Numbered from the stretch's first letter, positions 1 through 64,000 are shown. The stretch: DNA of 64,000 bases from Squalus acanthias (GCA_030390025.1 CM059432.1:86306001-86370000); one strand, 5' to 3'. Notes: generated by a model from the sequence alone, not told the origin. Translations and numbers: made by a program.

Positions 1-27
1 TTCTGCCAATCACCTTAAATTTGTGTC

Positions 28-1880
28 ATAGAAACATAGAAAAATAGAAAATAGGAGCAGGAGTAGGCCATTCGGCCCTTCGAGCCTGCTCCGCCATTCA
101 ATATGATCATGGCTGATCCTCTATCGCAATACCATATTCCCGCTCTCTCCCCATACCCCTTGATGCCTTTTGTGTCTAGAAATCTATCTATCTCCTTCTT
201 AAATATATTCAGTGACTTGGCCTCCACAGCCTTCCGTGGTAGAGAATTCTACAGGTTCACCACCCTCTGAGTGAAGAAATTTCTCATCTCAGTCCTAAAT
301 GTCCTACCCCTTATCCTGAGACTGTGACCCCTCGTTCTAGACCCCCCCAGCCAGGGGAAACATCCTCCCTGCATCCAGTCTGTCTAGCCCTGTCAGAATT
401 TTATATGTTTCAATGAGATCCCCTCTCATTCTTCTAAACTCTAGTGAATACAGGCCTAGTCGACACAATCTCTCCTCATACGACAGTCCTGCCATCCCAG
501 GAATCAGTCTGGTGAAACTTCGCTGCACTCCCTCTATGGCAAGTATATCCTTTCTTAGGTAAGGAGACCAAAACTGTATACAGTACTCCAGGTGTGGTCT
601 CACCAAGGCCCTGTATAACTGTAGTAAGACATCCTTGCTCCTGTACTCAAATCCTCTTGCAATGAAGGCCAACATACCATTTGCCTTCCTAACTGCTTGC
701 TGCACCTGCATGTTTGCTTTCAGTGACTGGTGTACAAGGACACCCAGGTCCCTTTGTACATCAACATTTCCCAATCTATCACCATTTAAATAATACTCTA
801 CCTTTCTGTTTTTCCTACCGAAGTGGATAACTTCACAATTATCCACGTTATACTGCATCAGCCATGTATTTGCCACTCACTCAACTTGTCTAAATCGCCT
901 TTTTGCATCCTCCTCCCAACTCACAATCCCACCTAGTTTCGTGTCGTCAGCAAACTTGGAAATATTACATTTGGTTCCCTCATCCAAATCATTGATATAT
1001 ATTGTGAATAGCTGGGGCCCAAGCACTGATCCCTGCGGTACCCCACTAGTCAATGCCTGCCACCCCGAAAAAGACCCGTTTATTCCTACTCTCTCTTTCC
1101 TGTCAGTTAACAAATTTTCAATTCATGCCAGTATATTACCCCCAATCCCATGTGCTTTAATTTTGCACACTAACCTCTTATGTGGGACTTTATCAAAGGC
1201 CTTCTGAAAATCCAAATACACCACATCCACTGGTTCTCCCTTATCTATTCTACCAGTTACAGACTCAAAAAACTCCAGTAGGTTTGTCAAACACGATTTC
1301 CCTTTCATAAATCCATGTTGACTTTGTCTAATCCCGTTAATATTTTCTAAGTGTCCTGTTATCACATCCTTTATAATAGACTCGAGCATTTTCCCTACTA
1401 CTGATGTTAGGCTAACCGGTCTGTAGTTCCGTGTTTTCTCTCTCCCTCCTTTTTTAATTAGTGGGGTTACATTTGCCACCCTCCAATCTGCAGGAACTGT
1501 TCCATAATCTATAGAATTTTGGAAGATGATAACCAATGCATCCACTATTTCCATGGCTACCTCTTTTAGTACTCTGGGATGCAGATTATCAGGCCCTGGG
1601 GATTTATCAGCTTTCAGTCCCATTAATTTCTCCAGCACTATTTTTTTAATAATACTAATTTCCTTTAATTCCTCCTTCTCACTAGACCCTTGGTTCCCTA
1701 GCATTTCTGGGAAGTGATTTGTGTCCTCTTCTGTGAAGACAGAACCAAAGTATTTGTTTAATTGCTCTGCCATTTCCTTGTTCCCCGTTATAAATTCTCC
1801 TGTTTCTGACTGTAAGGGACCTACATTTGTCTTCACTAATCTTTTTCGTTTTACATACTTAATCTTTTTCTTTTTACATA
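28..1880 (-). mobile_element. 5'-truncated CR1/HER1-type LINE (RT region + 3'UTR), disrupted ORF2
   Basis: ORFs 1123-2064, 877-1113 and 337-876 give CR1 RT motifs ([39 protein letters not shown]). 3' tail is (TTCTATGT)n. Inserted into another CR1 fragment (1-27 and ~1882-2075) that reads continuously across the insertion. Confidence 0.95.
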
Positions 1881-1881
1881 C

Positions 1882-2075
1882 TTGTCCTCTGGTTCTCGAC
1901 CCATCTGCCAATGGGAACAGTTTCTCTCTATCTACTCTATCTAGGCCCGTCATGATTTTGAACACCTCTATCAAATCTCCTCTCAACCTTCTCTGCTCTA
2001 AGGAGAAAAACTCCAGCTTCTCCAGTCTATCCACGTAACTGAAGTCCCTCATCCCTGGAACCATTCTTGTAAATT
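1882..2075 (-). mobile_element. Host CR1 fragment (C-terminal ORF2), interrupted by the element at 28-1880
   Basis: MVPGMRDFSYVDRLEKLEFFSLEQRRLRGDLIEVFKIM; same family as 28164-28425. Confidence 0.85.
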
Positions 2076-2249
2076 CTCTTCACGGTAATTCAAATGTACT
2101 ATTTTATAATGGCAGGAACATTAGAGTAAATTTTTCACTTGTGCACTGCCAACATGAAGCCTCTCCCACTGGGAGCATATATTGGGATTGTCCATTAAAA
2201 TGAATAAGCATGAAATCATGGGCTGCACACTCCCAGCTGGTGAGGCTCT

Positions 2250-2963
2250 GGGCTGGATTTTCAATGACCCGTGGAGTCGGGTTTGGAGGCGTGTGGGGAG
2301 TTAAAGTTGCAGATTCGGGGGTCCCGACCCCATCCCGCCTCCACGCAATTTTTATAAAATCGTGTGCGGTGTTCCTGACTCCGTCCCACCTCCAAGAGGC
2401 GGGAGAGGCCATTAAAGCCCTTAACAAGCCCTAAATTGGCTCTGTAATGCCATTTTGAAACGTTTTAGCTAGTTTAACCCTTTTCTGACGTGAAGCACGC
2501 CTGATGTGAAACACGCCAGTGAAACCTGGTGGAAGCACAAGTGGATGGCTGACTATCAGCTGCAGGTCCACTATTACAACGGAGATGTGATGAAGGTAGT
2601 AGTAGTATTAGGTCTGAAAGTCACCTCTGATGCTGCTGCATTGAATGTCTTCAGAGACTGCCGGGGCCTTTGGAGGACCTGGATGGAAAAAAAAAATTCT
2701 CTCTCTCTCTGAGATGCTGCTCATTTTGCATCCAGGTCCTCTCACAGCAAAGGCCAGGCAGTCTCTGACCTGCAATGATGACATCATCAGAGGCGACTTT
2801 CAGACTGAAACCACTAATTGGTTCATGGGTTCCCACATGCTGGAACTCAATTGCCCAATTAAGTGAAAATTGCATCAATCTCCCACATCCAATTGCAGGC
2901 AGGTGGATAACACGAAATGTGGATGACACGACCCCAACCCGCCCCAGTATCAAAATCCAGCCC
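2250..2963. mobile_element. Non-autonomous DNA transposon (PIF/Harbinger-type MITE)
   Basis: Perfect 12-bp TIR GGGCTGGATTTT...AAAATCCAGCCC with 3-bp TSD TCT (2247-2249 / 2964-2966). Confidence 0.8.
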
Positions 2964-3024
2964 TCTGTATCAAAAGCACACAAGTGAATGATTTACCCTA
3001 TTAAACAATGTAAAATAATATGTA

Positions 3025-3137
3025 CAATAGCAAAATAGTTCTGATGAAGGGTCCCAGACCAGAAACGTTAACTCTGTTTCTCTCTCCACGGATGCTGCCT
3101 GGCCTGCTGAGTGTTTCCAGCATTTTCTGTTGTTATT
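3025..3137 (+). mobile_element. Short Penelope pLTR fragment carrying a minimal hammerhead ribozyme motif
   Basis: agttCTGATGAagggtcccagaccaGAAACGTTaact (3037-3073); the following sequence matches 31296-31359; flanked by a 14-bp direct repeat TAAAATAATATGTA (3011-3024 / 3138-3151). Confidence 0.8.
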
Positions 3138-3180
3138 TAAAATAATATGTAGTTGTGTATCCCCTTAAGAATTCACTTAC

Positions 3181-3279
3181 GGATCAGGTTGCAGATGAGG
3201 ATCTTGGATTTGTTTGATTGACAGGTCATAAAACAAGTTGGAGATAGCGTGGAATTGGTGTATTCTTGGAAAGAAGAAG
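3181..3279 (-). CDS. Candidate internal coding exon of the unnamed minus-strand gene (C8orf89 syntenic position)
   Basis: Unique sequence bounded by tttcag| and |gtaagt; 99 nt; open in phase 1-1 ((A)SSFQEYTNSTLSPTCFMTCQSNKSKILICNLI), matching the phase-1 donor at 26025. Confidence 0.5.
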
Positions 3280-3599
3280 CTGAAACACACAGTATTTTAA
3301 AATTAATTTGCATATGAAGAAGTTTGGATTGCAGGAGATAGAAAGTGCAATTATCCTAATTGCAAGAATCATATTTTTTGAAATTAAACTTTCCTTCATT
3401 TACATCTAGCTGTGTGCCATTCAATTATTTTTAGTTTGTTTTAACCTACTTATCCCTGGTCTGTTGAAGCTCTTGAAAAAGTAGTTAGGGATGAGAGTCA
3501 AGTGAGAAGAATGCCCCAATCAGGTCTGGTAGAATAACATTGCTTAACAAATTTGCCCATGTTAGAATAAAAATTGCCCATGATTAAGATTGACACAGC

Positions 3600-4359
3600 G
3601 GCCCAGAAATTAGGCTCCCTGGCTTCCCGCGTATGCAAGGATCCCGCGCGCACCTACCTACCGTGCCTGCCGTTGACCTCTGGGCCCACGGGGACTTCAG
3701 CTCCTGGGCCTCCTGCAGCTGCCGGCACGCAGTGCTCGTGTATCCCAGGGGCGTAGTTAGTGCGATGCGTCCCCTGGGATCACGTGGGCCATGGAGAGCC
3801 AATGGCAGCAGACCATCTTTCATTCATAGATTTGACAGGAAGACCTGTCAAGTCTATGAATTGAAATCAGCCCCAAAACAACACCTAAACTTCAAATAAA
3901 TTTTAAAAATAACCATCACATTTTTAAAATAACTATAAGTTAAATAAACTACTTTAAACAAAAATTTAAATTTTTGAAAAAATTAAAATACTTTTTACAG
4001 TACTGAAAATAAACTTACCTTTCTTTAAAGTATCTAAAAAAGATAAACCTGTTGAAAATTTTTTAAATTCTAATTAATTAACCAATTACCTTGTTAAAAA
4101 CGGGTCTTGCGCCTCCTTTTTAAAAGCGCAGCTTCTTCAATACTTACCTTCCCGGAGAAACCTGAAAAAAAACTTAAGTTCGCTGCATGCTCGCAGCCTC
4201 TCCCGCGCACGCGGTTCACCTCTCAACCCCTCCCTTCACGAGACCGGAAGTTCCGGTTTCCCGCACATGCACAGTGCATGCAGGAAACCGACACTTCAGG
4301 AGGCCTTACGGGTGAGTACACAGCGCGTACTCACCCGGCAAGTGCTGAATTTTTGGCCC
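3600..4359. mobile_element. PIF/Harbinger-type MITE, family A copy 1
   Basis: Imperfect TIR GGCCCAGAAATT...AATTTTTGGCCC, 3-bp TSD AGC; colinear with 13414-14157. Confidence 0.85.
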
Positions 4360-4469
4360 AGCATTACAGGAAATGTTACTTAAATGTGTTATGCAACGAT
4401 GGTATGGGGAACGTTACATAAATATGTTACAGGAAGTGTATGGCGGCATGCACTTACATACTTTAATAT

Positions 4470-5045
4470 ATCTTTGGGTTTTATAAATAGAATACAAGAG
4501 TAAAGTGGTAATGGTAATGGTTAGGCCACAGGTAAAGAGTACTGTGTGCATTTTCAGCATCCCATTATAGAAAATAAAACACTAAAACCATAGAGCGCAT
4601 GCAACAGAAATTCACCAGAAGGAAGCCAAAAATGAGAAACTATAGTTAGGACGTGAGACGTGAAATATTCAGATTACTTCCACTAGAGCAAAGACTGCCA
4701 AAAGATTTTTAATATTATGAAGGGTTTTTATTTCCCCTGGTTGGGGAGTCAGCGACAAGGGGTCATGAATTGAAAATGGCCACTAAAAAGCAAAGAAAGC
4801 GGTTAGGAGAAATTCCTTTCACAGAGTTGTTGGAGCATGGAATGCTTTGCCACAGACAATAGTTGAGGCAAAGATCATTGCACCTTTAAGGGAAAAATGG
4901 ATATACATTTGACGCAGAGGAAGATAAAGGGTTATGAGGAGAGCACGGGAGAGTGGAATTAGTTTTGGATTGCTCTAGCAAAGAGCCAGTGCAGACATGA
5001 TGGAGCAAATGACCTCCTACCGTGTTGTACACTTCTACGGTTCTA
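4470..5045 (+). mobile_element. Degenerate CR1 3' fragment
   Basis: Decayed similarity to CR1 ORF2 C-terminus and 3'UTR. Confidence 0.7.
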
Positions 5046-5394
5046 CCTCCTGTGGTGTTGCTTAGATGAGTAGGAGGATATACAATATGCTATATAGCAT
5101 ACAATATACTGTAGAGCCACTGATTAATGGTGATTTAATTAAAAATGCAATTTACCTTATACAAAGTAATATGGAAGTGTTAGTGGTATTTTCAGGCTCA
5201 AATTATGTATGACGATGTCTTCAAAAATTTTAAATCAGTGGCCTTTATTGTATGTTTGTTTAGCTATTTAACAAACTTTTTGTCTTAGTTTTTAAAAGAA
5301 AGTCTAGGTTCCACAGGAAGACAGTAGAGAAAATATTCTAGGTTGGAGTTACAGCACTGAGGGGTGGGGAGTTACATGGTTTTGTAATAGAAGG

Positions 5395-6480
5395 TCGTCA
5401 TGGAAGTTTATAAACAAACAACAACCCATTTCACCCATTATGCCTGTGCCAGCTCTCTGGAAGAGCTATTCACTTGGTCCCATTCCCCTGACTTTACACA
5501 TACCCTTATTATATTTCAGATATTTATCCATTTCTCTTTTAAAAACTATGGAACTTGCTTCAGTCATAGTATTTACCTTATCAAAACTCCTCATAATTTT
5601 GAACACCTTTATCAGATCATCTCTTAACTTTCTTTGTTCTAATGAACAGATCCCCAGTTTCTCTAGTATCACCTCAATGTGTCTCATCCCCATATTTTAG
5701 TGAATCTTCTGTACCTTCTCCATGGTATCCTTCCTAAAGTAAGGACAATATTCTAATGCCTAACCAATTATTTGTATAGAAACATAGAAGATAGGAGCAG
5801 GAGTAGGGCATTCGGCCCCCTCGAGCCTGCTCCACCATTTAATGAGATCATGGCTGATCATCCAAATTCAGTACCCTGTCCCCGCTTTCTCCCCATATCC
5901 CTTGATCCCTTTAGCCTTAAGAAATATATCTAACTCCTTCTTGAATATATTTAATGAATTGGCCTCAACTGCCTTCTGTGGTAGAGAATTCCACAGGTTC
6001 ACCACTCTCTGGGTGAAGAAATTCCTCCTCATCTCAGTCCTAAATGGCTTACCCCTTATCCTTAGACTGTGATTTTATATAGATTTTGCATTACCTCTTT
6101 GCTTTTGTACCCGGTCCTTTTTATATAACGTAAGATCTCGTATGTTCTTTTTTTTAAAATGCTTTGTCAACTTGTCCTCATACTTTCATTGAGTTGTATA
6201 TCTGAACCTTTAAATCTGTCTGCTCCTCTACTCCTTTTAAAGTTTTGCCATTGAGTATATTGACTACTCCTGATAATTCAAAGGTGGTTTTCACATTTAA
6301 AAAATTTGAATTATTCAATAGTTTAAATTAAGCACTGTAAATAACACAATGTGGGAATTTAGTACTAAAAAAATTGAATCAGATAACTGCTCCACATTAA
6401 ATTTAATCTGACAACTATCTGCCCAATTTAGTAACTTACATTCTTCTTAAGTCATTTACAGTCATCTTCACAATTAACTA
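5395..6480 (-). mobile_element. Old CR1 fragment with a young CR1 3' end (5777-6071) nested in it
   Basis: ORF 5466-5693 (LEQRKLRDDLIKVFKIM); 5777-6071 is nearly the reverse complement of 18905-19198. Confidence 0.8.
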
Positions 6481-6975
6481 CACTCCCAGGTGCGAGACTT
6501 TGGCTTACTGGTAGCATTCCTGCCCAAGCCAGAAGGTGCAGAATTCTAACCCTGCTCCAGACATCCCAGCGAGTGGAGACTGGAGCTCCGGCTCTGAATT
6601 GCCGGTTGACATCCAGCTGATAGTCTACATACGACTGGTATTAATAGGTATAAACGCCCTGAAATCCTACCTGTAACTAGTATTAATCCAGTAACCTGCT
6701 AATATGCACCCTATAACTACAGTCAGAATCTCCCTGCACTGTACAAGGTGCGATTAGGCTCCCCAGTTGATGCCACTTTTAACAGACTCCATTTCTCTCC
6801 CTATCTCCTAGCTCCCTGGTTCTCTATGAAGGTGACAACTCTGAACTGGGAACCTCAATCAGAGCCAACATAGAATCATAGGATTATACAGCACAGAAGG
6901 AAGCTATTCGACCCATCATGCCTGTGCCGGCTCTTTGAAAGAGCTATCCAATTAGTCCCACTCCCCTGCTCTTTC

Positions 6976-8468
6976 GATGGAATCTGGAACTGTACCCATG
7001 GATTGGAGGGTAGCTAATGTTACCCCACTATTCAAAAAGGGTGGTAGAGAGAAAGCGGGGAATTACAGACCGGTAAGCCTGACATCGGTAGTGGGGAAAA
7101 TGCTAGAGTCCATTATAAAGGATGTAATAGCTGAGCACTTGAAAAACAGTGACAGGATCGGACAAAGTCAACATGGATTTACAAAAGGTAAATCGTGCTT
7201 GACTAATCTACTGGAATTTTTTGAGGATGTAACTGGGAAAATAGATGAGGGAGAACCAGTAGATGTGGTGTATTTGGACTTTCAAAAGGCTTTCGATAAG
7301 GTCCCGCAAAAGAGATTAGCGTGTAAAGTTAAGGCACATGGGATTGAGGGCAAGGTATTGACTTGGATAGAGAACTGGTTGGCGGACAGAAAGCAGAGAG
7401 TAGGAATTCATGGGTCTTTTTCCGAGTGGCAGGCAGTGACTAGTGGGGTACCGCAGGGATCGGTCCTTGGACCCCAGCTATTCACAATATACATTCATGA
7501 TCTAGATAAGGGAACTAAATGTAATATCTCCAAGTTTGCAGATGACACAAAGCTGGGTGGGCGTGTGTGCTGCGAGGAGGATACCGAGAAACTCCAGGAT
7601 GATTTGGACAGGTTGGGTGAGTGGGCAGAAGCATGGCAGATGCAATATAACGTGGATAAATGCGAGGTTATCCACTTTGGTATCAAAAACAGAAAGGCAG
7701 ACTATTATCTGAATGGCAATAGATTGGGAGAAGGGGAAGTGCAACGAGACCTGGGTGTCCTTGTGCACCAGTCGCTGAAGGTAAGCATGCAGGTGCAGCA
7801 GGCGGTGAAGAAGGCAAATGGTATGTTGGCCTTCATAGCGAAAGGGTTTGAGTATAGGAACAGGGATGTCCTGCTGCAGTTGTACAGGGCCTTGGTGAGA
7901 CCACACCTTGAGTACTGTGTGCAGTTTTGGTCACCTTATCTGAGGAAGGATGTTCTTGCCATGGAGGGAGTTCAGCAAAGATTCACAAGGCTGATACCTG
8001 GGATGGCAGGAATGACATATGAGGAGAGATTGGGTCGATTGGGCTTATACTCACTGGAGTATAGAAGAATGAGAGGGGATCTCATCGAAACATATAAAAT
8101 TCTGACAGGTCTGGACAAACTAGATGCAGGAAGAATGTTCCCGATGGTCGGAGAGTCCAGAACCAGGGGTCATAATCTAAGGATAAGGGGTAAGCCATTT
8201 AGGACAGAAATGAGGAAGAATTTCTTCACCCAGAGAGTGGTGAACCTGTGGAATTCTCTACCACAGAAGGTAGTTGAGGCCAAGTCATTAAATATATTCA
8301 AGAATGAGTTAGATATATTTCTTAAAGCTAAAGGTATCAAGGGATATGGGGAGAAGGCAGGTGCAGGGTACTGAGTTTGGATGATCAGCCATGATCTCAT
8401 CGAATGGCGAAGCAGGCTCGAGGGGCCAAATGGCCTACACCTGCTCCTATCTTCTATGTTTCTATGTT
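6976..8468 (+). mobile_element. Young 5'-truncated CR1 LINE with an uninterrupted RT-region ORF (6977-8374)
   Basis: 465-aa ORF with CR1 RT motifs; (TTCTATGT)n tail; TSD TCTTTC (6970-6975 / 8469-8474) inside the 3'UTR of an antisense CR1. Confidence 0.95.
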
Positions 8469-9239
8469 TCTTTCACTGTAGCCCTGCAAATTTTTCCTTT
8501 TTAGGTATATATCCACGTCCCTTTAAAGTTACTATAGATCCGCTCCCACCACCCTTTCAGGCAATGCATTCCAGATCATAACAACTTGCTGAGTAAAAAA
8601 AATTCTCCTCATCTCCTCCCTGGCTTTTTGTCAATTATCTTAAAGCTGTGTCCTATGGTTAACAACCCTCCTGCTAGTGGAAACAGTTTCTCCCTATCTA
8701 CTCTATTAATACCCTTTATGATTTTGAACACCTCTATTAAATCTTCCCTTAACCTTCTTTGCTTGAAGGAGAATAATACCAGTGTCTCTAGTCTCTCCAC
8801 ATAACTGAAGTCCCTCATCCCTGCCACCATTCTGGTAAATCTCCTTTGCATCTTCAAGGCCTTGACATCCTTTCTAAAGTGTGGTGCCCAGAATTGGACA
8901 CAATACTCTAGCTGAGGTCTAACCAGCGATTTATGAAGGTTTCTAACTTCCTTGCTTTTGTACTCTATGCCTCCATTTATAAAACCAAGGACCCGTATGC
9001 CTTTTAAAAAAAAAGCTTTATCAACTTGTCCTGACACCTTCAAAGATTTGTGTATGTGAACATCCAGGTCTATCTGTTCCTGCACCCGCATTAAAATTGT
9101 AACATTTAGTTTATACTGCTTCTCCTAATATTTCCTTCCAAAAAGCATCACTTCACACGTCTCTGCATTAAATTTCATCTGCCATGTGCCTGCCCATTTC
9201 ACCAGTCTGTCTTTTTTCTTTTTCTCTTTCCTCCTTTAA

Positions 9240-9382
9240 GATGCTGCTTAAAATCTACCTCTCATCTGCCCTAACAACTCCTTATATGGTTCGGTGTCAA
9301 TTTTTTTTTATAGCGCTTCTCTGAAGCGCCTTGGGACGTTTTACTACATTAAAGGCGCTATATAAATGCAAATTGTTGTTGT
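9240..9382 (+). mobile_element. L2-type LINE 3' end
   Basis: GAAGCGCCTTGGGACGTTTTACTAC...GGCGCTATATAAATGCAA(GTT)n, the same tail as 45540-45602. Confidence 0.7.
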
Positions 9383-10003
9383 CTATGTCCTCCTGAAATA
9401 TGCTACTATCCTCCTCACTGTTTACCACATTTCCAAGCTTTGTGTCATGCACAAACTTTAAAATGATGCCTTCTATACCCAAGTTAATATATATATATAT
9501 CAAAAAGATCAGTGCTCCCAATACCGACCCCTGGGGACACCACTGTACAATTCCCTCCAGTCCGAAAAACAACCATTCACTACTACTGTCTGCTTTCTGT
9601 CCCTCAGCCAATTTCGTATCCACGCTGCCACTGCCCCTTTAATCCCAAGGGCTTCAATTTTGCTAACAAGTCAATTATATGGCACTTTATCAAATGCCTT
9701 TTCAAAGTCCATATATACAACATCAACTGCACTACCTACCTTCATCAACCCTCTCCGTTATTTCATCAAAGAACTCAAATCAAGTTAGTCAGCCACGATA
9801 TACCTTTAATAAATCCGTGTTTGCTGTCATTTATTAACCCATATTTTTCCAAGTGACAATTAATTTTGTCTCGGATTATTGTCTCTAAAAGTTTCCCCAC
9901 CACTGATGGTAGGCCGACTGGCCAGTAGTTACCTGTTTTTTCTCTCTCCCTTTTTTGAACAGGGGTGTAACCCGGTGACTTTTATATCTTGAGCACTGCC
10001 AAT

Positions 10004-10158
10004 CAATGTTCCCTTTATTTATTTTGGGTGCGCAGACACTTTTAAGAGTCCTATTCAAAATACCGCGCATGTGCAGTTTCTCCTATTTAAAAGCCGGTGA
10101 ACCTGCTGTGCGGGAGCTGCAGAGCACTGCGTGGCCTCGCAGCTTAAAGGGAACATTG
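10004..10158. mobile_element. hAT-type MITE (family B)
   Basis: TIR CAATGTTCCCTT...AAGGGAACATTG; 8-bp TSD CTGCCAAT/CTGCCAAC; related copies at 45299-45431 and, partially, ~12610-12745. Confidence 0.8.
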
Positions 10159-10200
10159 CTGCCAACCGTTTTATACCTCTTCTTGATCTATTTTTATCCT

Positions 10201-10347
10201 TGATGCGGAGATGCCGGTGTTGGACTGGGGTGGACAAAAGTGAGAAGTCGCACAACACCAGGTTATAGTCCAACAGTTTTATTTGAAATCTTGTGATTTC
10301 AAATAAAACTGTTGGACTATAACCTGGTGTTGTGTGACTTCTCACTT
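10201..10347. repeat. Fold-back insertion with 53-bp inverted arms
   Basis: Arms 10238-10290 and 10295-10347, loop TTGT, one mismatch; flanking direct repeat TATTTTTATCCT (10189-10200 / 10347-10358). Confidence 0.85.
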
Positions 10348-11989
10348 ATTTTTATCCTATCCATTTTCTCTACCCCCTCCTCCTTTACTGTAACACTGGC
10401 AGTATCCTCTTTAGTGAAGACAGATGCAAAGTACTCATTTAGTACCACTGCATCCACAAGAATTCCTTTATGGTCCTCAATCGGCCCCACCTTTCCTTTG
10501 ACTATCCTTTTACTCTTTAAATGTTTATGAAAGACTTTAGTATGCCCCTTTATGTTGCCCGCTAATCTATTCTCATACGTTCTCTTTACCCCTCTTATTT
10601 CCTTTTTTAGTTTTCCTCTGCACTCTCTGCAGTCAGCTTGATTCTCTACTGTATTATGAACCTGACATTTATCCTTTTCTAGTTTCATTTTAACCTCAGA
10701 GGTTTAATCATCCAGTGAACTCTAGCTTTGGATGCCCTTCCTTTCCCCCTCATAGGAATGTGTCTAGTTTATACCTGAACTATCGCCTCTTTGAAAGTCT
10801 CCCATTGTTCATCGACTGTTTTACCTGCCAATCTTTGTTTGCAATCCACCTGGGCCAAATCCCTTTTCAACTCACTGAAATTAACCCTCTTCCAATTGAG
10901 TATTTTCACCTTTGATTGTCCTTTGTCCATTTCCATAACTGGTCTAAACCTAATGATATTGTGATCACTGTTTCTCACTGAAACATGCTCCACTTGCCCC
11001 ACTTCATTCCCCAGAACTAGATCCAACACTGCTTCTTTCTTCGTTGGGCTGGAAACATACTGATCAAGAAAGTTCTCTTGTACACATTTCAGGAATTCCT
11101 CCTCTCTTTGCCCTTAACACTGTTTTTTCCCCCAGTCTATATTAGGATATGTTCTTGGACTTCACGTGTCAAAACTGGCCAACACAGACCGATCAGAACC
11201 CAACTGGGAGACTGCGCAAAAAGCAGCAGGCTTGGTGTTTGGGTCACTTCTTACAGGGCATATCGTCCTAAATTCAGCTCAAATTTCTAAACCACTCCCT
11301 GGGTTTTGACTCAATAAAAGGAGAGCTTTCATAAAATGATAGAAATTACAGCACACAAAGAGGCTGTTAGGATGCCAGTGCTGCCACTCTCTGCTGTAAC
11401 ACTATCCCCCCAAATCATGTTATATTCCTCATTTTCATACTTAACTCACTCCCTTTTCAACGCCGCTCTACTCTGTGCCCCAATAGCCACATGGCGAAGC
11501 ATCCTATTGCATAATGGCCCTCATTTCAAAAACCTTCCCTCTCTCTTGGTTCTTCCAGTGAGAATCCTCAGTCTCTGTCCTCTTGTTCTCCATTTGCAAG
11601 GTGGAAACAATTTTTCACTATTCACACATATTAAAGTTCCCAGATTTCACTCACCCCTATACTGGCTGCTCATCTCTTGGCACTGCTCCACCATGTTACA
11701 GATGCTGCTCCTGGATCTGAAGGAAATGCTGGGCCTCCATGTCCACCCCATTCCCCAGTCTCCCTCTCTTCCGCTACCACCCAAGCCTCAATCTCCCCCG
11801 ACCACCATTCCTCCTCTCTCCCCTTGCCTGAGCCCCCATCCCGGAACTCCAGTCCCGTCTCCCTCTCCCCTGACCCCTAGCCCGCTATCACTCACTTCCC
11901 CCAACCCAAGCCCCAAACCACCCCACCTCCCGCCCCCGCCACACACTAGTTCATTCATCGTTGACTGTTCCCTGTTCTTTCAGTTTTTA

Positions 11990-12610
11990 TATTGAACCTA
12001 ATTATGTTAGCACTATGGCCTAGATGTTTCCTGAACCTTACGTTACCCATTTGTCCCACTTAATTTCCTAGAACTAGACCCAGCACTGCCTCTCTTCTAG
12101 TTGGACTAAGAATATACTGATCTAGAAAGAAGTCCTGGACGAATTGTAGAAACCCTCTCTTTATTTGCAACTTAACATTACTTTACAATCTATCTTTGGA
12201 TAATTAAAGTTACCCCATAATAATGGCCTTGATGTTCTTGCATCTTTCTCTAACTTATCTACCTAGCTTTTCCTTGATCGCTTTTCCAATGTTTGGCAAT
12301 CTATAATATACTCCCAATAGAGTTGCATTTCCCTTCCTTAACTTTAACCAAAAAGATTCAGCTTTTGTATCATCCTCATGTTCCAGTGTTTTAATGGAAT
12401 CTTCTATTAATACTGCCACACCTCCTTTTTCCTCCAATTCTATTTCTTCTGACTATTTCGTAACCAGGAATATTCAGCTCCCAGTCCTGTCCTAGCCTAA
12501 GCAACATCTCTATTAATGCTATTACTGTACATCATACCTCACATAGCAATTGGTGCTTCTAGCTCACCAATTTTATTCACGTTACTTTGTGAATTTATAT
12601 GCATATAACC
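11990..12610 (-). mobile_element. Degenerate CR1 endonuclease-region fragment
   Basis: ORF 12255-12437 GGVAVLIEDS...ESFWLKLR...LLGVYYRLPN is APE-endonuclease-like. Confidence 0.7.
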
Positions 12611-13413
12611 AATGTTCCCCCTAATTTTAAATGTGGGTGCGCAGTCCCTTTAATGGGCTGTATGGCCCAAGTTTTGTGCATGCGTTAAACTTCACATTGG
12701 AAGAGTTGGTCCCGGGCTGCGCGGGACCAGCAGACAGCCGCGCAACCTGTCTCATTCTGTTTGGCAATCTTACTCATTTTAATCCCTCCTCCTTCTGATT
12801 GGTTCTTTAAAACTTTCCTGTTTTTCTCTTATCTTTCCTACACTTATTATCCTTTTTGTCTCATCTTGTTTTCTCTATCATGTCCTATCCTCTCCCCTAT
12901 TCACTCCTGCAAATTAGTTCCCTCCATTCACACTCTACGATTTCATACTCCCCTCACTCACTCCATCTCCATGGCTGCTGCAGTCCCGCTTCAGCTGACA
13001 AGCAGATTAGACGGTTAAATGCATGGCTGAAAGAGTGGGGTGGGAGGCAGGGGTTTCAATTCATGGGGCACTGGCACCAGTACTGGGGAAAGAGGGAGCT
13101 GTTCCGTTGGGACGGACTCCACTTAAACCAGGCTGGGACCAGTGTCCTGGCGAATTGAATAACTAGGGTCGTAGATAGAGCTTTAAACTAATGAAGAGGG
13201 AATGGGAGGATTCAGAAAAGGGTATATTCAAAAGCAGTAAGAGAAATGTCAAGGCTGCAGAGCAGAGTAGCGATTTGGGTAAAAATAAGCAGAGTGGGTA
13301 AAAATAAGCAGAGTGGGTCAGGAAGGAACAGAGAGTTTAACAAAGGTAATAGGGCATCAGAGACTAAGGTGACATCAGGCAAAAGTAGAAAAAAAGTTAA
13401 AGTTAAAGGCATT

Positions 13414-14157
13414 GGCCCAAAAATTCGTGAGGAAGCCTTCGTGCGAGGGTAAGGCTTCCCCGCGATCTCTCACTGCGCGTTGGCTTTTTCAGTTCCAGCT
13501 CGCACGAACTTGATGTTCTGGACAGCTGCTGTGCTGGGCTTCCGTATCCCACAGGCGCAGTTAATTCGTGCGAGCTGTGGGATCACGTGACTCAGTTAGA
13601 GCCAATGGCAGCACACCATCTTTCATTCATAACTTTCACATAAGTGCTGTGAAAGCTATGAATACTATAGCCCCCCAAAAGAACAGCTAAACCTCAATTA
13701 AATTTAAAAAAAAAACCATCACATTAATAAAATAAGTATAGTTAAATAAATTAACCATTTTAAATAAAAAATTAAATTTTTGAAAAAATTTAAAATCTTT
13801 TAAAAAGTTATAAAAATAAACTTACCTGTCTTTAAAGTCTCTAAAAAAGATATACCTGTTAAAAAAAATTCAAAATAATACTTAATTCACTACTTACCTT
13901 GTTAAAAGTGGGTCTTACTCCTCCTTTCTTGATGTGTAAAATCTTCCATACTTACCTGCGCGTTGAAACCACTAAGTGCACTGCATGCGCGCAGCCTGTA
14001 GCGCGCACGCGGTTCACTTAGGAACCGCCCCCTTTTCCATTCACCAAGTGCCGGTTTTCAGCGCATGCGCAGTGCATGCAGAAAACCGGCAATTGGAAAC
14101 AGAATACGCGAGAGTACGCAGTGCGTACTCTCGCGTATCAAGACAAATTTTTGGGCC
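13414..14157. mobile_element. PIF/Harbinger-type MITE, family A copy 2
   Basis: Perfect TIR GGCCCAAAAATT...AATTTTTGGGCC, 3-bp TSD ATT; removing it restores CR1 codons AAG GCA TTA TTT CTG AAT. Confidence 0.9.
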
Positions 14158-14276
14158 ATTATTTCTGAATGCGCAAAGCATTTGCAACAAAATAGATTAA
14201 TTAATAGCACAGATAGAAATAAATTGGTTTGATTTAATAGTCATTATGGAGACATGGTTGCAGAGTTAGGAACTAA

Positions 14277-16507
14277 GGGGGAAAAATTGGTGATCGCCAG
14301 CAAAGCAGTCGCGGTTACCGCCAACTGCCGTTAACGGCCGCCGCGCTAACCTTAGGTGCAACGCCGTCCTGGTGGAGTTGCACGAGGGATCCAGGACCAA
14401 TTTGTAGTCCTGGTACAACGTTGCTGCTTCCTCTAGCGTCTGTGTGCGAGGCTGTGAAGCTCGCAATGCTTTGTGGGCAGTGAAGAGCTCTGAAATTTAA
14501 AGGGACCATGCACATTGAAGCAAGACAAAATAAAATGCACTGATTCAATACATTTTTCAGCCCTTTCTGTCTTTTTACTAATATTCAATATTTAAAAGAA
14601 GTTCCAAATATGATTATTCAGCTCTTGAAGCTGAATTACCTTCCTAAACACGGTGGCATAGTGGTTAGCACTGGTGCCTCACAGCGCCAGAGACCCGGGT
14701 TCGAATCTGACCTCGGGTGACTGTCTGTGTGGAGTTTGCACATTCTCCCCGTGTCTGCGTGGGTTTCCTCCGGGTGCTCCGGTTTCCTCCCACAGTCCAA
14801 AAATGTGTGGGTTAGGTTGATTTGGCTATGATAAATTGACCCTTAGTGTTAGGGGGGGATTAAATATGTGCGGTTATGGGGATAGGATGGGATATGTTAG
14901 GGGGAATTAAATACGTGGGGTTACGGGGGTAGGGTGGGATATGTGTACTGTGGGGATTAAAGCAGGGACAGGGTACTGGATTTGGATGATCAGCCATGAT
15001 CGTATTGAATGGTGGAGCAGGCTCGACGGGCCGAATGGCCTACTCCTGCTCCTAGATTCTATGTTTCTATGTTTCTGTTTCTAAACTGAACAAATGGGAA
15101 AAATGCCTCAGCACTAACACAAATGGCTCAGCAAGCCAGGGAAGGGGCACCCAGGGTCTCGCACGGAGCACTCCAGCTTTGTGCAGGGGGTTAACACTGC
15201 AAGACTGGCCCTCTACCCACAGAGGCCAGGAGGCCCTCCAGAAAGAACAATGTGGGAGTACATTACCAAGGCCATCACTGCCAGCAGTGTCGCCCCCACC
15301 ACCTGGCTCCAGTGCCCAAAGAAGCTTCATGACCTCAGACCACTGGTCAAGGTCAGTGAATGCATCTTCAAAAACCATCTCCTACCAACTGCACCACTAG
15401 CCTCACACACTGCTCAATGTATGACCCCCAATCACTAACCTACCAACAATCTGCACTAATGACAAGGCACATCTACCATTCCGAGCATCACCTCACCCCC
15501 TTTGAGGAGACGGTGCAGGCCATTCTTGGCAGGGGCATGGCTGAGCCCTTGGCCAGCGGCGGGGCTGAAAGGATACAAGATATGGGTATCCTCGCACATT
15601 ATCCCCCTTCTGGCATGCACCTCTAGGATTCCCGCCCTGCCGTCAGCACAACTCCACCCTTGTTTCTTCCTCATTTCACACACCGAAGAAATGCAGCCTG
15701 CCCAGACAGTGCGTCAACAAGAAGAGGTAGCCTGTCCAGTCAGTGGGACCGCAGGCGGATGATTCCATCCCGGATATCCTGGTCACAAAGGGGCTGTCTG
15801 GGATGCATCCTTCCATCTGATTCCTCCTCTTCGGCTTCCTCCTCTTCTGCGTCTTGCTCTTCTGCGTCTTCCTCTTCCATCTGCAAGCGGATGCTGTAAA
15901 TGTGAAATGACAGCATAAGATGCTGCAAATACTCAGTTGGGCAGGCAGCATGTCTACCTGAGACGTGAACTCCATGGATGTAGCGTGACCTGCTGAGTAT
16001 TCGCAGCATGTTCTGTCTTCTCAAAGGCGTTCACTTACCATCTGAGCCCTTGCAAGCGTCCAGCAGCACTCCCAAAACACTTTTCACATATATTGCAGCA
16101 AGCCACCACTTCAATAAAATCCAAAAAACCAAGGCCAAACCCTTCCATTCAAACTTACCTGATTGATGTGTGTGTCCCTTTAACAGCTGCAGATATCGCC
16201 CCTGCCAGCGTCTGTCAGCCTGCTTCTATGCCAGGTTAACCTGGCGTGCTTAGGACCCAGCACTGAATTAAGTGCGAGGGTCGAAGTTCACGTAGGTGAC
16301 ATTGAGACGGCGTTGCACACCCACTGACGTCGCCACACCACCTTTTTTTTTTAACAGGGCGCTGCCAGTTACCAGCAGTGCAAAGGGGCCCATGAATATG
16401 GTGGCTGCCGCGCGGACCGCCTCCAGCTGGTGCAAGAGAAGCGGCCGCCATTTTTTCGAGAATCGCTGGCACTAACAGGTGGCAGTAAGTGTATGAATTT
16501 CTCGCCT
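14277..16507. mobile_element. PIF/Harbinger deletion derivative with a Myb/SANT-like gene remnant
   Basis: Imperfect TIR GGGGGAAAAATT / AATTTCTCGCCT, TSD TAA; removing it restores CR1 GAA CTA AAT AT; ORF 15181-15438 LYPQ...MWEYITKAITASSVAPTTWLQCPKKLHDL is Myb/SANT-like; acidic minus-strand stretch at 15740-15890. Confidence 0.75.
14650..15080 (+). mobile_element. HE1-type tRNA-derived SINE (V-SINE superfamily)
   Basis: A box TGGCATAGTGG, B box GGTTCGAATC, V-domain TGTGTGGAGTTTGCACATTCTCCCCGTGTCTGCGTGGGTTTCCTCCGGG, CR1-derived 3' tail with (TTCTATGT)n. Confidence 0.9.
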
Positions 16508-16633
16508 TAAATATGGAAAATGGAAAATGGGGATGGGGGTGGGTAGCCCTGATAATAAAGGATGGGTTAAACACAGTAGAGAGAAAGGATCTTAGCTCAG
16601 AAAAACAAGATGTACAATCACTTTGGGTGGAGC

Positions 16634-19198
16634 AGTAATGCTGAGGTTGGGGATGGCATTAAACGGGAAATTAGAGACGCGTGCAATAAGGGCACAGCAG
16701 TTATCATGGGTGACTTTAATCTACATATAGATTGGGCTAAGCAAATTAGTAACAATACTGTGGAGGAGGAATTCCTAGAGTGTATACAGGATGGTTTCCT
16801 GGACCAATATGTCGAGGAACCAACTAGAGATCAGGCCATCTTAGACTGGGTATTATGTAATGAGAAAGGATTAATTAGCAATCTTGTTGTGCAAGGCCCC
16901 TTGGGGAGGAGCGATCATAATATGATAGAATTCTTCATTAGGATGGAGAGTGAAGTAGTTGACTCAGAGACTAGGGTCCTGAATTTAAATAAAGGAAACT
17001 ACGATGGTATGAGGCACGAGTTGGCTAGGATGGATTGGGGAGCGTTACTTAAAGGGTTGACGGTGGATAGGCAATGGCAAACATTTAAAGATCGCATGGA
17101 TGAACTACAGAATTTGTTCATCCCTGTTTGGCATAAAAATAAAACAAAAAAGGTGACTGAACCGTGGCTAACAAGGGAAATTAGGGATAGCATAAGATCC
17201 AAGGAGAGGACATATAAATTGGCCAGAAAAAGCAGTAAACCTGAGGATTGGGAGCAGTTTAGGATTCAGCAAAGGAGGACAAAGGGATTAATTAAGAGGG
17301 GGGAAATAAAATATGAGAGGAAGGTTGCAGGGAACATAAAAACTGACTGTAAAAGCTTCTATAGATATGTGAAGAGAAAAAGATTGGTGAAGTTAAGCGT
17401 AGGTCTCTTGCAGTCAGAATCAGGGGAATTTATAAGGGGGAACAAAAAAATGGCAGACCAATTAAATACATACTTTGGTTCTGTCTTCACAAAGGAGGAC
17501 ACAAATAACCTCCCAGAGATGTCGGGGAACATAGGGTCTGATGAGAGGGAGGAATTGAATGAAATCAGTATTTGTAGGGAAATGGTGTTAGGGAAATTGA
17601 CGGGATTGAAGGCCGATAAATCCCCAGGGCCTGATAATCTACATCCTAGGGTACTTAAGGAAGTGGTCCTAGAAATAGTAGATGCATTGCTGGTCATCTT
17701 CCAAAATTCTATAGACTCTGGAATAGTTCCCATGGATTGGAGGGTAGCTAATGTAACCCCACTATTTAAAAAAGGTGGTAGAGAGAAAACGGGGAATTAC
17801 AGACTGGTAAGCCTGACATCGGTAGTGGGGAAAATGCTAGAGTCCATTATAAAAGATGTAATAGCAGAGCACTTGGAAAACAGTGACAGGATCGGACAAA
17901 GTCAACATGGATTTACAAAAGGTAAATCATGCTTGACTAATCTACTAGAATTTTTTGAGGATGTAACTGGTAGGATAGATAAGGGAGAACCAGTGGATGT
18001 GGTGTATTTGGACTTTCAGAAGGCTTTCAATAAGGTCCCGCATAAGAGATTAGCGTGCAAAGTTAAAGCACATGGGATTGGGGGTAAGGTACTGACTTGG
18101 ATAGAGAACTGGTTGGCAGGCAGGAAGCAAAGAGTTGGAATAAACGGGTCTTTTTCCGAGTGGCAGGCAGTGACTAGTGGGGTACCGCAGGGATCGGTGC
18201 TAGGACCCCAGCTATTCACAATATATATTAATGATCTAGACGAGGGAACTAGATGTAATATCTCCAAGTTTGCAGACGACACAAAGCTGGGTAGGCGTGT
18301 GGCTGTGAGGAGGATGCAGAGAAACTCCAGTATGATTTGGACAGGTTGGGTGATTGGGCAGATGCATGGCAGATGCAGTATAATGTGGATAAATGCGAGG
18401 TTATCCACTTTGGTGGCAAAAACAGGAAGGCAGATTATTATCTGAACGGCAATAGATTGGGAAAAGGGGAAGTGCAACGAGACCTGGGTGTCCTTGTGCA
18501 CCAGTCGCTGAAGGTAAGCATGCAGGTGCAGCAGGCGGTTAAGAAGGCAAATGGTATGTTGGCCTTCATAGCGAGAGGATTCGAGTACAGGAGCAATGAT
18601 GTCTTGCTACAGTTGTACAGGGCCTTGGTGAGACCACACCTTGAGTATTGTGTGCAGTTTTGGTCGCCTTATCTGAGGAAGGATGTTCTTGCCATGGAGG
18701 GAGTGCAGCGAAGATTCACCAGACTGATACCTGGGATGGCAGGAATGACGTATGAAGAGAGATTGGGTCGATTAGGATTATATTCACTAGAATTTAGAAG
18801 AATGAGAGGGGATCTCATTGAAACTTATAAAATTCTAACAGGACTAGACAGACTAGATGCAGGAAGGATGTTCCCGATGGCGGGGGAGTCCAGAACCAGG
18901 GGTCACAGTCTAAGGATAAGGGGTAAGCCATTTAGGACTGAGATGAGGAGGAATTTCTTCACCCAGAGAGTGGTGAACCTGTGGAATTCTCTACCACAGA
19001 AGGCAGTTGTGGCCAACTCATTAAATATATTCAAGAAGGAGTTAGATATATTTCTTAAGGCTAAAGGGATCAATGGATATGGGGAGAAAGCAGGGACAGC
19101 GTACTGAATTTGGATGATCAGCCATGATCTCATTAAATGGCGGAACAGGCTCGAGGGGCCGAATGGCCTACTCCTGCTCCTATCTTCTATGTTTCTAT
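16634..19198 (+). mobile_element. Young CR1 LINE, 2.6 kb (endonuclease C-terminal half + RT), single frameshift near 18300
   Basis: ORFs 16610-18445 ([23 protein letters not shown] motifs) and 18337-19107; same subfamily as 6976-8468. Confidence 0.95.
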
Positions 19199-19497
19199 TG
19201 GTTTTGATCTTCCAGAAATCCCTAGATTGTAGAACGGTCCCTGTGGATTGGAAGGTAGCAAATGTAACCCCGTTATTCAAGAAAGGAGAGAGAGAGAAAA
19301 CAGGGAACTTCTGACCAGTCAGCCTGACATCAGTAGTAGAAAATGCTAGAATCTATTATTAGGGGCGTGGTAACAAGTAACTTCGAAAATCATAATGCGA
19401 TTGGGCAGAGCCAACATGAATTTATGAAAGGGAAATCGTGTTTGACAAATCTAATAGAGTTTTTTGAGGTTGTAACTAGCAGGGTAGATAAGGGGAA

Positions 19498-20303
19498 ACA
19501 AAATAAGCAGGTAACATTCGTGGCGCAGAAGTGCCAGGCAATGACTATCTCCAACAAGCGAGAGTCTAAACACCGCCCCTTGACATTCAACGGCATTACC
19601 ATCGCCGAATCCCCCACCATCAACATCCTAGGGGTCACCATTGACCAGAAACTTAACTGGACCAGCCACATAAATACTGTGGCAACAAGAGCAGGTCAGA
19701 GGCTAGGTATTCTGTGGTGAGTGTCTCACCTCCTGACTCCCCAAAGCCTTTCTACCATCTACAAGGCACAAGTAAGGAGTGTGATGGAATACTCTCCACT
19801 TGCCTGGATGAGTGCAGCTCCAACAACACTCAAGAAGCTCGACACCATCCAGGACAAAGCAGCCCGCTTGACTGGCACCCCCTCTACCACCTTAAACATT
19901 CACTCACTCCACCACCGGCGTAACGTGGCTGCAGTGTGTACCATCTATAAGATGCACTGCAGCAACTCGCCAAGGCTTCTTCGGCAGCACCTCCCAAACC
20001 CGCGACCTCTTCCACCTAGAAGGACAAGGGCAGCAGACTCATGGGAACACCACCACCTCCAAGTTCCCCTCCAAGTCACACATCATCCTGACTTAGAAGT
20101 ATATCGCCGATCCTTCATTGTCGCTGGGTCAAAATCCTGGAACTCCCTCCGTAACAGCACTGTGGGAGTACCTTCACCACACGGACTGCAGCAGTTCAAG
20201 AAGGTGGCGCACCACCACCTTCTCAAAGGCAATTAAGGATGGGCAATAAATGCTGGCCTTGCCAGCGATGCCCACATCCCATAAAAACGAATAAAAAAAA
20301 AAA
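19498..20303 (+). mobile_element. 5'-truncated LINE of a second family (CR1/L2 group, possibly Crack/Daphne-like) with poly(A) tail
   Basis: ILGVTIDQKLNWTSHI...IYKAQVRSVMEYSPLAW...LDTIQDKAARL; ends in an A-run; splits the host motif DKGE|xDAVLLDFQKAF. Confidence 0.8.
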
Positions 20304-20613
20304 TTGGATGCAGTGCTTTTGGATTTTCAGAAAGCATTCGATAAGGTGCCACACAAGCGGTTATTATATAAAATTAGGGCTCATGGGATTGGGGGTAATA
20401 TATTAGCACGGATTGAGGATTGGTTAATGGACAGAAAGCAGAGAGTACGAATAAACGGGTTATTTTCGGGTTGGCAGGCTGTAACAAGTGGGGTATCACA
20501 AGGATCAATGCTTGGCATCAGCTATTTACAATCTATATCAATGTCTTAGATGAGGGGACTGAGTGTAATGTATACAAGTTTGCTGACGATACAAAGCTAG
20601 GTGGAAAAGTAAG

Positions 20614-22526
20614 AACATGCATAAGAACATAAGACGTGGGTCATTTGGCCCCTCGAGCCTGCTCCACCATTCAATAAGATCATGGCTGATGAGATCTTGG
20701 CCTCAACTCCACTTCCCTGCCCGCTCCCCATAACCCTTGACTCCCTTACCTTTCAAAAATCTGTCTATCTTCACCTTAAATATATTCAATGACTCCGCCT
20801 CCACAGCTCTCTGGGGAAGAGAATTCCAAAGATTCACGACCCTCTGAGAGAAGAAATTCCTCCTCATTTCCGATTTAAATGGGTGCCCTCTTATTCTGAA
20901 ATTATGCCCCCTAGTTCCAGATTCCCCCACGAGGGGAAACATCCTCTCTGCATCTACCCTGTCAAGCCCCTTCAGAATCTTATATGTTTCAATAAGATCC
21001 CCTCTCATTCTTCTAAACTCCAATGAGTATAGGCCCAACCTGCTCAACCTTTCTTCATAAGACAACCCCTTCATCTCCGGAAACAACCTCGTGAACCTTC
21101 TCTGAACTGCCTCCAATGCAAGTATATCGTTTCTTAAATAAGGAGACCAAAACTGTACGCAGTACTCCAGGTGTGGTCTCACCAACACCCTGTACAGTTG
21201 TAACAGGACTTCCCTACTTTTATACTCCATTCCCTTTGCAATAAAGGCCAACACTCCATTTGCCTTCCTAATTACTTGCTGTACCTGCATGCTAACTTTT
21301 TGTGATTCATGTACAAGGACCCCCAGATCCCTCTGTACCCCAGCATTTTGTAATCTCTCCCCATTTAAATAATAATTTGCTTTATTATTTTTCCTACCAA
21401 AGTGGATAACCTCGCATTTTCCCACATTAAACTCCATCTGCCAGATTTTTGCCCACTCTCTTAGCCTATCTATATCCCTTTGGAGATTCTTTGCGTCCTC
21501 CACACAATTTGCTTTCCCACCTACCTTTGTATCATCAGCAAATTTGGCTACATTACATTCGGTCCCTTCATCCAAGTCATTAATATAGATTGTAAATAGT
21601 TGAGGCCCCAGCACTGATCCCTGCGGCACTCCACTAGTTACAGTTTGCCAACCTGAAAATGACCCATTTATCCCAACTCTCTGTTTTCTGTTAGTTAGCC
21701 AATCTTTTACCCATGCTAATATATTACCCCCAACCCCGTGAGCTCTTATCTTGTGTAGTAACCTTTTACGTGGCACCTTATCGAATGCCTTCTGGAAATC
21801 CAAATACACGACATCTACTGGTTCCCCTTTATCCACCCTGCTCGTTACATCCTCAAAGAACTACAGCAAATTTGTCAAACATGATTTCCTTTTCATAAAA
21901 CCATGCTGACTCTGCTTGACTATATTATGATTTTCTAAATGTCCTGCTACCACTTTTTTAATGATGGACTCCAGCATTTTCCCAATGACAGATGTTAGGC
22001 TAACTGGTCAATAGTTGCCTGCTTTCTGTCTCCCTCCTTTCTTAAACAAGGGCGTTACATTTGCAGTTTTCCAGTCCGCTGGGACGTCTCCAGAATCCAG
22101 GGAATTTTGGTAGATTACAACCAATGCATCCACTATCTCTGCAGCCACCTCTTTTAAGACTCTAGGATGCAGGCCATCGGGTTCAGGGGACTTGTCCACC
22201 TTTAGTCCCATTAGTTTGCCTAGTACTTTCTCTCTAGTGATAGTGATTGTTTTAAGTTACCCCACCCCAATAGCCCCTTGATTATCCACTATTGGGATGC
22301 TTTTAGTGTCTTCTACCATGAAGACCGATACAAAATATTTGTTCAAAGTCTCCGCCATTTCCCTGTTTCCCATTATGAATTCCCCAGACTCATCCTCTAG
22401 GGGACCAACGTTTACTTTAGCTACTCTCTTCCTTTTTATATGCCTGTAGAAGCTCTTACTGTCTGTTTTTATATTTCTTGCTAGCTTACTCTCATAAGCC
22501 ATCTTCTCTCTCTTTATCATTTTTTT
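20614..22526 (-). mobile_element. 5'-truncated CR1 LINE inserted antisense into the host CR1
   Basis: ORF 20703-21836 (377 aa, RT) plus upstream pieces; TSD AGTAAG (20608-20613 / 22527-22532). Confidence 0.95.
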
Positions 22527-24689
22527 AGTAAGCTGTGAGGAGGACACAAAGTGCCTGCAAAGGGATATAGACAGGTTAAGTGAGTGGGATATAAAGTGGC
22601 AGATGGAATATAATCTGGAGAAATGTGAAGTTATCCACTTTGGTAGGAAAAATAGAAAAGCAGAATATTTTTAAAAGGTGAGAGACTGGGAAATGCTGGT
22701 ATTCAGAGAGACCTGGATGAATTACCTCTCGTTAACATGCAGGTACAGTAAGCAATTAGAAAGGTAAATGGTATGTTAAGTCTTTATTGCAAGGGGGTTG
22801 GAGTATAGGAAGTCTTGCTGCAATTATATAAGGCTTTGGTGAGACAATACCTGGGAGTACTGTGTACAGTCTTGATCTCCTTACCTAAGGAAGGATATAC
22901 TTGCCTTAGAGGGAGTGCAACAAAGGTTCACCAGACTGATTCCTGGGATGGGAGGATTGTCCTATGAGGAGAGATTGAGAAGACTGGACCTATATTCCCT
23001 AGAGTTTAGAAGAATGAGAGATCAATGAAACATATAAAATTCTTACAGGGCTTGTCAGGGTTGATGCTGGGAGGATGATTCCCTTGGCTGGGGAGTCTAG
23101 AACTGGGGTCACAGTCTCAGAATAAGGGGTCAGCCATTTAGGATCAAGATGAGGAGAAATTTCTTCTCTCAAAGGGGTGTGAATCTTTGGAATTCTTTAC
23201 CCCAGAGGGCTGTGAATGCTCAGTCGTTGAGTATATTCAAGACAGAGATCGATAGATTTTTGGATATTAAGGGAATCAAGGGATAGCGGGATAGTGTGGG
23301 AAGGTGGAGTTGAGGTAGGAGGTCAGCCATGATCTTATTGAATGGCGGAGCAGGCTCGAAGGGCCGAATGACCTACTCCTGCTTCTATTTCTTATGTTCT
23401 TATTTGCCTGCTGCTTAGCTCACTTTCTCCTCCCCAATTCCCTTCACTTCCACCTGCCTATTTCCATTATTCATTCACTTACTTCCTCCCCAGTCCCCAC
23501 ACTTACTCTCCATAGCCTGCCCCCTCACCCCACTCCCCTCATGCCAGTCTCTAAGGCCTACTCCATGACACAAAATTGGTACAGAATGTAACAGCTACAC
23601 ATGCGCCCACTAATCTATTTTATATTAGAAATAGTGAGAAATCGAGATCGCAAAAGTATTATTGGCATTGCAAACGTAACATTCATTACATGGCCAACTG
23701 TTTACAATAGGGCTGAACCTAATAGAACAGCACCTCACTGAATTTACAGTAATTCCAAGCATTAGACTTTCAGGTAAAAATCATGGTACCAAGAATCCAC
23801 TAATTCTCCAAGCAAGCAAGAGGACACAGCAGAAGTATCGGATCTTCTCCCCGCACCACCCCCCTGCCCCACCACACCCTACTGAGCAAGTTTATAACCC
23901 GTTCCAACTTCTCCCTCTCGCTCACCCCTACTTAGATTTCAGTCACCTCTCCCTCCCATCACTTCCCCCGTTGCTGACTGTTTCCGAATTCCAACCCACC
24001 CACTGCCTGTCAAACCATCCCGCCCCGCCACCCCCTAAATGGCTGCAGCTCCCTCTTACAGGCTATCCCGACACTCGACTGCATTTCCCATCCACAGCAA
24101 ACTTCCCCACTGCCTATTCCTCCCCAGGGACTGTTCTATGCCATAATCTCACTATCCTTCCATCATCTACTCCCTCCCCCTTGCCTGCATCCCCCACCTC
24201 TCCCTCTATTTGCCTCCTCCTCCCTCACTCCCCAACATTGTTTCCATTAACCCCCACAATCTAACCCTGTTTGACACAAAAAATTTGAATTAGCCCATGT
24301 GTATTGCCACAGGAAATCAACTAGTATTTTTTTAAATGATGAGTGGGTCGCAACATTTCAGCTGAAAATACACTGAAAACTCATGTCAGAGCTTGTCAAT
24401 GGGAAAACACATTTTAAAATTGATAACGTTGACCTGCAATATTTCTTAAGTCTGTAGATGGTGCCATAATTCAACTTTTCAATGTTAAAAAAGCTGTAAC
24501 ATTACATTAGCTACAGGTCCAGTATTTTGGCTGAGTTAGCACGCACTTCCAACATAGAAACAGTAGGTGGCAGTGCTGGAATGCATAAGCTCTAATCACA
24601 GGGTTTCAGCACAAGGACCAATGGCAAGTGTGTGCTTGAAATTGCGATAATTTAGTGCAAAAATTTGAATTTGAATATAATATATATTT

Positions 24690-25340
24690 ATTCTCAGGGT
24701 GTCAATGACACTGGACAAGGTAACATTTATTGCTTAGCCCTAGCTGCTCTTAGCACATGATCATCCGCCTTCTCTTTGATTTGCTGCAATCTTTGTAGCA
24801 ATAGTGCTCCCACAAGGGTGTAGGTACAGAATTCTAGGATATTGACCTGGAGACAATGAAGGAACAGCAAGATATGTCCAAGTCAGAATGGTGTGTGACT
24901 TGGAGGGTAACCTGGAAGTGACCATAATCCCATGACAATGCTGCACTTGTGACTCCAACTATATAGAGAAGGAAAGTCTGTTCAAAGTAACCTTGGTGAG
25001 TGGCTGCATTATGTAGATTGTACATACTGCAGCTACAGTGCACAGGTACAATGGAGGGGTTGGATGTTAAAGTCCAGTGACAGGGTGCAGATCATTCAAC
25101 ATGCTCTGCCCTGGATGATGTTGAGCTACTTGAGTGTTGTCGTAGCTGTACCTATCCAGACAACTGGTGAGTATTCCTTCACAATCCTGACTTAAGCTTT
25201 GTAGATAGTGGAGCCAAACATTGAGATTGTCAGCAGACAGCCCATTCCTGACCTTATGACAGAGTGAAGGTCATTGGCGAAACAGTTGAAGATGTTTGGA
25301 CCGAGGACACTTTCCTGAGGAACTGCGGCTGTGATGTTTT
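24690..25340 (-). mobile_element. Degenerate copy of the second LINE family
   Basis: HFQVTLQVTHHSDL and VPQESVLGPNIFNCFANDL resemble 19498-20303 and its RT. Confidence 0.65.
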
Positions 25341-25401
25341 TTCTCCAACAACCATAACCATCTTTCTTTCCATCAGTTGAGAGCTGTGTTCCCTTTAAGC
25401 T

Positions 25402-25476
25402 GTGCATATGCGCGCGGCCGCGCAGCAAGTTTGACCGTGCATATGCGCGCGGCCGCGCAGCAAGTTTGACCGTGCA
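25402..25476. repeat. 35-bp tandem duplication within a probable hAT-MITE remnant
   Basis: GTGCATATGCGCGCGGCCGCGCAGCAAGTTTGACC x2, preceded by TGTTCCCTTTAAGCTG resembling a family B end. Confidence 0.7.
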
Positions 25477-26024
25477 GCGCAGTAAAAGAAACCATCCGTG
25501 CACTCTGCTCAGGCTCACAACAGCGGGGTCTTTAATAACACAGCAAAGCAACGGGGAGAGGGGCGGGGCCACACCCGCCCTGACCGACAGCCCGCTCCAA
25601 AAGAATGGGTCTAGATGAAGTGTAAATGGCGATGGCAGAATGAAGAGAAACAAAATGGAAAAAAAAGGATTGGGGCAGAGGTTATGGTCTGAAATTGTTG
25701 AACTCGATGTTGAGTCCAGAAGGCTGTAAAGTGCCTAATCTAAAGATGGATTGTAACGGTGAAGGATTCACTTGTCTTCAACTTGCTGTGATTACTTCAA
25801 GAAAGATTCAACCAGTAATGGCACATTATCAAAGGCTATCAGCTGTATACTTTTAACTATTGAACAAAATTGTTTTGCTAAAAGATCATTAGTGTGTCGC
25901 TGCACTGGGATGGTATATTAAATCTAGGAGAAAATGCAACCAAATAACCACTGACAAAGCTCGTTGGAAAACAGTAACAAGTCCCCACAATCTGTGCTCC
26001 TTCATAATAAGAGTATTTAGTCAC

Positions 26025-26425
26025 CGTACTCAGATCCACAATCACCGTAACTCGGATGCTCTGAAACCGGTTGTACTGTATTGTGAATCTTGACCTTCTG
26101 TGGTTCCCGTTCCATTGAGGGCCGCAGGTGCAGCCACCTGTCAGTGATCTGCTCTGGGTCGATTTTGTGTTTATTTGCTGCTAGGAGTCGCTGCTGTTCA
26201 GACAGATAAGTGTTGTTACCAACACTGTTAATGGGCGATGGTAAATACTGGTCGCTGTTTGCTGAGGGTAAACGGAGGGGAATTGGGCTCATGGCAATGA
26301 GGGTCTGTGGAGATGTCACTGCTGCTGATAGACACATTTACTGTGAATAAACATCCTACCAGTCCACACGAGTGCTAACAATCGGTCTTTCCTCATCACC
26401 TGCATTTTCTGGCAAACTCTTGTAC
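26025..26425 (-). CDS. Candidate exon 2 of the unnamed gene: ends ORF-A (TAG 26356-26358) and starts ORF-B (ATG 26337)
   Basis: Acceptor tctcatttctatcaccttactcag|, donor G|gtgact; 104-codon open frame MCLSAAVTSPQ...SYGDCGSEY in unique sequence. Confidence 0.5.
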
Positions 26426-26810
26426 CTGAGTAAGGTGATAGAAATGAGATGAATCAATCTGCAACATTCCCTCAAAAGCCATCCATAAAACAGAACAGCG
26501 AGTGGAAGTAACAGTGGCTTCATCCACTCTGAAAGTGAGCTGAATTCATGTTCTCAAGAGTGAGTCTGACCGACCTCGACAAAGCAGCGATTTACACCAA
26601 GAATTGTTGGAAATACAATCATCACCACCCTGTCAGGGAGCGGTCTGCGGTACGGATTTAGTCCATGAAACAGCTCCCCTCTAGTGGGGTAACAAACCAG
26701 CAATCGCTGATCAAAGTAAGTGAGGTGCTGGAGTATGTCCCGAAAGATGGGAAGGTCCCATCCCCCGGACAGTGATTAGGGCACTGAGAAAACTCCCGCC
26801 CTCATTAGAT

Positions 26811-27655
26811 CAGTGGTACTCAAACCGGGGTCCGCGAGATTTCGGGGGGGGCCCACCAAAAATGTGTAAAAAAATGGACGTGATAATAGACCAATCAGAA
26901 TCGGAGTCAGGAAAAGCGGCGGTTGTTAATCAAGGGATGCCGTCGGAAAGTGAATCAGAGCCGGGGTCGCTCTGTGTTCGCACAGATTTTGGTTGAACAG
27001 TGGAGAGAGAGAGCTGGTCCGGTCCGTGCATGAGGCAGCGTTGCTGTTTGGACACAGCGCGCGGAGGGAGACCCTGGAGGGCAGCACTGAGAATCGGTGC
27101 CAGAGAGAGACCGTGACTTAAAGCTTCATCTCTTGTTTCCTCAGTGGCATAATTATATGCGTCAAATCAGTTGGCAAAATTCTCCGTGTGTCCATATTTA
27201 CTTCGCACTTCTGATTTCTCCTTAGTTCCACCCCGTGCGTGTGATTGCACTTAACAAATCTTGTCCTTGTTTGTATTTTTATGTTGTTCGTAAAGCAGCA
27301 GCTGGCAAGGCTAGGCCTGTGCTGGATGGTCACAGCCATTGCACTAAAACCCAATATTTGGAAAAGTGTTTATATGTCATTGGAGTCAGAGTATGCGTGT
27401 GCCATTTGAGTGGAAAAACACTGGTCAAGACAGGGCTTGTTACAACTGCTGTGCAGCTGACTTTATTAAACTAAACCATTAATGCAGATATTGTATATGT
27501 ATGTTATGATTTTGTAATTCCATGAGTGAATTTACAAGAGTGGGAAAGTTGCAATTACTATAATATATAGTATTACAATTTAGATGGGGGGGGGGGGCAT
27601 GATTACTAATCCATTTGTAAAGGGGACTTCAACCAAAAAGGTTTGAGAACCACTG
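26811..27655. mobile_element. Non-autonomous hAT (Charlie-like) element
   Basis: TIR CAGTGGTACTCAAACC / GGTTTGAGAACCACTG; perfect 8-bp TSD CATTAGAT. Confidence 0.9.
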
Positions 27656-27975
27656 CATTAGATGACCAACGGGGAAGAGCTCAGAGCCCTCAGGCTGTTT
27701 CTTCAGGTGTATATAATGCCCTCCCGCCTCCTCTTCACATTGCAGGAGGGAAGGCGACCAGAGGATTGTCCACTCCGCCGAGGCGGCAACAAGGTGGCGA
27801 GATTTGTTCCTTATGATGCATTTTATTAGCGATCAGTGATTGCTGTTTCTGGATAAGGTTAAACAAATGCAACGTTTTATTAGGAAAATCCAGCCATGAC
27901 TTAATTTAAAAACAAGGAGTCCAGAAATTGGAATATAATCTCCAGCTGGATACAGGGACTGCAGGGGACATTGAA

Positions 27976-28163
27976 TGTGTACAGTAGTTCTATCTGATCT
28001 GTCCATTCCTCCCATCTGTGTACAGTAGTTCTATCTGATCTGTCCATTCCTCCCATCTGTGTACAGTAGTTCTATCTGATCTGTCAGTTCCCCTCCCTCT
28101 GTCTACAGTAGTTCTATTTGATCTGTCTATTCCCCTCTGGTGTACAGTAGTTCTAGCTGATCT
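27976..28163. repeat. Minisatellite, ~41-bp unit, ~4.5 copies
   Basis: TGTGTACAGTAGTTCTATCTGATCTGTCCATTCCTCCCATC repeated at 27976, 28017, 28058, 28100 and ~28140. Confidence 0.9.
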
Positions 28164-28425
28164 CATCTCGCATCTGGTTCTTTTTCCAATCACCTTAAAT
28201 ATGTGTCCTCTGGTTACCGACCCTCTTGCCAGTGGAAACAGTTTCTCCTTATTTACTCTCCTAAAACCCCTCAAAATTTTGAACACCTCTATTAAATCTC
28301 CTCTTAACCTTCTCTGCTCTGAGGAGAACAACCCCAGCTTCTTTAATCTCTCCAGATAACTGAAGTCCCCCATCTCTGGTACCATTCTAGTAAATCTCCT
28401 CTGCATCCTCTCCAAGGCCTCAAGA
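28164..28425 (-). mobile_element. CR1 ORF2 C-terminal fragment
   Basis: MQRRFTRMVPEMGDFSYLERLKKLGLFSSEQRRLRGDLIEVFK. Confidence 0.85.
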
Positions 28426-28639
28426 TATTAGAACCTGAACTGGGATTGCTTGATGTGAAGAGGGGAGTCAGGAGAAAGAGATAAAGTGAAGATATCAACT
28501 CTTCAAAGACTCCAAAAAGTATTTGTGCAGTGAACAAAAATAATGAAAGATCTGAATTTTCTGCTGTAGCTGTTGTTGTTGTTGTTAACTGCCCATGGAC
28601 AAAAAAGTCATGCTCAGAGGAGTTTGTCACCCGCCCAGT

Positions 28640-29530
28640 ACAAATAAAATATGAGAGGGAACGTTGGTTGAGAGTTTTCCTTTTGATCCCCATTGAGCTC
28701 AGTTTTGCCAGGGCTTCTTGGTGCCATAGTCAGGTGAAGGCTGCCTTGACGTTGAGGACAGCTACTCTCACCCCTCCTCTAGCATACCGCTCTTGTGTCG
28801 AAGTTTGGATTAATGCTGTGATAAGGTCTGGAGCAGAGTGGTTCTGGTGGAACCGAAAATGAGCATCAGTGAGCAGGTTATTGGTGCAGGTATTACGGGG
28901 AGCGGGCAGGAAATTGGACATGAGGCTGAGTTCGGATCGGTCGAGGCCCTGTGGGTGGCGTAGCGGGCCCAGGGGCTGAGTGGCCAGGTCCTGCTCCTAC
29001 TTCTTGTGTTCTTTAGATTTGAGGTGAGGATCAGATCAGCCATGATCTTATTGAATGGCGGAGCAGGCTCGAAGGGCCGATTGGCCTACTCCTGCTCCTA
29101 TTTCTTATGTTCTTATGTATCACTTGAAGGCACTATTGATGATTCGTTCCATCACTTTACTGACGACTGCGAGGAGGCCAATAGGGTGGAAATTGGCTGA
29201 GTTAGATTTATCCTTTTTGTTTGGTTAGGACATACATGGGTAATCTTCCATATTGTGGAGTTGATGCCAATGTCATAGCTGTACTGGAACAGCTCAAGTA
29301 GGAGAGTGGCTAGCTCTGGTACACAGGTCATCATCACCACAACCAAGTTGCTGTCAGGGCCCAGAGCCTTTGCTGCGTCTAGTGCACTCATCATCTTCTT
29401 CTCGTCACATGTAGAGAACCAAATCTTGTTGGACACTGGCAGCCATGATGGTGACGACAGCAGGAGGTGACCAAGTAGAATCATCCACTCAGCGCTCTGG
29501 CCAAAGACGTTTGCAAACACTTTACTCTTC
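28640..29530 (-). mobile_element. Degenerate second-family LINE RT fragments with a nested CR1 3' tail (~29015-29118, +)
   Basis: HFRFHQNHSAPDLITAL...VAVLNVKAAF; KALGPDS...CVPELATLLLELFQYSY. Confidence 0.65.
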
Positions 29531-29693
29531 ACTTTAGGGTCTCAAATCTAATAGGGCTGCTGGCCCTGACAATATTCACTCTAGGATCCTCAAAAAAATG
29601 GGGGATATGTTAAGTGAGCTTACATATTTAATAACAACAGAAAACGCTGGAAAAACTCAGCAGGCCAGGCAGCATCCGTGGAGAGAGAAAGAG

Positions 29694-29730
29694 AGTTGAC
29701 GTTTCAGGTCGATGACCTTTCATCAGAACT
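29694..29730 (-). ncRNA. Minimal type I hammerhead ribozyme (inverted pLTR copy)
   Basis: Exact reverse complement of 31259-31295. Confidence 0.75.
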
Positions 29731-31258
29731 GGGAAGAGCTGGAAATCAAATAGATTTAAGGCCAGAGTAAAGCTGGGAAAAGGGGGAGGGGATAAAGGAA
29801 CAAAAGAGGAGATGAAGAGACATTAAGAGACATTAAGAGCTAGAGGTGGTGTTAATGTGACAGATTAAGGCTGAATGAAGTGTGAAATCTACTGGCAGAA
29901 TGAAGGACAGCTGCCAGCTTCTAGGAGGAAAAAAAAGGTGGGGGGGACAAATAAAAGGGTGGATAAAATAAAATATAAATGTGATTGGAGCTGAGGTTAT
30001 GATCTAAAATTGTTGAACTCGATATTGAGTCCAGAGGGCTGTAGCGTGCCTAAACGAAAGATGAGGTGCTGTTCCTCGAGCTTACGCTGAGCTTCCGTGG
30101 AACAGTGTATTAGGCCGAGGACGGCTACCTGGACTACACTTCCTCCCACCCCGCCTCCTGTAAGGACTCTATTCCATTCTCCCAGTTTCTCCGTCTCCGC
30201 CGCATCTGCTCTGATGATGCCACCTTCCATACCAGTGCTTCCGACATGTCTTCCTTTTTCCTCAACCGAGGATTCCCCTCTACCGTGGTCGACACGGCCC
30301 TCGACCGTGTCCGTTCTATCTCCCGCACATCTGCCCTCACCCCTGCCCCTCCCTCCCGGAACCACGATAGGGTTCCCCTTGTCCTCACCTTTCACCCCAC
30401 CAGCCTCCACATTCAACGGATCATCCTCCGCCATTTCCGCCACCTCCAGCGTGATCCCACCACCAAACACATCTTCCCCTCACCTCCCCTTTCAGCATTC
30501 CGCAGGGACCGCTCCCTCCGCGACACCCTAGTCCACTCCTCTACCACCCCCAGCACCCCTTCCCCTTCGCCCGGCACCTTCCCGTGCACGCGCAGGAGAT
30601 GCAACACATGCCCTTATACCTCCCCTCTTCCCACTGTCCAGGGCCCCAAACACCCCTTCCAGGTGAAACAGCGATTTACTTGTACTTCCTGCAATTTAGT
30701 ATACTGTATTCGCTGCTCACGATGTGGACTCCTCTACATTGGGGAGACCAAACGCAGATTGGGTGACCGCTTTGCGGAACACCTCCGTTCAGTCCGTAAG
30801 GGGGACCCCGAGCTCCCGGTGGCCTGTCACTTTAATTCACCGCTTCACTCCCACTCTGACCTCACCGTCCTCGGCCTAATACACTGTTCCACGGAAGCTC
30901 AGCGTAAGCTCGAGGAACAGCACCTCATCTTTCGTTTAGGCACGCTACAGCCCTCTGGACTCAATATCGAGTTCAACAATTTTAGATCATAACCTCAGCT
31001 CCAATCACATTTATATTTTATTTTATCCACCCTTTTATTTGTCCCCCCCACCTTTTTTTTCCTCCTAGAAGCTGGCAGCTGTCCTTCATTCTGCCAGTAG
31101 ATTTCACACTTCATTCAGCCTTAATCTGTCACATTAACACCACCTCTAGCTCTTAATGTCTCTTAATGTCTCTTCATCTCCTCTTTTGTTCCTTTATCCC
31201 CTCCCCCTTTTCCCAGCTTTACTCTGGCCTTAAATCTATTTGATTTCCAGCTCTTCCC

Positions 31259-31295
31259 AGTTCTGATGAAAGGTCATCGACCTGAAACGTCAACT
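31259..31295 (+). ncRNA. Minimal type I hammerhead ribozyme
   Basis: agtt-CTGATGA-a-aggtc(atc)gacct-GAAAC-GTC-aact: catalytic core boxes, stem II, loopless stem III and a GUC triplet. Confidence 0.75.
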
Positions 31296-31409
31296 CTCTT
31301 TCTCTCTCCACGGATGCTGCCTGGCCTGCTGAGTTTTTCCAGCGTTTTCTGTTGTTATTTCGGATTTCCAGCATCTGCAGTATTTTGCTATCGTATTACA
31401 TATTTAATA

Positions 31410-34120
31410 GTTCATTAGAGACTGGGATTATTCCCGTGGATATTTAAAAAGGGCAGCAAGTCAGAACCAGGAAAATATAGGACCATTAGCTTAACTTAGA
31501 ATCATAGAATGGTTACAGCACAGAAGGAGGCCATTTGGCCCGTCAAGCCCGTGCTGGCTCTCTGCAAGAGCACTTCAGCTAGTCCCACTCCCCCGCCCTT
31601 TCCCCAGAGCCCTGCAAACTTCAGTTATTGAAAAGTTGTTAGAAGGGATTAGAGATAACCTGTATGATTACATAAGAACATAAGAAATAGGAGCAGGAGT
31701 AGGCCATTCGGCCCCTTGAGCCTGCTCCGCCATTTAATAAGATCATGGCTGATCTTCTACCTCAACTCCACTTTGCTGCACTATCCCCATATCCCTTGAT
31801 TCCCTTAATATCCAAAAATCTATCGATCTCTGTCTTGAATATACTCAACAACTGAGCCTCCACAGCTCTCTGGGGTAGAGAATTCCAAAGATTCACCACC
31901 CTCTGAGTGAAGAAATTTCTCCTCATCTTCGTCCTAAATGGCCGACCCCTTATTCTGAGACTGGGATTGTTCCCGTGGATATTTAAAAAGGGCAGCAAGT
32001 CAGAACGAGGAAAATATAGGATCATTAGCTTAACTTAGAATCATAGAATGGTTACAGCACAGAAGGAGGCCATTTGGCCCATCGAGCCAGTGGCGGTTCT
32101 CTTATTACCTGGACATAATCATTATTAGAGACTCCCAACATGGTTTCCGGAAAAGAAAGTTATGTCTCACCAACTTGGTTGAATTTTTTGAGGAGGTAAC
32201 TAGGTTGGTGGATGAAGGTAGCCCTGTCAAAATTAGTTATTTGGACTTTCAGAAATTTTTTTGACAAAATACTGCATAATAGGTTATTTTATAAGATAGA
32301 GTCCCGTGGGATAGGAGGGCAGATCCTGGATTGGCTAGGGAATCAGTTGGGTTCTTGCAGGTGGAAGGTTGTTAGTAATGGAAGTGGTTCTGTGTGGAGA
32401 CCAGTTACTAGTGGAGACCCGCAGGGATCAGTGTTGGGACCGCTATTCTTCACGATCTAAGTGATGGTGTGGCGGGTACTGTCTACAAGTTTACAGACGA
32501 CACGAAGATCTGTGCTTGTGTTAGGACCCTTGATGGGGTCTTAATGAAAAAAAACTACAGTCTGATCTAAATACGATGTGGCAATGGGCCCGCATCTGAC
32601 AGATGTCATTTCATATAGATAAATGCAGTGTCAAGCATGTGGATAGGTAGGGCTAATGCCAAGCATGTATATGCCATGCTTGGTACAGAATTGAAGTCTG
32701 TTGAGCAGGAAAAATACTGGGGCATTATAGTACGAATCTCTGAAGGTGCACAGCCAGTGCCACAAAACTATTGAGAAGGCGAATAGAGTACTAGGATATG
32801 GCGAGGACAATTCATTATAAAACTAAAAGAACTATATATAGTGTCCTTCTACAAGACTCTAATTAGGCTTCATATGTTAAGTTTTGGTCCTGTGACATGG
32901 TGTGTGATGGAGAGGCCATGGGAACGGTGTAAATGAGGGCCACTAGAATGATCCTGGTCAGACCACACTTGAGTACTGTGCACAGTTCTGATCTCCCTAC
33001 TATTAAAAGGACATAGAAGCACTGGAGAAAGTGCAAAAAAGATTTACAAGATGGTACCAGAATTGAGAAATTACAGCTATTAGGAAAGATTAAACAGGTT
33101 GAGTCTTTTAGAAAAGAGAAGACTTAGAGGAGACCTGATAGAGGTTTTTAAAATTATGAATGGGTTGGACGGGGTAGATGTGGAGAGAATGTTTCCACTT
33201 GTGGGCGAATCCAAAACTAGGGGCCATAAATACAAGATAGTTACTAATAAATCCAATAGGGAAATGAGGAGAAATTTCTTTACGCAGAGAGTGGTTAGAA
33301 TGTGAAACTCACTAAGAGAGGAAGTGATTGAGGCAAATAGTTTAGATGCTTTCACAAAGGAAACTAGATGAGTACATGAGAGAATAGGGAATAGAAAGAT
33401 ATGCTGAAAGGCTGAGATGAGATAGATGGAATGGGAGGAGACTCATGTGGAGTGTAAATACCAGCAGACTAGTTGGGCCAAATGGCCTGTTTCTGTGCAG
33501 TATATTCTATGTAATTCTATGTAGAAATCCCTAGTGTAAAAGCCCTCAGTTATCACAATAGGTTTAGAGACTTTTAGAGTCATTTTATTCTAGAAAAACT
33601 TCTCGGAGATTTAATTGAAGTGTTTAAAATGATGAAGGGACTAGATTGTCTCTGTGGACAGACTATTTGAACTAGATAGGTTAGGGAAAATGAGGGGCCA
33701 TGCGTATAATCTATGCAACTATACACCTAGGTTAGAGGTCATGAAGGTGTTTCTTTATGCAGGTTTGTCGCCACTTGGAACAAGTTACCGACTCATGTGG
33801 TGGGTACGGATTTGCTGCAACAGTTCAAAAAAGGGGCTGGTTGAGTTTCTTGCTGTAGCTAATATGACTTGACTACAAAACGTTGGTGGGGCATCAGCTA
33901 TGTACCTCATGGTCACTGTGACCTCCTGGAACTTGTTTGGGTCACAGAGGGGTTTCCCAGATTTCCCCCCCCCTCAATTAGCCTATTGTTCTTTAAAAAT
34001 CTGTTTTTTTGCCTCTTCAAGAAAATTACATGACTATAAGTAGGAGGGCATACTAGGAGTCATGATGCTTCTGGACCCGACGGTCTTTTCCTATCCGTCT
34101 TTTCGTATGCTTTTATGTTC
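31410..34120 (+). mobile_element. Old CR1 (continuing from ~29540) with nested younger CR1 3' fragments (31497-31620 -, 31670-31962 -, 32955-33522 +)
   Basis: Decayed RT motifs ([26 protein letters not shown]); ORFs 31762-32025 and 33099-33305. Confidence 0.75.
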
Positions 34121-34774
34121 GTTTCTTGCACTTAGATACTGGACTTTGCTCAGATTAGAGATGGGGATATTCACAGACCCTCCACCTCCTCCTGCAGGTT
34201 GCCTGGTTGGCTACCACCACTCTCAACTGGATTTGGTAGGGCAACAGAGCTTTGTTCTGATCTTCTGGTGGTGTTAATTTTAAATAATATAAATTTCCCC
34301 AGGTTATGCTGATGATATATCCTTTTTACAATCCTGTCCCCATGGGAATCCCACCCACCGTCCCCATAATGAGAAAAGCAGCATTCACAGCTGTTTCTGA
34401 GAACTGGCTTAGTCCTTCAAGCGTTTTAAAAATCTCAAATTGAATTTTTAAAGCACTTAAACTCCTCAAGAATCTTAAACTGGCTGTGGGTAATGCCCAA
34501 CAATGTGATTTTTCCACTGCAGGGGGCGAGGAACACAAGGTCAGATCACAAATATACTATTATCACCCCTCTCGACCAGTTAAGAATTAAGGGCAGACTA
34601 TGCAACTCACTAGAGGATTGGGAGTTACATTTTTAGTGAGATGATCTAACACCGTCATTGCACACATATTTGGGGACAGTAAAAGTACCATTAATTTATG
34701 AGTCCAGTGGAAGCTCAATTTGTATGATTTTTAACTTTTACCAGACCAGGTCAATAAATCCAGTATATATATGG

Positions 34775-35092
34775 ATCGGCAGCACCTCCCAAACCTGCGA
34801 CCTCGACCACCTAGAAGGACAAGGGCAGCAAGCGCATGGGAACACCACCACCTCCAAGTTCCCCTCCAAGTCACACCCCATCCTGACTTGGAAGTATATC
34901 GCCGTTCCTTCATCGTCGCTGGGTCAAAATCGTGGAACTCCCTCCCTAACAGCACTGTGGGAGTACCGTCACCACACGACTGCAGCGGTTCAAGAAGGCG
35001 GCTCACCAGCACCTTCGCAAGGGCAACTAGGGATGGGCAACAAATGATGGCCTTGCCAGCGACACCCACATCCCATGAACTAATAAAATAAA
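34775..35092 (+). mobile_element. 3' end of a second-family LINE
   Basis: RQHLPNLRPRPPRRTRAASAWEHHHLQVPLQ matches 19980-20300. Confidence 0.85.
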
Positions 35093-36323
35093 CTGATAGT
35101 CCCTCCAACGACATGCAGGAGCCAATAGATTACATTTTGGTAAAGGTGAACTAGCCTGTAATAGATATAATTTAACTTGCACTTCTCAGTCAGCTACTAG
35201 CAAAGATTTTGCTGCACCACATCTTATATTACTGCCTATCCCTCTTCCATGCAAATCCTCTTCCCAAGCACGCTGTCATGCAAGTGTACCTTCAAAGATT
35301 TAAAGTGGTCAAGTGATATGCTTTCAGTATTCCAAATTTGAAAATCTCTAACCATAAGTTCAATTCTTCCTGAATCACTGATATCTTAATTAATTCTTTA
35401 ACTTGACGGTAGTTAATCATGTTTAAAGCTAACAATATCCAGAAAGCTAGAGAGTTCCTCTGCCCCAGCAATTTAAAATGTTGGTCAGCCCCCTTCAGCA
35501 CCCCAATTTATTATAAGGCAAGATATCACCATTACCAACATTCTAAATAGTGCCACAAACAACAATTAATGAGAGCCTTACAACTCAACTGTTCAATGGG
35601 TAACTGAAATTGAGTCATTCTGATGCATCCCAACACCCAATTGTTCCAGTAGGCAATAAAACAGTAATTTGTAAAATAAGTAGTTGTTGCCTTCTCAATC
35701 TGTAATTAAACAGAAAGCTGCCCTTGTTGCCCAGAACATAAATACGCTGCATGATGTGTTAAACAACACACAGACCTGGAAGTTTCCAAGTTCAATACCC
35801 ACTCTGTGCCAAGTTAGCTGATCACAGATAGAGCACTGCTCTCCCTAGCTTGGGGAAGGGTAAAGTCATCTGGGGTTTCTATTCCTGATAGCTACCCAGT
35901 GACCAATGCTGAAAGATTCATACACGGATATGAGGGAATAGAGGGGTACCAGGCAGAGGGAAAAGAGGCAATTAGAGCGAGAGGAGTCTAAACACCAGCA
36001 TGGGCCAGTTGGGCCGAATGATCTGTTTCCGTGCTGTTGATTTTCTATGTAATTGGATATCAGTAGAGGACAGGATCAAACACATCAAATAACCTGTCAA
36101 CACTCACTGCCTGGATCCATACAAAAAGAATGGCCACTTGGAAGGGCAATCAGTATTTAGGCAACCACCATTCCGCTGAACAAGTCACTGGTATTGACTT
36201 CTGTGGGCGCAATTGTCAGACAGAAGCGGTCCACCGGTGCACAATGGCAGGGAACCTTCATCCCACACCAGTTAAAGCATAAAGAGGGCTGGCAATATCG
36301 AGCTCATTGCTCTCCGCACTTAC

Positions 36324-36583
36324 TTTCGCAACTGTTCCACTTCGTACATTTCCTCGCGTTTATGCGTTCTCTTGCAGCTGTCCCGTAATGGCCTGGCTCG
36401 GTGTCTCGGTGGAGGCTGAAGTCCAGTTTCAGGCTGCAAGGGGGATAGGGACGGCGCCAGGCCCCCAACTTTAAACACCCGTCGGGGTGGAGCTGTCGGT
36501 CCGCGTCGCCGATACTCAGAAACCTCTTCCAGGAGCTGATAGTCGTCGTCCTCGTCATCATCGTCGTCCGCATCCAACCACAT
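36324..36583 (-). CDS. Candidate first coding exon (ORF-A) of the unnamed minus-strand gene
   Basis: CpG-rich unique sequence; MWLDADDDDEDDDYQLLEEVSEY...EVEQLR followed by a strong donor AA|gtaagt (phase 2). Confidence 0.5.
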
Positions 36584-36589
36584 TTAGCG

Positions 36590-36800
36590 TCCTCATTTAT
36601 GTTAAAAGACCAATAGACAGATTACGGGGGCAAAGGCAGCGAGCGCAGTCACTCTCGCGCTCAGCGCTTCCATTGTTCTGAGCGAGCCCTGCCGTTACTG
36701 CTCCCCGCGCACACCTCCTGTAACCGCCACTGTGCCTCGCGCAGTCTCTTAGCAACGGCTGACAGGTGTTCCATCCGGTGGGAGAACAGAGGCCTTTTCT
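36590..36800 (-). promoter_or_regulatory. Putative CpG-rich promoter with a CCAAT box and RFX X-box-like site
   Basis: CCAAT at ~36610; GTCTCTTAGCAAC at 36744-36756; local CpG enrichment. Confidence 0.4.
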
Positions 36801-36939
36801 TAATAGAACCATATACTGGTTTGCCGCAGTGTCATCAAACAGAAAAACCCTAGCAAAAGTAACCCCTTTCTAGAGGGGCACAACTACTATAAAACGAAAC
36901 CGTAAAACAAAAGGAAACTTATAAAATTAAATATTATCT

Positions 36940-37360
36940 TCTAGCTGTAGTGCTGGAGGAGGTTACAGAGCTGGCAAGGCCATAAAGGAATTTGAACACA
37001 AGGATGAGAATTTTAAAATCAAGGCATTGGTGGACCTGGAGCCAATGTAGGTCAGCTGGGTAAGTGGGATTTGGTGAGAGTTAGGATATGGGCAGCAGAG
37101 TTTTGGATGAGCTCAAGCTTATGGAAGATGGCAGAGGAGAGAGGACAGCATTGGAATAGTTGAGTCTGGAAGTAACAAAAGCATGGATGAGTTTATTAAG
37201 CAGAAGATAAACTGAGGCGGGGCGGAAACAGCCGGTGGAAGTAGGCAATCTTTGTGATGAAGAGGTTATGAGGTTGGAAGCTCAGCTCAGGGTCAAATCG
37301 GTCGCCAGCATTCTGGTTTAGCCCAAGACAGTGGCCAGGGAGGGAATGGAATCGGTGACC
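36940..37360 (-). mobile_element. L2-type LINE fragment
   Basis: Reverse-complement similarity to 44690-45160. Confidence 0.7.
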
Positions 37361-39395
37361 TAGTATGCCTGCTAGATGTTAGATGCCAATTAATATTTCC
37401 ATGAACTGTCTGTACAAATAGACAGTTTAATCAAAAACAACTGAAGAATTCAGAAAAGATGGGCAAATACCTTCAGCTCACCTACATCATTAAATGACAA
37501 CTTCAATTTTCAATAGCAGCTTGATTTTAATTTGAAAAAACTGCAGACATTAGTGAACCAGTTGAGTTTTCACAACAATCCCAGAGCTTCGTGGTCATTT
37601 TTACTGGTACTCTTTATCCCAGATTTGTCATTTTTAACTGAATTCAGATTCTAAAACTGCCGTGGTGGGATTTGAACTCGTTCTCTGGACTAGTCCAGTA
37701 ACATAACCATTATGGTACCATACCCGTATAAAATTATGTTTAAAACTAAGTCACTTTTCTTATTCCAATATATTTAACATAGCAGCACAAAAGACACCAA
37801 TTGCACAATTGACCTAAATCAGGTGTCATGTTGCCACTGGGTTCAGTAGTGTAGTGGTTGTTACCGGAAGAGAATTTAAAAAACCTCCAAGTTGCTGGTC
37901 CAGTATGCCACACTTCTGAAAAGGCTGTTGTTGAGCATAGCCACGAAAGACTTTCTTGCTTCAACAACTCGTCTGTACAATGAGGCACGTACTGGTAGGA
38001 ATTATGGGCTCTTTTCAATCAGTGTACAGAAGCCTCTGATTAGCTGTCAGTTAGTCCGCACCAGCCTGCAAGAAATGCAATTAAGGCACAGCGATGGTTT
38101 TAGGGCGCCTCTTGCTAAGAATTGAAGGAGCGAGTTATAAAGGGAAGTGACAGTTTCTCAGCAGCCTCTAAAAAGCCCCAAAAAGCCCTAGAGCAGAAGT
38201 CTGTAACAATTCTAGGTGAGACTGTGCCTCACTTGATAAGCCGCTGCTATGGAGCGGTCCGTCGGCCTGCCAGACAATGGTGGATTTGGTGCAGGGATCC
38301 ATTTTCCCTCCCCTTCTGCCCAATAACTGCAGACAAAGCCTTTGCAAAACAGGCATTGGGGGCCCAGAGCTGTTCTACAGTTAAAGGCCACAAGGGATGG
38401 TTTTAAAATGTTTTCTCAAGTCTAATTTCTTTTAAAATATCTTCAATTTTTTAATAAAGTTTCTTAAGTATTTAAGCTTTATCTTAACTCCTTAAGGACC
38501 ATGGTAACTAATGGGGTCTCCCTTAGGCTGCCTTTCCTTTACGAAGGAGGACCACCAGAGATGGCAGGCTGCACCATTGGGGGCCTGTGGCCATTACCCG
38601 TTGGTACTTATGCTTCCCGGTCTACAGATCTCGGCAGGACTACTTCACCATAATCACTGACAATGCTTCCAAAGACTGTGCCTTCGTCATGAGTAGTAAC
38701 GGAGTTGTGCCAGCTGCCAGACAACTGTGGGCATGGTCATCAGGGAGATCTTCAGCTGACTAAAATAGAGCCCATTGCAAAATGCGTACGTACTACTGTA
38801 CCATCATGGTCCCCCTTTAGCAAGTTCAACTCATTCTCCTGCTGACATGTTGCCCTCCTCCACAGCTACCAAATCTCCCTTCTGGAGATCATTCCACTAC
38901 TCTTTTGCTCAGGCATTCCTCCACCTTGCTGCAAATCATTCCACACATTTCCCATCAGTGACATAAGTTTCACGGAATACAAATCTAACAACCTTGCCAT
39001 GTTCAATACCATCATGCCTCCCTTTGTGCCTGCTATTGTGGGCCCTTTCCATCCTAGCCTCCCCCTTCTCCTATAATGGCAGACGACTGAGGTTAGTAGC
39101 TGATGATTTGCAACAGGAGCCTTGCAAAATTGAGGTGGTACTTCCTTGTCTTTGGTTAAGAAGAGAGTGTTGGTCTTCTGTGTGCCATTCTATGCAATGC
39201 AACTCGGGTTTCAAATGGCATTCCTTAAATGGGGTGACAATAGTTATTGGCAATTAAATACCTATTATATTAATCTTCCACTACTTCCCTACATGTTCAG
39301 CTATGAATAAAGGAACATTTGCAGGAGAAAGTTTGGGGTGTGAAGGGTATTGTGGAACCTCCTGTATGTAAGCTGGTAAGTTGCAGATGGTGTTT

Positions 39396-39600
39396 TTAAG
39401 AGTGAAGGAAACATGGCCAGAACTGGGAAAAATGTTTGTCACAGTCATAACTATAGGGCATGACTGTTTCTTGATGCTTTGCAGCTCTGGAGAGGTTTGT
39501 GAACTTCTTCCAGCACTGAGTAGTCATGCAGTGCTTGCTGGATCTGACCTTCACTGTGATGGGCACCTCCTTCCATGAACCCATTGTGGGCCTCCTTTTC
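39396..39600 (-). pseudogene. Myb/SANT-like remnant of a Harbinger-type element
   Basis: SWKEVPITVKVRSSKHCMTTQCWKKFTNLSRAAK parallels the motif at 15181-15350. Confidence 0.45.
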
Positions 39601-39658
39601 TCAGGGCCAAAAAGCTAAGCCCTCCTTTTCTGGATTACATACAGTAATATGTATATAA

Positions 39659-40876
39659 CAAAAAGGGAGAACCAGTGGATGTGGTGTATTTGATTTTCAG
39701 AAGGCCTTTGATAAAGTCCCACATAAGAGGTTAGTGTGCAAAATTAAAGCACATGGGATTGGAGGTAATATACTGGCATGGATTGAAAATTGGTTAACAG
39801 ACAGGAAACAGAGAGTAGGAATAAATGGGACTTTTTCAGGGTGGCAGGCGGTGACTAGTGGGGTACCGCAGGGATCAGTGCTTGGGCCTCAGCTATTCAC
39901 AATATATATCAATGATTTGGATGAGGGAACCAAATGTAATATTTCCAAGTTTGCTGATGACATAAAACTAGGTGGGACCGAGAGTTGTGAGGAGGATGCA
40001 AAGAGGCTTCAAGGCGATTTAGATAAGTTGAGTGAGTGGGCAAATATATGGCAGATGCAGTATAATGTGGATAAATGTGAAGTTATCCACTTCGGTAGGA
40101 AAAACAGAAAGGTAGAGTATTATTTGAATGGTGATAGATTGGGAAATGCTGATGTACAAAGAGACCTGGGTGTCCTTGTACACCAGTCACTGAAAGGAAA
40201 CATGCAGGTGCAGCAAGCAGTTAGGAAGGCAAATGGTATGTTGGCCTTCATTGCAAGAGGATTTGAGTACAGGAGCAAGGGATGTCTTACTACAGTTGTA
40301 CAGGGCCTTGGTGAGACCACACCTGGAATACTGTGTGCAGTTTTCGTCTCCTTACCTAAGAAAGGATATACTTGCCATAGAGGGAGTGCAGCGAAGGTTC
40401 ATCAGACTGATTCCTGGGATGGCAGGACTGAGGAGAGATTGGGTCGACTAGGCCTGTATTCACTAGAGTTTAGAAGAATGAGAGGGGATCTCATTGAAAC
40501 GTATAAAATTCTGACAGGGCTAGACAGACTGGATGCAGGGAGGATGTTTCCCCTGGCTTGGGGGGGTCTAGAACGAGGGGTCAGTCTCAGGATACAGGTT
40601 AGGACATTTAGGACTGAGATGAAGAGAAATTTCTTCACTCAGAGGGTGGTGAACCTGTGGAATTCTCTACCACAGAAGGCTGTGGAGGCCAAGTCACTGA
40701 ATATATTTAAGAAGGAGATAGATAGATTTCTAGACACAAAAGGCATCAAGGGGTATGGGGAGAGAGCGGGAATATGGTATTGAGATAGAGGATCAGCCAT
40801 GATCATATTGAATGGCGGAGCAGGCTCGAAGGGCCGAATGGCCTACTCCTGCTCCTATTTTTCTATGTTTCTATGC
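39659..40876 (+). mobile_element. 5'-truncated CR1 LINE, same subfamily as 28-1880
   Basis: ORF 39734-40783 with RT motifs and internal frameshifts; near-identical 3'UTR. Confidence 0.95.
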
Positions 40877-41853
40877 GTCAACTTTAAATCTGTGCTTGAT
40901 GCAATTTAGAAACACCAGCCTTAGACATTGCAGTGAGCCACACTTTGCAAAATGGCTGCCTTGGCCTTTTCTGCTGCTGCAGCAGCACTGGATTTTCCTA
41001 CCCCACAAAGGTGGACAGTCTATAATAGTAATGGGAGAACAGTGTATGCAGGTGATGCAGTGGTATTGTTTGCCTTCTCCATGCTGTCATGGTAGAGGGT
41101 AATTTCAACACCTTATATAGAGCATTTGCATCGTAAGATTTAAAATATTGCGCTGTAGCAAGTTTAGGGATAATAGTATTCTGGTGCCACATTTTCAATT
41201 GGCTCAGTTTACAGCAGTGAAGAGACCTAATGGTAGTTAAAAGGGAGAGGGAGCTGGGTAAGATTATAGCAACATCCAAAGTAAATGGAACGCTTTCAAA
41301 AAAAATCCTGGAAGATTGTGAATCCTTACATCTCTGAGAAATGTATGATGACACAGCCAATGATGTCATAAGGACCTAGGCAACTTGTGCTCAAAAAATA
41401 TATTTTAAGGCTTATAAAATGAGCAATAGTGTTTCAAACAGGGAAATGTATAAAAGCAGTTAACATTAACAAAAAATAAATATTCGGCAAGCCAAAACTA
41501 ATCTGGAAAGGAGAACAGTTTAGGAGTCAGAGGTCATTACAGAATCTAACTGAGCCTGAGTAGAAGGACTTAAGTTAGAAGACAGATTGTCAGTGTTTGA
41601 CAGCTTCACAGAGTTGTCAAACGCTGATATTTCATCTGTCAAAAGCTCTTGACAGATGAAATGTCAATCACTGACATCACCAGTATCCAGGTGTCCCTTA
41701 ATTGGCCTGCTGAGCCCGCTGGGCGGGCTTAACAAGTTCAATCAAGGGAAAGTAGCATGGGTTGGCCACAAATCGATGGAGGCGGGACTGCAACCCAAAA
41801 AGTGGGAGTCCCGCCTCCATCACGTCCCCATTGACAAAATCGAGCCCTTTGTA

Positions 41854-42206
41854 CTGGAAACTCTTTATTAACCGGCACCGACGGGACCGGCGTGGTACCG
41901 GTTAATCAAAAAGTCCGGATAACGGAGAGTTATATCTCCCAACGTACGAGAGCCCCGTACACACTGACATGCGCCGCATTCGGAGCTCCGTCTCCCCGGG
42001 GACCGCCAGCTGACCATCTGTCGTGTCCGCTGCCTACCCGGGCTGCACATTCCCCTCCCAATCTACATGCTCCGATACAAGGCAAACGCCTCGGGGTTTT
42101 TTTTTTAAAGGAGAGATGAAGGAAAACCCCGGTTACCTACTCAAGAATTTTGCCGGTTAAGAGAGATTTCCGGTTATTTGGGTGCCGGTTAAAAGAGAGT
42201 TTCCTG
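41854..42206. mobile_element. Tc1/mariner (pogo/Tigger-like) MITE
   Basis: TIR CTGGAAACTCTTTATTAACCGGCACC / GGTGCCGGTTAAAAGAGAGTTTCCTG with TA TSD on both sides. Confidence 0.8.
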
Positions 42207-42539
42207 TATCTGTTTTTGACCTGTGAGGTAGTTGGATTTGCCCTTTCTATAGAAAATAAAACTAAAACTCAAATAGCCAACTTACACATCTTGAGGGTAA
42301 TGGCACAAGCTAAATTAAAAGGGGCTTGAGGTAGAAAAAACATTAGGCCCAGATTTAATTTATCTAGAACACTGAAGGAAATGTCAGATTATTAATGATG
42401 CCCTAGTAAATATTTTCAATAGTTCACTGGGAACTGGGGAATTGATACACAATTGAAGCAAGGAGCCTAATTTGCTTGATTGATAACTTAGGTGATATTG
42501 AGGCTTTGGAAAGGGTGCAGAGGAGGCCCACTAAACTAG

Positions 42540-43040
42540 ATTTCTAAGATGATGAAGGGAATAGATTGTGCTCCAGTTGGTTCCAATTAAATAGATTAGG
42601 GAGGACCAGGGGTCACAATTTTAAGTTGTACAAGACCAGATCTAGGTTAGATGTCAGGAGGTGGTTCTTTTCCCAGAGAATAGTGGAACTCTGGAACAGG
42701 CTGCTGTCTCATGCGATGGATGCTGATTCGCTGAATTCCTTCAAGCGAGAGCTGGACCATTTCTGGCTGGGGCGGAGATCACCTCTTACAAAAGGTAGAT
42801 ACTGCAGGGAATTCAGGGACAGTGTGATGTCCTGAACTAGTTTCAATCACCTAGATGGGTCAGAGAGGAATTTCCCAGACTTCCCCCACCTGCCCCCCCC
42901 CAAATTGGCTTGGGGTTTTTAACCTCTCCCAGGAGATCACATGGTTTCAGGTGGAATGGAGTGTATATATTGTGATACACAAGGTATCACAATTGTATTG
43001 GACAGGCTGGATAGACCAGAGGGTCTTTACCTGTCCGTCA
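42540..43040 (+). mobile_element. CR1 3' fragment (older family)
   Basis: RTRGHNFKLYKTRSRLDVRRWFFSQRIVELWNRL. Confidence 0.8.
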
Positions 43041-44654
43041 TTGTTCCAGTCGGCCCTACTGAAATCTTCACTCTGCCTCGCCCTGCAGTTACTTTAGGCC
43101 TAGACTTCGCTCTCTGCAGCCCTACTCCCCACTGTGCCAGTGATGTATGTGCTCCTACATCTGACTCACTTTTCAGCCTCTGCTGCACAAAACCCAATAT
43201 TGGCTGGGAACTGGCCTTAAGTGTGAGGGCAGCATTCCCTAAAGGGCTTCATCACAATTTGGGGGAAGCTCCTGTTAATTAACAACAGTTCCAGTTTAAA
43301 TAACAGTTTTTAATCACCCAAAGCTGGGTGTGGGTTAGAACCAGGAATGGACTTTTGAATTGCAGGAAGCGTTCCACTTAAAGGCGTTCCCATAACTTTG
43401 GGGAATCTCGTTATTTATACAACAAAAGCTTTAAATAACAGGACCTTCCCCAAATCTGTGGTTGGGAAAAGTGAGTTCTCTCTCTATCCTGCTGCCACCA
43501 CCCTGTGCCTACGCTTTTCCTGCCCCTCTCATCATCTCCTCCTGGTCAGGAAGTGATCCAACGACAGTACTACTCCAAATTTGTCACTGGAAAATGCAGC
43601 CCGTCACCTGGATACCTCCTCCCATTCCCCAACCTGCAACCTAAAGGTCACCCACAGGCACCAGCCAGATCCCTACCCAACCCAGTGCCCAGAAATCAAC
43701 TCTTCTATTAAATTGAAAAATGTTTAAATAGTTAAATGTTAAGAAATATTTGGGGGAACTTGGGTCAGCCATCCACCTATAGCACCCCTCTCCAGCTCCC
43801 TCCTCACCTGCGGCTTCTGTCCAGCTTGATCGGCAATTCTGCAACCCACCTTCTGTCCTAAATGTCAGTGTCCACCCACGCTAACCTTGTCCCAGTCTTG
43901 CTTGCAGTTAGCACCACCTCCATCCTCAGACAAGTAATCCGCTGCCACTTGGATTGGATGCAAATTTATTTTTCACCGCACTGTCTGCTATTGATCGCCC
44001 ACCCTGTCCCTTTGACTTGACCCTTCTACCTGCTGCTGCCGCCACCAATTGCCCAGTATTCAAGGCCCACCCTGGTCCTGCTCCCAATAGTTCTTTGCCG
44101 GCTTCTAGCACTGAATTAGCTTTGCTCCTATAGTGTAGGGCCAGGATTTCAGGCGTATACTAGTGATGGGCAAAGTGAGATAGAGGATGTACTAAGGGGA
44201 TAGGATTGGGGTTAAGAGTATATCCAGTGGGACAGCAATAGATTGCAGGTGAGAAGGAAAGAATGAAGAGCACTGCAGTACACATGGGGAAAGGAAAAGA
44301 CTTGCATTTATATAGTGCCTTTCACAATCTCCCAAATCGCTTTACAACCAAAGTACTTTTTGAAGTATAGTCACTGTTGTATGGGGTGGTAGTAATTGAA
44401 AGGTAAATGGCACGGACGAGCAGAGTGTAGAGAAACACAGGGCACGAGAGCAGAACAATGTATTGCAGCTTCAGGTTGAGTACGATGGTCATCGAGCCTA
44501 CGGTTTCTCGCTGATCACCCTCTGGGGACAGAATCAGAAATCAGTAGGGAGTGCATCAAGGATTAGCTAGGAGCAGAGGGAAGAGGAAGCAAGGGGGAGT
44601 AATGTATTCTTAGGTTCAACAGATATTTCAAAGGGGAAAGGGGTATGGAAGCCA

Positions 44655-45602
44655 TTGTATTCGGTCCCTGCCACAAACTCCGTTCCCTAGCCACCGACTC
44701 CATCCCTCTCCCTGGCAACTCTGAGGCTGAACCAGACTGTTTGCAACCTTGGTGTCGTATCTGACCCCAGGACACGCTTCCGACCACATATCTGCGCCAT
44801 CACTAAGACTGCCCATTTCCACCTCCGTAACATTGCCCGACTCCGCCCCTGCCTCAGCTCATCTGCTGCTGAAACCCTCATCCATGCCTTTGTTACCGCT
44901 AGACTTAACTATTCCAACGCTCACCTGGCCAGCCTCCCAATTACCACCCTCCATAAACTTGGGCTCATCCAAAACTCTGCTGCCCGTATCCTAACTCACA
45001 CCAAGTCCTATTCACCCATCACACCTGTGCTCGCTGGCCTACATTGGCTCCCAGTTAAGCAACGCCTCAATTTTAAAATGCTCCTCGTTTTCAAATCCCT
45101 CCATGCCCTCACTCCTCCCGATCTCTGTAACCTCCGTAACCTCCTCCAGCCCTACAACACTCAGAGATATCTGCACTCCTCCAATTCTAGCCTCTTGTGC
45201 ATCCCCGATTTTAATCGCTCCACCGATTGCGGCCGTGCCTTCAGCTGCCGAGGCCCTAAGCTCTGGAATTCCCTCCCTAAACCTCTCCGCTTCTCTACCA
45301 ACGTTCCCGCTAAGCTGCGCAACTGTCTGGTGGTCCCGCACAGGCCAGTCACCGGCTTTTCAATGAGATTTCATGCATGCCGTGAAACTTGGAATGGACC
45401 GCGCAGCCCCCAAAAATTAGGGGGAACATTGCTCTCTACCTTTTTCCATCCTTTAAGACGCTCCTTAAAACCTACCTCTGACCAAGCTTTTGTTCATCTG
45501 CCCTTTTGTGGCTCGGTGTCAAATTTGGTTTGATCACATCCATGAAGCGCCTTGGGATGTTTTACTACGTTGAATGCGCTATATAAATACAAGTTGTTGT
45601 TG
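44655..45602 (+). mobile_element. L2-type LINE 3' portion, interrupted by a hAT MITE
   Basis: LAGLHWLPVKQRLNFKML...RAFSCRGPKLWNSLP; tail GCGCTATATAAATACAA(GTT)n. Confidence 0.85.
45299..45431. mobile_element. hAT-type MITE (family B)
   Basis: TIR CAACGTTCCC / GGGAACATTG; 8-bp TSD TTCTCTAC/CTCTCTAC. Confidence 0.8.
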
Positions 45603-46759
45603 AAGGTGATGAGAGCAACAGGCTGCTAGAAATTGGAGGAAGAGGGAAGACAGATGGATAATGGGCACAATTGTACACGATGATGAGCGTAAGACGAAAA
45701 CGACAGGGTAGAGGAAGGGAGCTGCTGATAGCTGCAGCCCGCATTTTCACTGCACCCCATCACCAAAAGATGCAGCTTGCAGCCCTCGTCATGTCCCTTC
45801 CCCACCACACCATGCCACAGTACCAATACGTCCCACCCGAAAGGGAAGACAGAAGAGGAGAGATGAACAAAAATAAGAAATGCACACAAAGAAGCGAGAG
45901 AAAATTAAAAGCCTAAATAATGAGCCTAAAGCACATGAGGAAAGAAACAAATAAACAGAGAAACAGAGAAGGAAATGTCACCATCTCTGACTTACCGCGA
46001 GCAATGGCACCAGAGATTCATGAAAGTTTTAATGATAAATATTACTTAGAAAATGTTAATGCGTTTAATCATTCCCAAAGTTTCACTTCTATAAACAAAT
46101 TCTACTGTTTCAATAAATCCCCTTAATCTTACCCATTGCTTTTCAGTTATACACTTTATTCAAATTCTCATGTATAACAAACTAAGCTATGAATATCATT
46201 AAAAAAATCTGCAATTTGACTAAGAGTAAATCTTTCAAACAGAATAGAAGTTATGTTTATTTTAAAATTATATTTACATTTAAAACAATTTTTTTTGTAG
46301 AACAAATCAGTGTTTAACTCAAAATAAAATGGTAATTTATAAATAATTAAACCATCCTATCAATCTATTTAGATTTGTAGTAAAATGACTTAGCCACAAC
46401 TTAAATCCACTTTAAGCATCCCTCTAAATCAGTTTTAAAGCTAATTTTAAGGAACTGTTTATGCATATCTCCTAAACCCAACTGTACATGGGAAACTTTC
46501 CACAGGTATTGTAGGTCTGCAACTGTACCGAAAGAAAATCCATTTGCACTATCGAGGAGACAAGCTGGCAAGACAATATCAACATTTAATTATTTAAAGA
46601 ACAAATGATTTCAGGTAACAGCATGGTTACATAGGATAGATAGCTCAAGAATGAAAGCAAGAACCACATTAGTACTCAAAATCCTACACTGTAATACTAT
46701 TGGATATATATGCAACAAAACTATTTTAAGTTTAGTACGTAAAGCAGATTACATCTAAG

Positions 46760-47125
46760 TTTGCAGCACAAATTAGGCCATTTAGCCCATCTGTGCCAGC
46801 TCTGCTAGAGCAATTCAAAACTAATCCCATTATTCTCCTTTCTTCTCATAGCCCGGTTTCTTCCTCTGCTTCAAACGTTTATGTGCAATGGTCTGTGCCT
46901 CAAACAGCCGCTTTCATGCTCCAACAACTCTGTGTAAAGAAACCCGATCTCTCTTCACTCAGTGACAAATTTTAAAATGATGACCCTCATCACCGACTCC
47001 CGAACCAGAGGGAATTGTCTTTCTCTATTCACCCTATCAAATCCCTTAATTAAAAAAAAACCTCAAATCTCCTTAGTCTTCTCTGCTCCAGTGCAAATAG
47101 TCCCACCATCTTAAGTCTTTCTTAA
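46760..47125 (-). mobile_element. Degenerate CR1 3' fragment
   Basis: Similarity to the CR1 3'UTR and C-terminal ORF2 (cf. 8590-8800). Confidence 0.6.
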
Positions 47126-48659
47126 TAACTATTTAAGAAAGACTTAAGATGGCTAATCTATAGTCTTCACACAGTACTTTGTGGCCTAACTGATGCTTTG
47201 AAAAAGGGAAAGGAAAAAATGAATGAGGGAGGGAAGCAAGAGAAACACAAACAGAAATGAAAGTTAGAGACAAAAATGAAATGGGAAGAGAAATTAATAT
47301 GGGAGGGTAAATAAAGAGGGACAGGACACAGAAATAAGGAAATAAATAAGAAAAATGGGAGAAAATGCAACCCATTCACTAGTTGTGACACTGATCTCGC
47401 CCACTGTGCCAACAAAATTAACATACTGGTGTAAATCATTCACAGGACAGCCTAAAGTGTTTCTGGATACAAGTTTGTCGCACCTTTTTGTTCTAAAAAT
47501 TAAATGACCCATGCATTAATACACTGTAGTTTTTTCCTAATGATTTTGACTCTCTTGGTCTGTTTTAGTTTTCAATCCCTAACTTATTGAAGAACTGATT
47601 TAAAAAGTATGAGATGCCCAGTTAATTTTTTTTTTAAAGAAGTGATGCATCAAAATAAAAAAAATTAGAACATCCATCCGATAGAAATTGCCATTATTAC
47701 AAGTTACTCTGGGGGGTTGGGGAAAGAAAAAAAACACATACTTCGTTTTGAGTACAGCATTTCTGTTGTTTGTGTAAGCAACGGTGTGTAAAGACTTAAG
47801 TCAAAATCAATTGTCAGCATCCCATTAGAGTTCTACTTCTGGTACAGCAACCAAACTATTCAGGTCTACTGGGAGGCCTATCTGGTCACCTACAAAGAAC
47901 TTCAAAATAGAAAAATTTGTTTTGTCAATTATACTTGATGAGGTATTTGTAATTTGAGAATTAACGTTTTCTTTTATTATGACCACTCTCCGCTTCAGAA
48001 TTCAGGAAAATCCAAACAGCTTTCTATGGACCAACATGTTGTCAAACATCCCAAATGCATAAAAGGATCCAGTCAACCTATTGGTCACTTTATGCCAAAT
48101 AAAGTACTGGGCAGCCCATTGTTGAAATAATACAATATTGTATAAATTAGGCAAGGTGTAAACTTTACACCCCACCCAAATCTCAACCAGACAGGGAAAA
48201 GAAACGGTCTGCATCAGCAACATCCTTCTCCACGAGCAATTAATTTTGAGGGATGACATTACGAAGTACTGTCATAGTCTCCACCCACATCTCAAATGCC
48301 AGATCGGCCTTCTGACACCTTCAAACCAATAAACAGGCTGAAAAGCTTAACACGTCTTCTTCATTTCAAGATATTAATATAAAACTGTTGCATCGTATAA
48401 TTAAGGAGTACCAGTGAAGTATTGATTTAAGTTTAAAATGGGGTTAAATATGATTTTTCCTCACAGTCCATGAATATACAAGTGCATGTAGAACTTTCAC
48501 TGTGCCGATTCCAAAATCACAATCTTTCCACTGCCATCCCGTATATTTTTAATTCAAGAGTTTGGTGGTTGGACTGTAGGGGAATCAGGCCTCTCAGAAA
48601 TTTCAAATTAAATATTTAAAATTCTACTGTACTTGCAAACAAGAGTCCAGGACAAAAGA

Positions 48660-48720
48660 TTACTGTAAATAATTTCTTTATTTAACAGAACAAGGTGGAC
48701 ATTTCACATCTGTGGCATAC
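48660..48720 (-). other. RPL7: RPL7 non-coding last exon (3'UTR) with polyadenylation signal
   Basis: Strong acceptor tttttttttctcttcccttctag|; AATAAA at 48677-48682; 3' end approximate. Confidence 0.75.
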
Positions 48721-50675
48721 CTAGAAGGGAAGAGAAAAAAAAACCTGCTAAGTAGTAGAAAAAAAATCACTTATTCAAAAGAAAAATCTCACAACTTAAT
48801 ACTAGGCCCTTGGACAGAAAGTGGACTACACTGCACCTGGCAAAGATCTAGAAAGCCCATTCGTCAGAAAGAAATCAGTTTAGTCAACTCGAGTTACAGA
48901 AATAATTTGCTCAAAAATTACACACCCATGCTTTTGCTTTATTTCCTTTTTTTCCTCCAAAGACTCTCCAACTTCCCTTTATAACTAGAACAAGCTGCCA
49001 TTGCCCTTTAGGGTGCCATTAAATCTCAAATATTTTTCCTGCCTCTATCCTACAAAACAAATGTTTGTTTCATGCTTCATTCTAACCCATATATGAAGAC
49101 ACTGTACTCAGTGTCTACTCTACTGCAACCATAAATGTGTTATTCCTTGATATGCAATACTACTAATGTTTCTTTTTTTTTTGTATATGCTTATTTTCTC
49201 TTTGGTATTATCAAATCCTAATGTCAAAAAACTTCAGAATGTTAATAGCTTGAGTGGCACTGATACTGAAGTTTTAATTTAAAATTATGAACTTCATTCA
49301 GACAAAAATTCTGCAGAATAGTAATCAAAATTATAAACAAATTCTTAATCAATAGGAATCAATGTTAAAAAAAATTCAGTTTAGTTGTAAAAAATAACCT
49401 ATGTTAATATGATATTATTCCAATCACTGCCTCATAGGCCTCAGCTGCACAAAACATTTTGTTGCCAACCAAGCTCTTGAATAAGTTATACATTTTTGTA
49501 CCAGATGGCCTCGTCATGCAACTGGACCAGAAAACAATTATTACTATGTGGCTATGGAAATTGCAGAATATGCTCTACATTACCAGCATCTCTGGCCAAG
49601 CAAAATTTAAAATTCTTAATGGAGGAATAGTTTTAAAGATAGATTTTAACTAGGTGGGACTCCTAATTCCCCTCTAGCCTCACCAACAACAACCCACTCT
49701 GGTAGATAGGAGTTGGGGGAGACGATTTGGACACAACTCCAGCGATATTGCTGCCTGCGCAGAAACTGTTATTGTGGCCACTTGTATCAGAAGACAGTTC
49801 ATCCCTAGTCTCCAAACTAACAACTGAAAATAATACGTTTGGAAGCTAGTGTCAGACTCAACCACTCCAAGTTAGCTATAATTACAGCCAGATGCAGAGT
49901 AATCCTCTGCCCCAACAACCTCTCAACTATTCCCAGAGCTTTGGATATGATATACTAATCTAATGACTACTCAGCCCCCACCTGCCCCAGCAAGTTTAGC
50001 TTTCAGTCCACTTATTTTATCACATAAAACCGACACGTTCTTTGAGAATATTTAAAATCAAAACTCAATAGTGAATTTATTCAGCACTCAACACATTTCA
50101 TTCAGCCTTCTGTACATTCTAATCAAGCTTTTCAGGACATAGTTATAGGCACTCAGAGCTGCTGGGCAAAGATCTCCAAGAAATATACTCACTAGGTTTC
50201 TTAGTCCATCAATGTAGTTTTCAATTTACAATATAAAATTTGTACTAGTGCAAGGCCTGAATTCTTGGTGTTTATCTTTTCATTGAATTACATTTCCAGA
50301 GCTCAAATATCTAATTGGTTAAGTTTTATAAAGATTTTATACTCGGCAACAAGATGTCAACTGAAAGAGGAAAACAACCAGGATGGGAAACTTCATGCTG
50401 CTTTATTCACTCACCCAATTTGCTACCAAAGATAATTCACTCTTTCAAAAAAGGGATCCAGTGCCATATGAAATTCCGGAAAGCTTTCCCAATGCTAATA
50501 GTGCCATAACAAAGTCTTATTTGTGACCAAAACAATGTGAGCATTAATATAGCCATGATTAAATTCACCAAGTGCAAGATATGTTTCGATTTGAATTGCA
50601 ATTTTTCTATTCTCATCCATACATCTATCATTAACCCCCTCAAAAAAGCACAAAAAATATGAACACAGCTTACCT

Positions 50676-50884
50676 TTAGTTCATAGTTCTGATCATTCTG
50701 TTGATTTGGTCTTCTCTGTTACCAGCATCACCACCCTCAACAAAGTGTGTTGTCTTTTTGTTCATGCCACCACGTGGCGAGGAAAGTTTGAAGGGCCACA
50801 AGTAATTGTTGGCCATTTTGAAGTTCTTGCCTACTGTGTAGATCTCATGGATCAGATCTTCAATACAAATTATGCCATACTTTC
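50676..50884 (-). CDS. RPL7: 60S ribosomal protein L7 (uL30), coding exon 6
   Basis: (G)[68 protein letters not shown]; donor 2 nt after TAA. Confidence 0.97.
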
Positions 50885-51185
50885 CTGAAATGTAATAATT
50901 GGTTCATTTGTAACTATCATTTTTTATTTGGAAATGCATCTTAATTTCATAATTAAAAGAGGGAACTGTACCAGAGGGAACCTCCCCTCTGCCTCCAAGC
51001 ACCTGGTTCAGGCCAGGCAGTGATGCAGAAGCAGATTGACTGGCATCTACGGAGACTTTTAAGTACAGTAAAATGGATTTCAAACCTTACAAAAGGGGAA
51101 ATCAATTTAAAACTAAGATATCATTCCCCATTCTATCAAGAGGAGAAAACCTTCATATTGTTAGCTCAACACTAAGTTTGAACAT

Positions 51186-51520
51186 TGTACATTTGCTTGT
51201 ACTCCTTGTGGTAACTCTCTGCTCTCTTGTAGATTTTAGATAGAGAGAGAAGAGAGTGTATCTTTGCTTAAAATGTAATAAAAATACACATGATTTACAT
51301 TGTGCTCCACTTTAGAACAAAATAATCAAATCAATCCAGTTATAATAATCCATTCTCCCCCTACCTTAGGAAAAAGAAACAGTGCTACAAAAAAAAAAGG
51401 ATTTGGAAAACTGCTGAAGGTATATATGTGTAAAAACAGTAACATTTATTACCATTTTACAGCCATAAATAAAGCCTCACTTAGTGTCCAACTACTGCAT
51501 TTATTGTCATTTACTACACA
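51186..51520 (-). repeat. Diverged intragenic copy of RPL7 intron 2 3' end + 5' part of exon 3
   Basis: Colinear with 56279-56612 (e.g. TGTACATTTGCTTGTACTCCTTGTGGTAA, CTCCACTTTAGAA, ACAGCCATAAATAAA, ACTTAGTGTCCAAC). Confidence 0.9.
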
Positions 51521-52934
51521 GATCAACGCATCATGGCCCCTGCACAAAATAATAAGTTTGTACCATTTTTTAGAACAAACTTCAGAGTCTGGCAAAGGAT
51601 GTCCAACTGAAATGTTAGTCCGCCTTTACAGATGTTGATGGAGCTATTATTTTTTTTAAACAAATTCAGGAATTTATCCAATAACTGCAATGATGCAAGT
51701 TGTGTTGTAAACAGACGGAGTTGTGGCTTTGAAGTGAGACTTGTCTGTACCATTACCCTAGGATCTGACAATCCAGTGATTGGGGATGACAATCCCGTCC
51801 CAGAGACAAAATCTAACCAGCCCAACATCAAGCAGACAAACCGCTGGAAAGTTCTCCCCCTCCCTCTATTAAAAGAACCAGGGACCCAGTAACTGACTTC
51901 AGGTTGCTACCCTAAGCTAGTTATAAAATGCACCTTGGTTCCAGACAATCACCGCTCAACACGATTGCGCTGCGGCAACCCTGTTTCTTTATTTAAACTC
52001 TCAGACTGCTGAAACATCACTGATTCCATTCCCATAAACCGTTGGTTATGGAATATTATTTGGGTTCCTTTGCTGCTCATTTATTACCTGCCCACTCAGG
52101 CAAGATTATCAATGAAAAATGTTTATATGGCATGCTACATCTTCTCAGTTGGCGACTGTGTTTCCCAGCATCACTACTTTTAGTCGGCAATACGTGAAGA
52201 GTCAGTGCTAGATTTTTTTTCCTGACCACCAAGTGTACTGCAAGTTACCAGGTGGTTTTACTGTCAATTACACTGGGCTCACTGACATACTCCTTTATAA
52301 TATGCACGCACGGCAACTTGTAAAAGGAAACGGGATTACTTCTGACGACTTTAAAGTGGAAATATAACCAAAAGGTTTACTATCACATAGCCAAGTCAAA
52401 AGGTAATGTCTGACCTAATTAGATACTCTAAGTCTTTCAAGGGGTCAACTTTGCATCAAATTTTACTTCCTGGTATTCATAGAGAAGGAACAGAATGACC
52501 ATAACATCACCCATTTCCCAGCAAATTCAAATCAATCCCCATTAGGAGCCCGATGAGTGAAATATGTGACAGCAAGACCAAGTGATAACCTTTTCCACAC
52601 TTAGGCAGTGGAAAATGCAGTGAGCTTGAGAAACAGTTTCAGTTGCGAGAGTCAACACTGTTTCTTGCAAGCCGAGAGCCAGGACATGCACATTTTTTTT
52701 TGGTGTGTTTTGATTCGCAAGCCCTTATTCTTGCAAAATATACTCTTTACGAAAATTTCCAGTTTTACAACACTGCATAGATAAAGCTGACAACTCCCCA
52801 CCAAACAACTTCTTTCTCTCCTGAAAGTTGTGGTACCCTGCTTTATGCTGCAAACTACAAAGAACACTCCACATATTGAAAATGCCAACGGCAGAATTTT
52901 AATTTCTACACGACCCCAACAACAATCCGAGCAA

Positions 52935-53643
52935 AGAGATCATGGGGTAGATACACAAATCACTAAAAGTAGCAATGCAGGTTAATAAGCCCATAAAAAA
53001 GCAAACAAATCACTGGGGTTCATTTCCAGAGGGATAGAATTGAAAAACAGAGAAGTTATGTTAAACTTGCATAAAACCTTGGTTAGACCACACTTCTGAG
53101 TACTGTGCACAGTTCTGGTCGCCATATTATAGAAAGGGTACAGAGGCATTGGGGAAGGTAAAAAAAAGATTTACAAGGATAATACCAGTACTGAGAGGTT
53201 ATACTTATCAGGAAAGCCTGAACAGATGGGGGCTCTATTCTTCAGAAAAGAGCAGGCTGAGGAGTGACCTAATAAAGGTCTTTAAAATTATGAAGGGATT
53301 TGATAGGCAAGATGTAGAGAAAATGTTCCCACTTGCGGGGAGACCAAAACTCAGGGAAATATAAGATAGTCACCAATAAATTCAATAGGGAATTCAGGAG
53401 AAACTTCTTTACCCAAAGCGTGGTAAGAATGTGGAACTCGCTACCATAAAAAGTAGTTGAAGTGAATAGCATAGATGAATTTAAGCGGAAGCTAGATAAG
53501 CACAAGAGGAGGAAAGGTATAGAAGTATATGCTGATGGGGTTAGATGAAGTGGGGTGGGAGAAAGCGTGTGTGGAGCATAATCGCCAGCATAGACCAGCT
53601 AGGCCAAATGGCCTGTTTCTGCACTGTAAATTTTATGTAATTC
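52935..53643 (+). mobile_element. CR1 3' fragment in RPL7 intron 5
   Basis: RFTRIIPVLRGYTYQESLNRWGLYSSEKSRLRSDLIKVFKIMKG. Confidence 0.85.
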
Positions 53644-54054
53644 TCCCCCCAGCAATCACTGGGAGCACAGCATTTCTAAAAGAGTATCTCAAAAGGCCAA
53701 CAGTCCACATGGTAGCCTGGATAAATAGCACACATTAGGGATACTAGCTTGCAGCAAAGTGGTATTATGAATTGACTCTTGACTTGTCTCTGTGAAACGT
53801 ATCATTAGCATACAAAAGAGAGAGAAATAGCCAAGTGGAACCAATCCACAATCTCCCAATAGCACTTCCAAAGGCTTGTGTATAAATCCTCTAACTACCT
53901 CCTTGGTTGAGGAAATCACGTGAGCTAGTGTAGTACTGTAGTAAGAATATCAGAAAGATGAAGTGCTATAATGAAAAAAGAATTGCTCAATTTGTAAAAT
54001 TCTAACACATATTATCAAGCTAACCCAGTACCATCTAAATGAAAAGAACCTTAC

Positions 54055-54164
54055 CAAGCTGCTTTTCAATCAGGACATTGTCAGTGAGAGCAATGCGCTG
54101 ATGTTTGATCTTGCCGAAGCCACGTTTGTAAATCAATTCACGGACAGACTTTAGGTTTGGATAT
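54055..54164 (-). CDS. RPL7: RPL7 coding exon 5
   Basis: [36 protein letters not shown]; ag/gt boundaries; 110 nt. Confidence 0.97.
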
Positions 54165-54409
54165 CTAAAAAATTAAAAGGGCAAGCATTAATGTTGGTTT
54201 AAAAACATCTCCCTTCTCCTGGTTAAACTCCCAATGTACATATTAACAAGTTGTATGTATGTTTTGCTGGTTTCTCTTGTTAATCAAGCTAGAGCAGAAC
54301 TTCCAAACAAAATGTAATTGGGAGATTTCCCCCAGTGGTTCAGTATATAGCAGGTTTTAGCCAGGGAAAGACGGAGAGGAAAGGAGAGCAAGAAAAAGAG
54401 AGCAAGTGA

Positions 54410-55285
54410 AAACATGCATTTACATAGTGCTTTTAACAACCCCAGGACCTCCCAAAGTGCTTCATATCAATTAAGTACTTTTGAAGTTTGACCAGTATTG
54501 TAATGAAGGGAAAACGCGGTAGCTAATTTGCATATAGGAAGGTCACATAAACAGCAGTGAGATTAACAACAGATAATCAATTTAGTGATGCTGGTTGAGG
54601 GATAAATATTGGACAGGACAGAACACCAGGGGCTCCCTTGCTGTTCTCCGAATAGTGCCATGGTATTTTTGAAATATACCAGAGAGGTAGAATGTCTCAA
54701 TTGAAAGAAACATAGAAACATAGAATCTAGGAGCAGGAGTAGGCCATTCGGCCCGTCGAGCCTGCTCCACCATTCAATACGATCATGGCTGATCATTCAA
54801 ATCCAGTACCCTGTCCCTGCTTTAATCCCCACAGTACACATATCCCACCCTAGCCCCGTCACCCCGCGTATTTAATTCCCCCTAACATATCCCATCCTAT
54901 CCCCATAACCCCACATATTTAATCCCCCCCCCGCTAACACTAAGGGTCAATTTATCATAGCCAAATCAACCTAACCCGCACATTTTTGGACTGTGGGAGG
55001 AAACCGGAGCACCCGGAGGAAACCCACGCAGACACGGGGAGAATGTGCAAACTCCACACAGACAGTCACCCGAGGTCAGATTCGAACCCGGGTCTCTGGC
55101 GCTGTGAGGCACCAGTGCTAACCACTATGCCACCGTGTTGCCCTTGATCACCTCCCGACAATGCAGCAGTCCCTCGGTACAGCATTAAAATATATGAGCC
55201 TGGATTGTGTGTTTGGGTCACAATGGGGCTTGAACCTTTAACTCAAGAGGCAAGAGTGCCACCACTGAGCCATGGCTGACACCTA
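54410..55285 (-). mobile_element. DeuSINE (SacSINE1-like), interrupted by an HE1 SINE
   Basis: tRNA-like head at ~55285, Deu-domain-like ATGGCACTATT...CCAATATTTATCCCTCAACCA, L2-type tail. Confidence 0.7.
54706..55143 (-). mobile_element. HE1-type SINE (V-SINE)
   Basis: Near-identical reverse complement of 14650-15080. Confidence 0.9.
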
Positions 55286-55842
55286 AGACACAAACTAATG
55301 ACCGCCGCACCCTGGGATGGGGGAGGGGGGGGGAATAAACCAGTAAGGGTCCCCATTTCCTGAGTGCTATCCAGCAACCTTCATTTGAAGTGAACATTAA
55401 AAATTTTGGGTGGCAAAAGAATTGGGCGGGGCTATTTGATGACAGTTGAATGACACTCTGGCTTAAGCATAGCCAGATGCCCAAAGTACCAGGGGGCATC
55501 TGATGACATGGAGCCATGCAAGGTGTCAATACCTTCACGAAAGCATTTATTTTAAGAAAAAGGAAATCATTTGTTATTTAGTCATCACAGAATACTAGAA
55601 AATTTCACAATGAAGTGATCAGAAACAGTAACAGAAACAGCAAAAAGGAAATAAAAGTGTTGTTATTTCTAGGCTGCTATCCATGCATATGTCTGCTTTA
55701 GGTATAGTATAGTAAAGCACTAAGATCTTCTTATGCTAACCACATCCATTCAGAAAACATCATACCTGGTTTCACACTGACCGCATATTCAATTTCACCT
55801 TTTAGCGCAAACAAATACAATTTCACCTTTGCTAATTGCTTA

Positions 55843-56004
<162 letters not shown>

Positions 56005-56184
56005 TCAGAGATAGAAATTAGAAAGATAGATACAGTAACATTTTACTTTAAAAGTAGTTATTGTTTATTTGCTTTCAGTTTGTAATGGCTTAAATAAATC
56101 AGGTTAATCTGCAATTTCATTGAGGAGGAAAAAGTTTATTCACCTGTAGCCACAACAAATAAATAACTGTGCATTTACACTTAC

Positions 56185-56351
56185 CCCCTAATACGGATCA
56201 CAAAAGCTAGCCTGGGTTCAGCGGGGACATAATAATTATTAGCTTTGCGTGCCATTCTGGCAAGGCGGATCTCACGTCTGTACATTTGCTTGTACTCCTT
56301 GTGGTAAAACTCAGCTCTCTTGTAGATGAGTTTTCTCTTCTGTCTATTTAT
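56185..56351 (-). CDS. RPL7: RPL7 coding exon 3
   Basis: [56 protein letters not shown]; 167 nt. Confidence 0.97.
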
Positions 56352-57181
56352 CTAAAAAAAAGTATATTTTTGCTTAAAATGTAATGAATACACATGGTTT
56401 ACATTGTCCTCCACTTTAGAATAAAATAATCAAATTGATCCAGTTATATTCATCCATTCTCATTCCCCCCCGCCCCCCAAAAGGACTAGATGTACTGAAG
56501 ACATCCTTGTACAAAAACAAACAGTACCATTTCACATTATCATCTGACAGCCATAAATAAACTAAGACGTACTTAGTGTCCAACAACTGCACTCATCATC
56601 ATTTACTGCACACACCAGAAGTTGTCAAATGTAAAATTTACTTATGTCAAAATTAACCTGATTGACATTTTGCAGACCATGAACTTAGTTACTACATAAC
56701 AGAATTCAAATATTGACCATTTACAATGTCACTGCATTAAAGTGTATCGCACTACCAGGAAGAGGCACTGAAATACTTCTGTAACTACATCGATTCAACA
56801 TCTATACATCTCATTTACTAAGCATGATCACCACTGCGGTTAGCTTAACCCTCTACAATAATGTCATACCTCACAGAGCCCCAGTTTTGGAGCCACATAT
56901 AATCAGATATTCCTTTTAATTATTTTATTGCATTGTGAGGCAGGTAAATAAAAGATTACTCTTGCAAAAAAGATGAAAATTATGGATGACTACAGAAATT
57001 AATTACTGTATTTATGGTTAGGAACATTTAGTTTTTAATAGTTAAGTACATCAGCATAAATGTTTCCACGACTATTATGCAGTGCAAGATATGCGAGGTA
57101 ATTAAACTATAACTTCAAATAGTTGTTAAATATGTATGATTAAAGTACAGATAGTCCTGCAGGACGTAATGTTTCACAAAC

Positions 57182-57284
57182 CTTCTTTTCTACCAACAAA
57201 CGCTTGATGCGTTTGGCCTTCATGACTGCAAACGCCTGGCGCTTTTTCAAAAGGCTTTCAGGAACAGATGGCACCTTCTTCCCT
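57182..57284 (-). CDS. RPL7: RPL7 coding exon 2
   Basis: GKKVPSVPESLLKKRQAFAVMKAKRIKRLLVEKK; 103 nt, ag/gt boundaries. Confidence 0.95.
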
Positions 57285-57840
57285 CTGGTAGGAAAGAAAG
57301 GGTACAGAGATGGAGGTGTTACAGATATTTTACCATACATTATTTCTCTCAATACTAAATATGTACATCTCAGTGCCCTACATTTGATACAGATGTTAAA
57401 CTATGTGTATACGTCCTGATACAGCAGCAATTGAAAGTAGACTAAGCCATACCCGATTTATTTTAGTGCTACCTATGGTAGGCCACAGCCTGGCCGTGAA
57501 GACGATAAACACATATCTATAGCGAATATGCCCGCGGATACAAAATATGTTAAGAAACAAAATATTTCTAAGATCTTGGTTAGTTAATCGCGTCAAGTCA
57601 AGAGCATTTACACTAAGTGAAAGCCTCAACACTGCGCAATGAAGCTTCAGTACACGCAGGGGTTCGGGGCTGGAGGGGCGCATCACCACAACACTGCGCC
57701 CAAACCATTAAACTGCAAACCGATTTGTAGAATACACTGCTAGTTCATCACACGAGAATATCCCGTGAGTGGACAGTGCTAAAAGTTGAGGTTTAAGTGC
57801 GGATGGATTCGGATTTTAATATACTCGATCCCGCACTCAC

Positions 57841-57854
57841 TTCGTGTCCTCCAT
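57841..57854 (-). CDS. RPL7: RPL7 coding exon 1
   Basis: ATGGAGGACACGAA|gtgagt; the six exons sum to 741 nt = 246 aa + stop, in frame. Confidence 0.92.
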
Positions 57855-57867
57855 TGTCACCACCGCC

Positions 57868-57886
57868 GGGGAAAAAAAAGAGGGAG
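57868..57886 (-). promoter_or_regulatory. 5'TOP / TCT initiator of RPL7
   Basis: CTCCCTCTTTTTTTTCCCC immediately upstream of the short 5'UTR. Confidence 0.85.
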
Positions 57887-58180
57887 CAACGCATGCGCGC
57901 AGGACACTTAAGCCCTCGCCGTGGCAGCTGTCCGAACTGTTGCCTGAATCGATGTAGAAGCCACCAGGGGTTTCAAACAGGGAGTCCTTAGTAATATTAG
58001 TCTGTTCCTTTAAATTAACATTTATTATAAAATAAATGAAGACAAATACAATAGGCCGACGATTGTAGCGGGAGCTGAGAGCGCAGAGTCGCCCCCTTGG
58101 TGTTAGGAGGGGCCCTGGGTGGGCCGGGCCGAGCCGGGCAGGTTCCTTATTTAACCAGTGACGCGGAGTGAAGATGCTCA
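57887..58180. promoter_or_regulatory. Divergent RPL7/RDH10 promoter region
   Basis: NRF1-like CGCATGCGC at ~57890, GC-rich tract 58100-58140, TATA-like TATTTAA at 58148-58154 about 30 nt before Inr-like TCAGT (58178). Confidence 0.65.
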
Positions 58181-58337
58181 GTGCCAGGCGGCGGCCGGAG
58201 GGAGGCAGAAAGAGAGCGCAGGACCTAGGACCGGCATCACCACACGGCGGCTCACTCACTCACTCGCTCCCTGTCCGCTCGCACTCCTCGTTTCTGTGCG
58301 GGAAGGGCCGGCCTTCCCTCCCGGCACCAGCCCAGCC

Positions 58338-58787
58338 ATGAATATCGTCGCAGAGTTTTTCGTTGTCACTTTCAAAGTGCTCTGGGCTTTCGTGCTGGCC
58401 GCGGCGAGATGGGTGATCAAGCCCAAGGAGAAGAGCGTGTGCGATCAGGTGTGCCTGATCACGGGAGCGGGCAGCGGGCTCGGCAGGCTCTTCGCGCTGG
58501 AGTTCGCCAAGAGGAAAGCCACCCTGGTGCTGTGGGACATCAACCAGGACAGCAACGAGGAGACGGCCGAGAAGGTCCGGCAGCTGGGCGCTCGAGTCTA
58601 CACTTACACTTGCGACGTGAGTAAAAGGGGCAGCGTTTACAGGACGGCCGACTTGGTGAGGAGGGAGATCGGAGACGTGACGGTGCTGGTCAATAACGCA
58701 GGTGTCGTGTCCGGGCATCATCTCCTCGAGTGTCCGGATGAGCTTATCGAGAGGACCATGATGGTCAACTGCCACGCTCACTTTTGG
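58338..58787 (+). CDS. RDH10: Retinol dehydrogenase 10, first coding exon (gene continues beyond the window)
   Basis: Kozak gcc[28 protein letters not shown]...TGAGSGLG...[33 protein letters not shown]|gtgagt (SDR TGxxxGxG and NNAG motifs). Confidence 0.97.
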
Positions 58788-61700
58788 GTGAGTTTAAGAG
58801 GCCGAGAAAGTTTATATTAAAAGAATTGCTTAACTGTTGTTGACAATCTTGTCCTTTAAAAAAAATTAGTTCTGAGTAAGTGGCACAAATCAGATGCAAG
58901 AATAAATGCATCTTTTCTACTAAACCAAATAGATTATTATTTGCAACCAGTTTGTGTTGTACTCGAAGCAATTCGTGATCCAGGTGTGTTCTGGCTAGCG
59001 ACAGCAGTTTTATAATTTTACCAAGATGCAATGTTGACTGTATTTTGTAGATGCAAATACACTGCATGCTGTACAGATACTTCCAAGTACATGGGTATTG
59101 AGTAGGAAAGGGCACTACAAAATAAAACACTGTACAGCAGCAACATCCCGCTCTGAATGCAGTGTCGATACTAAGCTTCTGTTTTTCTCTTTTGCGGGGA
59201 AAGAAAACTGCAAATCAGACCCGTGGGTATAAACGAACATTGGTGTATACTTCACTATTAATGATTGATATGACCTTGTTTCTGCGCAGCTTTTACTAGC
59301 CGGTATTGTATTTATTGTACCCAAACCGTTTTGATTTTAGTACCTATCCTCGTGATTCATAGCGGTTCCCAGTGATTCTAGGATGCCTTTAGTGAAAGGC
59401 TTCCGGTCCTGAACTACTGCTGAAACCTAAAGTTCAACAAATGCGCATTCGCCCCATAGAAATAGCGATGTCTGCCGCACATAAGAAAAACTTCAAATGA
59501 AGCGGGGTTCAAACGCAAAACTTTTTATACATGTATGGGTTTATATTTATGGAAAAAAATCCCGATTATTAAATTGTACACGAAACTTTGTGCAATTCCA
59601 AGTTTAAAGTTAGTGATTAATGAATACTTTCTGGCTGCGATTAATGGCTGGGCGCATCTTTTAATCAGTCCAAATACCAAACGTTTGAACACAGTAAATG
59701 GGCTTAGTTTTACAGTCCGTTCCTACTTTAAATTAAACAAGTGCAATCCATGCATCCTCTAAAGTAACCGTCCCATTGCTGGTTTCAGCCGGTTTGCCTA
59801 CTTGATGATCCTACTTTCTTAACTGTATTCGAGTTGGGTCATTGCAATTTGTTACCAGAGCATATGCGATTTTTAATAGTGCTTGTAATGTTTCTCCATA
59901 TATCTTGAAAGGACTTGAATCCTCCTCCCAGCGCTATTGAAATTTAAGGTTGTTCTTGACGTGAATCCGTCATCCACTTAATCCTTGAACCATCCGAACT
60001 GTTCGATTTCTACTGTAGGCTTTACTGAGATTGCACAACCGGAGCCGCTGTTAATTGAGATTCCTGGCTGCATCTTATTCCGATCTAGATTTATAATGAG
60101 CGCAATTTTATAAAGGCAGCAACCTTGTAAAGTAACCGTACTTCGTGTTATAGGTTTATTCTAAGATATTGTGAAGACTCCAGGACTATTGGTACGCTCG
60201 CTGTTCTCGGCAACAAACCCAATTCTGGATCTTCAAAAGGAATTGCATCCCGTTTTCAAGTATTTTTGCTTGCGTGTATTTTGGTGTGCATATATCTAAA
60301 ATAAACTTATTGCCTTCCGTTGTATTTAACTTCCCATTCAATGCGCTAACGATGCATTTGAAAAACTATTATAAAAGTGTCTGTTGCAATGTTATCACCT
60401 AGTATAAGTTTCAGTACAAGAAGTCACCTCGACACTTGCATTAAATAATGCATTAGTGTCTTGAACAGGATTAGGTTTGAAACTTCTTTGGAGCTATGAG
60501 GTCTTCCGCGTTTGGTTACAAGCAAAGCGAAGAGTTTGGTCTTTGCAGGGGTCGTTGTCCTCAAACTTAATTCCGTCTATTGAATGACATTTTTTCGTTC
60601 CATACCCTCCCCGTTTTAGTTGAAAAATACTTGGTAATATGAGAACAAATGCAATCGGATTAGTCCCCTTATCCATGGAAGACCTGAGGTTGGACTCGAC
60701 TTTGAATTTGCTGTTTATCCGATTCTTGTGTACATGGGATGTAGCTGACGTTGTCAAGACAACATTGTTGCCCCGAGAAGATGGTGGTGGGCCTTTTTGA
60801 ATTGCTTCAGTCCTCATGATGGCTAATCCATGATTTCAGCCAATTGAGCTGAAAGGCAGTTGGCAACTTGTGACTAGAATGATTGGCAGCATAGCTTGGT
60901 TGAATTTACTCCAGTACTGTTTTGGAGAACCAACTACATTAAAACTGTATGGAAGAGGGATGCTAATATTTTTTATGTACTTCTGGACCCAGACTTGGTT
61001 ATAATTTTCATTAAAGAAAGTAAGTGAAGGGCTAAATCTGCTTGATACTTGATTAGGAGTGCTACATTTCTATTTTTGCAAGTGAATTATTTCTTTCCTC
61101 TTCCCCCTCCCCATTTAAAACCGATGAAGCAATATATTAATTAGTTTGGGATTCCAAAGACACTGCACCTGTAGATGCTGTAAGCATAATGTACATGACT
61201 GACTATGGGGAAGCATCTGTATTCTACAACAACCTCAAACTGAACCCTTAATCCCAAGGTATTCTAGTCTTTTTAAAATAATGACTGTTCCTGGAAGGCC
61301 ACAAATAAGTGGACAGTACTGTGAAACACCTTGAGGTCTGAAATCAATAGCTGATTATTTAAAATCCAATTGAAATTGGGACAGTAAATGCACATCAAAT
61401 CACTTTTTAAAAAAAAAACTAGCTGCACATAGAAGTAATGTAAGCTCAAATGCTTAGCACCAAAAATACAACTTGAATTCACCAATAAAGCAGAAACAAG
61501 AACTGCACCTGTGGAAGCTGAGAAATGTTAGACCACAAAGCTAAACAGCCCCCAAGCATCTTTGGCACTGAAGCATAAGTAAATCAGCGAAAAATACCAG
61601 CCTAATGGCATCAGAGCGCTAAGGATACAGAACAACCTAGCAAACGTGGTATAAAACTTCCTCCGTGCCTCACAGCTGATCAGAAAGTGCTGACCACCCT

Positions 61701-64000
61701 ACCCCTACAGAGCAGAAATTGTGAAAAATCTCCCTCACTGTACCCTATTCATTTTATTTCCTTCCCCCCCCAGCTGTATATCCTACACCAACATGAATAC
61801 TGTCAAGATGAAAGTGGTTTAGTGAATCTGAAAACTGCTGCGACACAGCAAAAGCTGAAAGTGTAAGGCTGTGAACAGCTGCCAAAACACCTTTCACACT
61901 GGAGCACAAAATCAACTTTGAAAATCCCTGCTATGTGAACTATCTAGGTACAGCACAACCTAATAAACAAGTAATGCAATCCCTACACCCATGCAGTCTT
62001 TTTTTGTTTCTTCCCGCCCAAGAACACACTAGATTTCCTCCTCTACAAATAGTGTGATCCTCCTTCTCTCTTACACCACCAAGCACAATTATCTAGAACA
62101 TACCATAACCCCACCCTGCATTCCCTCCTCTGAAGAGAAAGTGTGGACCTCTTTCTCCCCCCCCCCCCCCCCCCCCCCCCTCAAAGAGCACAAGCATGTG
62201 AAGTGGCAAGAGTGCTCCCATTGCAGTACCTGTTACATAAGTAGATGGTGTTGTGATTTATGTAAAGTTGAATGCCAAAAATATATTGGGCTGGTATAAT
62301 TGTTTAAATATCCATGTAACTACACACTCTGACCACTGAGTGGCACTGCTGCAATTTCCCTTTCAGGTTAAAAATTCAATGACCCTTTAAATTTTTTTCT
62401 CTAAACTGATCATCATTCGGCCCTCTGGCATGGGTTTAAAAACAAACTCCAATGTTCTGGACTTTTGCGTGCCCTTTTTTTTTTTAACCTCTCGAGACTG
62501 ATTGATAGACTCTTTTTGTTGGATGTCAAAGGATATGGATCGAAGGTGGGTCAATGGGAGTTGAGGTACAGATCAGCTAAAATCTGAGGAGCTGAATGGC
62601 CTACTCCTGTTCCTATTGGAGAGATTTGGGGAAGAGGAAGAACAGACAGCTACAGATGAATGAAAGAAGGGGATTGGAAGAAAATCTTGACCAGCAAATA
62701 ATCATGCCCCTAAATTTGTGCTCTAATATTTGCTAATTAGCAGAGCTGCTGAGGTGGGTGTACCTGCAAAATGACTTGAGCTTCAGTGTGCCAACTCAAT
62801 TTAATATATTCTTTGAAAATTACAGTATCCAACAATTTTGGACAATCATAATTTTTGACAATTGGTGTAAAGTGATGCTATTTGTGTTCAGAAATCCATT
62901 GTTGCCAGATAATTTCAAGATCTTTCAGTACCTTAACTTTGAACTTTTAGCATTTTCCTGATTACTTCTCCTTCAGTTATTTTAGCATCAAGTAGTTCTT
63001 CACAACCATTGAACAATGCAACTTTCATCCTGCCCCTCAACCCATATAACGTGCTTGAAGATGATTTTGTAGCTTCGTGACAATTTTACAAATCTGTTGT
63101 ATGCAGCCAATGAAGAAATCTCCAGTTATGTCCTTTTCATAACATGCCAGTGACATAACATGCCAATGGACCAGTTAAAGGTCTTTGTTTGTGGCAGTCT
63201 AAAACTTTCATGCAGTAGGGCAGGGAGCCATGGCACTTTGTCCTAATTTAGTCTTGGTATAGTTTTTTTCCTTTTTGCTGCTATCCAAAAGTTGTTTTCT
63301 TTTAAACAAAGGTACACATTTAATTTGGAAAATCTCAACACAAGAAATGCCATTTTTCCTTCCCTAGATGAAGCATCTAAAAATTTAGATAAATGGAGTT
63401 ACTTGTTTACATATGCTTTACTTGTAGGGAATTCTGCAAATTTAAATAGTTCTTGCTAAGCAAGAGTATTGTTTTTACGTAAGCTAATCGGATAAGTAAC
63501 TAGTCCAGGTTGGAGTGCAAATGAGTATATTCTAAATGATGTAAACAAATATTGTTCAAACTATTTTTTCACTATTACAGAACTGATGCTTTTCGACAGG
63601 GGGATCTTGAGGTTTTACTGTTTCTACTACACAAGTTGGCACTTTTTTGGGACCTAGAAAATATTCATTGGAAAGGAAATTTGAAGGGCTATGGCGAAAG
63701 CAGGGGAGTGGGACTAATTGGATAGGGACAAGAGTAGGCCATTTAACCCCTCAAGCCTGTTCACCATTTAATGAGGTCATGGCCGATTTGTGACCTAACT
63801 CCATGTACCCTTTATATAAAGAGAGCTCTTTCAAAAGAGCTGGTGCAGGCATGATGGAACACTGCCTATCATTCAGCTGGCATACCAGGGAATTGGTTAA
63901 CATGCCTGTCCCTAATCGGCATTCTCAGACTGGTATATACACATCCTCCTTCTTTCCACTGGCTCCCTTTATCCTTTTGGGATGATCTACATATCTGAAA

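Follow-up and report, generated by a model that had tools for sequence, protein, structure and literature searches.

A predicted C8orf89-type gene in Squalus acanthias and a repeat-like segment within its first intron

The locus and the identity of its gene

The window, that is, the whole 64-kb (64,000-nt) stretch of Squalus acanthias DNA analyzed here, carries RPL7-like exons on the minus strand at about 57854-50676 and, starting at 58338 on the plus strand, an exon that encodes part of a short-chain dehydrogenase (Pfam adh_short, E 4.5e-24), head-to-head neighbors that we take to be RPL7 and RDH10, just as the human gene order used for comparison is presumed. A C8orf89-like gene lies downstream of the RPL7-like gene on the same strand, and its first intron holds many LINE-like and other repeats. 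Rfam, searched over the whole window at the gathering threshold, gave 0 matches. The features on which our argument draws are:

36324..36583, minus strand: predicted first coding exon of the C8orf89-like gene, matched by 36 of 38 related proteins at 53-75% identity (E 1e-24 to 3e-43) and followed by a GTAAGT donor
3280..36323, minus strand: predicted intron 1, 33,044 nt, phase 2; joining its flanks directly leaves one stop-free frame, in agreement with the models of 29 relatives
3181..3279, minus strand: predicted second coding exon, 99 nt, phase 2 to phase 2, with the conserved frame running from its second base (FFFPRIHQ...)
26025..26425, minus strand: middle segment, earlier proposed as an exon; apparently intronic and belonging to an unclassified low-copy repeat in decay, with several copies in each of two public runs
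26360..26425, minus strand: possible 66-nt in-frame cassette with a GT at 26359, which keeps the main frame open; absent from 38/38 relatives and affected by 1-nt and 5-nt indels in the copies
26020..26337, minus strand: ORF-B, a 106-codon open frame, most likely due to chance; without homologues and with a stop at codon 31 in both runs
26811..27655, no strand assigned: non-autonomous hAT-type DNA transposon (MITE), 845 bp, with 16-nt terminal inverted repeats and an 8-bp target-site duplication

The peptide of the first exon, used as query, retrieved a Scyliorhinus torazame protein at 75% identity, the cluster of which contains a 287-aa RefSeq isoform that, as a query in turn, led to 14 further proteins. 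The resulting set of relatives after cluster look-ups comprises 38 proteins, all from sharks and skates and all predicted gene models (not reads), none necessarily from Squalus acanthias; many bear the RefSeq name si:ch211-171b20.3, and two skate (Rhinoraja) proteins are named 'putative uncharacterized protein C8orf89 homolog'. Exon 1 matches both of the latter at 53% identity (E about 1e-24) and the shark models at 65-75%. The C-terminal 60-100 residues of the relatives match Pfam DUF5537 (PF17690), presumably the family that includes human C8orf89, above the cut-off of 28.4 bits in three of the five proteins scanned (35.5, 35.7 and 29.4 bits), with a score just under it in one (28.0) and no match in the remaining one; the same profile found no match in the N-terminal exons, the sole part of the gene within the window. 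The RefSeq names and the DUF5537 matches at the relatives' C-termini therefore bear out the guess of an earlier, first-pass annotation of this DNA that this is the C8orf89 locus. That is, judged by orthology, by synteny and by the domain found in its relatives, all of which agree, the gene is of the C8orf89/DUF5537 type, its DUF5537 part itself lying outside the window.

Among the literature matches listed, we found no account of the structure of this C8orf89-like gene, and human C8orf89 occurs in the accessible part of one source only as an eQTL gene (PMC9954093). The gene structure, with the same first two exons, is already modeled in nine other sharks.

Coding exons and their splice join

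The first exon reads letter for letter as the first-pass annotation had it, with TAAATGT around the ATG at 36583 and the donor directly after 36324, and it encodes an acidic N-terminus in 86 codons plus 2 nt, ending in a phase-2 donor. These 86 codons had been taken as the beginning of a separate upstream frame (ORF-A), possibly a long uORF. ORF-A is neither a uORF nor 5' UTR, since they form the conserved N-terminal part of the main protein. Compared with its relatives, the window's exon 1 shows in-frame losses of one residue at the start and of eight residues in the middle. The 99-nt exon likewise has the AG before 3279 and the GTAAGT donor that had been claimed for it. It is open in two frames, and in a tBLASTn comparison of all 38 relative proteins with the window (cut-off E<=0.01), the frame from its second base was matched by 29 of them at 75-88% identity, and the other two frames by none (0/38). 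The frame in which the first-pass annotation had continued ORF-B through this exon, although open, is one of those two, and that part of its claim fails.

The join between the two exons can be read from the same comparisons. In 29 of the 36 relatives that match exon 1, representing nine shark species, the exon-1 match ends at residue 95 and the match to the 99-nt exon starts at residue 96 or 97, with no content in the gap. The remaining seven are one model that consists of exon 1 only, two isoforms from Heptranchias in which later exons follow exon 1 directly, and four proteins from skates in which the 99-nt exon is missing; the two of the 38 that lack an exon-1 match are fragments of later exons. 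The 99-nt exon is thus skipped in some relatives' isoforms, and its match is confined to sharks. Joining 36324 directly to 3279 introduces 0 stops and leaves the 99-nt exon in precisely its conserved frame, whereas a join via a 401-nt insert (26425-26025) brings in two stops and a phase shift. Given this conservation, 36583-36324 and 3279-3181 are real coding exons, and the gene models of the other species suggest that the Squalus gene is spliced as in its relatives.

The middle segment and its open frame

The first-pass annotation had placed a third exon between these two, at 26425-26025, and had read the spliced product as an mRNA with two tandem open frames. Its letters are as described: an AG precedes 26425, the spliced ORF-A comes to 109 aa and ends at TAG 26358-26356, the ATG of ORF-B (26337) follows 18 nt past that TAG and directly after a TAA, and 104 codons then run to the GT at 26024. 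All three segments are also unique within the window, as had been stated, but the middle one is multi-copy in two public runs. As an exon it is found in 0/38 relatives, and the 29 of 36 relatives mentioned above go directly from exon 1 to the 99-nt exon. No relative's protein matched the segment in any frame at E<=0.01 by tBLASTn, and the best match in a 700-nt search around it had E 0.028 and fell on the opposite strand.

The two runs, which belong to one study and contain part of the sequence words of ORF-B, were taken, by their size, as genomic DNA of related animals, and their contigs were aligned on 25850-26650 at 80% likeness. This stretch is covered by 21 and 13 contigs, respectively, that overlap up to five deep and diverge by 2-10% (among the 16 of 34 pieces listed). 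That more than two divergent versions cover a single position suggests a low-copy repeat, and the extra contigs would accordingly be paralogous copies; any one of the contigs, or none, may represent the orthologous locus. An origin of the overlapping contigs from pooled species is unlikely given the 2.1-2.8 Gb of contigs, and ORF-B is broken either way. In the copies, the ORF-A tail shows one loss of 1 nt and one gain of 5 nt (among the 12 of 23 indels listed, by support). Two further public runs, which we guess to be RNA, yielded 0 contigs on 25850-26650 and provide no evidence either way, exon 1 and the 99-nt exon being outside the compared stretch. Six further open frames near the segment and two at 15.1-15.4 kb had no Pfam match at E<=0.1, and the repeat is unclassified for this reason. 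A Harbinger Myb/SANT relic and a homeobox relic were both considered as its source and set aside, the hints being sub-threshold only. About 0.4 kb upstream of the segment lies the MITE, with 16-nt arms that are 94% complementary and identical 8-mers at 26803-26810 and 27656-27663.

ORF-B has no detectable relatives. It gave 0 matches against 1.84 billion representative proteins without a length limit and 0 against longer proteins (183-2000 aa), and none of 179 pattern matches in metagenomes was confirmed. In the related DNA, a difference at 26245 creates a stop at codon 31 that is carried by the entire aligned depth, 47.2 of 47.2 in one run and 20.9 of 20.9 in the other (three contigs per run), and the indels include a 7-nt loss at codon 41 and a 2-nt loss at codon 1 (among the 12 of 23 indels listed). 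One contig has a net 12-nt in-frame loss that keeps the frame of ORF-B; the codon-31 stop is expected there too, as it is carried by all aligned depth. The 22 substitutions in ORF-B that are among the best-supported 40 of 112 comprise 7 synonymous and 15 non-synonymous changes, i.e., no synonymous excess over the 23% expected without selection (p=0.23), a result that neutral change fits; the test is rough because changes were pooled over copies and picked by support. With the codon-31 stop, the frameshifting indels, no synonymous excess and no homologues, we see no purifying selection on the second frame.

Pfam returned only sub-threshold hits for ORF-B (DUF4708, E 0.06; MADF, E 0.15, 12.9 bits vs. 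a cut-off of 22), the Homeodomain profile none at E<=1, and PDB sequences at best a proteasome chaperone 2 (E 0.54), with no homeodomain at E<=10. Homeodomain clusters in the ESM Atlas scored 0.79-0.82, and the top match 0.84, below the cut-off of 0.9; a single-sequence AlphaFold model (pLDDT 55, pTM 0.15, one helix) is too poor to judge a three-helix fold. An assignment of ORF-B as a homeodomain or Myb/SANT (MADF) protein is not supported, all profile and Atlas scores being below their cut-offs.

The signals of the middle segment are not above chance for a 33-kb intron, in which such islands are common. By a crude consensus count, intron 1 contains 77 acceptors at least as pyrimidine-rich as that at 26425 and 82 donors at least as consensus-like as that at 26025; for 36 of the 77, a donor of this quality follows within 50-450 nt. 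The splice score is itself crude: the true sites reach only 6-8/9 and 8/16 and thus score no better, so that the score was dropped as a discriminator and only indicates that such signals are frequent. The motif TAAATGT occurs in seven copies in intron 1, ATG-started frames of at least 100 codons occur 11 times on its sense strand, and of 60 random sequences with matched dinucleotide composition, 50 contain an ATG frame of at least 104 codons. The ORF-B frame and its splice-like signals are, hence, most likely due to chance. With 12/16 pyrimidines, the acceptor at 26425 has a stronger tract than the true one at 3279 (8/16), and it appears to be kept in the repeat copies; its quality and apparent retention make occasional use plausible.

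Interpretation and comparison with known systems

We consider it very likely that the locus holds a single-ORF, multi-exon shark orthologue of C8orf89, with a decayed copy of a low-copy repeat in intron 1 that is normally spliced out, a reading that builds on observed exon homology, the conserved frame, phase arithmetic and the decay of the segment in related DNA. Translation would start at ATG 36583, the phase-2 donor at 36324 would be joined to the acceptor at 3279 over the 33-kb intron, and segment 26425-26025, as one copy of an old low-copy repeat, would normally leave with intron 1. The frame would then pass the 99-nt exon in phase 2 and, going by the relatives, continue through further exons to the left of the window and end in DUF5537. 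The relatives' products, which are varied by optional phase-preserving cassettes, suggest a protein of about 250-400 aa with several optional phase-2 cassettes.

An AlphaFold model of the C8orf89-like protein on a 15-sequence alignment is of low confidence over its whole length (pLDDT 36), with a terminal helix over the conserved end; PDB sequences gave no match at E<=1, no catalytic (enzyme) family was found, and matches in the ESM Atlas (0.76, bacterial) were disregarded. Human C8orf89 is reported to have testis-biased expression (10.1101/2024.07.22.603147). There is perhaps an even chance that the protein is mostly disordered and acts as a testis-biased adaptor, its N-terminus being acidic and its conserved C-terminal helix serving to bind a partner.

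Alternatively, the main product may be as just described, with the repeat-derived segment sometimes spliced in as a lineage-specific minor exon in a 401-nt or a 66-nt form. We regard this as improbable, although the acceptor at 26425 is good, the 66-nt form preserves the main frame, and relatives' versions of the gene have many optional cassettes. The donors are weak (7/9 and 6/9 consensus matches), the same intron offers 36 equally good pseudo-exons, and the copies carry frame-breaking indels within the 66 nt. In the 401-nt form an early stop falls 331 nt upstream of the next junction, so that by the 50-nt rule this form should undergo nonsense-mediated decay. The absence of the minor exon from the proteins of all 38 relatives counts against it, with the qualification that decay-prone forms would not show as proteins. 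A precedent in favor of such an exon comes from mammals, where species-specific cassettes often arise from transposons and intronic sequence, about 68-69% of them being linked to nonsense-mediated decay (PMC3176834).

Far less probable still is the model of the first-pass annotation, in which one mRNA encodes the 109-aa ORF-A and, downstream, ORF-B, both translated via leaky scanning or re-initiation. All of its claimed sequence features are literally present, both ATGs have a weak context, and ORF-B gives faint helix-turn-helix hints (MADF at E=0.15 and the Atlas homeodomain clusters at 0.79-0.82). However, these hints stay below the cut-offs (22 bits; 0.9), the conserved 99-nt exon would be read in the frame that 0/38 relatives match, and ORF-B has no homologues, shows the codon-31 stop and frameshifts in related DNA and lacks a synonymous excess; re-initiation after a 109-codon ORF is, moreover, inefficient. 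A variant with an equally minute probability would have the repeat copy exonized in this shark lineage only, without the stop of the other copies, so that some testis transcripts would yield a truncated, 109-aa acidic protein and a re-initiated, newborn ORF-B protein. The copy exonized in that variant is possibly a decayed homeobox- or Myb-like relic. The bicistronic (or long-uORF) claim fails on both conservation and frame, and what the first-pass annotation itself had named as telling against it was observed: the relatives' models bypass the segment, and the related DNA has stops, frameshifts and neutral-looking change. Its coordinates, splice dinucleotides, stops, spacing and locus stand; its middle exon, its ORF-B frame through the 99-nt exon and its two proteins are not supported, and very probably no such two-protein feature exists.

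With the single-ORF gene as the preferred reading, the finding amounts to the expected C8orf89-like gene at the expected place and matters little in itself; had the bicistronic reading held, the locus would have offered a two-protein mRNA of a kind rare in vertebrates and, at the same time, a gene born from a repeat. In established bicistronic mRNAs of vertebrates, among them SNURF-SNRPN, MIEF1/AltMIEF1 and ASNSD1/ASDURF, the two ORFs are both long-conserved and translated. The present locus is like them only in the apparent tandem layout of two ORFs on one proposed transcript, and differs in that its second ORF is without a homologue, is broken in related DNA and shifts the frame of a conserved exon. 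The element in intron 1 shares with non-autonomous hAT MITEs its short inverted termini and the 8 bp duplicated at the target site, features by which it is assigned at the level of the hAT type.

The closest counterparts are the chondrichthyan si:ch211-171b20.3 or 'C8orf89 homolog' models (e.g., Heptranchias perlo XP_067836555.1, Scyliorhinus torazame XP_072323659.1 and Rhinoraja longicauda XP_078254843.1), with which the gene shares its first exon (53-75%) and, in sharks only, the frame and boundary of the 99-nt exon (75-88%); it differs in an exon 1 shorter by 1 + 8 residues, and the later exons are outside the window. These cartilaginous-fish proteins are about twice as long as the DUF5537 model, share an acidic N-terminus and carry phase-2 cassettes that are optional; this may aid the study of an uncharacterized, testis-biased gene. 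Eight papers in the literature searched mention that gene, and none of the six listed names it in its title or abstract. Compared with Pfam DUF5537 itself, the relatives' C-termini match, and the gene's same-strand place downstream of RPL7 is as in what we take to be the human order, whereas the model has 160 positions and the shark proteins reach about 250-400 aa, with N-terminal exons that gave no match to it.

The RPL7-like and RDH10-like gene pair

The RPL7-like and RDH10-like genes are arranged head-to-head, with about 480 nt between their starts and a CpG-rich stretch in between:

57854-50676, minus strand: RPL7-like gene, six coding exons
58338 onward, plus strand: RDH10-like short-chain dehydrogenase
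56612-56279 and 51520-51186, minus strand: duplicated RPL7 segments, identical at 256 of 307 aligned bases

The last entry reflects an internal duplication in which a stretch of intron and part of the third exon of the RPL7-like gene were copied into a later intron. The Rfam scan of the window returned no family at threshold, snoRNAs included.

Repeats of the window and of intron 1

Internal repetition accounts for about 34% of the window. To the eye, long open frames at 6956-8371, 16580-19104, 20706-21860, 30114-30989 and 39659-40780 resemble pieces of LINE reverse transcriptase, with a Penelope-like fragment among them. Intron 1 of the C8orf89-like gene also carries a DNA transposon:

26811-27655: hAT-type MITE; terminal inverted repeats of 16 nt, flanked by an 8-bp target-site duplication without mismatch

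This MITE is enclosed between the arms of a further 18-nt inverted pair (26695-26712 and 27831-27848), which may represent an older element or may be due to chance.

ORF-B, the open frame within the low-copy repeat of the same intron, has as its neighbours in the ESM Atlas homeodomain-only clusters, at 0.79-0.82, under threshold. At residues ~40-75 (26190-26110, minus strand), its Tyr, Leu, Arg, Gln, Ile and Trp residues are, by eye, spaced loosely like those of homeodomain helices 2-3. This sub-threshold resemblance might point to where the intron 1 repeat came from.

Upstream ATGs and the 99-nt exon of the C8orf89-like gene

Upstream of the main start (36583, minus strand) there are five ATGs, at 36596-36835 on the minus strand, among them these two:

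ATG 36673, minus strand: in-frame uORF, 23 codons, strong start context
ATG 36596, minus strand: out-of-frame uORF, 12 codons, overlapping the main ATG

The main ATG itself, overlapped by the latter uORF, has a weak context. Translation of the C8orf89-like gene could be damped by these short uORFs, provided that they are transcribed.

Finally, the 99-nt exon (3279-3181, minus strand), the second coding exon of this gene, is present in 29 shark models and absent in all four skate proteins (P0017, P0039, P0040 and P0041), and hence is either shark-specific or skipped in skates.
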